Positions 1 through 64,000 of a stretch of 64,000 bases of DNA are shown here, piece after piece. The position numbers were made by a program, and so were the translations under genes. The stretch comes from Candidatus Poribacteria bacterium (GTDB lineage: Bacteria > Poribacteria > WGA-4E > WGA-3G). The notes below the pieces were generated by a model. The model ran no database searches, was not told where the DNA came from, and saw nothing but the letters and a program-made list of their open reading frames with translations. The stretch is from NCBI GenBank assembly GCA_965198235.1, contig OZ240248.1:1120001-1184000 (forward strand), read 5' to 3'. The stretch's first letter is position 1, and each line of letters starts with the position of its first letter.

Positions 1-1
1 C

Positions 2-328
2 ACTCCACAAGCGATTCCAGAAATTTATCGACAGGCATCTCCTGGAACTGCCGAGGTAAAGAAAAGAACGCCGACTCTCATTCAGCACGGCGATACCGAT
101 GCTGTCGTCCCTTTCACGAACGCACAGGAATTACATCGTGCACTCGAAGCACAAGATGTCCCTGTCGAATTCTTCCGCTATCCGGGTATGGGACACGGCG
201 TGCCTAACGTGAATCCGCGGGCTGCCAGGGCAGTGATGTCGCATAACTTGAAGTGGTTCTGCCACCACCTTCTTGGGCAGCCACCCATTTGGGATTACCC
301 CGGTGAGTGGGAGTACCCCCTAGACTAG
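2..328 (+). CDS. S9 prolyl oligopeptidase family protein, C-terminal part (cut by window start)
   Basis: Manual translation gives ..TPTLIQHGDTDAVVP...FFRYPGMGHG..*, the Asp and His catalytic motifs of S9 peptidases; stop TAG at 326-328. Confidence 0.8.
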   Translation, partial: TPQAIPEIYRQASPGTAEVKKRTPTLIQHGDTDAVVPFTNAQELHRALEAQDVPVEFFRYPGMGHGVPNVNPRAARAVMSHNLKWFCHHLLGQPPIWDYPGEWEYPLD

Positions 329-335
329 GCGATCA

Positions 336-1631
336 TTATCCGTTCCGAATATCCGATACTTCTTCAAAAATGACACGGTGGTAACGCTTTTTCCCGGCGC
401 GAAGGAGTAATGCATTCTCCTCAATCATGCTAGCATCAACAGTAGTATCTATCGCACGATACTGTTTCTCGTTGATGTAGGCACCGCCTTGTTGAACGAG
501 CCGTCGCGCCTCGCTACGTGAATTCGCCAATCCGACCTCATGGAACAACTCCATAATCGGGATGCCACTTTCAAATCGCTCGGGAGCGATAACAGAAGTG
601 GGCATTGCTATATCATCTAGCTTACCGCCACCAAATGCGGCACGCGCCGCTGCTTGTGCTTTGTCTGCCTCCACTTTTCCATGGGCAAGTTGTGTGACTT
701 CATAGGCGAGAATTTCTTTTGCTTCCTGAATGTTTTCGTCTTTAAGTTCCCCTAATCGCCGGATTTCCTCCATGGGAAGGAAGGTAAAACAGGCTAAGAA
801 CCGCGCAACATCTCGGTCGTCTGTGTTAATCCAGTATTGATAGAATTCGTAAGGAGATGTCCGGTTTGCATCGATCCACACTGCACCACCTGCGGTTTTT
901 CCCATCTTCGTCCCATTTGCGGTAGTGAGCAACGGCACTGTGACTGCGTATACCCGTTCGCCTGCGATCCGGCGGACGAGATCGACTCCAGCAAGGATAT
1001 TGCCCCACTGGTCGTCTCCGCCGAGCTGGAGGCGGCACTCGTATTTTTGAAAAAGACGCAAATAATCGTATGCCTGGATGAGTTGATAATTAAATTCAAG
1101 GAATGAGAGCCCTTGCTCGCGCTCAAGCCGCTGCCGGTAGCCTTCTGCGCGGATCATTTCATTGACTCGGAAATGTTTACCGATGTCGCGTAGAAATTCG
1201 ATATAATTTATAGAAAGTAGCCAATCGGCATTGTTAAGGAACCTGCCGGCTTTCGGGACAGTTTCCGAATTATCTGCCCTTCCTGTTCCATTATTCAGAT
1301 CTAAGTAACGTTGCAGCTGTGCAAGGATACCCTCACCGTTAGCTGCGATTTGTTCCTTTGACAACATGGAACGCATCTCGGTCTTGTCTGTCGGGTCGCC
1401 AATCATAGTTGTTCCACCACCGATAATAGCGATCGGTCTATGTCCTGCGCGCTGCAGATGTGCCATCGCCATTACAGGGACCAGATTCCCGATATGCAGA
1501 CTCGTCGCTGTCGCATCAAAACCGACGTAGCAGGTGATCTGTTTTTCCGATAACAGGTTTGCGACACGCGCTTCATCGCTACATTGTTGAATGAGACCCC
1601 GTTCCTTCAGGGTTTCAAAAACGCTTCCCAT
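336..1631 (-). CDS. tyrS: Tyrosine--tRNA ligase
   Basis: HIGN and KMGKT class I motifs, GGDDQWGN, C-terminal S4 domain (SRSEARRLVQQGG). Confidence 0.98.
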   Translation of the reverse strand: MGSVFETLKERGLIQQCSDEARVANLLSEKQITCYVGFDATATSLHIGNLVPVMAMAHLQRAGHRPIAIIGGGTTMIGDPTDKTEMRSMLSKEQIAANGEGILAQLQRYLDLNNGTGRADNSETVPKAGRFLNNADWLLSINYIEFLRDIGKHFRVNEMIRAEGYRQRLEREQGLSFLEFNYQLIQAYDYLRLFQKYECRLQLGGDDQWGNILAGVDLVRRIAGERVYAVTVPLLTTANGTKMGKTAGGAVWIDANRTSPYEFYQYWINTDDRDVARFLACFTFLPMEEIRRLGELKDENIQEAKEILAYEVTQLAHGKVEADKAQAAARAAFGGGKLDDIAMPTSVIAPERFESGIPIMELFHEVGLANSRSEARRLVQQGGAYINEKQYRAIDTTVDASMIEENALLLRAGKKRYHRVIFEEVSDIRNG

Positions 1632-1642
1632 TTTTCACCCCT

Positions 1643-1682
1643 AAAAAAAATACCCAACATTGAATCATTTTCAACGTCGGGT
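1643..1682 (-). terminator. Intrinsic terminator (attenuator) directly before the tyrS RBS
   Basis: RNA ACCCGACGUUGAA-AAUGA-UUCAAUGUUGGGU forms a 13-bp stem (2 G-U pairs), followed by A and U8. Confidence 0.85.
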
Positions 1683-1735
1683 GGTGATAATTTGAACTGA
1701 TTAAAAAACCTTAAAACATCATTGTTTACAAACCT

Positions 1736-1885
1736 TCACCACCTCCCGTTGCAGTATAAATAGTAATACAGTCCGAGCGTAAAAAGGGCGTACGTGTAGG
1801 AACCACCGGAGCGTAAGTACACCTGCACGAGCCGGACGCTGCTTATTTGTACTGAAGAGAGAGTATTGTGGTAAAGTGTGTGCAT
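1736..1885 (-). CDS. Putative Tyr-rich leader peptide of tyrS (49 aa)
   Basis: MHTLYHNTLSSVQISSVRLVQVYLRSGGSYTYALFTLGLYYYLYCNGRW*; 8 Tyr codons, YYYLY shortly before the stop; stop region overlaps the antiterminator strand. Confidence 0.75.
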   Translation of the reverse strand: MHTLYHNTLSSVQISSVRLVQVYLRSGGSYTYALFTLGLYYYLYCNGRW

Positions 1886-1953
1886 GTTCGATTTTTTTTC
1901 GTAGTGTAAGGCTGTGGTTAGATCGAAACCTTCCTACATTCTTTCCTAAATAT

Positions 1954-1982
1954 ATTATATCAGAAAGTGTTCGGCACATCAA
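1954..1982 (-). promoter_or_regulatory. Sigma70 promoter for the tyrS leader
   Basis: TTGATG-N17-TATAAT with extended TG on the minus strand. Confidence 0.7.
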
Positions 1983-2086
1983 GTGTTTTCAACCAAACCG
2001 TATTGTATCATAACCCGTGGGAGCACCCGCGTAGTTGCTACAAAGAGATAAGACAGGTTCGCGCATGAAGTAGCGGTGTTTTTGTG

Positions 2087-4492
2087 TCAAAATTCATATG
2101 TAGCTCCGAAAGCGAAGTTAAAAGGGAACCGCACCGGACTTCTATACTCCGAGGTTTCCAAGTCTATGGGTAATTCTTCGGCATCTGCCTTTTTGAATTC
2201 TGTAACGAGTTTATCAGGGAAACTGAAATTAATTTTATTTTGGCTGTTATAGACATTCCAGACCTCGATGAACTCTGTTACAGGGATGCCCCATTGGGTT
2301 CTTTTGCGACTCAAGCGCAGATCTAGGGTGTGATACGCTTGAAGCGCAGCGGGCGCAATCGCACCAGCAACATCGGAGAGGGCTGGATGCATACCGAGCG
2401 TCACTGGGTCTTGAATCATCAAGAGTGTACTCAGGGGAACTGCAGAAGTACCGCTTGCATATTGCCACTTTATGCCGATATTGTTTATCGGTGTTGGGCT
2501 ATAGTTAGCGACGACACTGACGATGTGCGTATTGTCAAAGAGGAACGGTTTGTAGGCAGCATCGAGTGTCTCACGGCGTTCGGCATGCGTATAGGCGTAT
2601 GAGACCCATCCGAAAAACTTTTCGCTGATGCGGTGTCGCAAGAGTGCCTCTACGCCGTTCACATAACCTGTTCCTTGATTGAGATACGCAGTTGTAATCG
2701 GTGTATTCGTGTCATCAAAAAAGGCATCCGTGTTGACGGACCGAGTGACTAATTTTTTCAGATCTTTGTAATAAAGCGCGAGTTTGAGTTCGGTTTGTGA
2801 TGAGAGATGATGTTCTAATTCTACGACATAATGCTCGGCAATGCTCGATTTTAGGTTCTTATTTCCATCTCTGCTTAGCACCTGATATGCGAATGGGCTC
2901 TGTTCGTATCTGCCGTAGGCGAATCGGAGCTTGGAAGTTGTTGGGAGCGTGATGCTAAGGCTCCCGCGCGGTTGAATTGAGAGTTCTTCGGTCAGGTTGA
3001 GGTAATCAAATCTCACACCCAGGGCGAGCGACAGAAATGATAGCGGATCGTAGCGTGCTTGTAGGTATCCCTCGGCACGCTGGAAACCGTAGTTAAGTGT
3101 ATCGTATTTCTCTTTCCAAACGAGTTTCTCATCATCGGAACTGATGTTCTCTGGGAGAATGGTGCGTGTTGAACTTTCGGCTGGACTGAAGGCAAAGAGA
3201 AATCCCGGCTCGACTTGAAGGGTGGGTGTGAACTTATAGGACAGGTCTTCGCGAAGGGTATAGGTCGGGGCATTGACCAGGGCAGTGTAGACAAATTTCT
3301 CACTTGGGGAGCTGTCCTCTCGGCTGGAACCGCCACCGAAATTGAGATTCAGAAAATTATAGGAGTGTGTAAACGAGAGGTGGGATGTGAGTCTATCAGT
3401 AAGATGTGAGCGGAGATGGATGCCTTCTGCCTGAAACCCGTTTTTGAAATAGGCGGAAAAATTAGTGGATTCTTCTGTGTCATTAGATCCAGCACTGGAG
3501 AAGTCGAAGTGATCTGTCGCGCCTATAGCGTTAAGCGTTAGGTGATGTTTTTTGGTGAGTTGATAAGCAAATTTGAGTTGGTAATCCGACCAGCTGGGAA
3601 ATGTCCAATCAACGAAATACCTTAAAATGAGATCGATAGTCATGATACGCCCGGAGACCGATGCGTATCCTTTGTCTCCAATTTTTGCTTCAAAGAATCC
3701 AGAGGGTGCTATAAAGTTCATATCGAATACACCACCCCATTTCTTCTTCAAGTGTTCTCGGGAACGGATGTCAATAATAGCTTGTGAATCTAATCCAAAT
3801 TCCGCACCATAGCCACCGGCGTAAACGTGCATCGCCTCAATACTATCTGAATTCGTCGTTGTGAAGAGTCCACCAAAGTGAAACGGATAGCCAAGCGGGG
3901 TTCGATCGAGGTAGATGAGCGTGTCCCCTGGCGCGCTCCCGCGGATATAGAGGGCGCGAAAGAAATCGTTGGGAACACCGATGCCCGGCAGGGTCATGAG
4001 TGCTCTGAGGGCATCACGTCCGGCACCCGGAATCCGTATCATTTCGCTGCCTCGCATCACTTTACGGCTAATCGTTGGCGGAAGGCGTTGTCCTTCCACA
4101 ACCACTGTTTTGAGTTGGACAGTTGTTCCGACGTACATTTTCACCTGTGTGGTATCACCGGCTGTGACCTCTATTTTCGCAGTTGTCGGTGTCTTGGACG
4201 TTGGATGCAGAATCGACAGGGTATAGGTGCCGGGTGCGATACCGGTGAACTGAAAATTCCCGGAAGCGTCGGTTCTCGTAGACACATCGACTTCAATGCA
4301 GTGCACCTCTGCCGCAACTAAGGGTGCGTCGGTGTCATGTAAGTAGACGGTGCCTTCTATATCACCTGTGGTCGGCAAGACCAGCTGTCGGATGCTTTCG
4401 GACTTATCTTCTTTAGCAGTGTCTGTTTCGGCGAACACAGGGAACGGCATTATGAGCCCTATAAACAGGGCGGAATATAAGCAAAATTTCAT
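2087..4492 (-). CDS. TonB-dependent receptor with N-terminal carboxypeptidase-regulatory-like domain
   Basis: Signal peptide from MKFCLYS (start chosen at 4492), plug motif ALYIRGS, YAGGYGAEFG, C-terminal Phe. Confidence 0.88.
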   Translation of the reverse strand: MKFCLYSALFIGLIMPFPVFAETDTAKEDKSESIRQLVLPTTGDIEGTVYLHDTDAPLVAAEVHCIEVDVSTRTDASGNFQFTGIAPGTYTLSILHPTSKTPTTAKIEVTAGDTTQVKMYVGTTVQLKTVVVEGQRLPPTISRKVMRGSEMIRIPGAGRDALRALMTLPGIGVPNDFFRALYIRGSAPGDTLIYLDRTPLGYPFHFGGLFTTTNSDSIEAMHVYAGGYGAEFGLDSQAIIDIRSREHLKKKWGGVFDMNFIAPSGFFEAKIGDKGYASVSGRIMTIDLILRYFVDWTFPSWSDYQLKFAYQLTKKHHLTLNAIGATDHFDFSSAGSNDTEESTNFSAYFKNGFQAEGIHLRSHLTDRLTSHLSFTHSYNFLNLNFGGGSSREDSSPSEKFVYTALVNAPTYTLREDLSYKFTPTLQVEPGFLFAFSPAESSTRTILPENISSDDEKLVWKEKYDTLNYGFQRAEGYLQARYDPLSFLSLALGVRFDYLNLTEELSIQPRGSLSITLPTTSKLRFAYGRYEQSPFAYQVLSRDGNKNLKSSIAEHYVVELEHHLSSQTELKLALYYKDLKKLVTRSVNTDAFFDDTNTPITTAYLNQGTGYVNGVEALLRHRISEKFFGWVSYAYTHAERRETLDAAYKPFLFDNTHIVSVVANYSPTPINNIGIKWQYASGTSAVPLSTLLMIQDPVTLGMHPALSDVAGAIAPAALQAYHTLDLRLSRKRTQWGIPVTEFIEVWNVYNSQNKINFSFPDKLVTEFKKADAEELPIDLETSEYRSPVRFPFNFAFGATYEF

Positions 4493-4667
4493 GGATGGAT
4501 TTCGGCTTCCTTTAGAATAGGTTTGTAAGTGGATGCTCCCTGAAGTAACATCTTGCATCGAGGTGTAACACATACTGAAATGCCAGAAAATCGTCAATCT
4601 CGGTATGCTGAATGGCATAGTTATCGCCAGTTGGAATCACCCACATTTGCAGATAACGCTGATACCG

Positions 4668-6227
4668 TTACGGTTTCTGAAAAATCGTATCGTCCAATGC
4701 GGTATCAATCTCTGTTTTTGTAAAGGCGTAATTGACCGTTAACGCACCGTCCCCAATGAAGATTCCGTAGGAATTGGGCAACATTACACCTTCATAATCC
4801 GTGTAATCGTCGTAGTGAAGGACTGCGATAGCATTTTTGGCATTCATGCTTGTATAGGTGGTCTTCGCTCCGACGAGTAGGTTGGAAGCCTTATCGATAT
4901 AGAATACATCTTCCGTGTCAATGACGCGAATCACTGAGCATTCCTTACCTCGGAACAGTTCATCTTCATTTTGTTGAAATACGCTGCTACCAAGTTCTTC
5001 GTAGATTGCCTGCAATGGATAGATATAGGTTGTGCTTTTGGCACGCCCATATTCTGTTTCTGGAAGGATTGTTGGGCTGTTTGCCATAACAGATTTCCAA
5101 CCGTCTGTGCCATTCCAGATGGTGATCTCACGGAAAAGTTCACCGAAGTCGAGCTTAGTATACGATTTTTTTCCAACGATTGCTGCTATTTCAACGCTAC
5201 CCGATTCTTTCACGGGTTCTCCATTCCATTGCGTCAGTTGCGCGTCGCCGGAACGTTGGACATTCCGAATTTCTGAGAGCCGCGCGAGGCCGCCAATGGC
5301 ATTAAAGTGTGATTCAAGAATATCGTTAAGTTTCATGCCTGTTCCATTCCTTTTATTGGTGCCATCGGTATTTCCAAGCTGATTTCGCGCATCCGGTTTT
5401 GATAAGAGATCGAGAACAATGGGTGCGTCAATGAGTTCTACTGTCATTTCGGAAGTGGCATCAAAACTGTAGGGCTGCTGGAAGCGCGCCAAGTATTGGT
5501 TACTGATTCCTAACATCATTACAACAAGGATAGCCGTTGAGGCAGCAATTGCCCAGGGTACTATCGGTGGGTTGCCCCCGGTAGGTGGTAAGGGTTTGAT
5601 ACGCGGGATTTCACGCATGATATTCTCGGTTAAATTGGGAGATAGTTGAAAGCTGCCGAGAGCCTCTCGAATCATTGGTTCGTACTTCTTCAAACGTTCT
5701 CGTGCCCGGTGGACACGCGTCGCAACTGTATTGATGGATACGCCTAAAAACTCGCTTATCTCTGCGTATGTCATTTCGCCGAAATAGTAGAGCGTGATAA
5801 CGGTGCGATCGCTTTCCTTCAATTTCGCCAGTAAATTTTTTACGAGTTCGCGTTTTGTTTCCGCTGCACTTTCTGCCTGCTCTGCAGCGACATGTCTGGA
5901 ATAAGAACTCCTCTCTGTCATTGCTATATCTATCTCCTCTAAGGATTGCGTTTGGACACGTTTCTTGCGGAGCCATGCAAGGCAGCGGCGACTGGCGATG
6001 ACATAAAGCCACCCCGGAAACTGGCTTGGATCTTTCAGCGTCGCTAATTTCCGATAGACTTGTAGGAACGTTTCCTGCGTAATATCTTCGGCGGTATGGA
6101 AATCTCCTATTTTTCGCCATACAAGCGCGTGAACCCGCTTCTGGTACTTTCTAACCAAGCACGCAAAAGCAGCATCATCGCCTTCAAGGATACGTTGAAT
6201 CAGTTCAATATCGTTGTTTCTCATCAA
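4668..6227 (-). CDS. ECF sigma-70 factor with C-terminal TM helix and extracytoplasmic extension
   Basis: Region 2 (AEDITQETF..WLYVIA), region 4 (TYAEISEFLGVSINTVATRVHRAR), TM segment (WAIAASTAILVVMMLGI), then about 270 aa of soluble domain. Confidence 0.9.
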   Translation of the reverse strand: MMRNNDIELIQRILEGDDAAFACLVRKYQKRVHALVWRKIGDFHTAEDITQETFLQVYRKLATLKDPSQFPGWLYVIASRRCLAWLRKKRVQTQSLEEIDIAMTERSSYSRHVAAEQAESAAETKRELVKNLLAKLKESDRTVITLYYFGEMTYAEISEFLGVSINTVATRVHRARERLKKYEPMIREALGSFQLSPNLTENIMREIPRIKPLPPTGGNPPIVPWAIAASTAILVVMMLGISNQYLARFQQPYSFDATSEMTVELIDAPIVLDLLSKPDARNQLGNTDGTNKRNGTGMKLNDILESHFNAIGGLARLSEIRNVQRSGDAQLTQWNGEPVKESGSVEIAAIVGKKSYTKLDFGELFREITIWNGTDGWKSVMANSPTILPETEYGRAKSTTYIYPLQAIYEELGSSVFQQNEDELFRGKECSVIRVIDTEDVFYIDKASNLLVGAKTTYTSMNAKNAIAVLHYDDYTDYEGVMLPNSYGIFIGDGALTVNYAFTKTEIDTALDDTIFQKP

Positions 6228-6396
6228 ACACCTCTAAAAAGAAAGTACCTTATTTGGTATGGTATATAGTGACGCGACTTGGGAATAAAAACTTACATAA
6301 TTCCACGAAAAAGTGGTGTTTTATGGAAAATGATGACTTGTGATTAGGACAGTGCTTCTACTTGAAAATTGAATAGTGACGCGCTTTCCCTTTTCC

Positions 6397-6425
6397 TTGA
6401 CTTCCGTCTCATTTCCTGCTAAACT
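6397..6425 (+). promoter_or_regulatory. Sigma70 promoter for the TRAP/SSS genes
   Basis: TTGACT-N17-TAAACT with extended TG; implies the true TRAP start is downstream of 6376. Confidence 0.55.
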
Positions 6426-6525
6426 TAAAGAGATTTGGGCAATCTGTTATTCGCCTGTAGTCCAGTGCGTCAATTGCATGGGCTACTTGAGCACTTCGTC
6501 CCAGAAAACAGGTTCGGTTAATCTA

Positions 6526-8568
6526 TTGATACAAAAGTTAAAGGATAACATCTTTCTTGTAGTCGCAGTGCTGCTGTGTCTCTTTATCTTAGCCGAGGTC
6601 AACTATCCGCAGCTGACACCGCAATCAGAGTTAGCACTCTTCGCGATGCTGGGCTTAATAGTGGTATTTTTGAGATACCCTGTTCATCCACGTTTTGTGA
6701 ACAATCGTGCTTTCCGACTTTTGGATGTCGTGCTAATAGGCAGTGTGGTTATCTGTTTTGGCTACGTTCTGGGTCAGACGGAACCTATTTTTCAGACGTT
6801 CTGGTTAGACGGTAGGTCCCTCGGTGACCGGGCGGGAGCGGAGTTGCCACTGGATTACATCATCGGTGGGATTGGACTTATCTTAATATTAGAAGCGACG
6901 CGCCGTTCTATTGGTGTGACGCTTCCACTGCTCTCTCTCGCATTTCTTCTCTATGCCGGCTTTGGGCAGTTTATGCCGGATTGGTTGTTCCCGCATCGCG
7001 GGTATTCCGTTCAACGCATCGTCAGCCAGACGTTTTTACACAGTCAAGGTGCTTTTGGTATCGCACTTCGGGTAATGTTCACCTATGTTTTTCTGTTTGT
7101 ATTGTTTGGGACGTTGTTGGAGCGAACAGGGGCGACTAATTATGTCTTGGATTTGGCGGGGCGCGTGTTCGGTTCGAGTACAGGTGCACCTGCAAAGGTC
7201 GCTGTCCTGAGTAGCGGCATGATGGGATCGCTATCGGGTTCGGCTGTGGCAAACACGGCAACGACCGGTACATTCACGATTCCGTTGATGCAACGCGCAG
7301 GATTTCAACCAGCAATAGCAGGCGGAATTGAAGCCGCAGCGAGTTCTGGTGGCGCGTTGGTTCCGCCTATTATGGGCGCAGCCGCGTATATGATGCTGGA
7401 AATCGTGGAGCCTGCTGTTACGTATCTGGAGATTATCAAGGCGGCACTGCTTCCTGCAATTCTTTACTATACAGGGATGCTGTGCATGGTACACTTTGCG
7501 GCGAAGAGTAGTAGACATGCACTCGGTGCCATTCATAGTCCTGAAGAAGTGACTGACGACGATCGGGAGGAAAAACACGGGGAATTTCTGACGCTGCAAG
7601 GCGGTATCTTTCTCGCCGCGTTTGTTACGCTTATCGGGGTCCTGCTGATGGGTGCGACAGCGTTCCGCGCGGTGAGTTGGAGTCTATTGGTAGTCGTCGT
7701 GATAAGCCTGTTGAACTTCTTGGTCCGCCGAATCCACGGACAGCACTCGGCAACTGAAAGGCATCGCGATTTGGAGATCGCTCCTACCGGTATTGGCGTT
7801 TCGGATTTGCTGAAAGGGGTGAACTTCTTAATATCGCCTTGTGAGCGGGCAGCGCAGAGCGGTGTGTCATTGATTGCGGCTGCAGCATGTGTCGGTATCA
7901 TCTTAGGGGTGGTGACGCTGACGGGCATCGGTGGCAAGTTGCCGTCGATGCTCTTACCGCTTGCGTCTACGAACCTGATGTTGGCACTGTTCTTCCTTAT
8001 GATTTCAACGATTATTCTCGGGATGGGGTTGCCTTCATCGGTCTGTTATCTGCTAATGGCGATCTTGGTAGGTCCCGTACTTCTGGACTTAGGAGTCGTT
8101 CCGCTTGCGGCGCACTTTTTCATTTTCTATTTTGGGATGATGTCGATGGTGACCCCACCTGTCGCATTGGCGGCGTATGCTGCGTCTGCCATCGCGGGTT
8201 CCGGGATAATGGCAACGGGGTTCGCGGCGTTCAGGTTCGCTCTCGTCGGTTTTGCGCTGCCTTACGCGTTTGTTTTGAGACCCGCACTGCTCTGGCTCAG
8301 TGAGAGTGGGGGAACACCAGGGCTATGGACAGTTTTCGTGAATTTTTCGCTGACGCTCATCGGGACGGTTATCTTGGCAACTGCTATCGCTGGTTATATC
8401 TTTAACAGATTATCGTTTTGGACGCGCTGCCTCCTGTTTGCTGCGGCACTCATTCTCTTTTTTGTTCCGACGGGTATACAATTTGTGTGGATTCATGGGA
8501 TAGTAGCCCTTACGAGTGTTGCCATTTTCTACTATAATAGCCGTCAGCCATCAACCATCAGCGATTAG
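6526..8568 (+). CDS. TRAP transporter fused 4TM/12TM permease
   Basis: SGSAVAN, GIEAAASSGG..PPIMGAAAY, LGMGLP, TPPVALAAYAA motifs; start codon uncertain. Confidence 0.92.
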   Translation: MIQKLKDNIFLVVAVLLCLFILAEVNYPQLTPQSELALFAMLGLIVVFLRYPVHPRFVNNRAFRLLDVVLIGSVVICFGYVLGQTEPIFQTFWLDGRSLGDRAGAELPLDYIIGGIGLILILEATRRSIGVTLPLLSLAFLLYAGFGQFMPDWLFPHRGYSVQRIVSQTFLHSQGAFGIALRVMFTYVFLFVLFGTLLERTGATNYVLDLAGRVFGSSTGAPAKVAVLSSGMMGSLSGSAVANTATTGTFTIPLMQRAGFQPAIAGGIEAAASSGGALVPPIMGAAAYMMLEIVEPAVTYLEIIKAALLPAILYYTGMLCMVHFAAKSSRHALGAIHSPEEVTDDDREEKHGEFLTLQGGIFLAAFVTLIGVLLMGATAFRAVSWSLLVVVVISLLNFLVRRIHGQHSATERHRDLEIAPTGIGVSDLLKGVNFLISPCERAAQSGVSLIAAAACVGIILGVVTLTGIGGKLPSMLLPLASTNLMLALFFLMISTIILGMGLPSSVCYLLMAILVGPVLLDLGVVPLAAHFFIFYFGMMSMVTPPVALAAYAASAIAGSGIMATGFAAFRFALVGFALPYAFVLRPALLWLSESGGTPGLWTVFVNFSLTLIGTVILATAIAGYIFNRLSFWTRCLLFAAALILFFVPTGIQFVWIHGIVALTSVAIFYYNSRQPSTISD

Positions 8569-8701
8569 CAAGAAAATCTCTTTGCTCAAAACAGTCAGAA
8601 GAATGGTTATCGGTTACAAGAGGTCTCTGTTAAACGAAAATCTCTTAACTGACAACCGACAGCCGACAACCGATAGCCATTAAGAAAAAAGGAGGGGCCT
8701 C

Positions 8702-8902
8702 ATGAAACGTCCGATTAGATGGTTCTTATACTGTTTGCTCGTGCTATTCTTCCTACTTCACAACGATTTTTGGCTCTGGGAAACCCCTCAGTTTGTTTTA
8801 GGGTTGCCGGTAGGGTTGCTCTATCATATAGGGTTCTGCCTTGCAGCAATGTTGCTGATGGCGGCTTTCGTCAAAGAGCGAGGGGATTGGGGAGCACGAT
8901 GA
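8702..8902 (+). CDS. DUF3311-like small membrane partner of the SSS symporter
   Basis: HNDFWLW..GLPVGLLYH pattern, strong RBS, ATGA overlap with the next gene. Confidence 0.8.
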   Translation: MKRPIRWFLYCLLVLFFLLHNDFWLWETPQFVLGLPVGLLYHIGFCLAAMLLMAAFVKERGDWGAR

Positions 8903-10359
8903 GCCTTGCGGTCATTTTTATATACCTTGCTATGGTCTTGGTTCTCGGTGCGCTGAGCCATAAACTTTTCCGAAATACCGGAGAAGATTACTTTGTTGCG
9001 AGTCGGACGATTAATTGGTTTATCTTGTTGATGACGCTTTTCGGCACGAACATGACAGCGTTCTCGATCCTCGGTGCATCGGGTGAAGCCTACCATAGGG
9101 GTATCGGTGTTTTTGCCCTGATGGCTTCTTCCTCGGCGATAGTTGTGCCGTGTGTATTCCTCTTTATCGGGACTCGTCTATGGCGGCTTGGAAAACGGTT
9201 TGGTTATGTGACACAGGTACAGTACTTCCGGGACCGGTGGGAGTCCGATGGTTTAGGATTGCTCCTCTTCGTCGTGTTTGTGTTGTTGCTTATCCCGTAT
9301 CTGCTTATCGGTGTGATGGGCGGTGGCGGAACATTGGCAACACTCACGGATGGCAAAATTCCGCAGTGGGTAGGCGGCTTACTCATTTGTGCTGTTGTTC
9401 TCTGTTACGTTACCTACAGCGGTATGCGGGGCACTGCCTGGGTGAACACATTCCAAACGCTCGTTTTCATGACCCTTGGAGGCATCACCTTTTTTGTCAT
9501 CACGAATCGGATGGGCGGGTTTTCAGATGCTATTTCTAAAGTGGACATGGGTTTACTGATGCAGGCGGAGCATATCAAGCCGTTGGAACTGTTAACGTAT
9601 CTCTGTATTCCCCTTTGTGTCGGCATGTTTCCACATATCTTTTCGCATTTCCTAACGGCGAAAGATGTCGGGACGTTCCGTTATGCGATTATTTTCTATC
9701 CGTTGTGTATTGCGGTTGTGTGGATTCCGAGCGTGCTGCTGGGAATATTGGGAAACGTGGATGTCCCAGGTTTGCAAGGGGCGCAGGCGAACAATGTGCT
9801 GATTCAGATGATTCATATACACGCCCCTGGCGTTTTAGCTGGGTTTTTGGGGGCGGGAGTCTTCGCGGCGATTATGTCATCGTTGGATTCGCAATCGCTT
9901 GCTATCGGAAGTATGTTCACGCACGATATTGTCGGACATTATCGTCGGGAAGCGTTTTCGGAGAGGCAACGGGTGTGGGTAGGACGGTTATTTGTGAGCG
10001 GCGTGCTTTGCGTTACCTATCTCATCTCGCTCATTGCGACACCGAGTATTTTTAGACTTGCTGTTTGGTCGTTCACTGGATTTGCGGGTCTTTTTCCGAT
10101 TGTAGTTGCGGCGTTGTTCTGGCAGCGTAGCACAAAGCAGGGCGTGTTCGCCGCAATCATAAGTGTTATTCTGTTATGGTTCTATTTCTTGCTCCAAAAC
10201 TGGCAGACACCAGGGTATAGTGTCGGTGGCATTGGGATTATGCCTGCTGCGATTCTAATCGTTGTTTCGTCTGTCGCGCTGATAATTGTTTCTTTGCTCA
10301 CGAAACCGCCGCAATTACAAACGCTTGAGAAGTTTTTTGATGAATTAGGGTCTCACTAA
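8899..10359 (+). CDS. Sodium:solute symporter family protein
   Basis: EDYFVASR, SGMRGTAWVN, AAIMSSLDS motifs; many TM segments. Confidence 0.93.
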   Translation: MSLAVIFIYLAMVLVLGALSHKLFRNTGEDYFVASRTINWFILLMTLFGTNMTAFSILGASGEAYHRGIGVFALMASSSAIVVPCVFLFIGTRLWRLGKRFGYVTQVQYFRDRWESDGLGLLLFVVFVLLLIPYLLIGVMGGGGTLATLTDGKIPQWVGGLLICAVVLCYVTYSGMRGTAWVNTFQTLVFMTLGGITFFVITNRMGGFSDAISKVDMGLLMQAEHIKPLELLTYLCIPLCVGMFPHIFSHFLTAKDVGTFRYAIIFYPLCIAVVWIPSVLLGILGNVDVPGLQGAQANNVLIQMIHIHAPGVLAGFLGAGVFAAIMSSLDSQSLAIGSMFTHDIVGHYRREAFSERQRVWVGRLFVSGVLCVTYLISLIATPSIFRLAVWSFTGFAGLFPIVVAALFWQRSTKQGVFAAIISVILLWFYFLLQNWQTPGYSVGGIGIMPAAILIVVSSVALIIVSLLTKPPQLQTLEKFFDELGSH

Positions 10360-10438
10360 CGAGACACGAAGACTTTGCACCACAAATGCGACTTAAAGTA
10401 AATGTAAAAGATTTGAGAAAAAGGATGGTAAATACACC

Positions 10439-11218
10439 GTGACGCTCAAAATAAATATCTCGCTTTTCCTACTGATGGCTTGCATTTTCGCATGCGGGGA
10501 AGCGGAAGAGACAACTGAACCCGAACCTGAAAAACCGGCAATGCTCGAATACGGCACGGTCTCTGGAACCATCACCGATGCTGGAACAGGAAATCGTATT
10601 CCCGGGGCAACTGTGACGCTACTGGGACAGTCCTTTGAAACTGGCGTGGATGGCAAGTACACTTTTCAAGGTGTTCTTTACAGAGATGTTCATACCTTGA
10701 CCGTTACGGATCCAGATTATAAGCCGTATAGCCAGCCGCTTGTGCTTAGACAAGAACGATTGGTTGCCGATATTGCGTTGACACCACTGAAGGATCCAGT
10801 GGTGGAGATACAGGAATTTTTTGACAATTTTGCTGCCCTGCTTGAGTCGGTAGATATGGAAAACATAGAGGCGATTCAAGCACTCTTCTCGGAAGCCTAC
10901 GTCGCTGCGGACGATCCAGCCACACTTTTCGGCGTGGCGTCAGGAATTATTCCTGAAAATTATGCAGATGTCGCTCCGGCGATGACACAACTTTTTGAGG
11001 AGTACGTCTCGCTTCAATTCCTATTCCAAGATATAGAAATGGATATAACGCATGCACGGAAGACGGCAGCGACGCTTCAGTTAGATGTTAACGCCGAAAA
11101 AGGGGAGGAACGTGACTTGCGGGAGATTAAAGCCAGCTGCAAATTTGAATTCCGTCGTGAAGAATCGGATTGGAAAATTGTGTATTGGCAGCTTTTTGAG
11201 TTAGATATCCGCTTATGA
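10439..11218 (+). CDS. Lipoprotein with carboxypeptidase-regulatory-like domain
   Basis: Lipobox IFAC, GTVSGTITDAGTG..IPGATV. Confidence 0.7.
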   Translation: MTLKINISLFLLMACIFACGEAEETTEPEPEKPAMLEYGTVSGTITDAGTGNRIPGATVTLLGQSFETGVDGKYTFQGVLYRDVHTLTVTDPDYKPYSQPLVLRQERLVADIALTPLKDPVVEIQEFFDNFAALLESVDMENIEAIQALFSEAYVAADDPATLFGVASGIIPENYADVAPAMTQLFEEYVSLQFLFQDIEMDITHARKTAATLQLDVNAEKGEERDLREIKASCKFEFRREESDWKIVYWQLFELDIRL

Positions 11219-12190
11219 TTCTGATGGTTTTACGAGTGTGCCGTCCCTCTCGGACTCAAGACCTTTGGTCGCGGACAAAAAATTTGCGAGGGCTGCAAAT
11301 TCCGTGATGTCCAATGTTTCAGCACGCCGCTCTGGAGCTATACCGAGTTCCTCAAAAGCAGTCTCCAATACCTTCGCCGATGTCAGCCTACTTCTAACTA
11401 ATGAATTTTTTAGCATCTTCCGCCGCGTCCGAAACGCTGTCCGTACGACTTTAAAGAAGAATTCCTCATTTTCAACCCTAACCTTTGGATTTTGGCGCAT
11501 TGTCAGTTTTAGGAGCGCAGAGTCTACTTTGGGTGCCGGATAAAAGTTTTCTGGTGACAGCGTGGTGATGAGCGTCGCATCAGTACGATAAGCGACACCA
11601 ATTGTCAATGCGCCGTAGTCCTTTCCGCCCGGTTCAGCAACAATCCTTTCTGCTACTTCCTTCTGCATCATCAAAACGCAACTATGAATCTGTTTGTAAT
11701 GATCGAGGATTTTCCACAAGACGGGAGTCGTGATGTTATATGGCAGGTTCGCTATGACTTTAAATGTAGTGGGCACGGGCTCTGTACCGGAACACAATAG
11801 CGAATGGAGTTCCAGTTTGAGGATGTCAGCGTTAAGGAGTTGAACGTGTGAATCTATCGATTTCTGTATAGCAAGTTTTGGAAACCCGCAAACTGCGCTA
11901 CTTTCAACAGCAAGTTTTGGCTTGCAAGCTGCGCCAAAACGGGCTGCTAACGCGTTGTATAACAATGCGTCCACTTCAACGGCAATTACGCGTTTGGCAC
12001 GCCGTGCCAAAGCATCCGTGAGACATCCTAAACCGGCACCGATTTCTATGACTGTGTCGGTATCCGTGAGTTCTCCTGCTTCGAGGATAATTTCGAGGAT
12101 TTCTGGATTAACGAGGAAGTTTTGTCCTAATTGTTTTTTGGGGCGGGTATGATTTAGCGCAAAAAAGCCGCGGATCTGTTGGTGATTCAT
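11213..12190 (-). CDS. rsmA: 16S rRNA m6,6A dimethyltransferase (with in-frame repeat insertion)
   Basis: KKQLGQNFL, EIGAGLG, ANLPYNIT, MQKEVAER, FYPAPKVDS. Confidence 0.97.
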   Translation of the reverse strand: MNHQQIRGFFALNHTRPKKQLGQNFLVNPEILEIILEAGELTDTDTVIEIGAGLGCLTDALARRAKRVIAVEVDALLYNALAARFGAACKPKLAVESSAVCGFPKLAIQKSIDSHVQLLNADILKLELHSLLCSGTEPVPTTFKVIANLPYNITTPVLWKILDHYKQIHSCVLMMQKEVAERIVAEPGGKDYGALTIGVAYRTDATLITTLSPENFYPAPKVDSALLKLTMRQNPKVRVENEEFFFKVVRTAFRTRRKMLKNSLVRSRLTSAKVLETAFEELGIAPERRAETLDITEFAALANFLSATKGLESERDGTLVKPSES

Positions 12191-12318
12191 TTTTTAATTT
12201 ATGGGCACCTGGGCTGCGCTCCACTACGTTACGCACAGGTTTCCGATTGATTCGCGACTGGATTTGAAGATTTGATTGATTTTTCAGAAGAACTGGTTAA
12301 TCCCTATTCTCAAGGGAT

Positions 12319-13554
12319 TTACTTCTTTCGCATCCTGAGGGAAACAACCTTTGTCAAAATGATGTCTGCCACGTCGCGCTTTGAGGAACGTGGCAGTTGT
12401 TCGCAGGTGCCATCTTGGTCCAGCAAGGTTACGATATTCGTATCGACTTCGAATCCCGCTCCCTCCGCAAGGATGTCATTCGCGACAATGAGATCGCAGT
12501 TTTTGCGTATCAACTTCTTTTTGGCGTTCTCAAGGAGGTCGTTCGTTTCGGCGGCAAAGCAGACGAGGATTTGGTTCGTTTTCTGTTCGCCAAGCGTCTG
12601 CGCGATGTCCGGATTCCTTTCAAGTGGAAGTGTCAAGGTTTCGGTAGTTTTTTTGATTTTATGGGGCGTAAATTCGCTCGGTCGATAATCGGCAGGCGCG
12701 CCCGCCATGATGACAATGTCTGTTTCGTTGAAAACTTTCAAAACCGCATCGTGCATCTCAAGCGTCGTCTCGACGTGCTGGATCTCAATGCCGACGGGGG
12801 CGGGGACAGTGGCGGTACCGCTAATTAGACGCACCTCTGCGCCTCGCTGTGCAGCCGCTTCAGCAATGGCGTATCCCATCTTGCCGCTGGATCGATTGGT
12901 AATAAATCGGACCGGGTCGATGTATTCGCGCGTTGCCCCTGCTGTGACGAGAACGCGTGCCCCTTGTAAATCGTGTGCTTCGACTTTGGGTCCAGGGTCC
13001 GATCTCGTATCAGCAAGAATATTACTTGCCCCTTGCAGGATTGCCTCTATTGTATTCAGGCGTCCTGTGCCTTCATAGCCGCACGCTAAGTCACCACTGT
13101 CGGGTTCAATGAAATGGATCCCATGCTTTTTCAAGGTATCGATATTCCGCTGCACAAACGGATTGTGGTACATGTGTCCGTTCATGGCGGGTGCGAGGAG
13201 GATTGGGCAGTGAACGGAAACAGCAACGGTGGAAAGCGCGTCATCAGCGATGCCGTTTGCCATTTTACCGATGATATTCGCTGTAGCAGGGACGATTGTG
13301 AGTAGATCCGCACGGTCGGCGAGGTCGATATGAGGAGGTTTCCAGTCTGTTCCAGCGTCAAATAGGTTCAGGAGAACAGGATTCCGCGAGATGACTTGGA
13401 ATTGCAAAGGTTGGACAAGACGGGTGGCGTTTTCCGTCATTACAACGTGGACAGAGGCACCGTCTTTGACGAGCTGGCTTGCCAAGTCAATCGATTTGTG
13501 GATGGCTATGCCGCCTGTAACACCTAAGATAATCGTCCGCTCTCTAAATTCCAT
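12319..13554 (-). CDS. coaBC: Phosphopantothenoylcysteine decarboxylase/ligase
   Basis: GVTGGIA, PATAN, PAMN, LACG, DPVRFITNRSSGKMG, FAAET. Confidence 0.97.
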   Translation of the reverse strand: MEFRERTIILGVTGGIAIHKSIDLASQLVKDGASVHVVMTENATRLVQPLQFQVISRNPVLLNLFDAGTDWKPPHIDLADRADLLTIVPATANIIGKMANGIADDALSTVAVSVHCPILLAPAMNGHMYHNPFVQRNIDTLKKHGIHFIEPDSGDLACGYEGTGRLNTIEAILQGASNILADTRSDPGPKVEAHDLQGARVLVTAGATREYIDPVRFITNRSSGKMGYAIAEAAAQRGAEVRLISGTATVPAPVGIEIQHVETTLEMHDAVLKVFNETDIVIMAGAPADYRPSEFTPHKIKKTTETLTLPLERNPDIAQTLGEQKTNQILVCFAAETNDLLENAKKKLIRKNCDLIVANDILAEGAGFEVDTNIVTLLDQDGTCEQLPRSSKRDVADIILTKVVSLRMRKK

Positions 13555-13565
13555 GTTTTTCAGGA

Positions 13566-13736
13566 TTACAAGATTTTATTGGGGCAATCTGATTGTTTCT
13601 CAGCATCGGCCTTTGCTTGTTTCTCGTAATATTCGGCTTCTATACGTTCTATGCGCGCCTCTTCGTAATCTCCAAGATCCCAAACCTCTAAAATGTCAAG
13701 CAAGGTATCCTGATCAGGTTCCGGCCACTCCCTCAT
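13566..13736 (-). CDS. Small acidic hypothetical protein (56 aa, not in the ORF track)
   Basis: GGAGG RBS then MREWPEPDQDTLLDILEVWDLGDYEEARIERIEAEYYEKQAKADAEKQSDCPNKIL*; ends 11 bp before coaBC. Confidence 0.6.
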   Translation of the reverse strand: MREWPEPDQDTLLDILEVWDLGDYEEARIERIEAEYYEKQAKADAEKQSDCPNKIL

Positions 13737-13777
13737 GAGCAACCTCCGGTAGGTTGAATGTAAGTCTAATTGTGTTT

Positions 13778-13868
13778 AGGGCTTACGCAATTTCTAATAA
13801 AGGTCTACGGCCCGTACGCTGCCGGCGAGGCTTCAAACCTTGCCGGCATAGCGAGCTGCGTAATTCCT
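13778..13868. mobile_element. MITE-like element, AGGACTTACGCA TIR family (degenerate)
   Basis: AGGGCTTACGCA...TGCGTAATTCCT ends; internal palindrome GCCGGCGAGG-CTTCAAA-CCTTGCCGGC. Confidence 0.6.
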
Positions 13869-13905
13869 GGTGTTGCAAACTGATAATTTTTGTTTGTCGT
13901 GTGCT

Positions 13906-14709
13906 TCATGAAATATCGCTGTCTTGGCGATGAGCGAGTTGCTGACGGAGCCGTTCTAGCTCGGCTTCCATTTCCTGTCGTTCCTGTTCTGCTGCTGCTG
14001 CGCGCCTTTCTGCTGCTGCTGCGCGCCTTTCTGCCTCTATCCGAAGGTAATGCTCCTCCATAGAAGTCGTAATCGGCGTGCCATCCGGTAAATACGGACG
14101 TAAAAGCCGCACCTGCGTATCTAACTGTGCTTCCCACCGAAAATAGAGATTTAATGCCTCACTGAACAGCCCCCCTTGTGCGTCAGAGGCAATCTCAACG
14201 ATGTTACCAGACGGACTGCGCCGCCACCCTCGAAACTCCAGCGGCTTCTCCATTTCGGGTTGATGCAGGAAATACTCCTGCGCACCCATATCCCTGAGAT
14301 AGACCTGAACTTTCTCACCCCGATCCTGATCCGCCGTCGCATCCGAAAGGAACTCAAAGATAACCGTGGGGACAGCACCCTCTGACCACGTATAAAAACT
14401 CCGCCGGAGTGGAAACTTAGCAGCACCTAAGACGACGTAAACATCGGGGGCAACGCACTTCGTCATATCGTCTTCACGGTAATAGATAAACGTGTCAACG
14501 CCTATATGGACGTGTGGATGGATCGCAAAATATCGTCCGAGTTGGTCAGCGAGGTTCCTCACCTGTTCGGCGTGAAATTCTGTTGCAGGCATCGGCTCAT
14601 CGTCCTCATAGGGGTATCCTTCTATGTAAATCGTCGGTCTTCCACTCGCTTTTGGAAAGACGGGCATATATTTTTTCTGTTTGAATGCAAAGTCGTTGAG
14701 GGTACCCAT
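13906..14709 (-). CDS. Uma2 (DUF820) family PD-(D/E)xK endonuclease-like protein
   Basis: VAPDVYVV, IFEFLS, EYFL motifs; C-terminal AERRAAA coiled-coil repeat. Confidence 0.9.
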   Translation of the reverse strand: MGTLNDFAFKQKKYMPVFPKASGRPTIYIEGYPYEDDEPMPATEFHAEQVRNLADQLGRYFAIHPHVHIGVDTFIYYREDDMTKCVAPDVYVVLGAAKFPLRRSFYTWSEGAVPTVIFEFLSDATADQDRGEKVQVYLRDMGAQEYFLHQPEMEKPLEFRGWRRSPSGNIVEIASDAQGGLFSEALNLYFRWEAQLDTQVRLLRPYLPDGTPITTSMEEHYLRIEAERRAAAAERRAAAAEQERQEMEAELERLRQQLAHRQDSDIS

Positions 14710-14748
14710 AATTTCCTCCGTATCCGTTTACCGTAAATCAAACTTACC

Positions 14749-15411
14749 CTAATCTACGCCATCAATACCGAGTAAAGGGTTGATTGTCTCTATCAGTTTA
14801 GTATCAATGCGAGATCGTTCGGCGGTAATGATAGTCTGAATCTGGTGAACTGCCTGTTGGGTTGCGTTCTCTGGGTTGCTAACCCAGTAGTCGTAATGCT
14901 CAATCTCAAGAACTTCGGATTTTGCTATATCCAATCGTTGTTTCAGTTCCCTCTCCGATTCTGTATCTCTGCGGCGGAGACGTTTCTCCAAGATAGCGAA
15001 TGATGGCGGGACGATAAAGATGAGGATACTTCTTGCCGGTGCGAGGTCTTGCGCTCGGATTTGCAAGGAACCCTTTACCTCAATCTCTAAGATAGCGTCT
15101 TTTCCAGCGGAACGGGCATCGGCAATTTCAGATTTGAGCGTACCGTAGCGGTTGTCGCCATATTCTGCCCATTCTAAGAAACGGTTCTGCTCAATATACT
15201 TTTCAAATTCCGCTTTTGACAGAAAGTGATAATCAACGCCATCTTCTTCACCGGGACGCCGCTTACGCGTTGTCGCAGAGACAGATAAGTGTAAGGTTTC
15301 ATCTGCTTTACAGAGGACATCGATGACGGTGCTTTTCCCTGAACCGGACGGTCCAGAGATGACGATGACGAGGTGCGGTTTATAGAGATGTGTGTTCGCC
15401 ATTGGAAGCAT
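14749..15411 (-). CDS. gmk: Guanylate kinase
   Basis: SGPSGSGKST, SATTR..RPGEEDGVDYHF, YGT. Confidence 0.97.
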   Translation of the reverse strand: MLPMANTHLYKPHLVIVISGPSGSGKSTVIDVLCKADETLHLSVSATTRKRRPGEEDGVDYHFLSKAEFEKYIEQNRFLEWAEYGDNRYGTLKSEIADARSAGKDAILEIEVKGSLQIRAQDLAPARSILIFIVPPSFAILEKRLRRRDTESERELKQRLDIAKSEVLEIEHYDYWVSNPENATQQAVHQIQTIITAERSRIDTKLIETINPLLGIDGVD

Positions 15412-15449
15412 CGCGCCCTTAGAAAAGATATGTATTGCGTCCGCAAGCG

Positions 15450-15908
15450 TTAGTCTGCGGCTTCAGCAAGTTCCACAAGCACGGGTGATTCAATGCGGAT
15501 AGCGTCCTTGATGCAGACCTCTTCGCACAACTTACAGCCGACACAGTCTTTGGGTTTAACCAATTCGCAGATGCCGAAGAAGCTTTCGGCGTGTTCGCCG
15601 GTTTCTGGGTCCTTGAGCTCAAGACAATCCCATGGGCAGATATGGACACAGAAGTCGCATCCCGAGCAGAGTTCTTCGTAGATAACGGCGACAGGTCGGT
15701 GTGTGGGTCGACGAATGAATTTGCACACCTCTCCGAACTGGTCACGGATTGCCTCGACTGGACAGACCATCCCGCACGCGCTGCAATCAATGCAAATATT
15801 CGGATCAATGATGTGTAGCATGTTCCTATCGCCGGTTATTGCATCAACCGGGCAGTTCGTCAAACACGCCATACACCCGATACATTCGTCAGTGATATAG
15901 TATGCCAT
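15450..15908 (-). CDS. 4Fe-4S ferredoxin with four cluster motifs
   Basis: Four CxxCxxCxxxC motifs. Confidence 0.92.
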   Translation of the reverse strand: MAYYITDECIGCMACLTNCPVDAITGDRNMLHIIDPNICIDCSACGMVCPVEAIRDQFGEVCKFIRRPTHRPVAVIYEELCSGCDFCVHICPWDCLELKDPETGEHAESFFGICELVKPKDCVGCKLCEEVCIKDAIRIESPVLVELAEAAD

Positions 15909-16029
15909 AAGTCTTTTTCCTGTTTTTGGCGCAGCTTACAACGCCGGGGCCCCCACCCGTTACTGGGAAGGGGCTAAACTTGCTATTCTAAAATCAGGCA
16001 AAATCTTTACTAATACGCTCAGTACATAT

Positions 16030-16058
16030 ATTTTAACACAATCTTTATAAATTGTCAA
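16030..16058 (-). promoter_or_regulatory. Sigma70 promoter for ferredoxin-gmk
   Basis: TTGACA-N17-TAAAAT with extended TG on the minus strand. Confidence 0.7.
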
Positions 16059-16252
16059 GCGTGTTTTTATTTCAATCAAGGTCATTCAATTTTCCTGTAG
16101 GAGGGATCTCCGAATCCCGACTCCTTCTTGCTGACCGCTGACGACTGACGACTATCCCGTTGATATTTTTCACGATTATCCGCTATAATAGCAACATAGA
16201 AATATTAGGGCTTGCTTTTAAGCCCATACTACAAAAGGAAATGGGAGATCTA

Positions 16253-17023
16253 ATGGACTTAGGACTAAAGAACAAAGTGGTAGTTGTAACAGGTGCGAGT
16301 CGCGGAATCGGACGTGCTATCGCGCACGGTTTCGCTGAAGAAGGAGCACGGTTGAGCATCTGTGGCAGAACCCAAGATACACTCCAGAACGTAAAGGATG
16401 AACTGTCGGCAAAAGGCGCGGAGGTCTTCGCCAAACTCACAGATGTTACGGATGGCGAACAAGTTGACGCGTTCATAGCAGAAACAGTAGAAACTTATGG
16501 CGGAATTGATGTCGTTGTGAACAACGTCGGTGGCAGTCGGTGGACCCCTCTGGAAGAGATTTCAGATACCGAGTGGCACGAAATCCTCGACCTGAATCTT
16601 GTATCTGCGGCGCGGGTGAACCAACGCGCCATCCCTGAAATGAAAAAGCAGGGAAGCGGTGTGATTCTGATGATAACCTCCATCTACGGTAGAGAAGGCG
16701 GCGGACACATCACCTATAACGCTTCGAAAGCCGCCGAGATCAGTATGACAAAGTCGTTAGCAAAAGAGCTCGCTCCGGACAATATCCGCGTAAATAGCGT
16801 CGCCCCGGGTTCCATTCTCTTTCCGGGTGGGGGTTGGGCTCGTCGCATGGCAGCAGACCCGGAGGCGATGGAAGCCTTTGTGAAAAGCGATATGCCGCTT
16901 GGGAGGTTCGGAAAGCCCGAAGAAATCGCGAATGTTGTGGTCTTTCTCGCATCCGAACGCGCAAGTCTTGTAACGGGTGCCTGTGTGAACGTTGATGGGT
17001 GTCAGTCACATTCAAACATTTGA
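16253..17023 (+). CDS. SDR family oxidoreductase
   Basis: TGASRGIG, NNVG, YNASK, NSVAPG. Confidence 0.95.
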   Translation: MDLGLKNKVVVVTGASRGIGRAIAHGFAEEGARLSICGRTQDTLQNVKDELSAKGAEVFAKLTDVTDGEQVDAFIAETVETYGGIDVVVNNVGGSRWTPLEEISDTEWHEILDLNLVSAARVNQRAIPEMKKQGSGVILMITSIYGREGGGHITYNASKAAEISMTKSLAKELAPDNIRVNSVAPGSILFPGGGWARRMAADPEAMEAFVKSDMPLGRFGKPEEIANVVVFLASERASLVTGACVNVDGCQSHSNI

Positions 17024-17609
17024 GATGTTCACGAAGCACACTATAGTTTCATCTGGGAAACCCTTTATTGAGGTAGCCTATACTTAATTTACAGAGTTTC
17101 TCGTCTTTTTCATCGCACGACACTAAGAGTTCATACCATTTCAGGTTTGGCATGGTGTCTATGTTTGTATTGAGACATAGCGATTGAGATTTCGATCCGG
17201 GGAAAGTGGAGAAGAAAGTAGTGCCCACCACTCTTTTTCCTCACTTTTATGCTGTCCCGTCACCATTTCCATTGGGGATACCAGGTCCAGTCTTTCTCCT
17301 TGATACACTTCTCATTTTTCTCTTCCATCCCAGGCTCAGACAACATCAGCGGCTTCGGCTTTTCCGGCTCTATTGCAAGCGTGTAGAGAAGTTGGCTTCG
17401 TATGCTACGGGTTTTCTGCTTTCATGTCAGCTGCTTTAGGGTATTAATATAGATGGAAAAGCCTTACAGGAGAGGATGCTATTGCTCCAAATTGCCGATG
17501 CAGCAATTTTTGTGTGGCGGTGGGACCCCGCATCAAAAATCTGGATGTCACGAGTGTCTAAAACGGGACGTTCATATCACTAAACAAACAATAGGAGCAT
17601 ATATTTTTT

Positions 17610-17882
17610 ATGGCAACCGTAAAAGCATTGACAGTAAACCAAACGGCGGAACTTTTAGGGATCTCTGTATCCAAAATTTATGCCGACATCAAGAAGGGAG
17701 TTATCAAACCGCGGAAGGATTCGGGTGGTAAATTCGTCTTAGAGATTGAAGACATTAAAGCGGTTTACGGCGATTTTAACACACAAGATTTGGATATCTT
17801 TGAACATAGTCTTGAAGACCCTCACGACATACCCCGCGCCTTTAACAAAAACCTCGTTATCGCTATTTTAAGACAAGAATAG
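17610..17882 (+). CDS. Excisionase/MerR-like HTH protein, probably truncated by the adjacent MITE
   Basis: LTVNQTAELLGISVSKIY..IKKG; AGGAG RBS; stop codon overlaps the MITE terminal repeat. Confidence 0.7.
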   Translation: MATVKALTVNQTAELLGISVSKIYADIKKGVIKPRKDSGGKFVLEIEDIKAVYGDFNTQDLDIFEHSLEDPHDIPRAFNKNLVIAILRQE

Positions 17883-18010
17883 GACTTACGCACTTCCTCT
17901 TAAAGTCCCCCTGATAAGGGGGATTTAGGGGGTTAAAAACACCAAAATATGCTCACTGTGAGGCATTTTTCACAAAATATATCCTTCTCTGTTCAATTTG
18001 CGTAAGTCCT
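17881..18010. mobile_element. MITE-like element, AGGACTTACGCA TIR family
   Basis: Perfect 12-bp TIR AGGACTTACGCA...TGCGTAAGTCCT; internal CCCCCTGATAAGGGGG palindrome. Confidence 0.75.
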
Positions 18011-18178
18011 GATTATATTAAGTCGTATAACTACGGCAAAAGGGTCACTTTCGGATGAAAAAAATGATTTTTTCAGAAAAATCAACGTTTTCTTACGTTT
18101 TTTCTAACACATTCTCTGTTGTTCAAGAGACTTTGTGTAGGAGGTAGGACGATTGAGTTTCCAATCCTACGAGATCAT

Positions 18179-18589
18179 CTATTTCGGCAGGAGTGTATCT
18201 GTCTGCAGATATTCGTGTATCATCTGCCGAAACTTGCGAAGCCGAGATTTCGCTGTCCCATCGGGAATCTCTAATCGCTCGGAAATCTCGCGGAGGGTGT
18301 GTCCTTGGATATGCAACTCGCCTACATCTCTATAGATAGGCTTCATCTGCGAAATTACAGTGCGAATCTCTTTGACGACAACCGCCTGATGCTGATCATC
18401 GGCAATACTTACACCGCCACCGAACGCAGCATGGCTGATAATAGATGCGAAATCAATATCTCGGTTTGTATCTCTTTTCTCACGTCGATGAAAATCAGCA
18501 CACTTGTTTTTCGCAATCCCTGCCATCCACGCTTTCGGGTGTTCCACCGACTTTCCCTTACGAAAATGTTCGAGGTCAGACGTGCACAT
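18179..18589 (-). pseudogene. N-terminally truncated ECF sigma factor
   Basis: Has the end of region 2 (AWMAGIAKNKCAD) and region 4 (TLREISERLEIPDGTAKSRL) but lacks the first half of region 2. Confidence 0.65.
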
Positions 18590-18678
18590 ACTGATCCTAA
18601 CTTTTTCGTTTTTTCCTTGTTTAAAAAGACATAGGCGTGTTAAAATGGTAGGAATGAATGATTGAGGAGAGCGTGGAC

Positions 18679-19989
18679 ATGGACGCGAAATTGTGGGTGC
18701 CAGAATACGACACACCAGAACTATGGCATAAAGAAATCTCACGCCGCTGTTTTGTCAAGAGCGGTATCAGCAGTTTTCTGGGGCTTGTCGCGATGCAGCA
18801 TTTCAGTTCAAATAGCCTTGCGCAGCTTGAGGATGTTCTGCCGCACGCCAAACACTGTATTGTGTTGTTCATGAGCGGTGGCGCAAGTCAATTAGACACT
18901 TTTGATCCCAAACCCGGCACCAAAAATGGCGGTCCCTTTGCAGCGATTCCCACAAGTGTTGAAAGCATAGAGGTTTCCGAGCATCTTCCATACGTTGCAG
19001 AACAGGCGCACCATCTCTCTATCATTCGCTCGATGGTTTCACGGGAAGGCAATCATGAACGCGCTCGCTATTTGCTGCATACGGGGTATGCACCTGGCGG
19101 TGCAGTCAGACACCCAACCCTCGGTTCGCTCACCTCTTATTACCTTGAGGACAGCCGCTCCGATCTGCCGAGTTGCGTTAATATTAATTCGCCGACCTAT
19201 TCCGGCGGTTTCCTCGGTGCAACGCACGATCCGTTCGTCGTCAAAGATCCGATGAAACCTGTAGATGATCTCTCTTATCCTTCACAGATGGATACGCACC
19301 GTTTTCGCGAACGCCTGAAAATGCTTAAAGCAATTGAGGAAGATTTTATAGCGAAACGGACTGGGCGCAGCACGGAGGCGCACGAAGCGATTTACAAAAA
19401 AGCCGATCAACTCATCAACTCCCCGAAAATAGATGCGTTTCAACTCAACGAAGAACCGATGGCTATCCGCGAGGCTTATGGTATGAATAAGTTCGGTCAA
19501 GGCTGTTTGATGGCGCGTCGGCTCGTGGAAGCTGGAGTCAAATTTGTTGAAGTTTCACTGGACGGATGGGATACACATGAAAACAACTTTGAGCGGACGA
19601 AAGAACTCCTTGCTATGGTGGATCCAGCGTTCGCAATGCTCCTGAGGGACTTGGCTGAACGGGATCTTCTTGAAGAGACTGTTGTGCTATGGCTCGGTGA
19701 ATTCGGTCGCACCCCGAGGATTAACAACAATGATGGGCGTGACCATCATACCACTGGCTGGTCGGCTGTCCTCGCTGGAGGTGGGACTCACGGGGGGCAG
19801 GTGATCGGAAGTACGAATGAAGATGGAACTGAGGTTGTCAGTAGTCCTGTCAGGGTGCCAGACCTATTTGCGTCACTCTGCTTCGCGCTTGGAATCGATG
19901 CTGACGAGGAAAACTATTCCCGCTCTGGACGACCGATCCGAGTCGTTGACGACGGTTCGATGGTAGAGGAGTTATTCAGGGCGTTGTAG
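18679..19989 (+). CDS. DUF1501 family protein (Tat-like signal)
   Basis: SRRCFVK, MSGGASQLDTFDPKP, GWDTH, GEFGRTP..GRDH. Confidence 0.92.
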   Translation: MDAKLWVPEYDTPELWHKEISRRCFVKSGISSFLGLVAMQHFSSNSLAQLEDVLPHAKHCIVLFMSGGASQLDTFDPKPGTKNGGPFAAIPTSVESIEVSEHLPYVAEQAHHLSIIRSMVSREGNHERARYLLHTGYAPGGAVRHPTLGSLTSYYLEDSRSDLPSCVNINSPTYSGGFLGATHDPFVVKDPMKPVDDLSYPSQMDTHRFRERLKMLKAIEEDFIAKRTGRSTEAHEAIYKKADQLINSPKIDAFQLNEEPMAIREAYGMNKFGQGCLMARRLVEAGVKFVEVSLDGWDTHENNFERTKELLAMVDPAFAMLLRDLAERDLLEETVVLWLGEFGRTPRINNNDGRDHHTTGWSAVLAGGGTHGGQVIGSTNEDGTEVVSSPVRVPDLFASLCFALGIDADEENYSRSGRPIRVVDDGSMVEELFRAL

Positions 19990-20122
19990 CTTAATAGTTA
20001 TCGGTCATCGGTTAAGAGAGGGTGTTTTTGCTTGGGTGTTTCCCTGGTTAAACGAAAACCTCTTACTCTCACTGCGAGGCAACCTGACAACCTTTTCCTC
20101 CGATAACTGATAACCACTAAAA

Positions 20123-20716
20123 ATGAGAGTTATTGCTGGCACATTCAGAGGCAGACGCTTGGCTACTCCGAAAGGGAATCGTCTCGTCCGCCCTACTGCC
20201 GATCGGGTTAAAGAATCAGTTTTTAGTATTCTGCAGGAACGGATAGTAGATGCAAATTTCCTGGACCTTTGTGCCGGTACCGGGAGTATGGGAATTGAAG
20301 CGTTGAGCCGTGGGGCGAAACATGTCACGTTTTTGGAGCGCGACCCGCGGTGCATCGAGATAATAGAACGAAACCTTCACACGTGTGGTCTGCTTACTGA
20401 ATCCCAAGCGCGGTATTATCTGCTCCGTCGCGATGTTGTGAAAGGGATTGCGTACCTCTGTAAGCGATCCGTTATGTTTGAAATTATTTATTTCGATCCC
20501 CCGTATGGTGTTGATTTAGCAGGGGGATCGCAGCTGTATACAACCTGTTTACCACTGCTTGCCGAGAGTTCGCTGCTCTGTATCGGTGGCATTCTGCTTG
20601 TTGAACATGCCAAGCAGTGTGTTGTGCCAGATGCAGTCGGGAATTTAAGGCGGAGTCGGCAAGCGCGTTACGGGGATACGGTTGTATCGTTTTATAAAAA
20701 AAGCTATAAATATTAA
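20123..20716 (+). CDS. rsmD: 16S rRNA m2G966 methyltransferase
   Basis: MRVIAG..GRRL, RPTADRVKES, LDLCAGTG, DPPY. Confidence 0.95.
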   Translation: MRVIAGTFRGRRLATPKGNRLVRPTADRVKESVFSILQERIVDANFLDLCAGTGSMGIEALSRGAKHVTFLERDPRCIEIIERNLHTCGLLTESQARYYLLRRDVVKGIAYLCKRSVMFEIIYFDPPYGVDLAGGSQLYTTCLPLLAESSLLCIGGILLVEHAKQCVVPDAVGNLRRSRQARYGDTVVSFYKKSYKY

Positions 20717-20839
20717 CAGGACTTACGCGGCTGCCTTGGCTGGCACGAACGTAGCCTGCAACACCGGCGCAGGCGGCTCGATCGCGAGAACCTTCAAATT
20801 ACAAATGCACGCGATTAACCCGCAAGGTAAATTAGAAAT

Positions 20840-21577
20840 ATGAAAATTTTGAATCTCCAATCCGGAACGCCCTTTCAAATGGGCAAAGGTAAAAATTGGC
20901 GTGTTGTGCATCCCGATATGGGTTCTGAACAATTGACCTTAAACCATGGGCTTCACGCCCCCGGTCAAGAGTTTACACAGCATTATCACGACGCATCGGA
21001 AGACGCGATTGTCGTTTTAGAAGGTGGTGGTACTATCCGCCAAGGAGAGGTCTATACACCAATTGCTGCGGGCGATGTCATCTTTGTGCCCGCAGGCGAG
21101 GTTCATGGAACGGTTAATACGACACCGAACATGGCGCGTTTAATTAGTTTCCAGGCTCCGCCGGATATGGCACTCTACCGAGGCGAACGAGATACACCCG
21201 ATGCAGCCCCCACACCTCAAGATGGACATCGAAGTAACGTCCAAGTCATCAATATGGCGCGCAGTGGTCCTGTTTTTGGAAAATCCACCGAATGGCGAAG
21301 TGTGGTCTCTCCGCAAAAAGGTTCTGTACATCTTTCTTTAGATTACATCTATCTCAACAAAGGGGAAAACTTTGCACATGAACCGATAGACAGCGAGTCA
21401 ATTTATGTGCTGAGAGATGGATGCACTGAAGTGACAACTGATGCTGGAGAGACGTGGACTTTGGAACAGCATGATGTCCTCTTCCTCGCCCCTGGAGACA
21501 CCTTTTCACTTTCTCAAGCCGGAGATGAACCCGCGGCGATCATATCTTGTTGGGCAGTTGCCTCTTCTCGGAGTTAA
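20840..21577 (+). CDS. Bicupin protein
   Basis: HYHDASED..GDVIFVPAGEVH, plus a degenerate second cupin domain. Confidence 0.85.
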   Translation: MKILNLQSGTPFQMGKGKNWRVVHPDMGSEQLTLNHGLHAPGQEFTQHYHDASEDAIVVLEGGGTIRQGEVYTPIAAGDVIFVPAGEVHGTVNTTPNMARLISFQAPPDMALYRGERDTPDAAPTPQDGHRSNVQVINMARSGPVFGKSTEWRSVVSPQKGSVHLSLDYIYLNKGENFAHEPIDSESIYVLRDGCTEVTTDAGETWTLEQHDVLFLAPGDTFSLSQAGDEPAAIISCWAVASSRS

Positions 21578-21718
21578 TGGCTTTCAGCGCGTTCGCTACA
21601 CTTACTTTCAGCAATCGGCTTTCAGGAACCCGTTTGCGGCAGTAAAGGCGTTTGCAACTGCCACGCCCGCTACTGACAGCTGACAGCTGACGGCCACTAT
21701 AAAAAAGGAAATTGATGG

Positions 21719-24268
21719 ATGAGATCAGATGTGATAGCAATATCACGGCAGGGCAACCTCGCCGTGATAAACCACACTAATTTTGAGATTAAGTTTAACC
21801 TTTCAAAAGGAACATGGGATTACATTGATGAGAGTGGTGACACAATTATCCGAGACGGATGCGCACAGATAACCCTTGAAAATGGGAGCGTCGTCAAAAC
21901 TGAGGACGCTGGCACTCGCGAATTTATCACAGAACTGCCGAAAACAGATGCTTTCGGCAGTTATCACCAAATTCGCTTCTCACACGAGGCAACAGGTAAG
22001 GGGGTTCGGATAAACACCTACCTCAAGTGCTATGCCGCACACCCCGCGATACACCTTAAGGTTGGTGTTGAAAACCTAAAATCGGAACCGCTTCGACTCG
22101 ATAGTGTAACGGTGCTTGGGGTTTCAGCGAACCGTGGTGCTGTCTTGCTTGGCGGGCTTCCATCGGATTATCATCTCTTTATTAACATGCCACCTGTTTC
22201 TCCCGGTGTCAGTAAAAGGCTCTATGAAGGGTTTCTACTGAATGAGACCGACGCTATGCATCCGAGCAATGATGGTGTACTTTGTGATACAAAGGGTGGG
22301 AAAGCACTCGTCTTCGGTTTCCTGACGACTGAGAAATGGTGGCCCCGAATTCAAGTTGGCTGTCATAAAAATGGTGGGCGCGGCTCGCGAGGGCAGGGAA
22401 AGAAGTCATCCGCGTCGGGTGTTAATCCGTGGGCACTTTATCATGAGTGTAGGCAACAGTGCGAATCCGGTGAGGAAATCACCTCCGAAACTGCTTACAT
22501 CAACTTTGTAGGTAAGGCATCTGCAGCTTACGAACATTATACTTCGCTGATAGCAGCGCGGAGCATCGCGCACGAGAGTCCGCTTATTGAGGCTCAGCCC
22601 ACCCTCGAATACAACACGCCGGCTACTATGTGGACGCTTTCTGATACGGAAGGATCACTTGATGCGAATGCTATCTTAACCCAGACAGACGCGCTCGCCG
22701 AGAGTCCGATGTTTCAGCCGAACTGTCCAGGCGGTATTGATTATATTCAATTGAATGCAGTCTCGGAATCAGAATTGGGAGTTTTTACGCAAGGTGCTGA
22801 GGTTTCGGTATCGCAAAATCGTGAGGAAATGAAAGCGATTACCAGTCAGATCCGAGAAAAAGGTTTCAAGGCGGGTATCCGGTTCAATCCATTTTGTGCA
22901 GCACTTGATTCGGAGCTTGTCCAAAGCCATCCGGACTATTGTATACAAGAGAAGACTGCGTCCCGTGGCGGAAGAAGATATTCCCGTAATCGTTCAACGC
23001 GTAACGGCTCCAAACCTGCATCCGTTCATCTACCAGAGAGTGGTAAAGAGGTCGCACTCTTGGATGTTTCGCATCCAGAGGTGCAGTCCCGTATTCGTGA
23101 ACAGATTAAACAGGTAGTGGGCGAATGTGGATATTCATTCATCAACGCCGACTTTACAGCTTATACGGTGGGGCTCACGAATGCTGCACACAACTTGCAC
23201 TGGCATGATAGCAGCCTGACCTCAGTTCAGCTTTATCGTCTCGCTGGGAAATTGCTCAGGGAGGCAATCAATGAAGCACGGTTGGAAAACGCGCTTCTAA
23301 AGGATGATGTGCTACTCGCAGGATACAATACTGTCCCGGGTCCGTGCATTGGTAGTATTGATGTTAATGCCCCACTTCTGAGTCCTTCCCTTTCTGCTGT
23401 AGGTGCGGATTCCAAGCGTGCCAGTGACTCATGGCATCATCAGCGTGGCACAAAACATCGCCTGAGCAGATATGCAGCGCATATGAGGGAGCATAGCGTT
23501 CTCTGGGGACACGTCTTTGGTGAGATCGCTGTTGATGAACCGCGTCCGATCAACGAGGCAATCGTGGAAATGACAGCGGCTGCATTGAGTGGTGGGACAG
23601 TCTTGTGTGCAGACCAAGTTGCAACACTGACTTCGGCGCGTGCGGGTTACTTAGCGAAAATCTTTCCACTTATAGGTAAGGCTGCGACACCTATAGACCT
23701 TTACGATGACCCTTTTCCCAAAATATGGTGTCTACCAATGTCAACACCTCGCGAAGTCTGGTATCTCGCCGCAGTTTTCAACTGGGATGACTACGAGGAT
23801 GATGCCTATTTTGAACTGGAGGCACTTGGGTTACCTGAATCTAAGGAGTTCCTCGTCCACGACTTCTGGATGCGCCAATATCTTGGAAAGGTTTCACAGA
23901 GTGTAACCTTGTTGAACATTCCACCGCGTTCTGCGAAACTGCTCTGCTTCCGTGAAGAACAGGACGTACCGCAATTGCTCGCCACGGATATGCACTATAC
24001 GCAGGGCGGCGTTGAGATTCTATCTGCGGGTTGGGATGCGCACAGCCAAAGTTACATGATCGTCTGCAAACCGCTTAGACAGGCTGAGGGAACCTGCTTT
24101 ATTCATGTACCGGATGATTACCTACCGATAAGTGTGGCAACCTATGGAAGCGATTATCAATATAATTGGGACACACCGATTTATAAACTAACATTTACAG
24201 GAGCGCAACCGGATAAGTTAGTGCACGCCAGCGTTCACTTCGCGAAAACTTCGGGAAGCACCCTATAG
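21719..24268 (+). CDS. GH36/alpha-galactosidase-like protein (divergent)
   Basis: GFKAGIRFNPF, SHPDY, LLDVSHPEV, FINADF, VFNW..DFW; the usual IDDGW motif is not retained. Confidence 0.7.
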   Translation: MRSDVIAISRQGNLAVINHTNFEIKFNLSKGTWDYIDESGDTIIRDGCAQITLENGSVVKTEDAGTREFITELPKTDAFGSYHQIRFSHEATGKGVRINTYLKCYAAHPAIHLKVGVENLKSEPLRLDSVTVLGVSANRGAVLLGGLPSDYHLFINMPPVSPGVSKRLYEGFLLNETDAMHPSNDGVLCDTKGGKALVFGFLTTEKWWPRIQVGCHKNGGRGSRGQGKKSSASGVNPWALYHECRQQCESGEEITSETAYINFVGKASAAYEHYTSLIAARSIAHESPLIEAQPTLEYNTPATMWTLSDTEGSLDANAILTQTDALAESPMFQPNCPGGIDYIQLNAVSESELGVFTQGAEVSVSQNREEMKAITSQIREKGFKAGIRFNPFCAALDSELVQSHPDYCIQEKTASRGGRRYSRNRSTRNGSKPASVHLPESGKEVALLDVSHPEVQSRIREQIKQVVGECGYSFINADFTAYTVGLTNAAHNLHWHDSSLTSVQLYRLAGKLLREAINEARLENALLKDDVLLAGYNTVPGPCIGSIDVNAPLLSPSLSAVGADSKRASDSWHHQRGTKHRLSRYAAHMREHSVLWGHVFGEIAVDEPRPINEAIVEMTAAALSGGTVLCADQVATLTSARAGYLAKIFPLIGKAATPIDLYDDPFPKIWCLPMSTPREVWYLAAVFNWDDYEDDAYFELEALGLPESKEFLVHDFWMRQYLGKVSQSVTLLNIPPRSAKLLCFREEQDVPQLLATDMHYTQGGVEILSAGWDAHSQSYMIVCKPLRQAEGTCFIHVPDDYLPISVATYGSDYQYNWDTPIYKLTFTGAQPDKLVHASVHFAKTSGSTL

Positions 24269-24297
24269 TTTCATAGATTTCACTTTGGTGTGAAAAG

Positions 24298-24930
24298 ATG
24301 AGTAGTGTTCGGACACAAATGCAAGCCCTCAAAACGCGGGCAAGTGTTTGTACAGCTTGTAATTTAGCGAAAACCCGTGCGAATGTTGTTTTCGGTAGCG
24401 GCGATATCACCGCAAAGTTAGCGATTGTTGCGGAGGGACCCTCTGCTGCTGATAATCGGACAGCACTTCCATTTTCAGGTCCTGCCGGGGATATGCTGGA
24501 TGATGTTTTGACCGCAAATGGATTAACGCGTAGCGACATCTGGCTCACAAACATCATTAAGTGTCGGGCAGCAAGTCCTAAAGGGAATGTGTTAAAGAAC
24601 CGTCCACCGAAGGCATCGGAGATTAAGGCGTGCTCCAAATGGCTTGATGGAGAGCTGACTGTGATGCAACCTTCAGTAATTCTCTGTATGGGTGCGCCTG
24701 CCGCGAAAGTGCTTATTCATCGCAGGTTTCGCATTACAGAGGAACGTGGTGTCTGGTTTACGGATACCACGTATGCTCCCTTCGCTATGGCGACGTTTAA
24801 CCCGGCTTATGTCCTACGACAGGAGAGAGAGAATTTTACGGCACTACGACAAGTCGTCATTGACGATATCGCCGAGGCGGGGCAGAAATTACAGGAAGCA
24901 GTCGAAATTCCCAAACTGACTCTTTTTTAA
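24298..24930 (+). CDS. Family 4-like (Fe-S) uracil-DNA glycosylase
   Basis: CTAC, VVFGSG, EGP, PFSGPAG, TNIIKCR, NRPP, fourth Cys; motif B reads TFNPAY. Confidence 0.85.
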   Translation: MSSVRTQMQALKTRASVCTACNLAKTRANVVFGSGDITAKLAIVAEGPSAADNRTALPFSGPAGDMLDDVLTANGLTRSDIWLTNIIKCRAASPKGNVLKNRPPKASEIKACSKWLDGELTVMQPSVILCMGAPAAKVLIHRRFRITEERGVWFTDTTYAPFAMATFNPAYVLRQERENFTALRQVVIDDIAEAGQKLQEAVEIPKLTLF

Positions 24931-25017
24931 ATACTTTATTGAGAGGTCGGGAAGCAGGACCCCGGGTAGACGCGTGTAAGCGCGCCTACCAGAGAATACC
25001 TATTCGCCAATATATGC

Positions 25018-25806
25018 CTATCTACTTTGCGTCCGTCCTAACTTAATTTCTCCCCAATTTGTTGTGAGTTTACCCGCCGGTTCGACAGCAAGCGTGACTT
25101 CTAACCCGTTATCCATAAGCATCTGAATGTCCTCTTCTTCCAGTGCGACATCGAAGAGTAGCATTTCGTCGAACATACCCTCCCACTCTCTTCCACCACC
25201 GCTCCATGAGCCGATACGTCCGGGTCCAAATTCCCCGGGCAAGGGTCCCCATTTACCTTCTGCGTCAAGTTCACCATCGAAGTAGACCTGAACCGATTCA
25301 TCGTTGCTGCTGTAGGCAACTGCGAGATGGAACCATTTATTCAGGATGTCTTTGTCCGCTGTGAAATCTGAATTCGGCCAACCCGGATGTCGCACTGGAT
25401 TGTTGGAGTGGATAGCCATCTCCATTTTGTTGTCCGGACGGAATTGATAGTGGACAAATCCAGGTGCCCAACCGTCACGGTTGAAGAAGCATCTCCACAA
25501 TCCAACCCTACCTGTCGAATTGAACCATTTCATGAGCGTAAAGTCCTCAAGCGGTCCAATCTCTGGAACGGTGACCCAAGCATCCTTACCGTTGAGTTCA
25601 ATGGCGTTGCCAAATTTACCCTTCACCCATTTAGCACCACCAACAAGGTCGCCATCGTTTCCATTGTCAGATGAATCTTTGGCGACTTTTCCACCTGTTT
25701 CATCAAACAACCACGCACCCACAATAGATCCCGGATCGACTTCAGCGTTGCAGAGTTGTGCGAACATGAAACCGACGATGATTAAACTAATTGTAAAACG
25801 AGCCAT
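25018..25806 (-). CDS. Secreted LamG-like jellyroll domain protein
   Basis: Signal peptide, GAWLFDE..DSS.NGNDG, GKFG, WFHLA; C-terminal AVEPAGKLTTNWGEIK. Confidence 0.9.
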   Translation of the reverse strand: MARFTISLIIVGFMFAQLCNAEVDPGSIVGAWLFDETGGKVAKDSSDNGNDGDLVGGAKWVKGKFGNAIELNGKDAWVTVPEIGPLEDFTLMKWFNSTGRVGLWRCFFNRDGWAPGFVHYQFRPDNKMEMAIHSNNPVRHPGWPNSDFTADKDILNKWFHLAVAYSSNDESVQVYFDGELDAEGKWGPLPGEFGPGRIGSWSGGGREWEGMFDEMLLFDVALEEEDIQMLMDNGLEVTLAVEPAGKLTTNWGEIKLGRTQSR

Positions 25807-26052
25807 CTCAATTCTCCTTTGTTCACGTGTTCATGAGTTATTGATCTCTGAAAACTGGGAAATTTCTGGTTCAGATTCTATCACGAATCGTTAGAGAATT
25901 GAACATAATTTTTTTAATTTCGTATTGGAAGGCAAAAGATGCGACGGGGAATTTGATCCCGAGGTGAGATAGAAGTTACGAACAGATTACCTGTCCTACT
26001 ATTTTCTATCAATTTAAATTTGTCATATTCTGTGTGAAAATTGAAAAATTGG

Positions 26053-26081
26053 TTGACAAACTTTTGAAGACATGGTATAAT
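26053..26081 (+). promoter_or_regulatory. Consensus sigma70 promoter of the respiratory supercluster
   Basis: TTGACA-N17-TATAAT with extended TG; second candidate GTGACA-N18-TATAAT at 26204-26233. Confidence 0.85.
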
Positions 26082-26301
26082 AATTAACGCTCATGCGCGA
26101 AATTGCGGTGGTGAACTTTAGTGTGCTATTACTTCAACCAATCTGGAATTGATGCGTGTGTCCTGTTTGTGCAGAGTGGACTTTCAAGTGCAGAAAAATT
26201 TTGGTGACATTTATTTGAGATTTGGGTTATAATATTTGCGGTTTACCTTGTAATTCGTGGGTGTTGCGCGTAAGCGTTACCCTACAAGATCGGGGGTATA
26301 A

Positions 26302-26790
26302 GTGGTATCTCGACGTAAATTTTTTAAATTTCTCGGCTGGGGGAATTTCGTTGCAGCGTTAGGTTTGACCTTCGGACCGGGATTGGTTCGGTATTTGTAT
26401 CCACGCGTGCTGTTTGAACCCTCCTCTATTTTTAAAGCAGGATTTCCAGCAGAATATCCACCGGGCAGCGTTAGTGAAAAATTCAAAAAAGAGCCGTTTG
26501 GTGTTTGGATTGTCCGGAAGCAAGACGGTGAATTCTACGCGCTCTTAACCACTTGCACACACCTCGGGTGCACGCCGCGCTGGCTCGGTTCTGAAAACAA
26601 ATTCAAGTGTCCATGTCACGGTAGCGGTTTCGACCGGGAAGGCGTTAACTACGAAGGTCCTGCGCCACGACCCCTCGAACGTGTTAAAATTACATTGGCA
26701 GAAGATGGTCAGATCGAAATCAACAAGGCTGTGAAGTTTTTAGGTGAGAAGGGGCAGTGGACGGACCCAAGCTCCTTTTTGAAAGTTTGA
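26302..26790 (+). CDS. Rieske 2Fe-2S subunit
   Basis: Tat motif SRRKFF; CTHLGC and CPCHGS; GPAPRPL. Confidence 0.96.
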   Translation: MVSRRKFFKFLGWGNFVAALGLTFGPGLVRYLYPRVLFEPSSIFKAGFPAEYPPGSVSEKFKKEPFGVWIVRKQDGEFYALLTTCTHLGCTPRWLGSENKFKCPCHGSGFDREGVNYEGPAPRPLERVKITLAEDGQIEINKAVKFLGEKGQWTDPSSFLKV

Positions 26791-26909
26791 AGAAAGGAGA
26801 GCATTTGTGCCTGGCTTCCGTCAGGTAGAAAAGGCGTTTCGACGTTGTAGGGCGCGCAGTTTCAAAGCCTATATTGCTAACGTACACGTCGAAACTTGCT
26901 AAAAAACGT

Positions 26910-27680
26910 ATGAACGAAGAACGTAAAGGGCTCAAAGAAAAGATTACGAATTCCGACATTTGGCGCTCTATGTTCCGCCACGGATATGAAGATACGGGGC
27001 GCCGTTACACCTTACAGGTCCTCCAAAACGTCTGGTTGCATCTCCATCCTCCCCGGATTTCTCGGCACGCGCTGAACTTCCGATTCACATGGTGCATGGG
27101 CGGCATCACGTTCCTTATGTTTCTCGTGACAGCCGTCACTGGCGTACTCCTGATGTTCTACTACCGGCCAACAGCTGAATACGCGTTCCACGATGTCCAG
27201 TACCTCGAATTTGACATTCCGTTCGGGATGCTCCTGCGGAACATGCACCGCTGGTCGGCACACGGAATGGTTATCTCAGTGATGCTGCACATGTTCAGGG
27301 TTTTCTTGACCGGTTCCTATAAGAAACCTCGAGAATTCAATTGGGCAGTCGGGGTCATCTTGTTGCTTGTGACATTTTTCCTGAGTTTCACCGGCTATCT
27401 ATTGCCGTGGGATCAGTTGGCGTTTTGGGCTGTGACTGTCGGGACGAACATGGCACGTGCAACACCGGTTTTAGGGCATGAAGGCCCATTTGCCCCGCAA
27501 GACATCACACAATCCAACGATGTCCGATTCGCGCTGCTCGCGGGTACAATCGTAGGTCCCTCAACGTTGTTGAGGTTCTATATTTTACATTGTGTTGCGG
27601 TTCCCTTGTTGGCAAGCGTCCTGATGGCTTTGCATTTCTGGCGGGTCCGTAAAGATGGTGGTATCTCTGGACCTCTATAG
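26910..27680 (+). CDS. Cytochrome b6-like N-terminal subunit
   Basis: WCMGGITF (heme ci-type Cys), His ligands, GYLLPWDQ, C-terminal GISGPL. Confidence 0.95.
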   Translation: MNEERKGLKEKITNSDIWRSMFRHGYEDTGRRYTLQVLQNVWLHLHPPRISRHALNFRFTWCMGGITFLMFLVTAVTGVLLMFYYRPTAEYAFHDVQYLEFDIPFGMLLRNMHRWSAHGMVISVMLHMFRVFLTGSYKKPREFNWAVGVILLLVTFFLSFTGYLLPWDQLAFWAVTVGTNMARATPVLGHEGPFAPQDITQSNDVRFALLAGTIVGPSTLLRFYILHCVAVPLLASVLMALHFWRVRKDGGISGPL

Positions 27681-27769
27681 AGAATTATAGGAGCGGGTCT
27701 TTTGTATAGGCGGAACACAGTTGCTGTTAGCACGGGTCAGGAATCCGATCTTCAAAGGAGCAGAACAAT

Positions 27770-28636
27770 ATGGAGCATTTTATAGCACTGGTGACGAAGC
27801 CGGATAATGTCCCCATTGTTGCTATTCTCTTTTTGATACCTTATTTTATCTGGCTTTCATACCGGCAGGCACGCCAGACAGATAAAGCAGGGGTCCCCTC
27901 GGATGCCGCTCTTAACGATAAGGTTTACGTGTGGCCCTATCTGTGTCGGAATGAGTTTATCTGCGCTATTATTGTGATGCTCGTGCTCGGTGTATGGTCG
28001 ATTATGATTGATGCACCGCTTGAGGAACCGAGCGATCCAACGATGACACCGAACCCTTCTAAAGCACCGTGGTATTTCCTCGCACTGCAAGAGATGCTCG
28101 TTTATTTCGATCCGTGGGTCGCTGGCGTGGTACTCCCAGGACTGATTATCGCAGGCTTGATTGCTATTCCATACATTGACATTAATCCGAAGGGTAAGGG
28201 GTATTATACAATAAAAGAACGTCCCTTCGCGCTCGCAGTATTCACCTTTGGATTTATCATTTTATGGATCGTTTTGATGGTAGTCGGTACATTCCTGAGA
28301 GGTCCCGGATGGAACTTCTTCGCGCCTTGGGAAGCGTGGGATCCACATCTTGTTGTTCCACTGACAAACGTGAATTTATCGTATCTTTTCGGCATCCGCG
28401 ATGCGGATACTGCGAACTTCTTCGGGTTTGTTGTGGTTGCAGGCTATTTCGCTATCGGTCCCATCTTCTACTTATGGAAATGTAAAAGTAGCCATTTCTT
28501 GCAGGAGCTCGGTCTTGTCCGATATATCGTCGTTTCATTTCTGTTTCTAACTATGTTCGCATTGCCGATAAAAATGATGCTACGCGTAGTTTTAAATGTG
28601 AAATACATCTGGGTATCCCCGTGGTTCAACATTTAA
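27770..28636 (+). CDS. Cytochrome b subunit IV-like protein
   Basis: TPNPSKAPWYF (PEWY equivalent), PYID, multiple TM helices. Confidence 0.88.
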   Translation: MEHFIALVTKPDNVPIVAILFLIPYFIWLSYRQARQTDKAGVPSDAALNDKVYVWPYLCRNEFICAIIVMLVLGVWSIMIDAPLEEPSDPTMTPNPSKAPWYFLALQEMLVYFDPWVAGVVLPGLIIAGLIAIPYIDINPKGKGYYTIKERPFALAVFTFGFIILWIVLMVVGTFLRGPGWNFFAPWEAWDPHLVVPLTNVNLSYLFGIRDADTANFFGFVVVAGYFAIGPIFYLWKCKSSHFLQELGLVRYIVVSFLFLTMFALPIKMMLRVVLNVKYIWVSPWFNI

Positions 28637-28815
28637 AAATAGCAGTCAGCAGTCAGTCGTCAGCAAAAAGGTTTGTGAGAGTTCTAACGTCTTTCTTCTT
28701 AGCCTAGAAAACGTAAGCCCAACCAACGGGCCGGGCTGGCTTTACGAAAAGGAACGTCAAAGTCCAAACCCGCTTGAACGAACCGCAAGGAAAATTAGAA
28801 AAAGGAGAAAATTTC

Positions 28816-31800
28816 GTGAGGGACAAAAAGGAAATTCCTGCTGAGAGTAAGTCGTACTCTGCTTTGTTCTTTATTCTGTCCGGATTGTTAGGGCTGGTAA
28901 CCTTATGGGGATTCTGGAATGAGATGATTACCCGTCGTCCATGGAAGCAGATCCAGCAGCAATTTTATCAATATGAGTATGAAAAAACACACGCCGAATT
29001 GGAGAACGCAAAATTGGTGCTACCTGAACTTCCTACACTTCAAGAGCCTGACGCGAAAGAACTCGGAAGGTTAACGAAGGAGGTCAGGAATGCCCAAGTT
29101 TCCTTAGACGAAGCCTTACAGGAACGTAAGTTCCGACAGAGCGAGTCGGATGCGATTAACTATAAATATCAGCACAGCCTCCACGAAGCGAAGGGTAAAC
29201 ACAATGAGACTGTTGACAAGTGGCAGAAAAAGTTAGCAGATTTTGAATCCCAAATTGAAGGTGAACTCACCGAAGCCGTTTTGGGAGCGGAAGTTACCTT
29301 TGCAAACGCGAACAAAGCTTTGGCGCAGTTTTATCAAGCCAATGGAGACGCACAAAGTGCCCTGAGCACCTACCTCACCGCCCAGAAATATAACCCTACA
29401 GATACGGAAATTGCTGCCGGTATCACCGCCGCGCAAGCATCCCTTCAATCACTGCAAGCCGACGAAGCAAAATACGACGAAGTTACGCGTCTTGAAGAAA
29501 AACTACATTCGGTGGGAGGTATCAAGCGAACCTTCCTCGGCAGTCTTTTGGAAAATCCTTTCCGTGAAACACGAACCATCGTTCAATACTATCTTGAAGA
29601 CTTTGATTACACCGCAGACAGGTGTGCTACATGCCACTTCTCCGCTGATGGAGACGGGTACGAACGATCCGCGCAAGAGATGTTTGAGGTGGAAGGTGAT
29701 GGTGAAAATCCTGTTGTACATCGTCTCAAACACGCAAGCGTTAAGGTCGGTAGTGAGAATGTTATAATAGATGGATTTGACGCAGAAGCCGATGAATATA
29801 AATTGGAAGAAAACGGGACGCTTACCTTCAGTGACGTAGATGTCTTTGGTGAAATTGAAATCTCTTATGAGACCGGTTACCAGCCCGTCCTTCAAACGCA
29901 TCCCCATCGCGATGTCCTTCTCGCCAAACACCCGGTTGATAGATTTGGATGTACCCCATGCCACGGTGGGCAGGGTCAAGCACTCACAGCGAAAGCCGCT
30001 CACGCCTTGACGCACGCCGAGTACTGGCTCACCCCTGCACTCGGATTGGATGAACATACCGGTAGAACGTCCGAAAAGACGAAAGGATATATGGAATCTA
30101 ACTGTCGCCGCTGCCACGATGGCGTGATGATGTTAGATTACGGCGTGAACCCCGATACAGATGAACCCCAGGACTATGCACCGAATTTAACGAAGGGATT
30201 GGCAGTCTTTGAAGACCTTGGATGTCACGGATGTCATGCTGTTGAAGGGTATAGTGCACTCGAAAACATCGCCAAAGTTGGTCCATCACTTGCGAAAGTC
30301 GGCAGTAAGGTGAAAGATACAACGTGGCTTGAAAGTTGGATTAAGAAACCCGAAGCGTACCTGTCGAATACGACAATGCCGAATTTCTTCCCCGCCGATG
30401 GCATGACGCAGGTCGTCTACCTTAAAAACGGTGGAATACGTACCGGCCTTGTTACCAAAACAGCCGGGGGCATCGTCATTAAAGCGGACGATGGCGCAGA
30501 GTATCCCTACCCTGACAGTTATGTCCTTCGCATTGTTGATGAGGTGAAATCTATCGCAGCTTACCTCGCCGGGATGAACGATGTGGACTTGGATGAATCC
30601 AATGCGACTTATTCCGAATCTGAGCGCGCTATTAAAGCCGGTCAAGAGACGGTCAAGACCGTTGGTTGTCTGACGTGCCATGCTGTTGATGGCTTAGGCA
30701 GTGATTTTGCCCCGGCACTCGACAGTGTTGGCACTAAGGTTACAGCGAGTTACCTCCACCAATGGATTAGCGATCCAAAAGCGTACGACCCAGATACGAG
30801 TATGCCGAGTTTGCGGTTAAGCGCCAGCGAAGTTGACAACGTTGTCGCTTATCTGATGAGTTTGCAACAAGCAACGACCCACGCAGTTACCGAATCCATC
30901 GGTGAGGTGGATGTAGCGGAGGGTGAGACACTCGTCAGGACCTACGGATGTTTCGGTTGTCACACGATTCCCGGTTTTGAAGATGAGTCAAAGGTCGGTG
31001 CAGATCTCGGAGAATTCGGCGCGAAGACTACTGAGGAGTTTGATTTCGGCGACACAGTGGACATTGAACACAGTTGGACGGGGTGGACGCTCGGTAAGGT
31101 TACCAACCCACGACGTTATCAAACCCGCCGTATCGTTTCTCGAATGCCTCTTTTCCAAGTCAGCGACGAAGACGCGAAGGCACTTGCAGTGCTTTTGAAA
31201 AGTTTCCAACCCGAGAAGTATCCGCTGGGTTATATTCATAACCGATCCGAGAAATTGAACGACATTGATGCTGGTAGGCGATTGGTCAAAAAATATAACT
31301 GCACCGGATGCCACGAGATTGAAGGTGCCGGTGGCGATTATCAGGATGTTATCATCGCACACGAAGGGTTAAGTGAGATGATTGCCAAGCAGTTGGCACC
31401 GCCACCGTTGAAAGCGGAGGGCGCAAGGGTCTACCCAGACTGGTTATTTGCGTTCCTCAAAGAACCGTCAGAAATCCGCTACGGACTCAAGGTACGGATG
31501 CCGACATTCGGATTATCTGATGATGAAGCGACAACGCTGGTCAGGTACTTCTCCGCGCTTGATGATGAACCGTTCCCTTATGAAACGCTCGAAACGCCAA
31601 TACCGACGAGTGCTGAATTACGAGTCGGTAAGCAGATTTTTGATACACTTCAGTGTATCTCCTGTCACCCGGCAAAAGGTGAGACAATTCCTGAAGGAAG
31701 TGACAAGGCAGGACGACCAGATCTTGCGTTGGCGAAAGAGCGACTCAAGGCGGATTGGCTCATTGATTGGATGAAGGATCCGCAGACGTTCCAACCCGGA

Positions 31801-31929
31801 ACAGCGATGCCGCAAGCATGGCCCCTCGTTGGTGGGCAACACATGCCACTTGATGGCTATGCTGACGATGATGCTGAAAAACAAATTCGACTCGTCCGAG
31901 ATTACCTCATCTCCTTGGGACGTTTTTAA
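28816..31929 (+). CDS. Membrane-anchored octaheme cytochrome c
   Basis: 8 CxxCH motifs (CATCH, CTPCH, CRRCH, CHGCH, CLTCH, CFGCH, CTGCH, CISCH); N-terminal TM helix and coiled coil; GTG start after AAGGAG. Confidence 0.93.
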   Translation: MRDKKEIPAESKSYSALFFILSGLLGLVTLWGFWNEMITRRPWKQIQQQFYQYEYEKTHAELENAKLVLPELPTLQEPDAKELGRLTKEVRNAQVSLDEALQERKFRQSESDAINYKYQHSLHEAKGKHNETVDKWQKKLADFESQIEGELTEAVLGAEVTFANANKALAQFYQANGDAQSALSTYLTAQKYNPTDTEIAAGITAAQASLQSLQADEAKYDEVTRLEEKLHSVGGIKRTFLGSLLENPFRETRTIVQYYLEDFDYTADRCATCHFSADGDGYERSAQEMFEVEGDGENPVVHRLKHASVKVGSENVIIDGFDAEADEYKLEENGTLTFSDVDVFGEIEISYETGYQPVLQTHPHRDVLLAKHPVDRFGCTPCHGGQGQALTAKAAHALTHAEYWLTPALGLDEHTGRTSEKTKGYMESNCRRCHDGVMMLDYGVNPDTDEPQDYAPNLTKGLAVFEDLGCHGCHAVEGYSALENIAKVGPSLAKVGSKVKDTTWLESWIKKPEAYLSNTTMPNFFPADGMTQVVYLKNGGIRTGLVTKTAGGIVIKADDGAEYPYPDSYVLRIVDEVKSIAAYLAGMNDVDLDESNATYSESERAIKAGQETVKTVGCLTCHAVDGLGSDFAPALDSVGTKVTASYLHQWISDPKAYDPDTSMPSLRLSASEVDNVVAYLMSLQQATTHAVTESIGEVDVAEGETLVRTYGCFGCHTIPGFEDESKVGADLGEFGAKTTEEFDFGDTVDIEHSWTGWTLGKVTNPRRYQTRRIVSRMPLFQVSDEDAKALAVLLKSFQPEKYPLGYIHNRSEKLNDIDAGRRLVKKYNCTGCHEIEGAGGDYQDVIIAHEGLSEMIAKQLAPPPLKAEGARVYPDWLFAFLKEPSEIRYGLKVRMPTFGLSDDEATTLVRYFSALDDEPFPYETLETPIPTSAELRVGKQIFDTLQCISCHPAKGETIPEGSDKAGRPDLALAKERLKADWLIDWMKDPQTFQPGTAMPQAWPLVGGQHMPLDGYADDDAEKQIRLVRDYLISLGRF

Positions 31930-32163
31930 ACTATGGCCTCCTGGGCATCGTTTCACGATGGTTTCTGGTTAATTCTGTGCTGGGTTTGGGAACGCTTACA
32001 TGCTCCTAATTTCTCGTTTTGGGTTAAGTCAACGTACAAGTTTCCATTCCGAGTCGCGACGTGACCAGAAACCTGCTCGGAATGAAATTAGGTTTCCTTA
32101 AATGGCATAATTTGTCTTTGCTTTACATTTGGAGAGCAGTCCAGGAACCCATAAATTAAAAAT

Positions 32164-32520
32164 ATGAGACACCTTGCGGTCGTTATCGTTATGATTATTG
32201 TGTGGCTCAACGGCTTAATCTGGTTGGGGAAGCAGGTCGACCCGAGTACGAAGTATCAGTCAGAGGTTGAATACAAGTACGCTCGGTACTGCGCAGGATG
32301 CCATGGAAACAATGGAGAGGGCAACGGACGTATCGGACGTTTCAAAAAATTGGATCCCGCAGACCTAACGGACAACAACCTTTGGGAGATGCACAGCGAT
32401 GAGCAATTGCTGGATAGTATCAATACGGGGAAAGATGATATGCCAGCGTTTTACTATTACCTCAATGATGAGGAACAACGGGAGATACTCGCCTATATTA
32501 AGGAGACGTTTCGTCCGTAA
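32164..32520 (+). CDS. Monoheme cytochrome c
   Basis: CAGCHG, distal MP, N-terminal hydrophobic segment. Confidence 0.9.
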   Translation: MRHLAVVIVMIIVWLNGLIWLGKQVDPSTKYQSEVEYKYARYCAGCHGNNGEGNGRIGRFKKLDPADLTDNNLWEMHSDEQLLDSINTGKDDMPAFYYYLNDEEQREILAYIKETFRP

Positions 32521-32765
32521 CTTGAAAACAGATCTTTAAAAATCAGATTTCTAACTATGGGTCTCTGAGCTGTGCTCCATTACATTCCGCACAGGTTTCC
32601 GGTTCAGTTTAAATCCTTTTCAAACCTTGAGCAGGTTTTTACTTTACTGAAAACCATCGTGGAACGATGCCCAGATTTGATAGTTTAAAAATTTGTTTGC
32701 ATCCTGAAACTTTGGGGTGTTAATATATTGCAGGCTAAATTTAAAGTATAAAGGAGAAACTAATT

Positions 32766-33515
32766 ATGAAAGTTTTAGTCGCTTTGCTTGTCTTTGGAAT
32801 GCTGGCGAGTGTTGCGTTCGCAGGCAACATCACCGGCACCGTAATGTATGAAGGCGACGCACCCGCGCGTCCTGACTTGACAGCAACCAAGGACCAGCAT
32901 TGTATTGACGCTGTAGCAGGCACAAAATCCGAGGCACTTGTTGTCTCAAAAGGGAAAGGTCTCAAGAACGTTGTCATTTACGCGCGCGTCCGCGGTGCCA
33001 AAGTTACTGTGCCAGATAAAAATCCCGTCATGGACCAGAAGGGATGCGCTTACTACCCGCACGTTCTCGCGGTTGTTGCCGGTTCTACCATCGATATTAC
33101 CTCCAGCGACCCAGTGGCGCACAACGTCCACTCCCACGCCAAAAAGAATGACGCGATAAACTATCAGATTCCGCAGCCCGGAAAAGCTATCCCACACAAA
33201 GTCGCCAAGGCTGAAGATATTAAGTTCACGTGCGATATCCACGCGTGGATGACCGGCTACATCGTCGCGGTTAATAGCAACTATTTTACGGTCACCGGTT
33301 ACAAAAATGCTGAGGACGGATGGCTCAGTTCAGGTGCGTATGAAAAATCAACGGATCCCGGCAATTATACAATCGCAGATGTGCCTGCTGGTACGGTCCG
33401 TGTCGTTGCATGGCATGAAGAACTCGGTTCAGCAAACAAAAAGGTTGAAGTTCCAGCGAGTGGCGATATTGCTGTAAACTTCACGAGTGCTGACTTTAAG
33501 AAACGCGCCAAGTAA
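32766..33515 (+). CDS. Secreted cupredoxin-like/carboxypeptidase-regulatory-domain protein
   Basis: Signal peptide; DQKGC..PHV, HNVH, CDIHAWM (potential type-1 Cu ligands). Confidence 0.8.
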   Translation: MKVLVALLVFGMLASVAFAGNITGTVMYEGDAPARPDLTATKDQHCIDAVAGTKSEALVVSKGKGLKNVVIYARVRGAKVTVPDKNPVMDQKGCAYYPHVLAVVAGSTIDITSSDPVAHNVHSHAKKNDAINYQIPQPGKAIPHKVAKAEDIKFTCDIHAWMTGYIVAVNSNYFTVTGYKNAEDGWLSSGAYEKSTDPGNYTIADVPAGTVRVVAWHEELGSANKKVEVPASGDIAVNFTSADFKKRAK

Positions 33516-33699
33516 TAGTTCGCAACAAATTCTATTAAAAGCCGCCGCGGGTCGGTGAATACCCGCCTTAATTTACAACAGAAAGAGGCGGCGTTCTTCC
33601 CCAAAGTAGTAGGGTCTTTAAAAGCCACACGCGGCTTTCTCCCTCCGTATGCCGTTCACAATGGATGCCTAAAGTTGGGGTGCCACGCCGGGATTTTTG

Positions 33700-35616
33700 A
33701 TGACGAAAATATCTAAAAAAAGGCTCTATCTCATACTTGGCTGTGTACTTATCGCTTATGCCGTGTTAGCCGTTGCGCCGGTGTTTGCACAGGACGCGAC
33801 CGAGGCTGAATATCGCACCTTCCCAAAGATTGGCAGCCGAAACGCAGCATGGATCGCTGCGCAACTCCACCTGTTATTCGGATCTTTTATTCTCGGTGTC
33901 CCGATGTTCGCCGTTATCATCGAATTTATCGGCTGGAAGACGAAGGACATGCGATACGATCGGATGGCGCAAGAGTTCATTAAACTCTGTATGGGTGCGT
34001 TTTCGACGACAGCCTTACTCGGTGGTGTTCTCGTCTTCATCCTCATCTGGTGTTACCCCAAAGTGATGACGAAGCTCAGTGGGATATTCGGACCGACGAT
34101 GATTTTTTACGTTGTCCTATTCTTCGGGGAAACCTTTACGCTTTACCTTTACTCCTACGGATGGGATAAGATGCAGGGACACCATAAAGGGTGGCATCTT
34201 TTCCTTGGTGTTCTCTTGAATGTGTTCGGCACTGCGATCATGTTCGTTTCTAACTCATGGTTGAGTTACCAAACCAGTCCTGCAACCCAATACGGTGTAC
34301 TATCTGAAGGAAGACGGAAATCTTGGATAGAGGAAAAATTGGCTGCAGATCCAGCACTCACGCCTGAAACCGCTATGGAGGGGGTCACAAGCCATACGAC
34401 AGTGCCGCTCCACAACGAGACAACAGGCGAGTTCATGGGGACCGTTTGGGATGCCGTCAACAATTTTACGTGGATGCCTGTTAATATCCACCGCCTCGTC
34501 GGGAACATCGCTTTCGGAGGATCGATTGTAGCGGCTTATGCCGCGTTCCGATTCCTCGTCGCCAAGACGAAAGAGGACAAAGCACACTACGATTGGATGG
34601 GCTATACTGGAAACTTCATCGCACTCTGCGGACTCATTCCACTGCCTTTCCTCGGCTATTGGCTCGGTAGAGAAATCTACATGTTCAATAACACGATGGG
34701 CATTAACATGATGGGGAGTCTGTTCTCTTGGCTATTTATTATTCAGGCAGTGATGATTGGTGTCCTGTTTATTGGGGCAAACTACTATCTTTGGTCAGGC
34801 ATGGGGCGGATTGAAGGGGCAGAGGTCTATGCGCGCTATCGTCCGTATATGATTACCGTTATCATTATCTGTGTTGCAATCTGGATGACGCCACGGACAC
34901 TCTCTAAGATCTCAAGTGCCAATGAACTGAGCGCGATGGGCGGTGCAAACCACCCACACCTCGGATTGTTCGGCTTGATGACTGCCAAAAATACGGCGGT
35001 TAACATCATTATTCTCACCACTTTCTTGAGTTTCCTATTTTATCGGCGTTCAGGCAAAATACCTACGGCGAGTTGGAAAAAGGTTGGCAATATCGCTATC
35101 TCTTCGGTCTTTTTCCTCGCGACTGTCTCAATTGTCGTTATCGGTATCGTCGGATTTACCGTTCCGACAGATTTACGGGTCAATATCCTTACGCCTTATC
35201 AGGTCCTGGTTGCGCTCGCTGTGATGGCAGTCGTAACAATCGTCGATATTTTTATGTACCGCAAGGCGACAACATCTGGCACCATTAAATGGGGAGAGAT
35301 GACAGATCGCTCACAATATGTGTTAATTCTTGTGGCAATTACGTTTACTTCCTTGATGGGACTGATGGGATACGCGCGCTCAGGGCTTCGAGAGGCGTGG
35401 CATATCTTCGGGGTCATGCAGGATACGTCTGCTGATGCCTTTACCCCGCTTCTCAGTGAGGCAGTGAATATGGTGGCAATCATCATGGTAGTCTTCTTTG
35501 CGCTCGTCGGGTTTATCTTCTGGCTCGGTTTGTGGGGCGAAAAGAAGAAGGAAGAGCCAGCAGCTATCACCGAACCAACTGTTGCTGCGGAAGGTGATTC
35601 AGAAACCCGCTCGTAA
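33700..35616 (+). CDS. Cytochrome bd-like oxidase subunit I (CydA-like, Nitrospira-type), no CydB partner
   Basis: AQLHLLFGSFILGVP, FFGETF, SNSWL, NIHRLVGN, MGYARSGLR..W; about 14 TM segments. Confidence 0.85.
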   Translation: MTKISKKRLYLILGCVLIAYAVLAVAPVFAQDATEAEYRTFPKIGSRNAAWIAAQLHLLFGSFILGVPMFAVIIEFIGWKTKDMRYDRMAQEFIKLCMGAFSTTALLGGVLVFILIWCYPKVMTKLSGIFGPTMIFYVVLFFGETFTLYLYSYGWDKMQGHHKGWHLFLGVLLNVFGTAIMFVSNSWLSYQTSPATQYGVLSEGRRKSWIEEKLAADPALTPETAMEGVTSHTTVPLHNETTGEFMGTVWDAVNNFTWMPVNIHRLVGNIAFGGSIVAAYAAFRFLVAKTKEDKAHYDWMGYTGNFIALCGLIPLPFLGYWLGREIYMFNNTMGINMMGSLFSWLFIIQAVMIGVLFIGANYYLWSGMGRIEGAEVYARYRPYMITVIIICVAIWMTPRTLSKISSANELSAMGGANHPHLGLFGLMTAKNTAVNIIILTTFLSFLFYRRSGKIPTASWKKVGNIAISSVFFLATVSIVVIGIVGFTVPTDLRVNILTPYQVLVALAVMAVVTIVDIFMYRKATTSGTIKWGEMTDRSQYVLILVAITFTSLMGLMGYARSGLREAWHIFGVMQDTSADAFTPLLSEAVNMVAIIMVVFFALVGFIFWLGLWGEKKKEEPAAITEPTVAAEGDSETRS

Positions 35617-35655
35617 TGAAATGGAGAGCGGAGCGAAAACTTAATAGTTAAAAAT

Positions 35656-37167
35656 ATGTCAAGAAATACACTCATAAAAATTGCGAGTCTAATCCTAATG
35701 GTGGTGAGTTTCATCGCCTATATTGCGGGTGCATCCGCATTTCCGATTGCCTCGGAGAACTTGCTACCGTGGTCGGTCTGGTTTCTGATTTCAGTGATCG
35801 TAAACATCGTTTTGTGGTCGAGCGTCATGAAGTTGTTGACGTTTTCGCTTGCCGTGATATGGTTTTACGCCTTTGTCGCGGGCCTTGTCCCGGAAAGTTC
35901 TACGGCAGTAAACCTGACTGAGCTGGATTGGAGCGACCCAGACGCAGTTGCGGAGCAGGGTGCCTTGGTGTTTAACGGCAAAGGTCAATGTAGCGCGTGT
36001 CATACCGTCGATACCTCCGCACCGAAAGGGAGATGTCCCGATCTTACAGACATCGGCATTAACGCCGCCAGCCGCGTCCCTGGTATGGAGGCAAAAGCCT
36101 ATCTCATTGAATCGCTTTACGAACCCGCCAAATATCTTGTCCCCGGATACGGCAAGATTATGCCAGAGATATGGAAAGCCCCCATCGCGCTCTCTAAATT
36201 AGAGATTGAAGCAGTTATCGCCTATCTCCAGAGTCAAGGCGGCGAAATTGATCCCACTCCGTTTGATGAGCCTATAGACCGCGCAGACACCGCAACCGCC
36301 GCTGCAGCACTTCCACCCCTGCTCACCGGTGACCCAGATATGGGTAAAAAAGTTTTTGTGACTGCCGCATGTATCTCATGCCATGTAGTACAAGGTATAG
36401 AAAGTCCGGCAGCGGGTGAAACCGATACAGATTTTGAAGTCGTCACTGCGCCTGAACTCTCCGAAATAGCTGCGTTTAATGACATGCGCTACCTTGAGGA
36501 GTCAATCCTGAAACCCAGCGCACAAATTGTCAGCGGTTACGGTGCCGTTACCGTCCGTGCCAACGGGACGACCTTGCAAGGAACACTTGTTTCGCAGGAT
36601 ACAGAACAGATTATCGTCCGAACCAAAACAGCCGATGGCGTGGAAGAAGAGCACACCCTCTTGCTGAGCGAGCTTGATGATGAACCGATTGAGGATCTCA
36701 CGAATCTGCAAGCGAACGGCTATTTTACGTTGACACTAACGCCTGTGGATGCGGATACTCCGGTAAGCGGTGAAATCGTTTCGGAAACTGATGACACCGT
36801 GACGCTTAAGGTCGACGGCGAAAATCGGACATTTTCTAAAACAGATGTGAAAAGCCAAATGACCGTTATCACTTTTGATGATGATGAAATTGTTGGCGAA
36901 TACGTTTCAGGCACGATGGACGACGACGAAATCGTTCTAATGGTTGACGGGAGCGAAGAGGTATTTGATACATTTGATTTAAACGAAGCTACTTTTACCC
37001 GTGCCTTTGGCAAAAAGTTGTTCGTTACATCGCCGATGCCCGAAAACTTTCCGATGCTGTTATCGGTATTGGATATGAGTAATTTGCTCTCTTTCTTAAG
37101 CACACTCACTGGGGCAACAGCGGAAGCAGCTTCTGAAGGGGCAGCGGAGGGAACTCCCGCGGAATAA
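35656..37167 (+). CDS. Membrane-anchored diheme cytochrome c
   Basis: N-terminal TMs; CSACH and CISCH; YL.ES..P motifs; acidic beta-rich region. Confidence 0.88.
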   Translation: MSRNTLIKIASLILMVVSFIAYIAGASAFPIASENLLPWSVWFLISVIVNIVLWSSVMKLLTFSLAVIWFYAFVAGLVPESSTAVNLTELDWSDPDAVAEQGALVFNGKGQCSACHTVDTSAPKGRCPDLTDIGINAASRVPGMEAKAYLIESLYEPAKYLVPGYGKIMPEIWKAPIALSKLEIEAVIAYLQSQGGEIDPTPFDEPIDRADTATAAAALPPLLTGDPDMGKKVFVTAACISCHVVQGIESPAAGETDTDFEVVTAPELSEIAAFNDMRYLEESILKPSAQIVSGYGAVTVRANGTTLQGTLVSQDTEQIIVRTKTADGVEEEHTLLLSELDDEPIEDLTNLQANGYFTLTLTPVDADTPVSGEIVSETDDTVTLKVDGENRTFSKTDVKSQMTVITFDDDEIVGEYVSGTMDDDEIVLMVDGSEEVFDTFDLNEATFTRAFGKKLFVTSPMPENFPMLLSVLDMSNLLSFLSTLTGATAEAASEGAAEGTPAE

Positions 37168-37397
37168 CAAATAACGAATCGTGCTACGGTGAACGTAGTC
37201 CCATACCGTCGCTGGCGAGGAGTGCATCCTCGCTCTGTAATGTCCAAGTAAAGGATTTTCTTTTAATTGCTTGAAAAGTTTCAAATCCAGTCTCAAATTA
37301 ACCAAAAGCCTGCCTGAAATGAAATTATGCCTTAAATGGCATAATTTGTCTTTGCTTTACATTTGGAAGGCAGAGCAGAAACTTAATAATTAAAAAC

Positions 37398-38174
37398 ATG
37401 AAAAGACTGTCGCTCTTCACAATATGTCTCATAATTCTGGTTGGTTCTTGGGCACTTCTGCGGTTCTTCGTTGGAGGTGTCGTCTCAGTGCCTATACCGG
37501 GCAGCGTGATTGCGATGTATATGGGGTTGATTATAATCGCTATCTTGGTGCATATCTCCGTTGAGGACTCACTCTTTCGAGAATTTCTGCGCCCCATCCA
37601 TGAAACACTCATCGATGACAATCGCCGTGTCCGCCGCCGTGTTATCGCAGTGTTAATCCCGCTGTTCTTACTCGGTTATACCTATTCGATTATCGCACAA
37701 CGGACGAACCCGCCTGGGAATCCGCGTGATGCCCATCCATCACCACCCCTTGAATTAACCCATAAGGATGAAGTTATCGGCACCATGCAAGAGGTCGAAA
37801 ACCCCTTTCGCCACTATGAAAAGGACGATCCAGAAGCGTTCAAAGCGCACGTTGAAAACGGCAGGCGCGTCTACTACCAGAACTGCTTTTACTGCCATGG
37901 AGATCATTTGGATGGACAGGGGCACTTTGCGACTCACCTCCAACCGATTCCTGCTAATTTCCAAGATCCGGGGATTATCCCTAACTTCCAGGAGTCTTTC
38001 CTGTTCTGGCGAATAGCCAAGGGCGGACCGGGATTACCGGCAGCGGGGACACCTTGGGATTCAGCGATGCCTATCTGGGAGAACTACTTGACAAAAGACG
38101 AAATTTGGGACGTGATTCTCTTTCTATCCGATTACACCGGTTATCAGCCACGAACCTTTGGGGAGGGACACTAA
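37398..38174 (+). CDS. Membrane-anchored monoheme cytochrome c
   Basis: CFYCHG, FWRIAKGGPGLP..SAMP. Confidence 0.9.
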   Translation: MKRLSLFTICLIILVGSWALLRFFVGGVVSVPIPGSVIAMYMGLIIIAILVHISVEDSLFREFLRPIHETLIDDNRRVRRRVIAVLIPLFLLGYTYSIIAQRTNPPGNPRDAHPSPPLELTHKDEVIGTMQEVENPFRHYEKDDPEAFKAHVENGRRVYYQNCFYCHGDHLDGQGHFATHLQPIPANFQDPGIIPNFQESFLFWRIAKGGPGLPAAGTPWDSAMPIWENYLTKDEIWDVILFLSDYTGYQPRTFGEGH

Positions 38175-38176
38175 AA

Positions 38177-39889
38177 ATGAGAAACAGAAATGTGATTTCC
38201 CTCCTGATGCTGATTTTGGTGATGCTGTGTGCTGTTATGTTAGCGCACGCACAGAACGCTCCAGAAGCTTCTGAGAAAGGGAAAAAGGTATATGAGCAGA
38301 GTTGTGCACATTGCCACGGTACTGAAGGGAGAGGCGATGGTTCCGCCGCTGAGAATCTCCTTCCAAAACCGAGGGACTTCACACGCGGCTTGTATAAGAT
38401 TCGTTCTACAGAGAGTGGTCAACTCCCGACGGATCAAGATCTCTTTGACATTATTACCATAGGGATGCCCGGATCGTCAATGCCAGAGTGGGAAACTGCC
38501 CTAAGTGCCGATGAGCGCTGGGAAGTGGCGGCATATATCAAGACCTTCTACGATGAGTTTAAAGAGAGTGAAACACCACCACGGGAAATTAGTCTGGAAG
38601 ATAAAATTTCTTACTCTGAACAGAGCGTAGAGACCGGAAAGGGGCTTTATACTGAACTCGGTTGTATTGAATGCCACGGTAACGTTGGACGAGGTGACGG
38701 CACGTCCGCCCCTACACTGACGGATGAATGGGGCTTCCAGACATGGCCCGCAAATCTAACCCAAAGTTGGAATTTCCGAGGGGGTGCTGACACCGAAGAC
38801 ATTTTCAAACGATTCATCGGCGGGATCGCCGGTTCACCTATGCCCGCATTTGAAGGGGATAGTTTCCTGCATTTCGGATTGACAGTCGAAGAATCCAAAC
38901 GCCTCACCGAATTGGAAAACAAAGACGAAATGACGGAAGCAGAGGAAGAGGAATCCGGACAGTTTTACGAAAAAATGGATGCCGCTGTTGACTTTGCGCT
39001 CAATCGCACAGAAGGCATAGAGTTGACTGCAGCTGAGCAGCAGACGTATGATGACGCGATGAAGATCGTCTATGAAAAAAGTTGGCATTTGGCGAACTAC
39101 GTTAAATCGCTCGCGCCTGAAAAACGTCCCGAACCCGCGATTGGAAATAACGCTCTTCGCTCACAATACGTTCAAGGTGAGTTACCGTCAATGGACGATA
39201 CCGCGTGGGAAACGCTGCAAGCTGGGCACTTCCCGCTTGTTGGTCAGGTAGTCATCGAACCTCGACAGTTTAACCCAACAATTGACGCTGTGGACATCAA
39301 ATCGTTTTACAATGATACGGAGGTCGCGTTTATTTTCACGTGGGATGATCGGACACACACGACTGGCGACGAAGCCGACGAGACGACAGGGAAGCCCCTT
39401 GAGGACGCGTTGGCGATTCAATTTCCGGTGAAGGTGCCACAAGGTCCGACCGCGCCGAAACCTTATTTCTTGTGGGGCGGTAGGCTACCGGTCTATCTGT
39501 GGCAGTGGAAAGCTTCTGTACCTGAGCAGGTAACCGAGCTCACCGCTAAGGGGATCAGCAATGCCGAAGTTCAGGAAGCACAAGGCGAACTACAAATACA
39601 AGCCATCTACACGGAGGGGCAATACAAATTGTGGGTGAAACGTGCCTTGAAGACCGATGACAAGAAAGACTTACAACTTGAACCTGGTGTTTTTGTGCCG
39701 ATTGCCTTCTCCGCATGGGATGGCGCGAACGGCGATCTTGACACAAAACGGGCCATGTCCAGTTGGTATACTTTCGTACTTGAACCCATTCCGTCTTCAA
39801 GACGGTTCGTTTATCCGCCTTTGATTGCGGTTCTCTCTCTCGGTTTGCTCTTCGGTTTACGGGCAGTCGTACAGCGGAGAAATGCATAA
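38177..39889 (+). CDS. Diheme cytochrome c fused to an ethylbenzene-dehydrogenase-gamma-like heme-binding domain
   Basis: CAHCH, CIECH, PRDFT; DALAIQFP, KPYFLWG, W.W, IAFSAWDG; C-terminal TM. Confidence 0.82.
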   Translation: MRNRNVISLLMLILVMLCAVMLAHAQNAPEASEKGKKVYEQSCAHCHGTEGRGDGSAAENLLPKPRDFTRGLYKIRSTESGQLPTDQDLFDIITIGMPGSSMPEWETALSADERWEVAAYIKTFYDEFKESETPPREISLEDKISYSEQSVETGKGLYTELGCIECHGNVGRGDGTSAPTLTDEWGFQTWPANLTQSWNFRGGADTEDIFKRFIGGIAGSPMPAFEGDSFLHFGLTVEESKRLTELENKDEMTEAEEEESGQFYEKMDAAVDFALNRTEGIELTAAEQQTYDDAMKIVYEKSWHLANYVKSLAPEKRPEPAIGNNALRSQYVQGELPSMDDTAWETLQAGHFPLVGQVVIEPRQFNPTIDAVDIKSFYNDTEVAFIFTWDDRTHTTGDEADETTGKPLEDALAIQFPVKVPQGPTAPKPYFLWGGRLPVYLWQWKASVPEQVTELTAKGISNAEVQEAQGELQIQAIYTEGQYKLWVKRALKTDDKKDLQLEPGVFVPIAFSAWDGANGDLDTKRAMSSWYTFVLEPIPSSRRFVYPPLIAVLSLGLLFGLRAVVQRRNA

Positions 39890-39896
39890 GAATAAC

Positions 39897-40022
39897 TATG
39901 GTAAAACCCACAATTATTTGGGCACGTGGGAGGGGTTTGCAACCCCGATTGGGGTCGGGCTTACAAAGCCCTCCTACAAAGACGACCGGAGAAGTGTCTA
40001 CTTATTTCTAGGGTTTACCATA
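39897..40022. mobile_element. MITE-like shell (TATRGTAAA TIR) containing an inverted REP doublet
   Basis: TATGGTAAAACCC...GGGTTTACCATA; internal GTGGGAGGGGTTTGCAACCCCGAT and GTCGGGCTTACAAAGCCCTCCTAC. Confidence 0.65.
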
Positions 40023-40159
40023 ATAACGAATAATCAATCCTCAGTTATCAGTTCCAGGATAAGAGGTACTTTAACTTTAACCATCAACTCGTCTACAGAT
40101 ATTTGTGCTAAAGCACGAGTTGATGGTTAAAACCGATAACTACTCATAAAGGAGAAAAA

Positions 40160-40942
40160 ATGAAAACCTATCTTTTGCCAAGTCTCGCTATACTTCTCGC
40201 GTGCTGTTATGTCAGTAGTGCTTTTGCGGCTGATAGCGATGCAGGCGAAATGGAAATGTTAGTATTTCCGGATTCCTATGCTGCTGGGAGCGTTAGCGGT
40301 GGCGGCACAATTAGCGGCGTAGTGACGTTTGAAGGCGACGTGCCTGAGATGAAAATGCTGGAAATCACCAAAGACCAGGCGATCTGTGGTGCTACCGAAA
40401 AGTATGATGAATCGGTTGTCGTCAGTGAAGGCAACGCTTTAAAAAATACGATTGTCTACCTAATCGACATTTCAAAAGGCAAAAATTTTGACAAAACAGC
40501 CAAACCCGAAATCGACCAAAAGGGCTGCAATTTTAATCCGCATGTTCAAGTTATCCCAGTCGGTACCCGGTTAACAATGCTCAATAACGATAAAGTTAAT
40601 CACAACGTTCATATCTTCAGCAGTATCAATAAACCGGTTAACAAGCAGCAGACGAAAAACCGTAAGAAAATGCGGCTTGCTGGTATGAAGAAAGCGGAGG
40701 GTCCCGTCCCCGTCAAATGTGACATTCACGGATGGATGTCCGCTTGGATCGCTTACGTACCGCATCCGTATTTTGCTGTGACGAATGAAAAGGGTGAATT
40801 CACACTTGAAGATGTGCCCGCAGGCACCTATAAACTCGGTTATTGGCATGAGGCATGTGGAACGAATAGCGGTTCTCCCGCTTCTGTTACCATAGAAGCT
40901 GGCGGCACCGTCACACAGGATTTCACGCTAAAACTTAAGTAG
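40160..40942 (+). CDS. Second cupredoxin-like/carboxypeptidase-regulatory-domain protein
   Basis: DQKGC..PHV, HNVH, CDIHGWM; paralog of 32766-33515. Confidence 0.8.
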   Translation: MKTYLLPSLAILLACCYVSSAFAADSDAGEMEMLVFPDSYAAGSVSGGGTISGVVTFEGDVPEMKMLEITKDQAICGATEKYDESVVVSEGNALKNTIVYLIDISKGKNFDKTAKPEIDQKGCNFNPHVQVIPVGTRLTMLNNDKVNHNVHIFSSINKPVNKQQTKNRKKMRLAGMKKAEGPVPVKCDIHGWMSAWIAYVPHPYFAVTNEKGEFTLEDVPAGTYKLGYWHEACGTNSGSPASVTIEAGGTVTQDFTLKLK

Positions 40943-41084
40943 CAGTCGGTAGTCAGCATGCTTCGCAGTGAGAACTATCAGTAGGGCACCTTGTGCCAGG
41001 CATGTTTGCGATAACCGCCACAAATACCTGATGGTTCCCGAAAGCCGATGGCTGATAGCCAATACGCATACACGGTTACCTTGA

Positions 41085-42056
41085 ATGCAACAGCATCTCT
41101 TTGCTGATAGCCGAAAGCCGATGGCTGATGGCCAATACGCCGACAGCCGAATTGAGGTAGAAAATCTTTCGCATTCATATCAGACACGACGCGCGCTTGA
41201 CAATGTCAGTTTTAGCGTCTCATGCGGCGAGATTTTCGGGCTTCTGGGACCGAACGGGAGTGGGAAAACAACCCTTTTTAAGATTCTGTCCACACTGATG
41301 CCGATAACGTCCGGCACTGTTCGTATCCTCGGATATGACTTGACCGCTGAGGTGAAGGCGGTTCGGGATCTCTTAGGTGTTGTTTTTCAACACCCAGGAC
41401 TGGATGGCAAGCTCACCGTCGTCGAAAATTTACGGCACCATGGGCACCTCTATGGACTTGCTGGCAAAACGCTGCGTCACCGAATTTCGGAACTCCTCGA
41501 ATGTTTTGGCATCACGGACAGGGCGACGGAACGTGTTGAACGCCTATCCGGCGGTTTACAAAGGCGGGTTGAAATCGCAAAAGCTTTGCTCCATTCTCCT
41601 CGCGTTCTACTCCTTGACGAACCAACGAGTGGGTTGGATGTAGTTGTACGCCGGCAACTCAATGACTATCTCGGTGCACTCGCGGACACAGAAAATATCC
41701 TCGTTCTGCTTACGACGCATCTGTTAGAGGATGCTGAGGCGTGCAACAGGGTAGGTATTCTGGATTCAGGCAAGTTGGTCGCTCTCGGAGTACCTGATGA
41801 ACTCAAGGCACAAGTCGGTGGTGATGTTATTATCATAGAAAGTGGAAATCGTGAAACACTTTCTGGGGCTATTGCTAAGAGATTCGGCGTTTCGCCGGTG
41901 TTGACTGGTAATCAGCTTCGTGTTGAATGTGAGCGGGGACATGAGTTCGTCCGGAACGTGGTTGCCGCGTTTCCAGATGAGATTCAATCGGTTCGATTTG
42001 GGAGACCGACACTGGAGGACGTATTCATAAAATTGACAGGCAATCCATTCGTGTAG
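41085..42056 (+). CDS. ABC transporter ATP-binding protein (DrrA-like)
   Basis: GPNGSGKTT, LSGG, LLLDEPT, H-loop; start uncertain. Confidence 0.95.
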   Translation: MQQHLFADSRKPMADGQYADSRIEVENLSHSYQTRRALDNVSFSVSCGEIFGLLGPNGSGKTTLFKILSTLMPITSGTVRILGYDLTAEVKAVRDLLGVVFQHPGLDGKLTVVENLRHHGHLYGLAGKTLRHRISELLECFGITDRATERVERLSGGLQRRVEIAKALLHSPRVLLLDEPTSGLDVVVRRQLNDYLGALADTENILVLLTTHLLEDAEACNRVGILDSGKLVALGVPDELKAQVGGDVIIIESGNRETLSGAIAKRFGVSPVLTGNQLRVECERGHEFVRNVVAAFPDEIQSVRFGRPTLEDVFIKLTGNPFV

Positions 42057-42165
42057 AGGAAGGATAGGGAAAATTAAAAGAATCCAAAACTGCAAGCCCG
42101 TAACATTGTCCCGCAAGCCTCTATAGGCTTGCACTGGGAGGGCGGATCTACGGAGAGGTAGGTGT

Positions 42166-42978
42166 ATGCTTAACCCACCTCAACGAACCGCAAGGAAAAT
42201 TAAAAATCTGCTCCCGATTGCAACGATATGGTGGCGTGAAATCATCAGGTTTTATCGCCAGCGGAGTCGACTCTTCAGTGCTATCGCACAACCGTTAGTA
42301 TTTTGGTTACTCATCGGGAGCGGCTTGAGTGCCTCTTTTCGACCCTCTGGCACGGCGGATGGACCCAGTTATATCGAATACTTTTATCCCGGTATCGTTG
42401 TTTTAGTCTTGCTTTTTACGTCTATTTTTGCTACAATCTCTGTCGTCAATGACCGACGTGAAGGCTTTTTGCAAGGTGTACTCGTGGCTCCCCTGCCAAG
42501 GTGGCAGATTGTACTCGCACAAGCGTTAGGCGGCACTACGTTAGCACTCTTGCAAGGCGTGCTGATGCTGCTACTCGCACCGATAGTGAGTATTCGACTC
42601 GGCGCGGCATCACTTTTTCTCACATTTGGCGTGATGGCACTTTTAGCGTTCGGCTTGACAAATCTCGGACTGCTCATCGCATGGCGAATGGACTCAACGC
42701 AAGGGTTTCATGCGATTATGAATCTCCTGCTGATTCCGATATGGCTGCTCTCTGGCGCGTTTTTTCCGAGTACGGGCGTACCCAGTTGGTTAGAATGGAC
42801 AATGAAATTTAATCCGTTAACGTATGGGCTCGCCGCTTTTCGGCATAGCCTCTACCTTAACACAGGGGCAGCAGTTGGCGAGGGACCTCCGTGGACACTC
42901 TCGATGCTGATTACCGGTCTGTTTTGTGTTTTGACGTATGTAGGGGCAGCGCTCACCGCGTCTGCACAAGCAAATTAG
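42166..42978 (+). CDS. ABC-2 type permease
   Basis: DRREGFL..VLVAP, LSGAFFP, NPLTY. Confidence 0.93.
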   Translation: MLNPPQRTARKIKNLLPIATIWWREIIRFYRQRSRLFSAIAQPLVFWLLIGSGLSASFRPSGTADGPSYIEYFYPGIVVLVLLFTSIFATISVVNDRREGFLQGVLVAPLPRWQIVLAQALGGTTLALLQGVLMLLLAPIVSIRLGAASLFLTFGVMALLAFGLTNLGLLIAWRMDSTQGFHAIMNLLLIPIWLLSGAFFPSTGVPSWLEWTMKFNPLTYGLAAFRHSLYLNTGAAVGEGPPWTLSMLITGLFCVLTYVGAALTASAQAN

Positions 42979-43049
42979 ACTTGTTAAGAACAAAAATCTT
43001 ACGCGCTTTCACTTTTCAATAAGCGAGACGCGTTGTTAAGGAGGACTTG

Positions 43050-43715
43050 ATGCTTCAATGGCTTCCAGAGAACGTATCAACGTTCGGGCAAAGCGTTGAT
43101 AACCTCTTTTACGGTATTTACTATCTTACCCTTGTTGTGTTCATCCTTGTGATGGGAACCCTTATCGTTTTCCTGATTAAGTATCGCCATCAGGAAGGGA
43201 AGAGGGCACACTACATTGAGGGTAGCACAACAGTGGAAATTGTCTGGACCGCCGCGACAACGGTAATTGTCTTTGGGCTCGCGATGCTCAGTTACCCGCA
43301 GTGGAATAATATTAAGTCGCCCACACAATTTCCTGAAAATCCAGATGTTGTTGTCCAGGTCAGCGGGAAACAGTTTAACTGGGATATGACCTATCCCGGT
43401 CCCGATAACGAGTTCGGAACAGATGATGACCTGAAATTAGAAAATGAATTGCATGTGCCGATCAACGCGGTCGTGCATATCCGGTTAACCTCCGTGGATG
43501 TCATCCACAGTTTTTTTGTGCCACAGTTGCGACTCAAACAGGATAGCTTGCCCAACCGATTTATCAACGTCTGGTTTGAGGCAATAAAAGCAGGGCGTTA
43601 TGAAATTCCGTGCGCTGAACTGTGTGGATTTGGACACTCCGGAATGCTCGGGTACCTCAATGTGCATACGCAAGCGGACTACGATGCCTGGCTGCAAGAA
43701 AGATGGCCTCAGTAG
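43050..43715 (+). CDS. coxB: Cytochrome c oxidase subunit II
   Basis: EIVWT, DVIHSF, CAELCGFGHSGM (CuA). Confidence 0.96.
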   Translation: MLQWLPENVSTFGQSVDNLFYGIYYLTLVVFILVMGTLIVFLIKYRHQEGKRAHYIEGSTTVEIVWTAATTVIVFGLAMLSYPQWNNIKSPTQFPENPDVVVQVSGKQFNWDMTYPGPDNEFGTDDDLKLENELHVPINAVVHIRLTSVDVIHSFFVPQLRLKQDSLPNRFINVWFEAIKAGRYEIPCAELCGFGHSGMLGYLNVHTQADYDAWLQERWPQ

Positions 43716-43735
43716 GCTGAAGGAGAAAAATAACG

Positions 43736-45559
43736 ATGCACGATAACGAACATGCGTCACATCATCACGAAGAAAGTTTTATTAGAAAATACATCTTTTC
43801 GCTCGACCACAAGACGATCGGCAAGCAGTTCCTCATCTACGGACTAATCATGTTTTTCCTCGGTGGTGGGCTCGCACTCCTTTTCAGATGGCAACTCGCC
43901 TACCCTGAAAAGCCACTACCTCTTATCGGTGCCTCGCAACAATACCTTGATGAGGGTGAAGTCGTCACCGGTGCTGACAAAATGTGGGAGAAGATTTACG
44001 AATCTGAGCAAGAGGAGTGGCTTGAGGTAAACATGCCCAGCGGGGTCGTTGAACCCGCATTTTACAACATGCTGTTTACGATGCATGCCACCATTATGGT
44101 GTTCTTCGTCGTGGTTCCGATCTTGGTGGGTGCTTTCGGAAATTTCCTGATCCCGTTGATGATCGGTACACGGGATATGGCATTCCCTCTCCTCAATATG
44201 ATCTCCTTTTGGCTCGCAGTCCTCGCCGCAATTATCATGACAGTCGGGTTCTTTGTACCCGGCGGACACGCTGCAGCAGGATGGACAGGCTACGCACCCC
44301 TCTCCGCCGATCCGCAGTGGACAGGTGTTGACTGGGGACAAAACCTCTGGGCGATTAGTCTGCTCATTCAAGGGTTCTCCTCGCTGGTCGGATCTATTAA
44401 CTACATCACCACGATTATCAATATGCGCGCACCGGGGATGACGTTCTTCCGGTTACCCTTGGTCGTCTGGTCGCTTTTTGTCGTCGCTATCCTGTTGCTA
44501 CTCGCTTTCCCCGTGCTGTCGTCTGCGCTCGCGCTTCTCATCTTTGATAGGCTTGCGGGAACGACGTTCTTCAGTGCAACAGCGGAAGGCGGCGGTGACC
44601 CGCTCTTGTGGCAGCATCTCTTCTGGTTCTTCGGACATCCAGAGGTCTATATCCTCATTTTGCCGGGCATGGGTATCGCTTCCGAGTTGATTTCTGTCTT
44701 TTCACGGAAACCGATCTTCGGATACCGCTCCATGGTCTACGCAATCATCGCCATCGCGTTTTTGGGATGGATCGTCTGGGGACACCACATGTTCCAAAGT
44801 GGTATGCAGCCCGGACTCGGCTCTATCTTCATGACGACAACCATGCTTATTGCGGTGCCTTCAGCCATTAAGACATTTAACTGGCTTGGGACGATGTTCC
44901 GGGGGTCAATCCGGTTCACAACGCCGATGCTCCACGGTATCGCTTTCGTCTCAATGTTTGTGATTGGCGGGTTGAGCGGCATCTACATGGCAAATACACC
45001 GGTTGACATCTTCATCCACGATACATACTACATTGTCGCGCATATTCACTACATTGTGTTCGGCGGCAGTCTGTTTGCTATTTTCGGCGGCATCGTCTTC
45101 TGGTTCCCGAAGATGTACGGACGCTATATGAACGATGTTCTCTCCAAAATTCACTTTTGGTTGACGTTCATCGCGTTCAACTGTACCTTCTTCCCGATGC
45201 ATATTCTCGGCGTGGGTGGACACATGCGGCGCATCTCCAACCCGATGCAGTATGAATTCCTACAGGGGTTTGACGGCATGAACATCTTTATCACGATGAG
45301 TGCGTTCACTCTTGGATTCGCGCAGTTGATACTGGTCTTTAACTTCTTCTGGAGCATGTACCGTGGGAAAGTTGCCGAACAGAATCCGTGGCAGGTAAAC
45401 ACCTTGGAGTGGGAGGCACCTACACCCGTGCCACACGGTAATTTCGATCAAATTCCGACTGTCTACCGTGGTCCCTACGAATATAGTGTTCCCGGTGAAG
45501 AGAATGATTGGACCCCGCAGGCACAACCTGAACACGCGCCCGCGACAGGCGGTGACTAA
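43736..45559 (+). CDS. coxA: Cytochrome c oxidase subunit I, A1 type
   Basis: DMAFP, WFFGHPEVY, WGHH, PSAIK, AHIHY. Confidence 0.97.
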   Translation: MHDNEHASHHHEESFIRKYIFSLDHKTIGKQFLIYGLIMFFLGGGLALLFRWQLAYPEKPLPLIGASQQYLDEGEVVTGADKMWEKIYESEQEEWLEVNMPSGVVEPAFYNMLFTMHATIMVFFVVVPILVGAFGNFLIPLMIGTRDMAFPLLNMISFWLAVLAAIIMTVGFFVPGGHAAAGWTGYAPLSADPQWTGVDWGQNLWAISLLIQGFSSLVGSINYITTIINMRAPGMTFFRLPLVVWSLFVVAILLLLAFPVLSSALALLIFDRLAGTTFFSATAEGGGDPLLWQHLFWFFGHPEVYILILPGMGIASELISVFSRKPIFGYRSMVYAIIAIAFLGWIVWGHHMFQSGMQPGLGSIFMTTTMLIAVPSAIKTFNWLGTMFRGSIRFTTPMLHGIAFVSMFVIGGLSGIYMANTPVDIFIHDTYYIVAHIHYIVFGGSLFAIFGGIVFWFPKMYGRYMNDVLSKIHFWLTFIAFNCTFFPMHILGVGGHMRRISNPMQYEFLQGFDGMNIFITMSAFTLGFAQLILVFNFFWSMYRGKVAEQNPWQVNTLEWEAPTPVPHGNFDQIPTVYRGPYEYSVPGEENDWTPQAQPEHAPATGGD

Positions 45560-45593
45560 CGGAGCGATGGATGGAAGGATGCGCCTTTCCTTT

Positions 45594-45669
45594 ATCATCT
45601 TGTAGGAGGGGTTTGTAACCCCGATGTCATCATCATCTTGTAGGAGGGGTTTGTAACCCCGATGTCATC
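45594..45669 (+). repeat. Tandem 2 x 38-bp direct repeat, each unit holding a GTAG-REP
   Basis: ATCATCTTGTAGGAGGGGTTTGTAACCCCGATGTCATC occurs twice. Confidence 0.9.
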
Positions 45670-45715
45670 ATCTCCTCCTATCTTCCATTCTTTTTGTATT
45701 TCGTGGAAACTTGGC

Positions 45716-46714
45716 ATGAAGCAACACGTGAGTTATAACCCATGGCTACACAGAACGGCACGCCTCACCGCAGGCGCGACTTTCTTATTGATTGTCATTG
45801 GTGGAATTGTCACAAGTACCGAGTCCGGGTTGGCTGTTCCTGATTGGCCAACAACCTTTGGATACAATATGTTTCTCTATCCACTCTCGGAAATGGTAGG
45901 AGGCATCCTATACGAGCATAGTCATCGGCTCATGGGCTCTCTCGTTGGACTTTTGACAGTCGGTCTCTTTATTTTCCTTTTGGCGAGAGATTCCCGCAAA
46001 TGGCTGAAATGGCTTGGGTTCGCTGCTTTGGTCGCTGTTATTGTCCAAGGCGTTCTCGGTGGACTTCGGGTTACACAGATTAATCGCAACTTCGCGATAG
46101 TGCATGCGTGCCTCGCACAAGCGTTCTTTGCCCTGCTTTGTGGAATTGCTTGGTTCACCTCTCGCGATTGGCGGCAAGGCTTTTTTACAGCAAGTTTTGG
46201 CTTGCAAGCTACGCCAAAAAGTGAACCCGCAATCGCGGCAGCACAGAAACTACGGCGGTTAAGCCTGATTACGACATGCCTTATCTATGTGCAGCTCATC
46301 TTTGGCGCAATCCTGCGGCATACCGGAAGCAGACTTGACGCACATCTTCTCTTTGCCTTCCTTGTCGCGCTGCATATCTTTTTGTTGGTGAGACGTGTTC
46401 TTGGAACGAACCGTGACGCACAAAGAATTGGACAATCGATGCCTATGTTATTGTTGGGCTTGCTTGCTATTCAGTTGATGCTCGGCACTGGGGCGTTTTT
46501 CGCGAAGCTTACCGCCCTCGGAGAAACATTCGCAACCGCACTCACAGTCGCAATCACTACGGCGCATGTCGCAGTCGGTGCCTTCATGTTAGTGAGCAGT
46601 TTTGTGCTTACCCTGAAAATCTATCGGGTCACTGATGCATCGGTAGTTGTCGGTGCACCCGCAGGTGATGCCGGCACCTTCCCAGTAACGGGTGGGACCC
46701 GGGTTACAGAGTGA
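45716..46714 (+). CDS. ctaA: Heme A synthase (COX15/CtaA)
   Basis: GLAVPDWP, EHSHRL, QGVLGG, conserved His residues. Confidence 0.9.
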   Translation: MKQHVSYNPWLHRTARLTAGATFLLIVIGGIVTSTESGLAVPDWPTTFGYNMFLYPLSEMVGGILYEHSHRLMGSLVGLLTVGLFIFLLARDSRKWLKWLGFAALVAVIVQGVLGGLRVTQINRNFAIVHACLAQAFFALLCGIAWFTSRDWRQGFFTASFGLQATPKSEPAIAAAQKLRRLSLITTCLIYVQLIFGAILRHTGSRLDAHLLFAFLVALHIFLLVRRVLGTNRDAQRIGQSMPMLLLGLLAIQLMLGTGAFFAKLTALGETFATALTVAITTAHVAVGAFMLVSSFVLTLKIYRVTDASVVVGAPAGDAGTFPVTGGTRVTE

Positions 46715-46860
46715 GACAAACATAATGCGTTCAACAACGATAGCGTTACCAGGTAATACAGAATCTGTAAGACATCTTTCGTAACCCAGACCCAGTTGAC
46801 TTAATCGGAAACCACCGTGAAACATAGTGGAACGGTGACCAGATTTAATAGTTTAAAAAG

Positions 46861-47787
46861 ATGCGTTCAACAACGATAACGTTACCAGACAATACAGACA
46901 CAGCGAATCCACCGTCGAAGCAGACGGTTTTCGCGCATCGCGCCGCTGATTTTGTCGAACTCGTCAAACCGAGGTTGGTGGTGATGATACTCATTACGAC
47001 CGCCGCCGGTTTCTATCTCGGCGCACAGCAGACCGTAGATTGGCTCAGATGCCTACATACAGTCTTGGGCGCAGGATTAACCGCTGCAGGTGTCTTAGGG
47101 CTCAACCAATACCTTGAGCGCGATGTAGACGCACAGATGAAACGGACGCAGGAGAGACCGCTCCCTGGGGGTAGAATGAATCCACTGACGGCACTTCTTG
47201 TCGGTGCTGCCCTCACAGGCAGTGGAATGCTTTACCTGACGTTTATCGTCAATATGCTGAGTGGTTTTGTCATTTCGCTGATAGTCGTGAGTTATCTCTT
47301 TCTCTATACACCGCTGAAGCGGAAAACCTCACTGTGTACGCTGATCGGTGCAGTGCCGGGTGCGCTCCCGCCTGTCGTCGGATGGGTCGCAGCACGAGGC
47401 GCGCTAACAGGCGAGGCGTGGGTGTTATTTACAATACTCTTTTTGTGGCAGATCCCACACTCTCTTGCAATAGCCTACATCTATCGCGAAGACTACGCAA
47501 ATGCAGGATTCCGTTTGTTGCCGGTCATTCATCCCGATGGGACAAGTACGTGTCGGCAAATAGTGGTTAATTGCGTCGCACTCCTCGGAATAGGCTTGTT
47601 ACCCACGTTGTACAACATTGCGGGTAGCGTCTATTTCTTCACAGCACTGCTGTCAGGCGTGGCGTTTCTGGCAGTCGGTATCTATTTAGCGCGTACACGC
47701 TCCGTGAGAGCCGCACGCTATCTGTTGTATGCATCGCTTCTCTATCTACCGTTGGTATTTGTCACGATGGCGTTGGATAAAATTTAG
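46861..47787 (+). CDS. ctaB: Protoheme IX farnesyltransferase
   Basis: KPR, NQYLERDVDAQMKRT..RPLP, YTPLKR, WQIPH. Confidence 0.96.
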   Translation: MRSTTITLPDNTDTANPPSKQTVFAHRAADFVELVKPRLVVMILITTAAGFYLGAQQTVDWLRCLHTVLGAGLTAAGVLGLNQYLERDVDAQMKRTQERPLPGGRMNPLTALLVGAALTGSGMLYLTFIVNMLSGFVISLIVVSYLFLYTPLKRKTSLCTLIGAVPGALPPVVGWVAARGALTGEAWVLFTILFLWQIPHSLAIAYIYREDYANAGFRLLPVIHPDGTSTCRQIVVNCVALLGIGLLPTLYNIAGSVYFFTALLSGVAFLAVGIYLARTRSVRAARYLLYASLLYLPLVFVTMALDKI

Positions 47788-47805
47788 GTTAACGAGGAAG
47801 TAAAA

Positions 47806-47967
47806 ATGACGTTGGCTCAAACCTTATTCTCTTTCAACGGTCGGATTAATCGGGCAAAATACTGGACAATACATCTGCTGATATTAGCGGCGTTTTTTGA
47901 ATTAGGCTTTCGCAAAGGAACAGATGGGCCAAATCATTTTGGGGCAGACCCGTTGGAGGATTCATGA
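47806..47967 (+). pseudogene. Internally deleted DUF805-like protein (53 aa, in frame)
   Basis: LFSFNGRINRAKYW joined almost directly to ELGFRKGTDGPNHFGADP; GAGG RBS; ATGA overlap with the next gene. Confidence 0.65.
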
Positions 47968-48206
47968 ACTCGCCAGAGCATCGCAAGCGAAATCGTCACC
48001 TTGGACTCATTTTATGTCTACTGTTTGCAGGATTGTTTGTCATCGTAACGACTGCAATTATTACGGGCAGCAAAGCACCTCAATCTGTTGAAAGTGTCGT
48101 CAAGGGTCTGGTTGTCCCTGTTTTGGGTGTCATCGGGTTGCTACTGATTATCGCGGCGGTCGTTGAGGTTGTTCTTCGGATTTTAAAAAATAGAGCGCGT
48201 GAATGA
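47964..48206 (+). CDS. Small 2-TM membrane protein
   Basis: GGAGG RBS, two hydrophobic helices, overlaps coxC start. Confidence 0.7.
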   Translation: MNSPEHRKRNRHLGLILCLLFAGLFVIVTTAIITGSKAPQSVESVVKGLVVPVLGVIGLLLIIAAVVEVVLRILKNRARE

Positions 48207-48784
48207 TGGCACAAATACACGAGCGTCCGCCCTTGAGCAACGCACGATTGGGGATATTAGTCCTGCTCGGTGCAGAGACGATGCTGTTTTCGGGCCTTAT
48301 CGGTACATTTCTCGTCTTTCGAGTGGGGAACGTCACATGGCCCCCGCCGTCGCATATCGGGATTGAACTGCCACGTGCGGTAACCGGCATCAATACTGCT
48401 CTGCTCTTATTGAGCGGTTACACGATGTTTCAGGCACGCCGCGCAATTCAGAAAAACCGGGTGAAGCAGCTCCGCACTTGGCTACTTCTCACCGGAGGGC
48501 TTGGCTTACTCTTCCTCGGCGTACAGGGAAGCGAGTGGGTACAACTGATTCGCAACGGGCTCACGCTCCAATCTGGGGTATATGGCGGTATCTTTTATGT
48601 ACTCATCGGATGCCATGCCGTTCACGTGTTCAGTGCTGTTATCTGGTTGTTTATAGTTTTTGGAATGGCGATGGCAGGACGTTTCTCTGCCGAACGTTAC
48701 GTCGGCGTAGATACCTGTACTATCTACTGGATTTTTGTCGTCGCACTTTGGCCAATTCTGTATGTGTTGGTATATCTCTTGTAG
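48203..48784 (+). CDS. Heme-copper oxidase subunit III (copy 1)
   Basis: ETMLF, NT.LLL.S, GCHAVHV, YWIFV. Confidence 0.9.
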   Translation: MMAQIHERPPLSNARLGILVLLGAETMLFSGLIGTFLVFRVGNVTWPPPSHIGIELPRAVTGINTALLLLSGYTMFQARRAIQKNRVKQLRTWLLLTGGLGLLFLGVQGSEWVQLIRNGLTLQSGVYGGIFYVLIGCHAVHVFSAVIWLFIVFGMAMAGRFSAERYVGVDTCTIYWIFVVALWPILYVLVYLL

Positions 48785-48807
48785 ACATCGTGGAGGAAAT
48801 CATAAAA

Positions 48808-49044
48808 ATGCAAGGGTTTTTTGTATGGGCTTCCATCTTGATACTCGTCATGCTTATAGTCCCGATGTCCCTTGAGGCATGTCCAGGCTGTAAAGAACTT
48901 GATGATCCTATCAATAAGGGTTTTAATTGGAGTATCCTTTTTCTGATGGCGATGCCGTTTACGGTTTTCGGTCTCATCGGTGGCACAGTTTATTTACATT
49001 ACCGACGTGCAAACAGGAAACCGACGGATCAAGAAACCATCTAA
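48808..49044 (+). CDS. Small CxxC membrane protein
   Basis: GGAGG RBS; signal-like segment, ACPGCK, then TM SILFLMAMPF. Confidence 0.7.
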   Translation: MQGFFVWASILILVMLIVPMSLEACPGCKELDDPINKGFNWSILFLMAMPFTVFGLIGGTVYLHYRRANRKPTDQETI

Positions 49045-49148
49045 TCAAGATAGTTGTTAGTTATCAGGACACACTTAAAACTGGATTCTGATAATTCCAA
49101 ATCCTTCTTTAACTGATAACCGATAGCTAATATAAGGAGTTAAATGTA

Positions 49149-49799
49149 GTGGAACACGCTACCACTTTAGATCATACTGAAGATATATATGAACCTTCGC
49201 TTACGCCGGATAGCCTTGGCAAACTCGGCATGTGGATTTTCCTCGCTGGAGACACCATGTCGTTTGGCGCACTGCTGGCGACTTATGCCGCGATCCGTGT
49301 GGGTGCAGGCGCAGTCGGATGGGCCCCGCCAAGCGAGGTTCTCGGCATTAACCTAACCGCATTTATGACATTCCTGCTGATATGCAGTAGTGTCACTATG
49401 GTGAAAGCGTTGGAGTCGATTCAGAACGGCAATGTCTCACGCATGTGCATGTTCCTTGGGTTGACGATCGGGGGAGGAGTCATCTTCCTTGGGCTACAGG
49501 CTTATGAATGGTATCATCTAATCCATCACGGATTGACGCTTACTGGTATCCCTGACCACGGGTTGTCAGGTGCAGCGATTAGCGGCTCGAACCTTTTTGG
49601 TCCCACTTTCTACGCCATCACAGGTTTCCACGGAATGCACGTGACCGGGGGTGTCATTTATCTCTTGGTTATCTTGATACACGGCTTACGCGGCAGATAT
49701 ACAGCTGAGTTTAACCATGAGGTAGAGATCGTCGGGCTCTATTGGCACTTCGTCGATCTTATTTGGATTATGGTCTTCACCTTCATCTATCTAATATAG
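49149..49799 (+). CDS. Heme-copper oxidase subunit III (copy 2)
   Basis: GKLGMWIFL, TGFHGMHV, GLYWHFVDLIW. Confidence 0.93.
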   Translation: MEHATTLDHTEDIYEPSLTPDSLGKLGMWIFLAGDTMSFGALLATYAAIRVGAGAVGWAPPSEVLGINLTAFMTFLLICSSVTMVKALESIQNGNVSRMCMFLGLTIGGGVIFLGLQAYEWYHLIHHGLTLTGIPDHGLSGAAISGSNLFGPTFYAITGFHGMHVTGGVIYLLVILIHGLRGRYTAEFNHEVEIVGLYWHFVDLIWIMVFTFIYLI

Positions 49800-49811
49800 G
49801 AGGACAGGAAA

Positions 49812-50147
49812 ATGGCACAGGACGGACACAAAGAGCATCCGAAATACATGAATATTTTCTGGTGGCTCCTTGCACTCACCATTATTGAGATTGCTGTAGC
49901 AATCCCTGATTACGTTGCTATACTCAAAGGCATACTACTCATCGGACTCGCATGTTCTAAAGCACTCTTAGTTGCTAATTATTTCATGCATCTGAAGTTT
50001 GAAAAGAGGACGTTGGCGATTATCGTGGTAACGCCTTTCTTTATCTGCGTTCTACTCGTTTTCGCGTTGATGCCCGACCTCACATCAGATGCACGGCACG
50101 GGGAAATAGAGAAACCGGCGGAAGTTGTGGATACGTCATCTCACTAA
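49812..50147 (+). CDS. Cytochrome c oxidase subunit IV
   Basis: LTIIE, KA.LV..YFMHLKFE. Confidence 0.9.
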   Translation: MAQDGHKEHPKYMNIFWWLLALTIIEIAVAIPDYVAILKGILLIGLACSKALLVANYFMHLKFEKRTLAIIVVTPFFICVLLVFALMPDLTSDARHGEIEKPAEVVDTSSH

Positions 50148-50207
50148 CTACTGGTTGGTGCTGGATGTGGAAACACCATAGGTATCAGTTTAGGAACGAT
50201 CTTCATC

Positions 50208-50518
50208 GTAGTGCTTTATCCAGTTTCAAATTGAAGGTAAACCTGGTTCGTAGTAGCGCAATTCATTGCGCATTCGGGACGTGCGATAAATCGCACGACT
50301 ACGAATTTACCCTAAAATTCAAAATGGATAGAACAGTAGGTTGGGTTGAACGGACTGGAGCGAAACGTTCGCATCTCAAAAAACGGTGTTTGAACTATAC
50401 ACCTACGATTGCAGAGATGCCGAGTGAAACCCAACACGCTACTAAAGACGTTGGACACACAGAGAGCCTAAAATCCGCGAAATCTGATAAATCCGCGAGA
50501 ATCCGCGATTCAGACAAT
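50208..50518. repeat. Composite repeat block (TIR shell, REP doublet, GTAGGTTGGG REP, AATCCGCG repeat)
   Basis: GTAGTAGCGCAATTCATTGCGC also near 53651; AAATCCGCG..AATCCGCGATTCAGACAA also near 58232. Confidence 0.7.
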
Positions 50519-50588
50519 ACGGACATAACAACACTTCAAGAAGAACACGTTCATCGGCTTCTTAAATTTGACGCTTATGGTGCTGGGT

Positions 50589-51227
50589 ATGGAAACACAA
50601 ACTGCCAATACCAATAAAGTTAAACGGCGACTTGACAAAAGCACCCTGATCTGGGTAGTGCTGGGTGTTATTATTATCGGCATCGCGGGGATTAACCTAT
50701 GGTCGGTATTTGATACCAAACCGGAGATGCCAGTCTCTAAAAGTACCGCTGTCGGCGTGCCGGACTTTAGCCTGACGACGCAGCAGGGAGAGCCGCTAAC
50801 ATTGTCCGACATGAAGGGCAAAATTTGGGTCGCAGACTTTATCTTCACCAATTGCCCAACCATTTGTCCGGCAATGACACAGGAGATGGCACGTCTTCAA
50901 TCCGAATTTGTTGCGGATCCGGTCTATTTCGTCTCCTTCTCCGTGGACCCGGAACGAGATACATCAAAGGTCCTTTCGCGCTACGCAACGGCTTATGGTG
51001 CTGACGATAGACGTTGGCACTTTCTTACTGGGGACAAGGCGCATATCTATCAGTTAGCCGAAGACGGGTTCAGTTTAGCCGCGGGACACAACGGCACCGA
51101 AATACTTCATAGCACGCGGTTCGTTCTCATCACGCCGGATGGGAACATCTATGGCTACTACGATAGTCGAAGCAAACCGGCGCTGCTGCGTCTACGGCGG
51201 GATGTCAAGGCACTCCTCGAAAAATGA
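50589..51227 (+). CDS. SCO family copper chaperone
   Basis: FIFTNCPTICP, SVDPERD, HS.RF. Confidence 0.95.
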   Translation: METQTANTNKVKRRLDKSTLIWVVLGVIIIGIAGINLWSVFDTKPEMPVSKSTAVGVPDFSLTTQQGEPLTLSDMKGKIWVADFIFTNCPTICPAMTQEMARLQSEFVADPVYFVSFSVDPERDTSKVLSRYATAYGADDRRWHFLTGDKAHIYQLAEDGFSLAAGHNGTEILHSTRFVLITPDGNIYGYYDSRSKPALLRLRRDVKALLEK

Positions 51228-51493
51228 AAGATGTGAACCTCTTAATCTCCCTCGCGGCTTTTGTGATTCATTTCACGTTCGGATTTTTCCGTGGCGGGTT
51301 TAAGAGATTCAGCCGTCCGTGGAGTAGATGTCTCTACATTCCGATCGTTATTAACATCGTTGTGCGGCGTTTTGTTCTCCACTGGGACTGGCAAACCGCG
51401 ATGGTTTACCTATGGCCCGCAACGTTGATCGCCCATGTCCTCGGTGGTTTTCTGGGGGCGCGTTACAGAAAAGATGAACAGGATGAGCTGTAG
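51224..51493 (+). CDS. Small membrane protein
   Basis: ATGA overlap with SCO gene; hydrophobic segments. Confidence 0.65.
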   Translation: MKDVNLLISLAAFVIHFTFGFFRGGFKRFSRPWSRCLYIPIVINIVVRRFVLHWDWQTAMVYLWPATLIAHVLGGFLGARYRKDEQDEL

Positions 51494-51621
51494 AGATATG
51501 GGCTGGCTCCCCTAACCCGAAAGACCGAAACCATAGCCCGTAACGTAGTGGAGGGCGACTCTTGGGGAAGGCGCGTGGAATACGAAACCTACGTTGTTCT
51601 CCCGCAAGGAAAATTAAAAAA

Positions 51622-53526
51622 ATGATAAAAAAAATTTACGTACCCGTTGACAATTCGGACTACTCGGACGCGAGTATCGCTCTATCAGTTGCGTTCGCGA
51701 GGAAGTTCGGATCCCAATTGGTAGGTTCGCACGTTTACGCCGCAAAAATGCACGATGTTCGCTTTAAACAGATGGAGTACACCCTGCCAGAAGAATATCA
51801 GGACGAGGTCGAACTTGAAAAGCAGCGTCGTATCCACGATACGCTCATTACCATGGGGCTACAGCTGATCTCGGATTCCTATCTTGAGGTGATGAAGCAG
51901 AAGTGCACTGAATTTGGGATTCCATTTGAAGCGAGAATGCCGGAAGGCAAACACTTCATAAAACTCGTTGAAGACATTCAGGAAGGCGATTACGATCTTG
52001 TGATTATGGGCGCACTCGGTATGGGTGCCGTCAAGGATAGCCTCATTGGTGGGGTCTGTGAACGCGTCGTCCGCCGTATTAATACCGATACGCTTGTCGT
52101 CCGGGACCTCGAATCGATTGAAGAGAGCGAGGGAAATATCCTCGTCGGAATTGATGGAAGTCCGGAGTCTTTCTCAGGCTTGAAAACCGCGATACAACTC
52201 GGACAAATGCTCAATAAACAGGTCGAAGCCGTTGGTGTCTACGATCCCTATCTACACTACATCGTCTTCAATTCTGTTGTGAATGTGCTCACGGAACGCG
52301 CCGCGAGGACTTTTAGATTTAAAGAGCAGGAGCAACTCCACGAAGAGGTAATAGATACAGGCTTGGCAAAAATCTATCAGTCACATCTGGAGGTTGCACG
52401 CTCTATTGCAAAAGAGGAACACGACTACGCTCTAAAAATTACCCTGCTTGATGGAAAAGCCTACGAAAAGATTCTACAATACGTACGAAAAACAAACCCA
52501 TGGCTCCTGGTCTTGGGCAGAATCGGAGTCCACAGTGAACAGGATATGGACATCGGTAGTACTGCCGAAAATCTGTTGCGTCTGGCACCTTGCAATGTCC
52601 TCTTATCGAGTCAACGCTATTTCCCACAAATCGATGTGAAAGCGGAAGAGACGCTCGTCTGGACGCAGGAGGCTTTAGATAGGATGGAGAAAGCACCACC
52701 CCTCGTGCGCGGCATCGCCAAGACAGCCGTCCATCGGTTCGCTATAGAACGCGGGCATTCCGTCATTACCGAGAGCGTCATTGACATGGCGATGGAAGCA
52801 ATTATGCCACAACGTGCTTCTGAAAAGTTGACACGTGTCGCCAAGGAAATCGCCGAACAGAAAGTACTGGAATCGGATGCCGTACAAACGTACATCTGTG
52901 GCGAATGTGGCTACGCCGCGCACAATCAACAACCCGTGAGATGTCCCGTTTGTAGTTCGGCACCGGAGCGTTTTCAGAGGGTTGACAAGGGGTCATTGCA
53001 GAATATCGCTGTAGATGAGGGTGGCGCTGCCGAGGAAGAGACGTTTGACGGCGTGCGACTCCAGTGGTCGGAACAGGCGAAAAAGGCACTGCGGCGTGTC
53101 CCGCGCGGCTATATGCGCCGAAACGTCAAAGCGCGCATTGAGAAATCCGCACGTTCTCAAAAGATTGCCACTATCACAAACGCCTTCGCAACCGAAATTA
53201 TTGACGACAGCATGGGTGAAGCGGCAGCAGTCCGCGAAGATGCTCCCGAACTCAGAGCCGTACAAGCGCAGAGCGGTCCCCAAAATGCTGAGGTCATTCA
53301 GAATTTTGAAAGTCCAGTACAATGGACGACGGAGGCGGTCGAACGCTTAAACTTAGTGCCTGCTGGATTTATGCGGAATATTACGCAAACTCGGATTGAA
53401 CAGCGGGCGCAAGAGAACAACCTTAACCAAGTTACGCTTGATTTCGCCGCACGGGTCATTGAGGACGGTAGAAGTCTTGCCAATGAGGTGCTTGGGCAGT
53501 ACTATCAACAGTCAGATCAGGATTGA
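51622..53526 (+). CDS. Tandem-USP protein with rubredoxin-like knuckle and three PCP_red-like repeats
   Basis: VPVDNS and VGIDGS USP starts; CGECG..CPVC; three W(T/S)xxA..(R/K)..P..(V/M)R repeats. Confidence 0.85.
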   Translation: MIKKIYVPVDNSDYSDASIALSVAFARKFGSQLVGSHVYAAKMHDVRFKQMEYTLPEEYQDEVELEKQRRIHDTLITMGLQLISDSYLEVMKQKCTEFGIPFEARMPEGKHFIKLVEDIQEGDYDLVIMGALGMGAVKDSLIGGVCERVVRRINTDTLVVRDLESIEESEGNILVGIDGSPESFSGLKTAIQLGQMLNKQVEAVGVYDPYLHYIVFNSVVNVLTERAARTFRFKEQEQLHEEVIDTGLAKIYQSHLEVARSIAKEEHDYALKITLLDGKAYEKILQYVRKTNPWLLVLGRIGVHSEQDMDIGSTAENLLRLAPCNVLLSSQRYFPQIDVKAEETLVWTQEALDRMEKAPPLVRGIAKTAVHRFAIERGHSVITESVIDMAMEAIMPQRASEKLTRVAKEIAEQKVLESDAVQTYICGECGYAAHNQQPVRCPVCSSAPERFQRVDKGSLQNIAVDEGGAAEEETFDGVRLQWSEQAKKALRRVPRGYMRRNVKARIEKSARSQKIATITNAFATEIIDDSMGEAAAVREDAPELRAVQAQSGPQNAEVIQNFESPVQWTTEAVERLNLVPAGFMRNITQTRIEQRAQENNLNQVTLDFAARVIEDGRSLANEVLGQYYQQSDQD

Positions 53527-53608
53527 TATTCTCTCCATCTTAAAGCGTGGAGATTCTTTTGCTTCGTATCTTATCGTAGTGGACAAAAGTTACAGAAGTT
53601 TATAGAAT

Positions 53609-53728
53609 AGGACTTACGCAGTTCACCCGTTTTCGTGGGGTCTTTCGTTCGTAGTAGCGCAATTCATTGCGCGTTCTTCGGTAATATCCGCTCAAGGTCG
53701 GCATCGACTCCAAATGTGCGTAAGTCCT
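53609..53728. mobile_element. MITE-like element, AGGACTTACGCA TIR family
   Basis: Perfect TIR; internal REP GTAGTAGCGCAATTCATTGCGC. Confidence 0.75.
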
Positions 53729-54011
53729 ATCTCTCTCCAATCTGGAGTTTCCCATTTTCACAAACGAAGGCTATGTGATAGAAGCAGGACATGAGTTTCT
53801 GGAATATAGTATGGGGAGTTTATCAAAAATAATGCCTTATCAGTCGAATGGTCCTGATAGAGGCGTGTGGACAGATTTTTAAGCTATTAACTCTGGTCAC
53901 CGTTCCACTTCGTTTCACGGTGGTTTTCGGTTAACTCCGAACAGTTATTGTTAAGCGAAAGTGCGCAGCTTGAAACGAAGTGGAAAGCGGATATACGTAA
54001 AGGAACGTTCA

Positions 54012-55304
54012 ATGCGAAACCCACCTCACCGAACCGCAAGGAAAATTGGAAATACACTAACACTCCTACTTGGGGTGTTTATCCTTGTCGCGAATGGTTT
54101 TACTGACAATTGGCACCAGTGGCGCGGACCGAACAACGACGGTGTCAGCCAAGAGACCGATGCGCCTATCCAATGGAGCCAAACCGAGAACGTCCGATGG
54201 CGTTTGCCACTTCCCGGTGCCGCCGCCTCTACCCCCGTTGTCTGGGAAGATAAAATTTTCCTCACCTCTGCTGAAGGCAATGCACTTGTTTTGATGTGTA
54301 TCAGTACCGGAGGTGAAGAACTCTGGAAGCGGACTTTAGGACGTGGCAACCGCGTCGTCAGCGGCGGCGAAGGCAATTCTGCCGCTCCCTCTCCCGTAAC
54401 CGATGGCGAACACGTCTGGGCGTTCCTCGGCACTGGGGATCTTGCCTGCTACGATTTCGATGGGAATCAGGTTTGGCACACCAATCTCGCCGACCGTTAC
54501 GGCAGGTTTAACCTCTATTTCGTCATGTCAACAACCCCGCTGCTTGATAAGGATCGGCTTTACATCCAACTCATCCACAGCAATGCATGGCTCGTACTGG
54601 CACTCGACAAAATGACGGGGAAAGAGATCTGGAAGCATAAACGCAAAAGCGACGCAACTGAGGAGTGTGAACACGCCTATACCTCTCCTATTCTCTACCG
54701 TGATTCAGAACGCGAATATCTCGTTGTACACGGCGCAGACTATGTCACTGCTCACAGCCTCAATGATGGCAGTGAAATCTGGCGGTGTGGTGACTTGAAT
54801 CCGAAGGAGCGTTATAACTACTCCCTCCGATTCGTCGCTTCTCCCGTTGCAATGGAGGGGCTCATCGTCGTCCCCTCAGCGAAAAACGGGCCTGTTGTGG
54901 GCATTGATCCGGCTGCACAAGGCGATATTACGAACGGTAAGTGGCAACGTTGGAAACTTCGACAAGGCACGCCAGATGTCCCGTCCCCGCTTATCCATGA
55001 CGGTTTAGTTTATCTCTGTCGAGAAAACGGTGATCTGATATGTCTTGATGCCGAGACGGGCAAACAACTCTATCGAGAAGGGACACATCGCCACCGACAT
55101 CGCGCCTCGCCGATCTATGCGAATGGGTTTGTCTACCTTACATCTCGAGACGGTGTTATCAATGTCGTGAAGGCGGGACGTGAATTTGAAATCGTTGCCA
55201 GGAACTCCATGGGGGAAGCCATCGCCGCATCTCCTGTTATCGCAAACGGGACGCTCTATCTGCGCAGCTATCAGGCACTCTATGCCATCGGTGGGAAAGA
55301 ATGA
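54012..55304 (+). CDS. PQQ-like beta-propeller repeat protein
   Basis: NWHQWRGP, repeated SP/TP-x-W blades. Confidence 0.9.
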   Translation: MRNPPHRTARKIGNTLTLLLGVFILVANGFTDNWHQWRGPNNDGVSQETDAPIQWSQTENVRWRLPLPGAAASTPVVWEDKIFLTSAEGNALVLMCISTGGEELWKRTLGRGNRVVSGGEGNSAAPSPVTDGEHVWAFLGTGDLACYDFDGNQVWHTNLADRYGRFNLYFVMSTTPLLDKDRLYIQLIHSNAWLVLALDKMTGKEIWKHKRKSDATEECEHAYTSPILYRDSEREYLVVHGADYVTAHSLNDGSEIWRCGDLNPKERYNYSLRFVASPVAMEGLIVVPSAKNGPVVGIDPAAQGDITNGKWQRWKLRQGTPDVPSPLIHDGLVYLCRENGDLICLDAETGKQLYREGTHRHRHRASPIYANGFVYLTSRDGVINVVKAGREFEIVARNSMGEAIAASPVIANGTLYLRSYQALYAIGGKE

Positions 55305-56194
55305 GGACTTACAAAGAACTCCCAAGCGATGCCGGCTCCAACATTATCGGGCAAGTCACGGCGCAGGTGAACCGACTCCAGAAACGGCTCGCTTCTGTCA
55401 AGCACACAGTCGCGATTATGAGCGGGAAAGGCGGAGTCGGCAAGAGCTCACTCACTGCGAACCTCGCCACCGCCCTCACGCTGAAGGGTAACACTGTCGG
55501 GGTCGTCGATGCTGACATCAACGGACCGACGCTTGCCAAGATGATGGGGGTGCGTAACGCTACGTTGGAATACACACCCGCGGGAGTCAAGCCTGCTGTT
55601 ACCGCACTCGGCACGAAACTTATCTCTATGGATCTACTCTTGGCAGAAGACGATGCCCCGGTACTCTGGAGTGCTCACACCCAGAAGGACGCGTTCACGT
55701 GGCGTAGCACGATGGAGGTCGGCGCGCTCCGAGAGTTCATCGCCGATACCGAGTGGGGAGCACTGGATTACCTCCTGCTCGACCTGCCACCCGGAACCGA
55801 CCGGCTTCCGAACGTGGCAGAACTCATCCCCGACCTTGGCGGTGTAGTCGTCGTGACAATCCCGTCTGAGGTCTCGCAACTCATCGTCAAGAAATCGGTA
55901 ACAATGGCGAGAGACATTCTCAAGGTCCCAATCATCGGTGTTGTCGAAAATATGGCTTTCTATGTCTGTCAGCACTGCGGCGAGGCGGAACCCCTCTTTT
56001 CCACCGACGAGACACTGGACACTGCATTCCAGCAGGTAATCCTCGGTAGTGTCCCCTTTGATCCGAGACTCGCCCGTTCCAATGACGACGGCACCCTTTA
56101 TCTTGATGAATACCCGGACGCTCCCGCGAGCAAGGCACTCATGCAGGTGGTTGAAAAAGTTCAAGCGTTTTTTGAATGTAGGACGAACTGTTAG
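55301..56194 (+). CDS. Mrp/NBP35 (ApbC) P-loop Fe-S carrier ATPase
   Basis: SGKGGVGKS, DADINGP, DLPPGT, ENM..CQHC. Confidence 0.93.
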   Translation: MRTYKELPSDAGSNIIGQVTAQVNRLQKRLASVKHTVAIMSGKGGVGKSSLTANLATALTLKGNTVGVVDADINGPTLAKMMGVRNATLEYTPAGVKPAVTALGTKLISMDLLLAEDDAPVLWSAHTQKDAFTWRSTMEVGALREFIADTEWGALDYLLLDLPPGTDRLPNVAELIPDLGGVVVVTIPSEVSQLIVKKSVTMARDILKVPIIGVVENMAFYVCQHCGEAEPLFSTDETLDTAFQQVILGSVPFDPRLARSNDDGTLYLDEYPDAPASKALMQVVEKVQAFFECRTNC

Positions 56195-56331
56195 TTTGTG
56201 CCCCTTTCGTAACACATTAGCTGCGAGCCGCGCAGTCCGTAACGAAGTGGTTCTCACTGCGAAGCAGGTTCTACGGAGAGGCACGTAAAATACTTTACCC
56301 GTCTCACCGAACCGCAAGGAATAATTAAAAG

Positions 56332-56862
56332 ATGAAATTCTTATGTACAGACTGTGACACAGCGATGAAATTTAAAGACGTGACCCGTCCCGAACAAGGC
56401 TCCGTGACAGCACTTTTTGAATGTCCTGACTGCTTTACAGAGATCGCCATGTTCCTCAATCCGTCGGAAACCCAGATGCTGAAATCCTTGGATCTCAAAC
56501 TCGGTGGGAATAACGAAGCGGCGCAACCGATGCAGATGGTACGTTCACAGTTGGAGACCGCAAAGAGCGAAGCGATGCCTAACGAGTTTTCCCCAGAAAT
56601 GAGTTCGGGTGAAACGACTGAAGGGGGCAAATGCCCCTTTACCTCCGTCATCTCGGACGCATTTCAGGAAGAGTCTGAACCCGCCGAACCGAGCGGTCCC
56701 GTCTGGACAGCGGAGGCACTCGAACGCTTAGAGCGGATTCCAGCGTTTGTTCGTCCGATGGCGAAGATGGGGATCGAAAGTTTTGCCAAAGACAACGGCT
56801 ACGATGAGATTACAGCCGAAGTCATGGATGCCGCACGCGGAAACTTCCCCGCACAGTTCTAA
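56332..56862 (+). CDS. Zn-ribbon plus PCP_red-like domain protein
   Basis: CTDC..CPDC, GKCPF, WTAEALERLERIPAFVR. Confidence 0.8.
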   Translation: MKFLCTDCDTAMKFKDVTRPEQGSVTALFECPDCFTEIAMFLNPSETQMLKSLDLKLGGNNEAAQPMQMVRSQLETAKSEAMPNEFSPEMSSGETTEGGKCPFTSVISDAFQEESEPAEPSGPVWTAEALERLERIPAFVRPMAKMGIESFAKDNGYDEITAEVMDAARGNFPAQF

Positions 56863-57064
56863 TGCCGATCTCCTCTGAAGTCCCGTAGGGACGCAGAAGT
56901 ATTCCGTTCTCCTGTCGAAGGAATATTAGAATATAGGGATCCCTACTGTAAGAGCGAGCTCCAGCTCGCGATTTTTTTCTTTGGAATCCACAGAAAACTG
57001 AAGGACTCTGCGTAGGGACGGCTTCTGCTGCCCCTTGTGTCAGGCAGTGTGCGTCTATCGCCCG

Positions 57065-57957
57065 TTATGCCTCTAAGCGTTCTTGGAATGCCCGAAAACT
57101 ATTGGCTAAGGAAGCATTTAGATTCAACTGCTTGAGACTGTTAAGGTCCTCAATCGCTTCAAGCCTGGGGCTCAGAGTGTTGACATCGGCATCTGGGAAC
57201 CGCGCCTCAAGGACTGCCAAAATGTTTTCAATCATCGCTTGGCGCGCCCCGCGTTCGATGCCTTGCTCAATGCCGCGTTGTATGATGCGTTCGTAAACAG
57301 GAGATTCTTGCATGATTTCCTCCAATACCCGATCCTGAAAAAGTTCAGGCGGGTGGACTAACCCCCCAAAAACGGAGAGCGCATATAATAACGTGCCCCG
57401 CGTCTGCTTGTCTACCGGAGCCGCTTTTGTCGTTTCTATACAGGTCTCAACCCAGGCTTCAGAGGTCATCCCCGAAGGGGGCTGCATCAACGGTGTGAAG
57501 GGGAGTAACCCAACAGAGCCGGGGTCTAAATATGCTTCGCCTTCTAACTCATACACTCGGATCACATTATACGTGAACCGCAAGCCGCCCGTCCCCTCAT
57601 CTCCATACTCGTAATGCCCCGGATCTCTTTGTCCGGCAGGTGGTCGGAGATAGAAAACTGTGGAATAGACGTTCATCTCATGCTGATGTGCGAGAAAACT
57701 TGCATACGCCAACATCCGCAGCGGCATCGGTTTCTCCTGGCTATCGTCGGTTTGTGCCTCTATATGCAGGATAGCGTCCTCGCCTTTGTCAGGTAGCGAT
57801 ATCTGAAACGTCAGATCGCTGTGATGTATCTTAACCGTGGGTTGCTCGGTGTTCAGAGGGCACCGACTTCGACGCGTGCTGTATTCAGTGCTAAGGCTGC
57901 GAGTTGCTCGGGAGAATAATCCGCCAAGTGTTTGAAGAGTTCATCAAAGTGTGCCAT
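57065..57957 (-). pseudogene. Rpn/PD-(D/E)xK-family (DUF4351-like) gene with a 1-bp frameshift
   Basis: MAHFDELFKHLA.. stops at TGA near 57853; another frame continues ..HSDLTF..ILHIEAQT..MPLRM; total length 893 nt (3n+2). Confidence 0.75.
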
Positions 57958-58427
57958 ACCTGCATTATACACGGGGTTGAGAAAAATATCAACGTGATTT
58001 TTCAAACACCCACAGGTGTTTTAAGCCATTATCCCCAGGTTGAAAGAGCTGCAATCCTGTGAAGACCGAAGAGGTTTCCTGTAAATCCTGATTCAGACAG
58101 CTAACACCCAACACTACCCAATTTAAATTCTCGATCTTCATCCAACTACGAAACCCGTTCCTACCCTGCCAAACGCTTCTATACAGATAGCATCCGTCCC
58201 ACACCCAACAACGCCTCCGACAAAAAATGTTAAAATCCGCGGAATCTGCTAAATCCGCGACAATCCGCGATTCAGACAATGCACATACCACACCTAATCT
58301 GACACTCTATCCCTATTTTTATCGCACTTTTTCGTAACGCCCCTCAAAAAAATAACGTTATCTCCTTCGTAGGAAACTATTGAAAATTCGCGCGATTTCA
58401 ACCGCGCCCAAAACAGGATAATTAAAT

Positions 58428-58542
58428 TATAGTGAAGTCCAAAAATTTATAGACGGCATGAAACTGGGCACTTACTGTCCCACTGGAGAGGTTTCCGAAC
58501 CGCGTCCGCAACAGTGTATCGGTAATTGTAGATTTTACTATA
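58428..58542. mobile_element. MITE-like shell (TATRGTAAA TIR family)
   Basis: TATAGTGAAGTCC...AGATTTTACTATA. Confidence 0.55.
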
Positions 58543-58595
58543 AAACCCAAAGCATGTTCTCGAGTTTGTGTTTGTTTAGAGGAGGAAAATTACGA

Positions 58596-60788
58596 ATGTT
58601 GTTCGATAAATTGAAATTTATCTTAATTTTTGCCCTGCTACTCGTCGGACTTGCCTTCGTGGCAACACCCGCAACCGCAGCTGTGACACCCTTCCTGTCA
58701 GTCCCAGATGAGGTGGCAAATGACCCGGAGGACCCAGACACACAAGGCATCCAAGTATACGGCATCAGAGCTGAATCCGTTTCTTTTGAGTTAACTATCA
58801 CCTTCCAGGATGACCAGAACAATAATGCTAATACCCCAGTAACCGGCTTTGATGTCAGTGATATTGTGTTGCAGGCTTTAGATAACAACGACGATCATGT
58901 TCTGAACGGTGCAACAGCCGCTCCGCTTACAACTACAGATAATGCGGTGTGGACAACGACAATCACTGTTAAGGGTAATGTTAGTAATGTAAATATAGCA
59001 GTGCCAGCAGGGTCTGTCCAAACCCTACCCGTTTTTTCTCCCGACTTCCAACCGGGGGTACCTGCCCCCGCCGAGGCTGTAATAGAATCGGTCGAAATAA
59101 TTCGGAGCACGGCACCGCCGCTTACGCTGTCGTCTGATAAGTCTATTGGTGGCAACGCGCCGTTTACGGTGACACTCACCTCAACGACACCCATTACACT
59201 GACGCGCGCTGATCTCAAGGTCACCAACGGATATATTGATAGTATTACATCTGACACTGCCCAAAGAGTTTGGACAGTGACGATTCGTCCCGTTGTGGGT
59301 ATAATACAGATAACTGTAGAACCGTCGGCTACCGGTTCATATATCTTCCCGAAAGGCACGTTTACCGTAGATACGACCGGACCCGTCGCGACGATTACAG
59401 GAACGCCTCCGGTAGGCGGCGGTGTGTTTCCCATAACGATCACTTTTGACGAACCCCTTCAGACGAGTGCCGCACTGCTTCCGGGTGAAATCACTGTCAT
59501 CGGCGGCTCAATCACCGCCCTCTTCGCAATCCCCAATACAAACAGTTACGTCGCAACGCTCACACCCAATCCCAGTGCGACAAGCGTGACGGTGCAGATC
59601 AAGGCAAGGGCTGTAGCAGACGCGGGTGGGGTGCCAAACACAGCAACGCCTTCCCCTGCGCTCAGCTTCAGAGTCGCCGCAACCACCACGCCACCAGGAA
59701 CCACGCCAAGACAAGGAGCAGTGACGATTAGCGAAATTATGTTCGCTACAGATGGCGGCGCGAATGAAATCCAGTGGATTGAGCTTTCCAATAGTTCTAA
59801 AACCCAAGCCGTTGCCTTAGATGCTGGTAGTGGGTGGGAGCTCATCATTGAAAACTACAACGATCCGCACGCAGCCAGAGAGCCCCTGTCCGGAACAATT
59901 AATTTTAAGGATAGTGGAGGCGTGAAAACGATCCCCCCAAATCAGACGGTGCTCATCGTCTCAGCGAATGGCAGAAACTCAGATCGCATCCACTTTGTAG
60001 CGACTCGCGTCTTTAAGGTTTACCCGGAACTCGCCGCTGAATTTGGTATGAGCACCCTGCGAGATCCGTTCTTACATCCGACCATGGGGTTCCACATCAA
60101 ACTCGTCGATGGAAGAAATAACCTCGCCGATGAAGTTGGAAACCTTGATGGCAGAATCCGGACCGCTGATGAACCCGCATGGGAATTACCGAATGGCTGG
60201 ACAGAAGATGGAGACCGTACTTCGCTCATCCGCCGGTATCGTGAGTATAACCCGCGGACCCGAAGATACACGAACAAAGGCACCGCGCTCAACGGCATCC
60301 TGCGAGAAGCGTGGATCCCCGCAGTAGAAACCTCGTTCTTGGACCTATCAAGAAAAGATATTGAAACCTGGTACGGCAGCAGAACCGACCACGGGAGCCC
60401 CGGCATCCGAGCAGGGCATGCGCTCCCTGTCCAACTGTCTCAATTCCGTCCAGATCTCACCGAAGCTGGCACGGTTGTCATTAATTGGACGACTGAGTCC
60501 GAGGTGGACAACGCCGGATTCAATATATTACGAAGTCAAACGAAGACGGGTGAATTCAAGGTCATCAACGCCCAGCTGATTCCGGGAGCAGGCACCACCG
60601 CTGAACGGAATACCTATACGTGGACAGACACCACGGCGAAGCCAAACGTCGTCTACTATTACCAAATTGAAGACGTATCTTTTGATGGCGAACGCCAGAC
60701 GTTAGCGACAGTCCGCCTGAGAGGGTTGATTTCCGCTAAAGGTAAACTTGCTACGCAGTGGGGCGAATTGAAGCACTCACGAGATTAA
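58596..60788 (+). CDS. Secreted Ig-like plus lamin-tail-like domain protein
   Basis: GGAGG RBS, signal peptide, Thr-rich Ig folds, ISEIM..QWIEL, LPVQLSQF..W.TESEVDNAGFN, C-terminal KGKLATQWGELK. Confidence 0.8.
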   Translation: MLFDKLKFILIFALLLVGLAFVATPATAAVTPFLSVPDEVANDPEDPDTQGIQVYGIRAESVSFELTITFQDDQNNNANTPVTGFDVSDIVLQALDNNDDHVLNGATAAPLTTTDNAVWTTTITVKGNVSNVNIAVPAGSVQTLPVFSPDFQPGVPAPAEAVIESVEIIRSTAPPLTLSSDKSIGGNAPFTVTLTSTTPITLTRADLKVTNGYIDSITSDTAQRVWTVTIRPVVGIIQITVEPSATGSYIFPKGTFTVDTTGPVATITGTPPVGGGVFPITITFDEPLQTSAALLPGEITVIGGSITALFAIPNTNSYVATLTPNPSATSVTVQIKARAVADAGGVPNTATPSPALSFRVAATTTPPGTTPRQGAVTISEIMFATDGGANEIQWIELSNSSKTQAVALDAGSGWELIIENYNDPHAAREPLSGTINFKDSGGVKTIPPNQTVLIVSANGRNSDRIHFVATRVFKVYPELAAEFGMSTLRDPFLHPTMGFHIKLVDGRNNLADEVGNLDGRIRTADEPAWELPNGWTEDGDRTSLIRRYREYNPRTRRYTNKGTALNGILREAWIPAVETSFLDLSRKDIETWYGSRTDHGSPGIRAGHALPVQLSQFRPDLTEAGTVVINWTTESEVDNAGFNILRSQTKTGEFKVINAQLIPGAGTTAERNTYTWTDTTAKPNVVYYYQIEDVSFDGERQTLATVRLRGLISAKGKLATQWGELKHSRD

Positions 60789-60823
60789 CCAACGGATATT
60801 CCAATTACATTTTCCGAAACAAC

Positions 60824-60865
60824 GAACGGGTAATGCACGCTATGGCATTGCCCGTTCTCTTTTTC
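60824..60865 (+). terminator. Intrinsic terminator
   Basis: GAACGGGTAATGC-loop-GCATTGCCCGTTC followed by a T-rich tract. Confidence 0.75.
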
Positions 60866-60981
60866 TCCCATCTGTATCTATACTGAGGACAGCTCATTAT
60901 TCGTAATGTGGAAGGGGTTTGTAACCCCAACCTTGTTCCTTCCGTTCAACCCACTCCATAAAATCCATCAACGATTCTTAT

Positions 60982-62010
60982 TTGTTCTATTATGAAGGCA
61001 AGCAAATTGTGCATGCGGAAAGGGTGATTGACACTACAGAGATTGTGGCGGCACTGCAAACTCAGACACCGACTAACGAGCAGCCGGGTGGCGATAACAC
61101 TAACGGTAATAATTTAGGTGCCAATAACCCACTACCACCACTACCACCGTCTCCACTGGTCAGAAATTCGCCACCTAACAATGGCGGCAACAACGGCGGT
61201 GGCAATAACGGCGGCAAGCAGCAACCCGTCAATGCACCAACACGAACAGCGACGACGTTAGAGGTGGTCAGTGGTGGTGGTCAGAGTGCGGAAACCAATC
61301 AACACTTGACGAACCCTCTTATTGTGAGAGTGCTGGATCAGAACAGTGTTGTGCTATCCGGTGTCACAGTGAGTTTCAGTGTGAGTCCAAGCAGTGGTGT
61401 CCTAAATCCTACGAGTGCTACCACAGGGTCAGACGGTCAAGCAAGCACCACACTACAGTTTGGTGAAACGACTGGCACGTACACCGTCACAGTAACTGCT
61501 ACTGGAGTCTCTCAGCAGGTGACATTTACGGCGACGGCTACCGCGCGACCGACTGATAGCGATTGGGCGCAACAATCACACTATTATTCTGCAGAGGAGT
61601 CTAAACAGGGATGGTTAGTATGGATATACTACCCAGAAAACTACGAAGGTCCGCGTGGGACGCCAGGGGAAAACGACGAGGCAAATTTCGTGAGCAATGG
61701 ATTCATGCTCATCCCAGACGATGAATCAACAATCACAGAGTTTTCCCAAACCGAGGGACCCTGTTTTGATGCCGAGAAACCCTGCCACATCGGCACCGTC
61801 GGCGACTGGGAAAATTCAACAACGTACAGTGTTCAGATCTTCCTCGCAACGACACAGGATCCAGCATCGTTTCAGGTAATATGGGATCGTAAGGCTGAAA
61901 ATTGGACGGATGGTTCTCCACCGCCCGACATGACATACAACCTCATGGCAAGCAAAAACACAATGCTCTATACCGACCCGATGTTTGACCCTGATCATAC
62001 CCAGCAATAA
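60982..62010 (+). CDS. Big_1 (invasin-type Ig) domain protein, probably lacking its N-terminus
   Basis: VSGGGQSA..PLIVRVLDQ..GVTVSF..TGSDGQAST; Asn/Gly/Pro-rich linker; no clear RBS or signal peptide. Confidence 0.65.
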   Translation: MFYYEGKQIVHAERVIDTTEIVAALQTQTPTNEQPGGDNTNGNNLGANNPLPPLPPSPLVRNSPPNNGGNNGGGNNGGKQQPVNAPTRTATTLEVVSGGGQSAETNQHLTNPLIVRVLDQNSVVLSGVTVSFSVSPSSGVLNPTSATTGSDGQASTTLQFGETTGTYTVTVTATGVSQQVTFTATATARPTDSDWAQQSHYYSAEESKQGWLVWIYYPENYEGPRGTPGENDEANFVSNGFMLIPDDESTITEFSQTEGPCFDAEKPCHIGTVGDWENSTTYSVQIFLATTQDPASFQVIWDRKAENWTDGSPPPDMTYNLMASKNTMLYTDPMFDPDHTQQ

Positions 62011-62021
62011 GGACCGTTAAA

Positions 62022-62062
62022 CAATGGGCAATGGACTTCGGTCCATTGCCCATTTCTTTTTT
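62022..62062 (+). terminator. Intrinsic terminator between convergent genes
   Basis: AATGGGCAATGGAC-TTCG-GTCCATTGCCCATT followed by TCTTTTTTT. Confidence 0.9.
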
Positions 62063-62102
62063 TGAAACTATTGTAATGTGAAGTCTATGTGACGTGCTAT
62101 AC

Positions 62103-62903
62103 CTATTCATCAAGTTGATGCACAACAGCAAGCGGCGTTGCGGCGAGTAAACCCGCATCAATCGGAATGATAACACCGGAGATCCATTTCGATTCGTCGC
62201 TGGCGAGAAAAACGGTTGCCCAAGCAACATCCCAAGCAGTTCCTTCTGTACCGAGTGGTCCGATAAGCCTCCGCCGCTCCCGCTCGGCTTCGCTCAAATA
62301 CGGCGCAGGGAATGAAGCGTAAAGATGTCCGGGCGCGATACAATTCACTCGGATATTGTCCCGTCCATGATGCACTGCCATCACTGTTGTTGCGGAAATC
62401 ATCCCACCCTTCGCCGCCGCGTATGGCAGATTTCGAGATGAACCCGCACGCAACGCGTCGATTGACGAGACGTTGATAATTGAACCTCCGCCCGCCTCCG
62501 CCATCCGTGGCACGGCATGCTTACACGCCATGATCATGCTTTTGAGATTGACATCCATGACCCTGTCCCACTTCGCCTCGTCCACCTGCGTGACCATCCC
62601 GGAACCGCCAAGCCCGACGTTGTTGAAGAGGACGTTCACTTTGCCAAAACGTTCGACGGCGGCTTCTACCATCCCAGCACAGGCTTCCTCTGTGGACAAA
62701 TCGCCGATAAATATTGATGCTTCGCCACCTTCTGCCTCGATTTCAGCAAGCGTAGCGTTGGCGTTCTCAGGGGAGATATCCGCCAATAGCACTTTCGCAC
62801 CCTCTCTCGCGAAGAGCATTGATGTCGAATAGCCAGTACCGTCGACATCCCCTTTTTTACCGGCACCTGTAACAATCGCAACTTTTCCATTCAATCGATT
62901 CAT
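62103..62903 (-). CDS. SDR family oxidoreductase
   Basis: VTGAG, NNVG, YAAAK, NCIAPG. Confidence 0.93.
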   Translation of the reverse strand: MNRLNGKVAIVTGAGKKGDVDGTGYSTSMLFAREGAKVLLADISPENANATLAEIEAEGGEASIFIGDLSTEEACAGMVEAAVERFGKVNVLFNNVGLGGSGMVTQVDEAKWDRVMDVNLKSMIMACKHAVPRMAEAGGGSIINVSSIDALRAGSSRNLPYAAAKGGMISATTVMAVHHGRDNIRVNCIAPGHLYASFPAPYLSEAERERRRLIGPLGTEGTAWDVAWATVFLASDESKWISGVIIPIDAGLLAATPLAVVHQLDE

Positions 62904-63018
62904 TTTTTAATTTATGGGCTCCTGAGCTGCCCTCCACTGTGGGAGGGGTTTGTAACCCCGATTCTTTCGGGCAGGTTTCTGGTTAAGTTCATCTAAGCTA
63001 GGATCGTGAACAATTTAT

Positions 63019-63150
63019 TATAGTAAAGCCCACAATTATTGAAACGCTTTAAATAAATTTGGAGATTTCGGCGCGTTTCTTACCCCCCTGATAAGGGGGG
63101 AAGGGGGGTTAACTTCTCAAAGTGTTCACCTATTTTTGGATTTTACTATA
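63019..63150. mobile_element. MITE-like shell (TATRGTAAA TIR family)
   Basis: TATAGTAAAGCCCA...TGGATTTTACTATA; internal CCCCCCTGATAAGGGGGG. Confidence 0.65.
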
Positions 63151-63230
63151 AAAGGACTCCTGGGGCTTCCGAGAGATTTGAAACCTCGCCAGCAATAGAT
63201 AGTGTGACCCATTTGCCCGCAAATTTGCAT

Positions 63231-64000
63231 TTATGTCCCAATCCCTAACTTATCGTTAATCTCCTTCTGATAGCCTTCCAGTTCGCAGTTTTCGATCTCC
63301 TCAATCGTCACTGGACGACCGAACCATCCCGATTCATAGACCGCCATGCAGATGGCTTCCGACCGCATGCCTTCGATGGCATCCACTTCCGGTTTGCCAC
63401 CGCTCCGAATGGCATCGGCGAAGTATTTCAGCTCAATCGCGACGGTATCTTCCACACCGCCCGGGAAGTAGTATTCCCGTTCTGAATCGCTGAGGCTATC
63501 CGTGAACTCTTGCATGAGGTCATCGTTGGAGATCGGTTCGCCGCCGCGCGGCACCAACCCCTGGTTCCAATCAAGCGAGCCTTCACTACCGTAAACGGTG
63601 TGTTGACGGAAACCGTGTCCGGGCGCGGAGCCGACCCATGTCCACTGCGCTGTAACGCCCTGCTCAAACTTGATAGTGGCGATCATCGCATCCTCAATGT
63701 CAACGGCGTATCCGCCTTCTCTTTCTGCAGGATTGTCATAACGGAAAGGTTCGTAAGCCTTGTTAATGGCATAGACCTCCTCGGCTTCCATGCCGAGGAT
63801 ATAGCGCATCAGATCCGTAAAATGCACGCCACCGTCTAATGCCCAACCACCGCCTGCATCCATCTTGAAGTTACGCCAACTCCATTTCCCTAAGCCTTCG
63901 CTGACCTCTACCCAGAAGAACATACGAGGATCGCCGATACGTCCTTGGGCGACTGCCCAGCTGCGGGTGCGTTGGATGCGCGCCAGACGATAGTTTTCAG
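63231..64000 (-). CDS. Gfo/Idh/MocA family oxidoreductase, C-terminal part (runs off the window)
   Basis: ENYR, GRIGDPR, GGGWALDGGVHFTDL, YGSEG. Confidence 0.88.
   Translation of the reverse strand, partial: ENYRLARIQRTRSWAVAQGRIGDPRMFFWVEVSEGLGKWSWRNFKMDAGGGWALDGGVHFTDLMRYILGMEAEEVYAINKAYEPFRYDNPAEREGGYAVDIEDAMIATIKFEQGVTAQWTWVGSAPGHGFRQHTVYGSEGSLDWNQGLVPRGGEPISNDDLMQEFTDSLSDSEREYYFPGGVEDTVAIELKYFADAIRSGGKPEVDAIEGMRSEAICMAVYESGWFGRPVTIEEIENCELEGYQKEINDKLGIGT

Follow-up and report, generated by a model that had tools for sequence, protein, structure and literature searches.

In this study, we describe a leader in front of the second tyrS copy of a Poribacteria genome that we take, with a probability of about 85%, to be a ribosome-mediated leader-peptide transcription attenuator coupling this gene to the supply of charged tRNA-Tyr. 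The leader lies on the minus strand of the 64,000-nucleotide stretch of DNA that was analysed (the window). It holds an upstream open reading frame (uORF) with a run of Tyr codons and two alternative hairpins, it is conserved in relatives, both of its hairpins covary, and homologous leaders carry codon runs that match the gene downstream. The last of these observations, namely runs of Ile codons upstream of ileS and of Leu codons upstream of leuS, provides the strongest support for the Tyr-codon attenuator that had been proposed in the original prediction. Those of the checks suggested there that could be carried out all favoured it.

Anatomy of the tyrS leader

The coordinates of the gene and of the leader features are collected in Table 1. 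The product of the gene matches Pfam tRNA-synt_1b and NCBIfam TIGR00234 tyrS (406.9 bits for TIGR00234), and the gene is the second of two copies in the window's genome, the first of which (G000:C1:1720391-1721659) shares 79% identity with it. The genome is a MAG of an uncultivated member of the Poribacteria, a phylum of sponge symbionts. The housekeeping tyrS copies have a different 5' UTR, itself conserved, for which RNAalifold yields no consensus structure. From the TyrRS tree we used the topology alone and dropped the automatic attenuator labels, the pattern behind them being too strict, with most leaders of family f2 missed.

Table 1. Features of the second tyrS copy and its leader, in window positions
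Feature	Position	Strand	Details
Sigma-70-like promoter	1954..1982	minus	-35 TTGATG (1982-1977), 17-nt spacer, extended -10 TG-TATAAT (1961-1954)
Leader peptide uORF	1736..1885	minus	49 codons + TGA, ATG at 1885, MHTLYHNTLSSVQISSVRLVQVYLRSGGSYTYALFTLGLYYYLYCNGRW-stop
Region 1, anti-antiterminator strand	1859..1881	minus	uORF codons 2-9; pairs with 1747-1730
Regulatory codon run	1754..1768	minus	TAT TAC TAT TTA TAC (Y Y Y L Y), codons 40-44
Region 2, antiterminator 5' strand	1736..1751	minus	CAACG (1751-1747), 3-nt internal loop, GGUGGUGA (1743-1736)
Spacer with small helices closing the antiterminator loop	1688..1735	minus	RNAalifold and pair counts
Region 3, antiterminator 3' strand	1672..1687	minus	UCACCACC (1687-1680) + CGUUG (1676-1672)
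Intrinsic terminator	1643..1682	minus	13-bp stem 1682-1670/1664-1652, 5-nt loop 1669-1665, A + U8 (1651-1643)
tyrS ribosome-binding site	1641-1636	minus	GGGGUG
tyrS, regulated gene	336..1631	minus	431 aa, ATG at 1631

The promoter that had been placed at 1982-1954 is present as a site with 10/12 consensus matches in a consensus scan (TATAAT at 1959-1954), and its -10 region (TGGTATAAT) is retained in one ortholog (G007). By itself, however, the site is not significant, because 2 sites of equal quality were observed in the 1-kb region vs 1.6 expected in shuffles. Contigs from RNA libraries, which cannot show RNA ends, start at 1935 and 1922, downstream of this site. One metatranscriptome contig of 269 nt spans exactly 1654-1922 without mismatch at a depth of 14.8, and contigs of the tyrS body in the same RNA run have depths of 4.2-4.4; a DNA contig continues straight through the leader region. 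The two RNA runs belong to a single study, and the stretches of tyrS left uncovered in runs X1 and X2 were not counted as evidence. The contig confined to the leader is no more than a weak hint in favour of the attenuator.

The uORF had been predicted at 1885-1736 with 49 codons, 8 of them Tyr, and the C-terminus YYYLYCNGRW-stop, and all of this was found. Taking as background the 3.36% of Tyr residues in ORFs >= 400 aa of this genome, the chance of >=8 Tyr in 49 codons is 2e-4 and that of >=4 in 5 codons is 6e-6. The window's uORF has a weak Shine-Dalgarno, an A-rich tract only, and the uORFs of the two orthologs (G007 and G017) have a GGA 13 nt upstream and the leaders of DAHP synthase genes an AGGA.

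The 13-bp terminator with its U8 at 1682-1643 is likewise present (T8 in the DNA at 1650-1643); the hairpin on its own has -16.9 kcal/mol, 97.0% of its cells are paired in an alignment of 31 homologous leaders, and 2 pairs are changed on both sides. The antiterminator needed revision. The complementarity that had been noted between the end of the uORF and the terminator arm is exact over 8 nt, GGUGGUGA (1743-1736) with UCACCACC (1687-1680), but the additional CG/CGG pairing requires a bulge, and the antiterminator strand, originally given as 10 nt, is too short as drawn: a second helix, between CAACG (1751-1747) and CGUUG (1676-1672), brings the actual structure to 8+5 bp plus spacer helices. 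Because of the added CAACG/CGUUG helix, the antiterminator takes 11/13 bases of the 5' arm of the terminator, its 3-nt internal loop counted. In alignment A3 the spacer helices correspond to columns 286-290/322-326 and 292-294/316-318, and 4 of their pairs are changed on both sides. Across the 31 leaders, 96.9% of the antiterminator cells are paired, vs 24-60% when the strands are slid against each other, and 5 pairs covary with 35 cells changed on both sides. Moreover, alignment column 347 (window 1673) covaries with both its antiterminator and its terminator partner. Compensatory changes are thus found in both hairpins, and the claim of two mutually exclusive structures stands, although it left out of account an upstream strand (1881-1859, region 1) which is partly conserved.

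Folding agrees with this arrangement in part. RNA 1752-1666, from which region 4 is absent, folds into exactly the antiterminator (-26.0 kcal/mol), and with region 4 the terminator state has -29.7 and the antiterminator state -28.6, near-equal energies as expected for a kinetic switch. RNAalifold favours another register, GGUGGUG with UAUCACC, which is compatible with the terminator. The pairing of region 1 with region 2 is present in the minimum-free-energy fold of the leader; among the 31 leaders 75.3% of its cells are paired vs 36-50% after sliding, with covariation in 2 pairs, so that on the alignment region 1 appears to be conserved only in part. When the entire leader is folded at equilibrium with a ribosome mask at Tyr40-44, the region 1:2 pairing and the terminator persist and there is no switch-off. 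We therefore treat the switch as kinetic; read-through would need co-transcriptional timing as well as trailing or initiating ribosomes that occupy region 1.

Homologous leaders and their codon runs

The leader also precedes the orthologous second tyrS of two congeneric genomes (G007 and G017), in both as a 49-codon uORF ending LYLYLYCNGRW-stop, and BLAST with the leader gives matches in 79/112 genomes of the family. The 31 loci examined (30 from the leader search plus the G000 copy), on which the 31-leader alignment is based, comprise 3 before tyrS, and the remaining 28/28 lie directly upstream of DAHP synthase genes as judged by Pfam, where the leaders carry (LY)n repeats. On the basis of these comparisons, the window's element is a copy from a leader family whose main target is DAHP synthase, and it is not unique to tyrS. 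The tyrS type is rare within the family (3/112 genomes), and metagenome contigs, scanned twice with exact patterns, yielded no further leader of this type. Degenerate forms also occur, one locus (L059) carrying a degenerate leader and another (L100) the terminator only.

The uORF, the Tyr run upstream of region 2 and the stop codon inside region 2 are kept in the 2 other tyrS leaders and the 28 DAHP-synthase leaders, the stop UGA (1738-1736 in the window) having the same placement in 30/31 leaders. Since it is conserved in relatives, the arrangement is not a product of chance, although the leader counts overstate independence because the relatives are kin. The uORF frame is open in 31/31 leaders and is the sole frame to be so, the other two closing within 15 codons in 15/31 and 19/31 leaders, and differences in uORF length (49-66 codons in the family) are made up of whole codons or LY units. 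In the aligned columns of the run, Tyr and Phe are distributed as Y 28/F 3 and Y 24/F 7, and the last Tyr codon is invariant (Y 31/31), with synonymous variation among leaders in both the TAT/TAC and the Leu codons. The window's uORF has 8 Tyr codons vs 5 and 3 in its two orthologs, and its run is free of Phe. R-W-stop forms the C-terminus in 30/31 leaders of this family (f1). Constraint on the peptide as a whole is weak (median pN/pS 0.65; codon-position entropies 0.70, 0.78 and 0.90), and a dN/dS-type test of the whole peptide was uninformative.

With a covariance model trained on leaders of tyrS and DAHP synthase only, the scaffold is found in 98/99, 10/10 and 26/26 genomes of families f1, f2 and f3, respectively, and copies upstream of ileS and leuS are picked up as well. 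In the sister families the scaffold precedes tyrS with Tyr codons, DAHP synthases with Tyr/Phe codons, ileS with Ile runs and leuS with Leu runs. In the 14 codons preceding region 2, there are 5-8 Ile in 5/8 ileS leaders, 4-8 Leu in 4/4 leuS leaders, Tyr plus Phe in 7/7 leaders of type-I-alpha DAHP synthases, and 2-3 Tyr in 9/10 tyrS leaders of family f2. One f2 tyrS leader (L029, genus g2) has Phe/His in place of Tyr and a frame that runs into the terminator, and one f2 genome (G042, L111) is without a leader. The leaders of f2 and f3 end in ..GGL.. with stops 20-32 nt later, and their codon runs are kept. Regions 2-4 are near-invariant in alignment A5, and covariation of the antiterminator is nil in the f2/f3-type leaders because their hairpins are conserved in sequence. 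Second matches of the model in three genomes (G023, G132 and G109) were rejected as attenuators, each being a terminator copy that stands alone behind a membrane-protein gene.

The window's own genome has an Ile-run copy of the scaffold upstream of ileS. In an unbiased scan of this genome for a terminator with a codon-run uORF upstream, the ileS leader ranked at the top and the aroF and tyrS leaders were recovered; the scan gave 44 candidates in total, which look random outside ileS, aroF and tyrS. The second-ranked candidate (C1:725879, with a Leu/Ile run) was discarded: it sits in a promoter region upstream of a protein-kinase-like gene. In this genome leuS lacks an attenuator and is preceded by a plain promoter. 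Taken together, it seems probable, if well short of certain, that an ancestral scaffold was duplicated in this Poribacteria order and its codon run changed to control at least five gene families, including the tyrS copy described here; these would, on balance, be two DAHP synthase classes, tyrS, ileS and leuS.

Mode of action and alternative explanations

We propose that transcription begins near 1947 and that the leader would fold in two ways, region 2 (1751-1736) pairing with region 3 (1687-1672) as antiterminator, or region 3 with region 4 as terminator (1682-1652, U8). When Tyr-tRNA is plentiful, the ribosome would reach the UGA within region 2 and mask that region, so that the terminator would form and a short leader RNA would result; if the uORF were untranslated, region 1 (1881-1859) would pair with region 2 and the outcome would again be termination. 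When Tyr-tRNA is scarce, the ribosome would stall at YYYLY (1768-1754), 6 to 20 nt short of region 2, which would be left free to form the antiterminator before region 4 is made, and polymerase would read into tyrS. With region 1, this layout would be the classical 1:2 / 2:3 / 3:4 one. Translation of the uORF, stalling, its timing and the response to tyrosine are steps that we infer from the layout.

A divergent T-box or other tRNA-binding RNA could instead sense uncharged tRNA-Tyr directly, the uORF being incidental. There is a UGGUG-like sequence in region 2, UAC and UAU triplets occur in the leader, the antiterminator competes with the terminator as in T-boxes, and the organism possesses T-boxes. 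Yet the T-box model RF00230 gives no match at E<=10 in 1400-2300, just as originally predicted, and the same model scores 102.8 bits at ilvB and 83.6 bits at pheS of the same genome, so that the absence noted for the tyrS leader does not extend to the genome, which does use T-boxes. Four homologous leaders have no Rfam match, T-box included, at E<=0.1. Nor would an incidental uORF be expected to stay open in 31/31 leaders with whole-codon indels, or to swap to Ile and Leu runs before ileS and leuS, and we regard this explanation as barely credible. It is also conceivable that a protein or small ligand switches the hairpins in a manner that involves no ribosome, for example TyrRS bound to the leader of its own gene, or an RNA or protein that binds tyrosine. 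The near-invariance of regions 2-4 in A5, better conserved than the peptide (pN/pS 0.65), and the weak Shine-Dalgarno of the window would fit such control, but five gene families stand under one RNA scaffold in which the codon run alone differs, and with the scaffold unchanged, gene-specific control could not come from a single ligand or protein. Moreover, 30/31 leaders have their stop codon fixed within region 2. Rfam families include His, Leu, Thr, Trp and Phe amino-acid leaders; the window's leader matches none of these curated models, and of the other Rfam families none comes near its gathering score in 1400-2300, where there are only 4 chance-level snoRNA/miRNA matches (E 0.67-9.4). Ligand or protein control of this kind thus appears highly unlikely.

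The conserved end of the peptide raises the question of whether the nascent leader could be an arrest peptide sensing a free amino acid or other signal at its C-terminus (..C/S-N/G-G/D-R-W-stop), in a TnaC-like manner, a notion also favoured by the unusual length of the leader (49-66 codons) and by the R-W-stop of 30/31 f1 leaders. However, the C-terminal codons double as the antiterminator strand, and the conservation of the last codons is explained by the pairing of the same bases in the antiterminator. Leaders of f2 and f3, with their ..GGL.. ends and later stops, keep their codon runs, and versions with Ile and Leu runs are in keeping with codon sensing, which makes arrest of this kind extremely improbable. 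Finally, the leader could be a decaying or constitutive relic, either a duplicated DAHP-synthase leader that merely lowers tyrS expression or an independent small-RNA or small-protein gene ending at the terminator. The confinement of the second tyrS with leader to 3/112 genomes, the two remnant loci, the stand-alone terminator copies behind an unrelated gene in 3 genomes, the weak Shine-Dalgarno and the RNA-library contig that covers just the leader would all be in line with this. Against it, the window and both orthologs retain every part intact, the uORF of the window carries the most Tyr codons of the three with a run free of Phe, and its antiterminator folds as in the rest of the family; such a relic is accordingly very unlikely.

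Relation to known attenuators

Synthetase genes are controlled by T-boxes in Firmicutes and, in a few cases, by leader peptides (E. coli pheST and some genes of Actinobacteria and Caulobacter). If a ribosome-read attenuator is accepted for the window's leader, its mechanism is classical and pheM-pheST-like, and the gain is one of breadth and of an evolutionary case, with no new principle. It would place a ribosome-read counterpart to the T-box family alongside true T-boxes (pheS, ilvB) in one genome of a sponge-symbiont phylum, with leader peptides at tyrS, ileS and DAHP synthase. A shared scaffold with specificity apparently set by the codon run alone would offer natural matched controls for codon-programmed attenuation, and it suggests that new attenuators can arise via duplication and few codon changes. 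The second tyrS copy may be a reserve that is switched on as Tyr-tRNA charging falls, and the attenuator would explain how.

The original prediction knew of no described leader-peptide attenuator for tyrS. In the literature we found leader peptides reported for other synthetase genes and none for tyrS, but such synthetase leaders are known outside E. coli as well. The window's tyrS leader would fairly probably be the first attenuator of this kind to be described for a tyrosyl-tRNA synthetase gene. The nearest precedent is the E. coli pheM-pheST attenuator (Springer et al., 1985, as cited in the portions of PMC11802643 considered here), with which it shares a synthetase operon, a uORF of cognate codons, alternative antiterminator and terminator hairpins, and a terminator just before the gene. 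It differs in serving Tyr and tyrS, in the absence of sequence homology, in its much longer peptide of 49 codons, in a stop codon inside the antiterminator strand, in a region 1 at the very start of the uORF, and in its host, an uncultivated Poribacteria MAG. With the B. subtilis tyrS T-box (RF00230) it has in common the gene, the terminator/antiterminator output and the charging of tRNA-Tyr as signal, whereas the sensor there is RNA-tRNA pairing, with neither ribosome nor uORF, and the window's leader is without an RF00230 match.

Beyond the gamma-proteobacteria, leader peptides are given for leuS and trpS (PMC1262725) and for alaS, thrS, trpS and leuS (PMC8079986) of Streptomyces, and leader CDS for trpS and ileS of Caulobacter (PMC4117421). 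As far as the portions of these papers considered here extend, they are, like the Poribacteria leaders, predicted or RNA-seq-supported attenuators with cognate codon runs before synthetase genes, but they run to only 12-22 codons, most of them leaderless, and have no sequence relationship to the Poribacteria leaders; those portions report none for tyrS, and none as a single homologous scaffold reused for several genes. DAHP synthase, the main target of the Poribacteria family, has its own parallels. In Corynebacterium glutamicum there is the aroR-aroF leader peptide (Neshat et al., 2014, according to the same portions of PMC11802643), and in Acholeplasma the uORFC-13-1 motif upstream of aroF (in the corresponding portions of PMC8632094). 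In these excerpts, both combine an aromatic-codon leader peptide with a terminator, and both are unrelated in sequence to the Poribacteria leaders. The AroR run is Phe-Tyr-Phe and, in the description available there, is reported to respond to Phe and not Tyr, whereas the Poribacteria leaders have (LY)n, with one copy attached to tyrS.

Anatomy of the tyrS leader and its homologs

In this study, we show by sequence comparison that tyrS in the window is preceded by an attenuator-like leader with a conserved reading frame, codon run and stop position and with covarying alternative helices, and that leaders of the same design carry codon runs matched to the gene downstream. Classical ribosome-mediated attenuation is the best explanation of this arrangement, with a probability that we put at roughly 0.85. 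The original prediction, which read the leader as a Tyr-codon leader-peptide attenuator, appears right in substance given the conservation, the covariation and the gene-matched codon runs, and the promoter, the Tyr-rich 49-codon uORF and the 13-bp terminator with its U8 tract that it listed all lie within the 455-nt gap between tyrS and the upstream gene. The Tyr excess of the uORF is significant against the 3.36% Tyr background of long ORFs in the genome (P=2e-4 for 8/49, P=6e-6 for 4/5). The promoter-like site proves little by itself, since two such sites were observed around the leader and 1.6 are expected in shuffles of the region. The uORF lacks a clear Shine-Dalgarno sequence, having an A-rich tract alone, but is presumably translated. 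Upstream of the leader, window 2087-6227 (minus strand) contains the TonB-dependent-receptor-like gene and another gene, whose 519-aa product adds a long C-terminal extension to an ECF sigma-factor N-terminal half.

Features of the tyrS leader and related loci (window coordinates, except those on contig C1 of the window's own genome, G000)
Feature	Location	Strand	Description
TonB-dependent-receptor-like gene	4618..2087	minus	upstream of the tyrS leader; CarboxypepD_reg and Plug domains
Promoter-like site	1982-1954	minus	TTGATG, 17 nt, TG-TATAAT; 10/12 matches
Leader uORF	1885..1736	minus	ATG start; 49 codons, 8 Tyr, end YYYLYCNGRW*
Region 1	1881-1859	minus	uORF codons 2-9
Antiterminator, first helix	1743-1736 with 1687-1680	minus	GGUGGUGA with UCACCACC
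Antiterminator, second helix	1751-1747 with 1676-1672	minus	CAACG with CGUUG
Terminator hairpin	1682-1670 with 1664-1652; 1651-1643	minus	13 bp, then A and U8; 11 nt 5' of the tyrS start codon
tyrS	1631..336	minus	431 aa; Pfam tRNA-synt_1b, NCBIfam TIGR00234 tyrS, 406.9 bits
aroF (DAHP synthase) leader	G000:C1:3081650-3081941 (L146 857-1143)		homologous uORF, end ..GLYLYLYLYLYSNDRW*
ileS leader	G000:C1:1239027-1239160 (L215)		about 55 kb past the window end, before a 1063-aa IleRS gene; weak covariance-model match, E=0.44
T-box before ilvB-ilvN	G000:C1:4749386-4749665 (L217)	plus	102.8 bits
T-box before pheS	G000:C1:757232-757436 (L218)	minus	83.6 bits

When the leader (1900-1632) was used as a BLAST query against 112 genomes of the family, full-length matches were returned from G000 and two relatives only (G007 and G017), and a further locus matching its 3' half, comprising the Tyr run, region 2 (1751-1736), spacer and terminator, was present in 79 of the 112, G000 among them. 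We examined 31 loci, namely 30 returned by BLAST and the aroF copy of G000. Three precede tyrS; in all of the other 28 the gene immediately downstream encodes a DAHP synthase by blastx, the commonest context of this leader family; the enzyme of G000 is of the ferredoxin-like-domain type (Pfam DAHP_synth_1 plus that domain).

A homologous uORF of 49-66 codons is present in all 31 leaders (one from another genus ends ..ALFTLGLYPFLYCGGRW*). Its frame stays open as far as region 2 without exception, while the two other frames are closed within 15 codons in 15/31 and 19/31. Length differences among the uORFs are whole codons, often LY units. Of the final 12 codon columns one is Tyr throughout (31/31) and two further ones contain only Tyr or Phe (Y/F 28/3 and 24/7), with synonymous variation between TAT and TAC and among the Leu codons CTG, TTG, TTA, CTC and CTT; the stop falls within GGUGGUGA, in region 2, in 30/31. 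Conservation of the Tyr run and of the stop position, proposed as a check on the prediction, is therefore borne out. Overall constraint on the peptide is weak (median pN/pS 0.65), consistent with a leader whose codons count rather than its product. The spacing between terminator and gene in the DAHP-synthase leaders differs from genome to genome, at about 45 to 200 nt; in G000 this interval before aroF contains roughly three tandem repeats of an approximately 40-nt unit (..aaccgaaaacttgctattaagaaggcggtg..; L146 1190-1300; G000:C1:3081990-3082100).

Competing hairpins

In the alignment of the 31 leaders, the terminator is paired in 97.0% of cells and the antiterminator in 96.9%, compared with 24-60% when its partner strand is slid. 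Covarying stems had been a further proposed check, and both sides changed at five antiterminator pairs (35 cells) and two terminator pairs. The column of window base 1673 covaries with its antiterminator partner (AU 20, GC 8) and also with its terminator partner (UA 13, UG 10, CG 8), as predicted by two alternative helices. The complementarity between the uORF end and a strand overlapping the terminator was correctly predicted, but the pairing was drawn too short, missing the CAACG/CGUUG helix and the small spacer helices that close the antiterminator loop.

In computed folding of the window sequence, the RNA 1752-1666, in which region 4 is absent, adopts exactly the antiterminator (-26.0 kcal/mol). 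Once region 4 is included, little separates the terminator (-29.7) from the antiterminator when the latter is forced (-28.6). The minimum-free-energy structure has region 1 paired to region 2, an interaction that is partly conserved (75.3% of cells versus 36-50% slid, with two covarying pairs), and together with the other two helices it yields the classical 1:2, 2:3, 3:4 layout. RNAalifold favours an antiterminator register shifted by 3 nt that could coexist with the terminator. When a ribosome footprint was masked at Tyr40-44, equilibrium folding still gave 1:2 plus the terminator and no switch, so that the switch would have to be kinetic, with region 1 presumably held by trailing or initiating ribosomes.

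Codon runs, mechanism and rival explanations

We searched 151 genomes of the phylum with a covariance model built from the tyrS and DAHP-synthase leaders only. At E<=1e-3 it matched 98/99 genomes of the window genome's family (f1), all those searched from the sister families f2 (10/10) and f3 (26/26), 1/4 in f4 and 1/1 in f9, and 0/10 in f5-f8. In f2 the leader precedes the single tyrS in 10/11 genomes, and loci L025, L026, L028 and L188-L190 show a tandem order on one strand of attenuator, tyrS, second attenuator and DAHP synthase. In f3, where TyrRS is of another type, a type-I-alpha DAHP synthase is preceded by the scaffold, with further copies before ileS (N-terminal 486 aa best fitting TIGR00392, 363 bits versus 152 for valS) and before a leuS with a LeuRS editing domain. 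Regions 2, 3 and 4 hardly differ between these gene contexts (antiterminator paired in 96.5% and terminator in 99.5% of cells, with almost no covariation).

The codon runs, counted in the conserved frame over the 14 codons before region 2, follow the gene. Leaders of ileS carry 5-8 Ile in 5/8 cases (6, 3 and 2 by eye in the other three), those of leuS 4-8 Leu and at most one aromatic codon (4/4), those of type I-alpha DAHP synthase 1-4 Tyr plus 1-3 Phe (7/7), and in f2 those of DAHP synthase 3 Tyr (3/3) and those of tyrS 2-3 Tyr (9/10). The exception among the latter (L029), from the sole genome of one f2 genus, keeps the hairpins, but Phe and His replace Tyr and the frame is open into the terminator. 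Among other tyrS variants, one genome (G042, L111) lacks the leader, L059 retains only a degenerate piece of a terminator arm, and in L100 the terminator stands about 50 nt past the promoter with no long uORF. One f3 ileS leader (L191) also contains another frame, which opens at a GTG, encodes a Leu run (LLGLFLLLLSLRLA) and closes 9 nt into region 2; it arises because the Ile run reads ATTATT..., and is probably a by-product of this repeat. In G023, G132 and G109 (L219-L221) a near-identical copy of the terminator hairpin occurs on its own directly past a membrane-protein gene's stop codon; no uORF accompanies it, and neither tyrS nor aroF follows.

G000 itself has an ileS leader with an Ile-run uORF (end ..ISIIIIAIRRAVVG*) and an antiterminator and terminator of the same design, which ranked first in an independent scan of the genome for terminators preceded by codon-run uORFs; leuS of G000 has no attenuator.

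This match between codon run and downstream gene is the strongest argument for reading the leaders as attenuators, and it is left unexplained by each of the rivals that we considered: a cryptic T-box, a protein or ligand switch, an arrest peptide, or a relic. T-boxes do occur in G000, before ilvB-ilvN and pheS, and hence coexist there with leader-peptide attenuators; at the tyrS leader, as predicted, the Rfam scan of 1400-2300 returned neither a T-box nor any other noteworthy match, even at E<=10.

We consider the tyrS finding to be real and, judging from sequence, its probable mechanism to be classical. A ribosome at the UGA would cover region 2 and let the terminator form, and one stalled at 1768-1754 would free region 2 to pair with region 3 (1687-1672) before region 4 is made, the signal being presumably tyrosine supply. 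Two metatranscriptome runs of one study contain part of the window. In the first, a 269-nt contig covers 1654-1922 without mismatch at a depth of 14.8 and two tyrS-body contigs have depths of 4.2-4.4; in the second a contig lies at 1744-1935. A DNA contig spans 300-2126 uninterrupted. The RNA-library contigs weakly hint at abundant terminated leader RNA, given that contigs show neither RNA ends nor levels and that the libraries may contain DNA.

The proposed switch follows the same logic as E. coli pheM-pheST. Leader peptides have been reported before Streptomyces leuS and trpS (PMC1262725) and alaS, thrS, trpS and leuS (PMC8079986), in Caulobacter as a trpS leader peptide and an ileS leader CDS (PMC4117421), and before DAHP synthase in C. 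glutamicum (aroR, before aroF; PMC11802643) and Acholeplasma (uORFC-13-1; PMC8632094). A full-text literature search, with most subscription journals and supplements outside its scope, returned no tyrS leader-peptide attenuator, in keeping with the original prediction, and no attenuators in Poribacteria, although absence is thereby unproven. What the present leaders add is one scaffold reused with swapped codon runs, alongside T-boxes.

Two tyrS copies in the genus

Close relatives of the window TyrRS all come from Candidatus Poribacteria MAGs. G000 (5.17 Mb) has a second tyrS (C1:1720391-1721659), 79% identical to the window copy, and in a protein search of 41 relatives two copies were found in G007 and G017 only, where the copies orthologous to that in the window (about 83-86% identity) have the same leader. 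In the TyrRS tree the three copies with this leader group together, as the sister of every housekeeping copy from the genus. The housekeeping copies share a conserved 5' UTR of their own, about 190 nt long and unlike the attenuator leader; it gave no Rfam match and no RNAalifold consensus fold. This UTR (L003, L008-L023, L033-L076; in G000 upstream of C1:1721659) begins directly after a TATAAT box and contains a hairpin-like CTACAAAC...GTTTGTAG segment whose two parts vary in step.

Follow-up and report, generated by a model that had tools for sequence, protein, structure and literature searches.

A run of 28 plus-strand genes in the genome of Candidatus Poribacteria joins, as judged from its sequence, three respiratory modules that have each been described before: a b6f-type Rieske/cytochrome b complex with an octahaem cytochrome c, a bd-like module of the OR-N2 type and a family A1 aa3 oxidase. 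The combination had been proposed in the initial annotation of this DNA and it holds up well. The linkage of the modules is conserved among relatives. We consider the chances about even that the OR-N2 module acts as a second O2 reductase, fed by cytochrome c, in a lineage that lacks nitrite oxidoreductase (NXR).

Organization of the gene cluster

The genes occupy positions 26302 to 56862 of the window (the whole stretch of 64,000 nucleotides analysed), with no long opposite-strand gene in between. Both the earlier count of about 28 consecutive genes and that of 14 CxxCH motifs (8+1+2+1+2) were confirmed. The gene identities given before were corroborated by Pfam/NCBIfam matches to Rieske, cytochrome b6, subunit IV, the CydA N-terminal half, the EB_dh domain, the ABC-2 pair, CoxB/CoxA, CtaA/CtaB, two COX3, COX4, SCO, USP, Mrp and PCP_red. 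The features are as follows.

26053..26081, +, sigma-70-type promoter-like site, 12/12 consensus with extended -10, putative function
26302..26790, +, Rieske 2Fe-2S protein (PF00355), ligand boxes at residues 85 and 103
26874..27680, +, cytochrome b6 (the split cytochrome b's N-terminal half), aligns with solved b6
27770..28636, +, subunit IV-like protein (PF00032), about 6 TM
28774..31929, +, octahaem cytochrome c with a membrane anchor, 8 CxxCH, start probably near 28816
32164..32520, +, small monohaem cytochrome c (one CxxCH)
32766..33515, +, cupredoxin-like protein 1, type-1 copper motif and beta-sandwich tail, paralogue of 40160-40942
33697..35616, +, OR-N2-type CydA-like subunit, signal helix and then 14 predicted TM helices, Q-loop absent
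35656..37167, +, dihaem cytochrome c, 2 TM, occurs elsewhere as a fusion with the CydA-like subunit
37398..38174, +, monohaem cytochrome c, 3 hydrophobic segments, predicted to pair with the CydA-like subunit
38177..39889, +, Kustc0457-like dihaem cytochrome c that continues into an EB_dh/NxrC-like domain, C-terminal TM
40160..40942, +, cupredoxin-like protein 2, retained by the module-less relative G029
41085..42978, +, ABC-2 exporter, ATPase and permease (DrrA/DrrB-like), kept in 10/10 Poribacteria loci
43047..43715, +, CoxB, intact CuA motif, no fused cytochrome c (TIGR02866 above cut-off)
43736..45559, +, CoxA, family A1 haem-copper oxidase subunit I, the genome's sole PF00115 match
45662..47787, +, CtaA (haem A synthase) and CtaB (haem O synthase)
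47964..48206, +, small two-TM protein of no family, in 5/10 relatives' loci
48203..50147, +, two COX3 genes with a small CxxC membrane protein between them (48808-49044), and COX4
50568..51493, +, SCO copper chaperone, then a small membrane protein that is conserved (51224-51493)
51562..53526, +, tandem USP - PCP_red - rubredoxin-like - PCP_red - PCP_red protein, an accessory of the bd-like module
53961..55304, +, PQQ/BamB-type beta-propeller with paralogues elsewhere in the genome
55301..56194, +, Mrp/ApbC Fe-S carrier ATPase, in 21/80 loci of other phyla
56332..56862, +, zinc-ribbon (two CxxC) - PCP_red protein

The literature search, with most subscription papers outside its scope, yielded no description of the present Poribacteria cluster, nor is it described in passages of PMC10732223, PMC8076601, PMC8239418 and PMC8115632. 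The linkage was conserved in the synteny comparison that had been suggested before: the CydA-like gene and coxA are adjacent in all 131 genomes that hold both on one contig, and the lineage retains the module in 148 of 152 genomes.

The TTGACA-N17-TATAAT promoter reported earlier is indeed found at 26053-26081. A perfect consensus with 16-18 spacing occurs at 121 sites across the genome, and 5 of the 9 relatives examined have an 11-12/12 site ahead of their Rieske gene. Overall, the promoter and terminator scans gave site counts no different from those in shuffled sequence. The intergenic spacers of 100-430 bp, many of which are occupied by dispersed repeats, together with sites resembling a terminator and a promoter at 53532-53608, make several transcription units possible. 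RNA contigs from four metatranscriptome runs of one sponge study cover 29-30 of the 30 bins of positions 22001-42000, with DNA carry-over possible. Given that the flanks are covered at a depth similar to that of the cluster, neither expression level nor co-transcription, for which RNA-seq had been suggested as a test, can be read from these contigs in this region; the two depth peaks coincide with dispersed repeats.

The proposed path from quinol to the aa3 oxidase

The first genes have the hallmarks of a b6f-type complex: a split cytochrome b, the four haem b His and the haem ci Cys (Cys74) in cytochrome b6, the Rieske ligands and an adjacent octahaem c. The Qo motif in the subunit IV-like protein reads APWY instead of PEWY. 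The octahaem protein is 29% identical to the one adjoining the same module in a Scalinduaceae locus. The same three-gene b6f-like operon with octahaem c, including the haem ci Cys, is known from Nitrospina, Kuenenia and Methylomirabilis (PMC3578206), but in the present locus it heads an operon that ends in an aa3 oxidase.

The family A1 assignment of that oxidase follows from the residues of CoxA, which has the six His ligands (His117, 301, 350, 351, 436 and 438), the cross-linked Tyr and the GHPEVY Glu (Tyr305 and Glu303), and intact D- (Asp147, Asn136, Asn154) and K-channels (Lys379). The possibility of a CoxB lacking CuA was rejected, as the motif is intact (His154, Cys189, Glu191, Cys193, His197 and Met200). 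On these residues the enzyme classifies as a cytochrome c or cupredoxin oxidase and not as a quinol oxidase. It thus shares all metal ligands, the channel residues and the CuA motif with A1 aa3 oxidases accompanied by CtaA/CtaB/SCO, and differs from the usual form in the two COX3, the subunit II without cytochrome c and the ABC-2 pair in front. The donor is probably a cupredoxin. Neither of the two cupredoxin-like proteins matched a cupredoxin Pfam family, but the HNVH and CxxHxxM type-1 copper motifs and a weak hit to a blue copper protein (E 0.016) bear out their earlier designation. Protein 2 is the likely carrier to CuA.

In the relative G029 the Rieske, b6, IV, octahaem, cupredoxin, ABC and cox genes form one run from which the bd-like module is absent. 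This implies that the bc-to-aa3 path is complete on its own and that the module constitutes a side branch. It had been suggested that two terminal reductases would suit fluctuating O2. This rationale is weakened by the presence of a separate canonical, quinol-oxidising cydAB around 33 kb upstream of the cluster, which holds the sole PF02322 match in the genome; cydAB occurs in 105 of the 176 genomes of the phylum.

The CydA-like subunit and its cytochromes

The AF2 model of the CydA-like subunit (pLDDT 91.5) has 14 long helices after the signal helix, where hydropathy alone gave 11 segments. Its predicted fold is that of CydA (Z 31-34 against 10 solved CydA chains; Foldseek E 3e-8 to 8e-6). 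The first four CydA helices are kept, as is the helix-I His (His58, the His19-equivalent), which is conserved in 82/82 aligned homologues; His167, His265, His569, Glu145, Met554 and Met557 are likewise invariant, and His297 and His419 are further conserved. The features of a canonical quinol-oxidising bd enzyme are lacking in the cluster. There is no CydB or second CydA-like partner encoded alongside, and the Q-loop (Lys252/Glu257) is absent: the alignment to canonical CydA stops just past the His186-equivalent helix and the model shows TM helices where the loop would be. The subunit itself contains no CxxCH. The Glu445-equivalent haem ligand is missing in either register and Glu99 is replaced by an invariant Tyr (Tyr138), which leaves the canonical O2 site incomplete.

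The closest systems are OR-N2 (Murali, Gennis, Hemp, bioRxiv 2021.01.16.426971), NIDE0901-like/bd-like_2 of Nitrospira and TO_1 of Ca. Manganitrophus (bioRxiv 2021.11.15.468770). Shared with OR-N2 are a 14-TM CydA homologue that is often alone in its operon, lacks the quinol site and keeps the His19-equivalent, and the accompanying two cytochromes c and EB_dh/NxrC-like protein. Placement in OR-N2 rather than OR-N1 was by proxy: the subunit falls with the copy that Nitrospira carries downstream of Rieske/cytochrome b (43-46% identity, versus 32-34% to the upstream paralogue), and the upstream paralogues form a long outgroup. Unlike Nitrospira, the Poribacteria genome has neither an OR-N1 partner nor NXR, and whereas Nitrospira is devoid of an A1 aa3 oxidase (PMC6606698), the Poribacteria module sits between the Rieske/b-octahaem complex and aa3.

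Modelling of the CydA-like subunit with a downstream cytochrome, in line with the earlier proposal, supports a physical association within the module. The pair with the monohaem cytochrome passed its controls: it scored 0.74, compared to 0.00 for the best of 3 controls, the runs shared at least 75% of contacts and partner pLDDT was at least 79. Of 157 solved complexes 116 attained the score mark, as did 2 of 215 mismatched pairs; with our own alignments these counts are approximate. Fusions of the CydA-like subunit to the dihaem cytochrome were found in P0122 and L052. Among 36 full-flank loci of other phyla, the dihaem protein was present in 35 and the monohaem and EB_dh proteins in all 36.

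The accessory genes listed before with the oxidase are present. They belong, however, with the bd-like module and not with the A1 oxidase. A USP-PCP_red homologue adjoins the module in 51/80 loci of other phyla, where the USP, Mrp and PCP_red genes and an AhbD-like radical SAM gene accompany it. The Poribacteria radical SAM-PCP_red gene lies around 310 kb away in the same genome. The best NCBIfam matches of this radical SAM-SPASM protein are AhbD (TIGR04545, 318 bits) and NirJ2 (TIGR04055, 306 bits), both below the cut-offs of 500 bits; it is set apart from these by its C-terminal PCP_red domain, common to the USP and Zn-ribbon proteins, and by its company with OR-N2. Ferrochelatase and chlorite-dismutase-family (possibly ChdC) genes are present separately in the genome. 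The same search of the literature, again with most subscription papers outside its scope, returned nothing on the radical SAM/PCP_red/USP/Mrp set.

The module and nitrite oxidoreductase

For Nitrospira, Nitrospina and Kuenenia a module of this kind has been proposed to be the membrane anchor of NXR or of a periplasmic nitrate reductase (PMC3578206, PMC6606698). The gene order cupredoxin, CydA-like, dihaem, monohaem, dihaem is common to Kuenenia kustd1713-1706 (kustd1713-1709 for these five, with uspA nearby; PMC6423088) and the Nitrospina gracilis NXR cluster (PMC3578206), as are the USP and zinc-finger companions, and in the distant Poribacteria genome G010 the module adjoins an NxrA-like gene. 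Contrary to those clusters, the locus studied here has no nxrABC or chaperone genes, has lost the gamma-like haem b ligands and is followed by aerobic oxidase genes. An NxrA/Nar-like alpha subunit was not found in the host genome (96% complete), nor in a single one of the 148 genomes of families f1-f3 that bear the module. The latter search used a protein query, which detected NxrA in 4/4 anammox and 3/3 Nitrospira genomes; TIGR03479 at E 1e-60 overlooked some genuine NxrA, with 0 matches in 2 of the 3 Nitrospira genomes and in 1 of the 4 from anammox bacteria. In these 148 genomes the module cannot serve NXR.

The EB_dh domain points in the same direction. Met108 and Lys201, the haem b ligands of EbdC, correspond in our alignment to Trp433 and Arg525. 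Hence, the earlier label of an EB-dehydrogenase-gamma-like protein stands for the domain and not for its haem site. Met and Lys are kept in just 8 of 82 rows, seven anammox-type and one from an archaeon where it adjoins an NxrA-like gene, and also in the NxrA-linked copies of G010 and G029; the domain of the present cluster has neither these nor a His/Lys pair. An NXR anchor has already failed as an explanation for the Poribacteria host and is most improbable.

The initial annotation considered such modules characteristic of Nitrospira/Nitrospina. The resemblance to the Nitrospira, Nitrospina and anammox module is real, but the module is not confined to nitrite oxidisers, as the 80 best loci span Acidobacteriota, Gemmatimonadota, Rhodothermales, Latescibacterota, Myxococcota, NC10, anammox bacteria and others. 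An NxrA-like gene was missing in 38 of 50 tested carriers of other phyla, whose genomes are incomplete. Anammox bacteria and an archaeon do carry the module beside NXR/Nar-like genes.

Proposed function

Since the host genome is devoid of a nitrite-oxidising enzyme, the bd-like complex likely has a general respiratory job, probably O2 reduction. For OR-N enzymes, O2 reduction with cytochrome c as donor has been proposed (bioRxiv 2021.01.16.426971; PMC10839748); no assay or structure of any of them was found in the literature searched, most subscription papers being outside its scope. Quinol would be oxidised by the Rieske/b complex and electrons would pass via the octahaem protein to a periplasmic pool of monohaem c and the two cupredoxins. 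Cupredoxin 2 would feed the CuA of the proton-pumping aa3, while the same pool would reach the CydA-like subunit through the membrane-bound dihaem, monohaem and dihaem-EB_dh cytochromes, all within one complex. With less confidence, haem for the module may be made or delivered by the USP-PCP_red, Mrp and Zn-ribbon-PCP_red proteins and the AhbD-like enzyme. The intact cofactor ligands of the Rieske/b complex and the A1 oxidase count in favor of this explanation. Against O2 reduction by the module stand the altered O2 site, the aa3 and canonical bd enzymes already in the genome, which leave no need for a third O2 reductase, and the anammox and archaeal modules beside NXR/Nar-like genes, where O2 respiration is unexpected.

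The main rival, which we regard as possible though the less probable reading, holds that OR-N2 is an oxidoreductase that connects the quinone pool to periplasmic carriers of high potential and moves charge in doing so, like alternative complex III/Qrc. In Poribacteria it would provide a second quinol-to-aa3 route or a valve that returns electrons to quinone. Such a role was suggested by Lucker et al. 2013 (PMC3578206) and fits the gene neighborhoods in other phyla: a QrcA/ActA-like pentahaem gene lies upstream in 24/80 loci and QrcB+C/ActB-like genes in 30/80, and in the loci inspected these abut the monohaem c and CydA-like genes with no space for NrfD/ActC. In Gemmatimonadota the module directly precedes cupredoxin and coxBA, and in anammox bacteria it adjoins NXR. 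The missing Glu445 and Glu99 equivalents and the match of the CydA-like model to ActC (Z 20.3, rmsd 4.0, 316 residues) agree with this as well, but the matches to CydA are far stronger and the known quinol site (Q-loop Lys/Glu) is absent. Moreover, the Poribacteria operon already has a Rieske/b complex, and of 50 tested carriers of other phyla 48 encode a cytochrome b (26) or NrfD-family protein (41) elsewhere and two neither, so that replacement of complex III by the module is not general. In the Poribacteria genome itself no PF03916 match and no ActA/ActB-like tblastn match was obtained.

It is rather improbable that the module reduces or detoxifies NO (or another N-oxide, or peroxide) with cytochrome c electrons, thereby protecting the neighboring aa3. 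NO detoxification has been reported for canonical bd enzymes (PMC10839748), the module is kept in NO-handling anammox, NC10 and nitrite-oxidising bacteria, another metal could be coordinated by the additional conserved His (167, 569, 419, 297) and Met residues, and the single PF00115 match, being the aa3 subunit, leaves the genome without a NorB-type reductase. Yet the cluster has no gene for an N-oxide enzyme, these genomes have no Nxr/Nar, and most of the carriers in other phyla, as counted above, lack NxrA.

We tentatively put forward a broader view, itself rather doubtful, in which OR-N2 is a widespread stand-alone respiratory enzyme. Its active site would be non-canonical (no Glu445/Glu99, extra invariant His/Met), a dedicated radical SAM/PCP_red/USP/Mrp system would make or modify its haem, and the enzyme would act as a plug-in quinone-linked energy-conserving unit coupled to a bc complex, ActAB, NXR or aa3. 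The Poribacteria locus would represent the NXR-free form, in which the gamma-like domain serves as no more than a scaffold.

The individual parts have been described before and the host has not been cultured, which makes the interest of the cluster moderate. The function of the OR-N bd-like enzymes is debated in nitrifier and anammox bioenergetics, as a terminal oxidase or as an NXR anchor for reverse electron flow. An NXR-free lineage that holds on to the module, the lost haem b ligands and a module-less relative separate the enzyme from nitrite oxidation and delimit the minimal gene set for its expression.

Composition and conservation of the cluster

The initial annotation had described about 28 consecutive plus-strand genes with 14 CxxCH motifs in total; we counted 28 genes between positions 26302 and 56862, recovered all 14 motifs, spread over five proteins, and found the gene labels borne out by family searches. 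The perfect TTGACA-N17-TATAAT promoter proposed upstream is a real promoter-like site but not a rare one, as 121 perfect sites occur genome-wide. The host genome measures 5.17 Mb (96.3% complete, 5.3% contaminated). Those homologues of the CydA-like protein that carry an organism name come from Ca. Poribacteria.

Features of the cluster and of the host genome (C1, contig of the host genome G000; other coordinates refer to the window)
26302-56862, plus strand: respiratory cluster (Rieske/cytochrome b with octahaem cytochrome c, bd-like module, A1-type aa3 oxidase)
33697-39889, plus strand: core of the bd-like module (CydA-like, dihaem c, monohaem c, dihaem-EB_dh protein)
28738-28802, 32052-32167, 37289-37401, 42132-42207, 45594-45669, 53910-54053, 56255-56331: dispersed intergenic repeats of several families, ~25-116 BLAST hits genome-wide per spacer
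C1 about 1110750-1113390 (locus L102:6749-9389): canonical cydAB pair
C1:1484480-1485844: AhbD-like radical SAM-PCP_red gene, away from the cluster in the host genus

The modules are linked in close relatives as well. A CydA-like query matched 150 of the 176 Poribacteria genomes. Once G158 (weak match) and G010 (a distant genome) are left out of these, the bd-like module is present in 148 of the 152 genomes of three close families (f1-f3), and coxA lay 8.7-14.8 kb downstream of the CydA-like gene on the same strand in 131 of 131 same-contig genomes, although the genomes of these families are kin and such counts are not independent events. Both genes were listed in 144 genomes, the remaining 13 having them split between contigs. 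Gene order, with some insertions, was conserved in 10 loci from three families, nine running from the Rieske gene to the USP gene and one starting inside the octahaem gene; mrp and a Zn-ribbon gene come next in 8 of these 10.

RNA contigs (four runs of one sponge study) covered 22001-42000 throughout, flanks included; this coverage concerns the proximal half only and tells neither the expression level nor whether there is one transcript. Some of the dispersed repeats stop exactly at start codons. Elsewhere, two unrelated secreted proteins at 25018-25806 (LamG-like) and 58458-60788 (Ig-like/LTD) carry a similar short C-terminal peptide, and a molybdopterin oxidoreductase gene with one in-frame TGA (C1:3088009-3089277, minus strand) possibly encodes a selenocysteine formate dehydrogenase.

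The Rieske/cytochrome b complex and the aa3 oxidase

The Rieske ligands, the four haem b histidines and the haem ci Cys74 are intact, and the closest solved relatives of the cytochrome b are b6 subunits. The same operon of Rieske, split cytochrome b and octahaem cytochrome is described for Nitrospina, Kuenenia and Methylomirabilis in the consulted part of Lucker et al. (PMC3578206). A second Rieske gene with an unsplit cytochrome b occurs elsewhere in the genome (L103:5843-7569, minus strand), with no adjoining cytochrome c gene. CoxA has the full set of A1 residues, CoxB a complete CuA motif and no cytochrome c, and the aa3 oxidase is the sole haem-copper enzyme of the host genome. One relative, G029 (94% complete), has the order Rieske-b6-IV-octahaem-cupredoxin-ABC-coxBA-ctaAB-cox3-cox3-cox4 with the bd-like module absent; the bc-to-aa3 route therefore needs no module to be complete. 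In the host cluster, 48808-49044, which separates the two COX3 genes, encodes a 78-aa protein with a signal peptide, a CxxC motif and a TM segment, present in 10 of 10 relatives' loci and possibly involved in copper handling.

The bd-like module

The CydA-like protein (639 aa) has a predicted CydA fold (model pLDDT 91.5; Z 31-34), with a signal helix followed by 14 helices. All 82 aligned homologues keep His58, His265 and Glu145, equivalent to His19, His186 and Glu107, as well as His167, His569, Met554 and Met557. Tyr138 stands for Glu99, and the Glu445 position, taken as that of a haem ligand, holds no Glu in either alignment register. Equivalents are in E. coli numbering, after the consulted part of Murali et al. 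(bioRxiv 2021.01.16.426971), and the protein fits OR-N2 as defined there. According to the same source OR-N2 often occurs without a second CydA; we found no OR-N1 partner in the host genome, and its only other CydA belongs to the canonical quinol-oxidising cydAB pair, ~33 kb upstream of the cluster and just outside the window. Within Poribacteria cydB is patchy (105 of 176 genomes).

By co-occurrence and fusion, the three downstream cytochromes belong to the module. In the best 80 of 593 GTDB loci, all from other phyla and many incomplete, the dihaem, monohaem and EB_dh cytochromes were present in 74, 73 and 72, and in the 36 other-phyla loci with full flanks in 35, 36 and 36; in P0122 and L052 the dihaem and CydA-like proteins are fused into one. 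Modelling with the monohaem cytochrome, one of the three proposed initially for this, supports its binding by the CydA-like protein: the complex scored 0.74 versus 0.00 for the best control, at least 75% of contacts agreed between runs and the partner pLDDT was at least 79. Solved complexes attained the mark for this score in 116 of 157 cases and mismatched pairs in 2 of 215, counts that are rough here, given our own alignments.

Relation to nitrite oxidation

The EB_dh-like domain has Trp433 and Arg525 at the positions of EbdC Met108 and Lys201, which we take to be haem b ligands. Met plus Lys occurred in 8 of 82 rows (seven anammox-type, one from an archaeon beside an NxrA-like gene) and His plus Lys in nine Nitrospira rows; the Poribacteria rows had Trp/Arg in 10 of 11 and Tyr/Arg in the remaining one. 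The NxrA-linked copies of G010 and G029, looked at later, have Met plus Lys, and the G010 copy adjoining the CydA-like gene lacks it. In the distant genome G010, one run (C25, L104:228-15193) combines genes for a cupredoxin, an NxrA-like protein and two dihaem-EB_dh proteins with a CydA-like module. Kuenenia kustd1713-1709 has the gene order of the Poribacteria module, with uspA nearby (PMC6423088, in part), and the parts consulted of PMC3578206 and PMC6606698 tie the bd-like module to NXR. A role as NXR anchor is nevertheless highly improbable here: the NxrA-like query matched none of the 148 module-bearing genomes of the close families and 8 of the 176 Poribacteria genomes (7 by profile search), while as positive control it found 4 of 4 anammox and 3 of 3 Nitrospira genomes (12 of 50 overall).

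Accessory genes and neighbours in other phyla

Among the best 80 of 593 other-phyla loci, USP-PCP_red homologues stand beside the module in 51, PCP_red proteins in 27 and Mrp in 21; an AhbD/NirJ2-like radical SAM-PCP_red gene does so in 29. This radical SAM gene lies close behind the cluster in most other genera and occurs in 152 of 176 Poribacteria genomes, with a weaker match in the module-less G029; its product scores under the AhbD cut-off. We infer that the accessory genes may supply or modify haem. At locus L101 (6415-7848 and 9734-10147) a small membrane protein is encoded ahead of the radical SAM-PCP_red gene; behind that gene come two PhyH-like genes and one for a small protein resembling a further PCP_red carrier. 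A chlorite-dismutase-family ORF of the host (C1:4419999-4420787) is possibly the coprohaem decarboxylase ChdC.

Within the same best 80 loci, coxA lies at most 10 kb from the module in 14 (Gemmatimonadota, Latescibacterota, Rhodothermales and others), Rieske/b in 9, ActA-like genes in 24 and ActB-like genes in 30. At L022:5472-11647 and similar Acidobacteriota loci, genes for an ActA/QrcA-like pentahaem, an ActB/QrcBC-like protein and a monohaem cytochrome lead directly into the CydA-like gene. That no NrfD gene intervenes between the ActA/ActB-like and CydA-like genes in the inspected loci, together with the match of the CydA-like model to the ActC fold (Z 20.3), speaks for a quinone-linked oxidoreductase, the leading rival, though less probable than O2 reduction; on the other side, 48 of the 50 carriers tested encode a cytochrome b or an NrfD-family protein at another place in the genome. 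NO handling by the module seems less probable still. Locus L021, from a Myxococcota MAG, holds two OR-N2 modules in divergent orientation; its genome gives 14 matches to the type II DMSO-reductase alpha subunit.

Proposed electron flow

In the reading that we prefer, held with about evenly balanced confidence, the Rieske/b complex would take electrons from quinol, the octahaem cytochrome would pass them on to a cytochrome c/cupredoxin pool, and this pool would feed the aa3 oxidase and, by a side branch, an OR-N2 complex that reduces O2. The composition, function and O2 affinity of OR-N are termed unconfirmed in the portions consulted of PMC10839748 and PMC12342949, and bioRxiv 2021.11.15.468770, likewise in part, describes the same core as TO_1. 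The literature searched, main texts only, gives no account of the Poribacteria locus; Poribacteria OR-N2 may already be listed in supplements, above all in Murali's distribution tables. Each of the modules is of a known kind, and the variant in Poribacteria is an NXR-free, aa3-linked arrangement in which the haem b ligands are lost.
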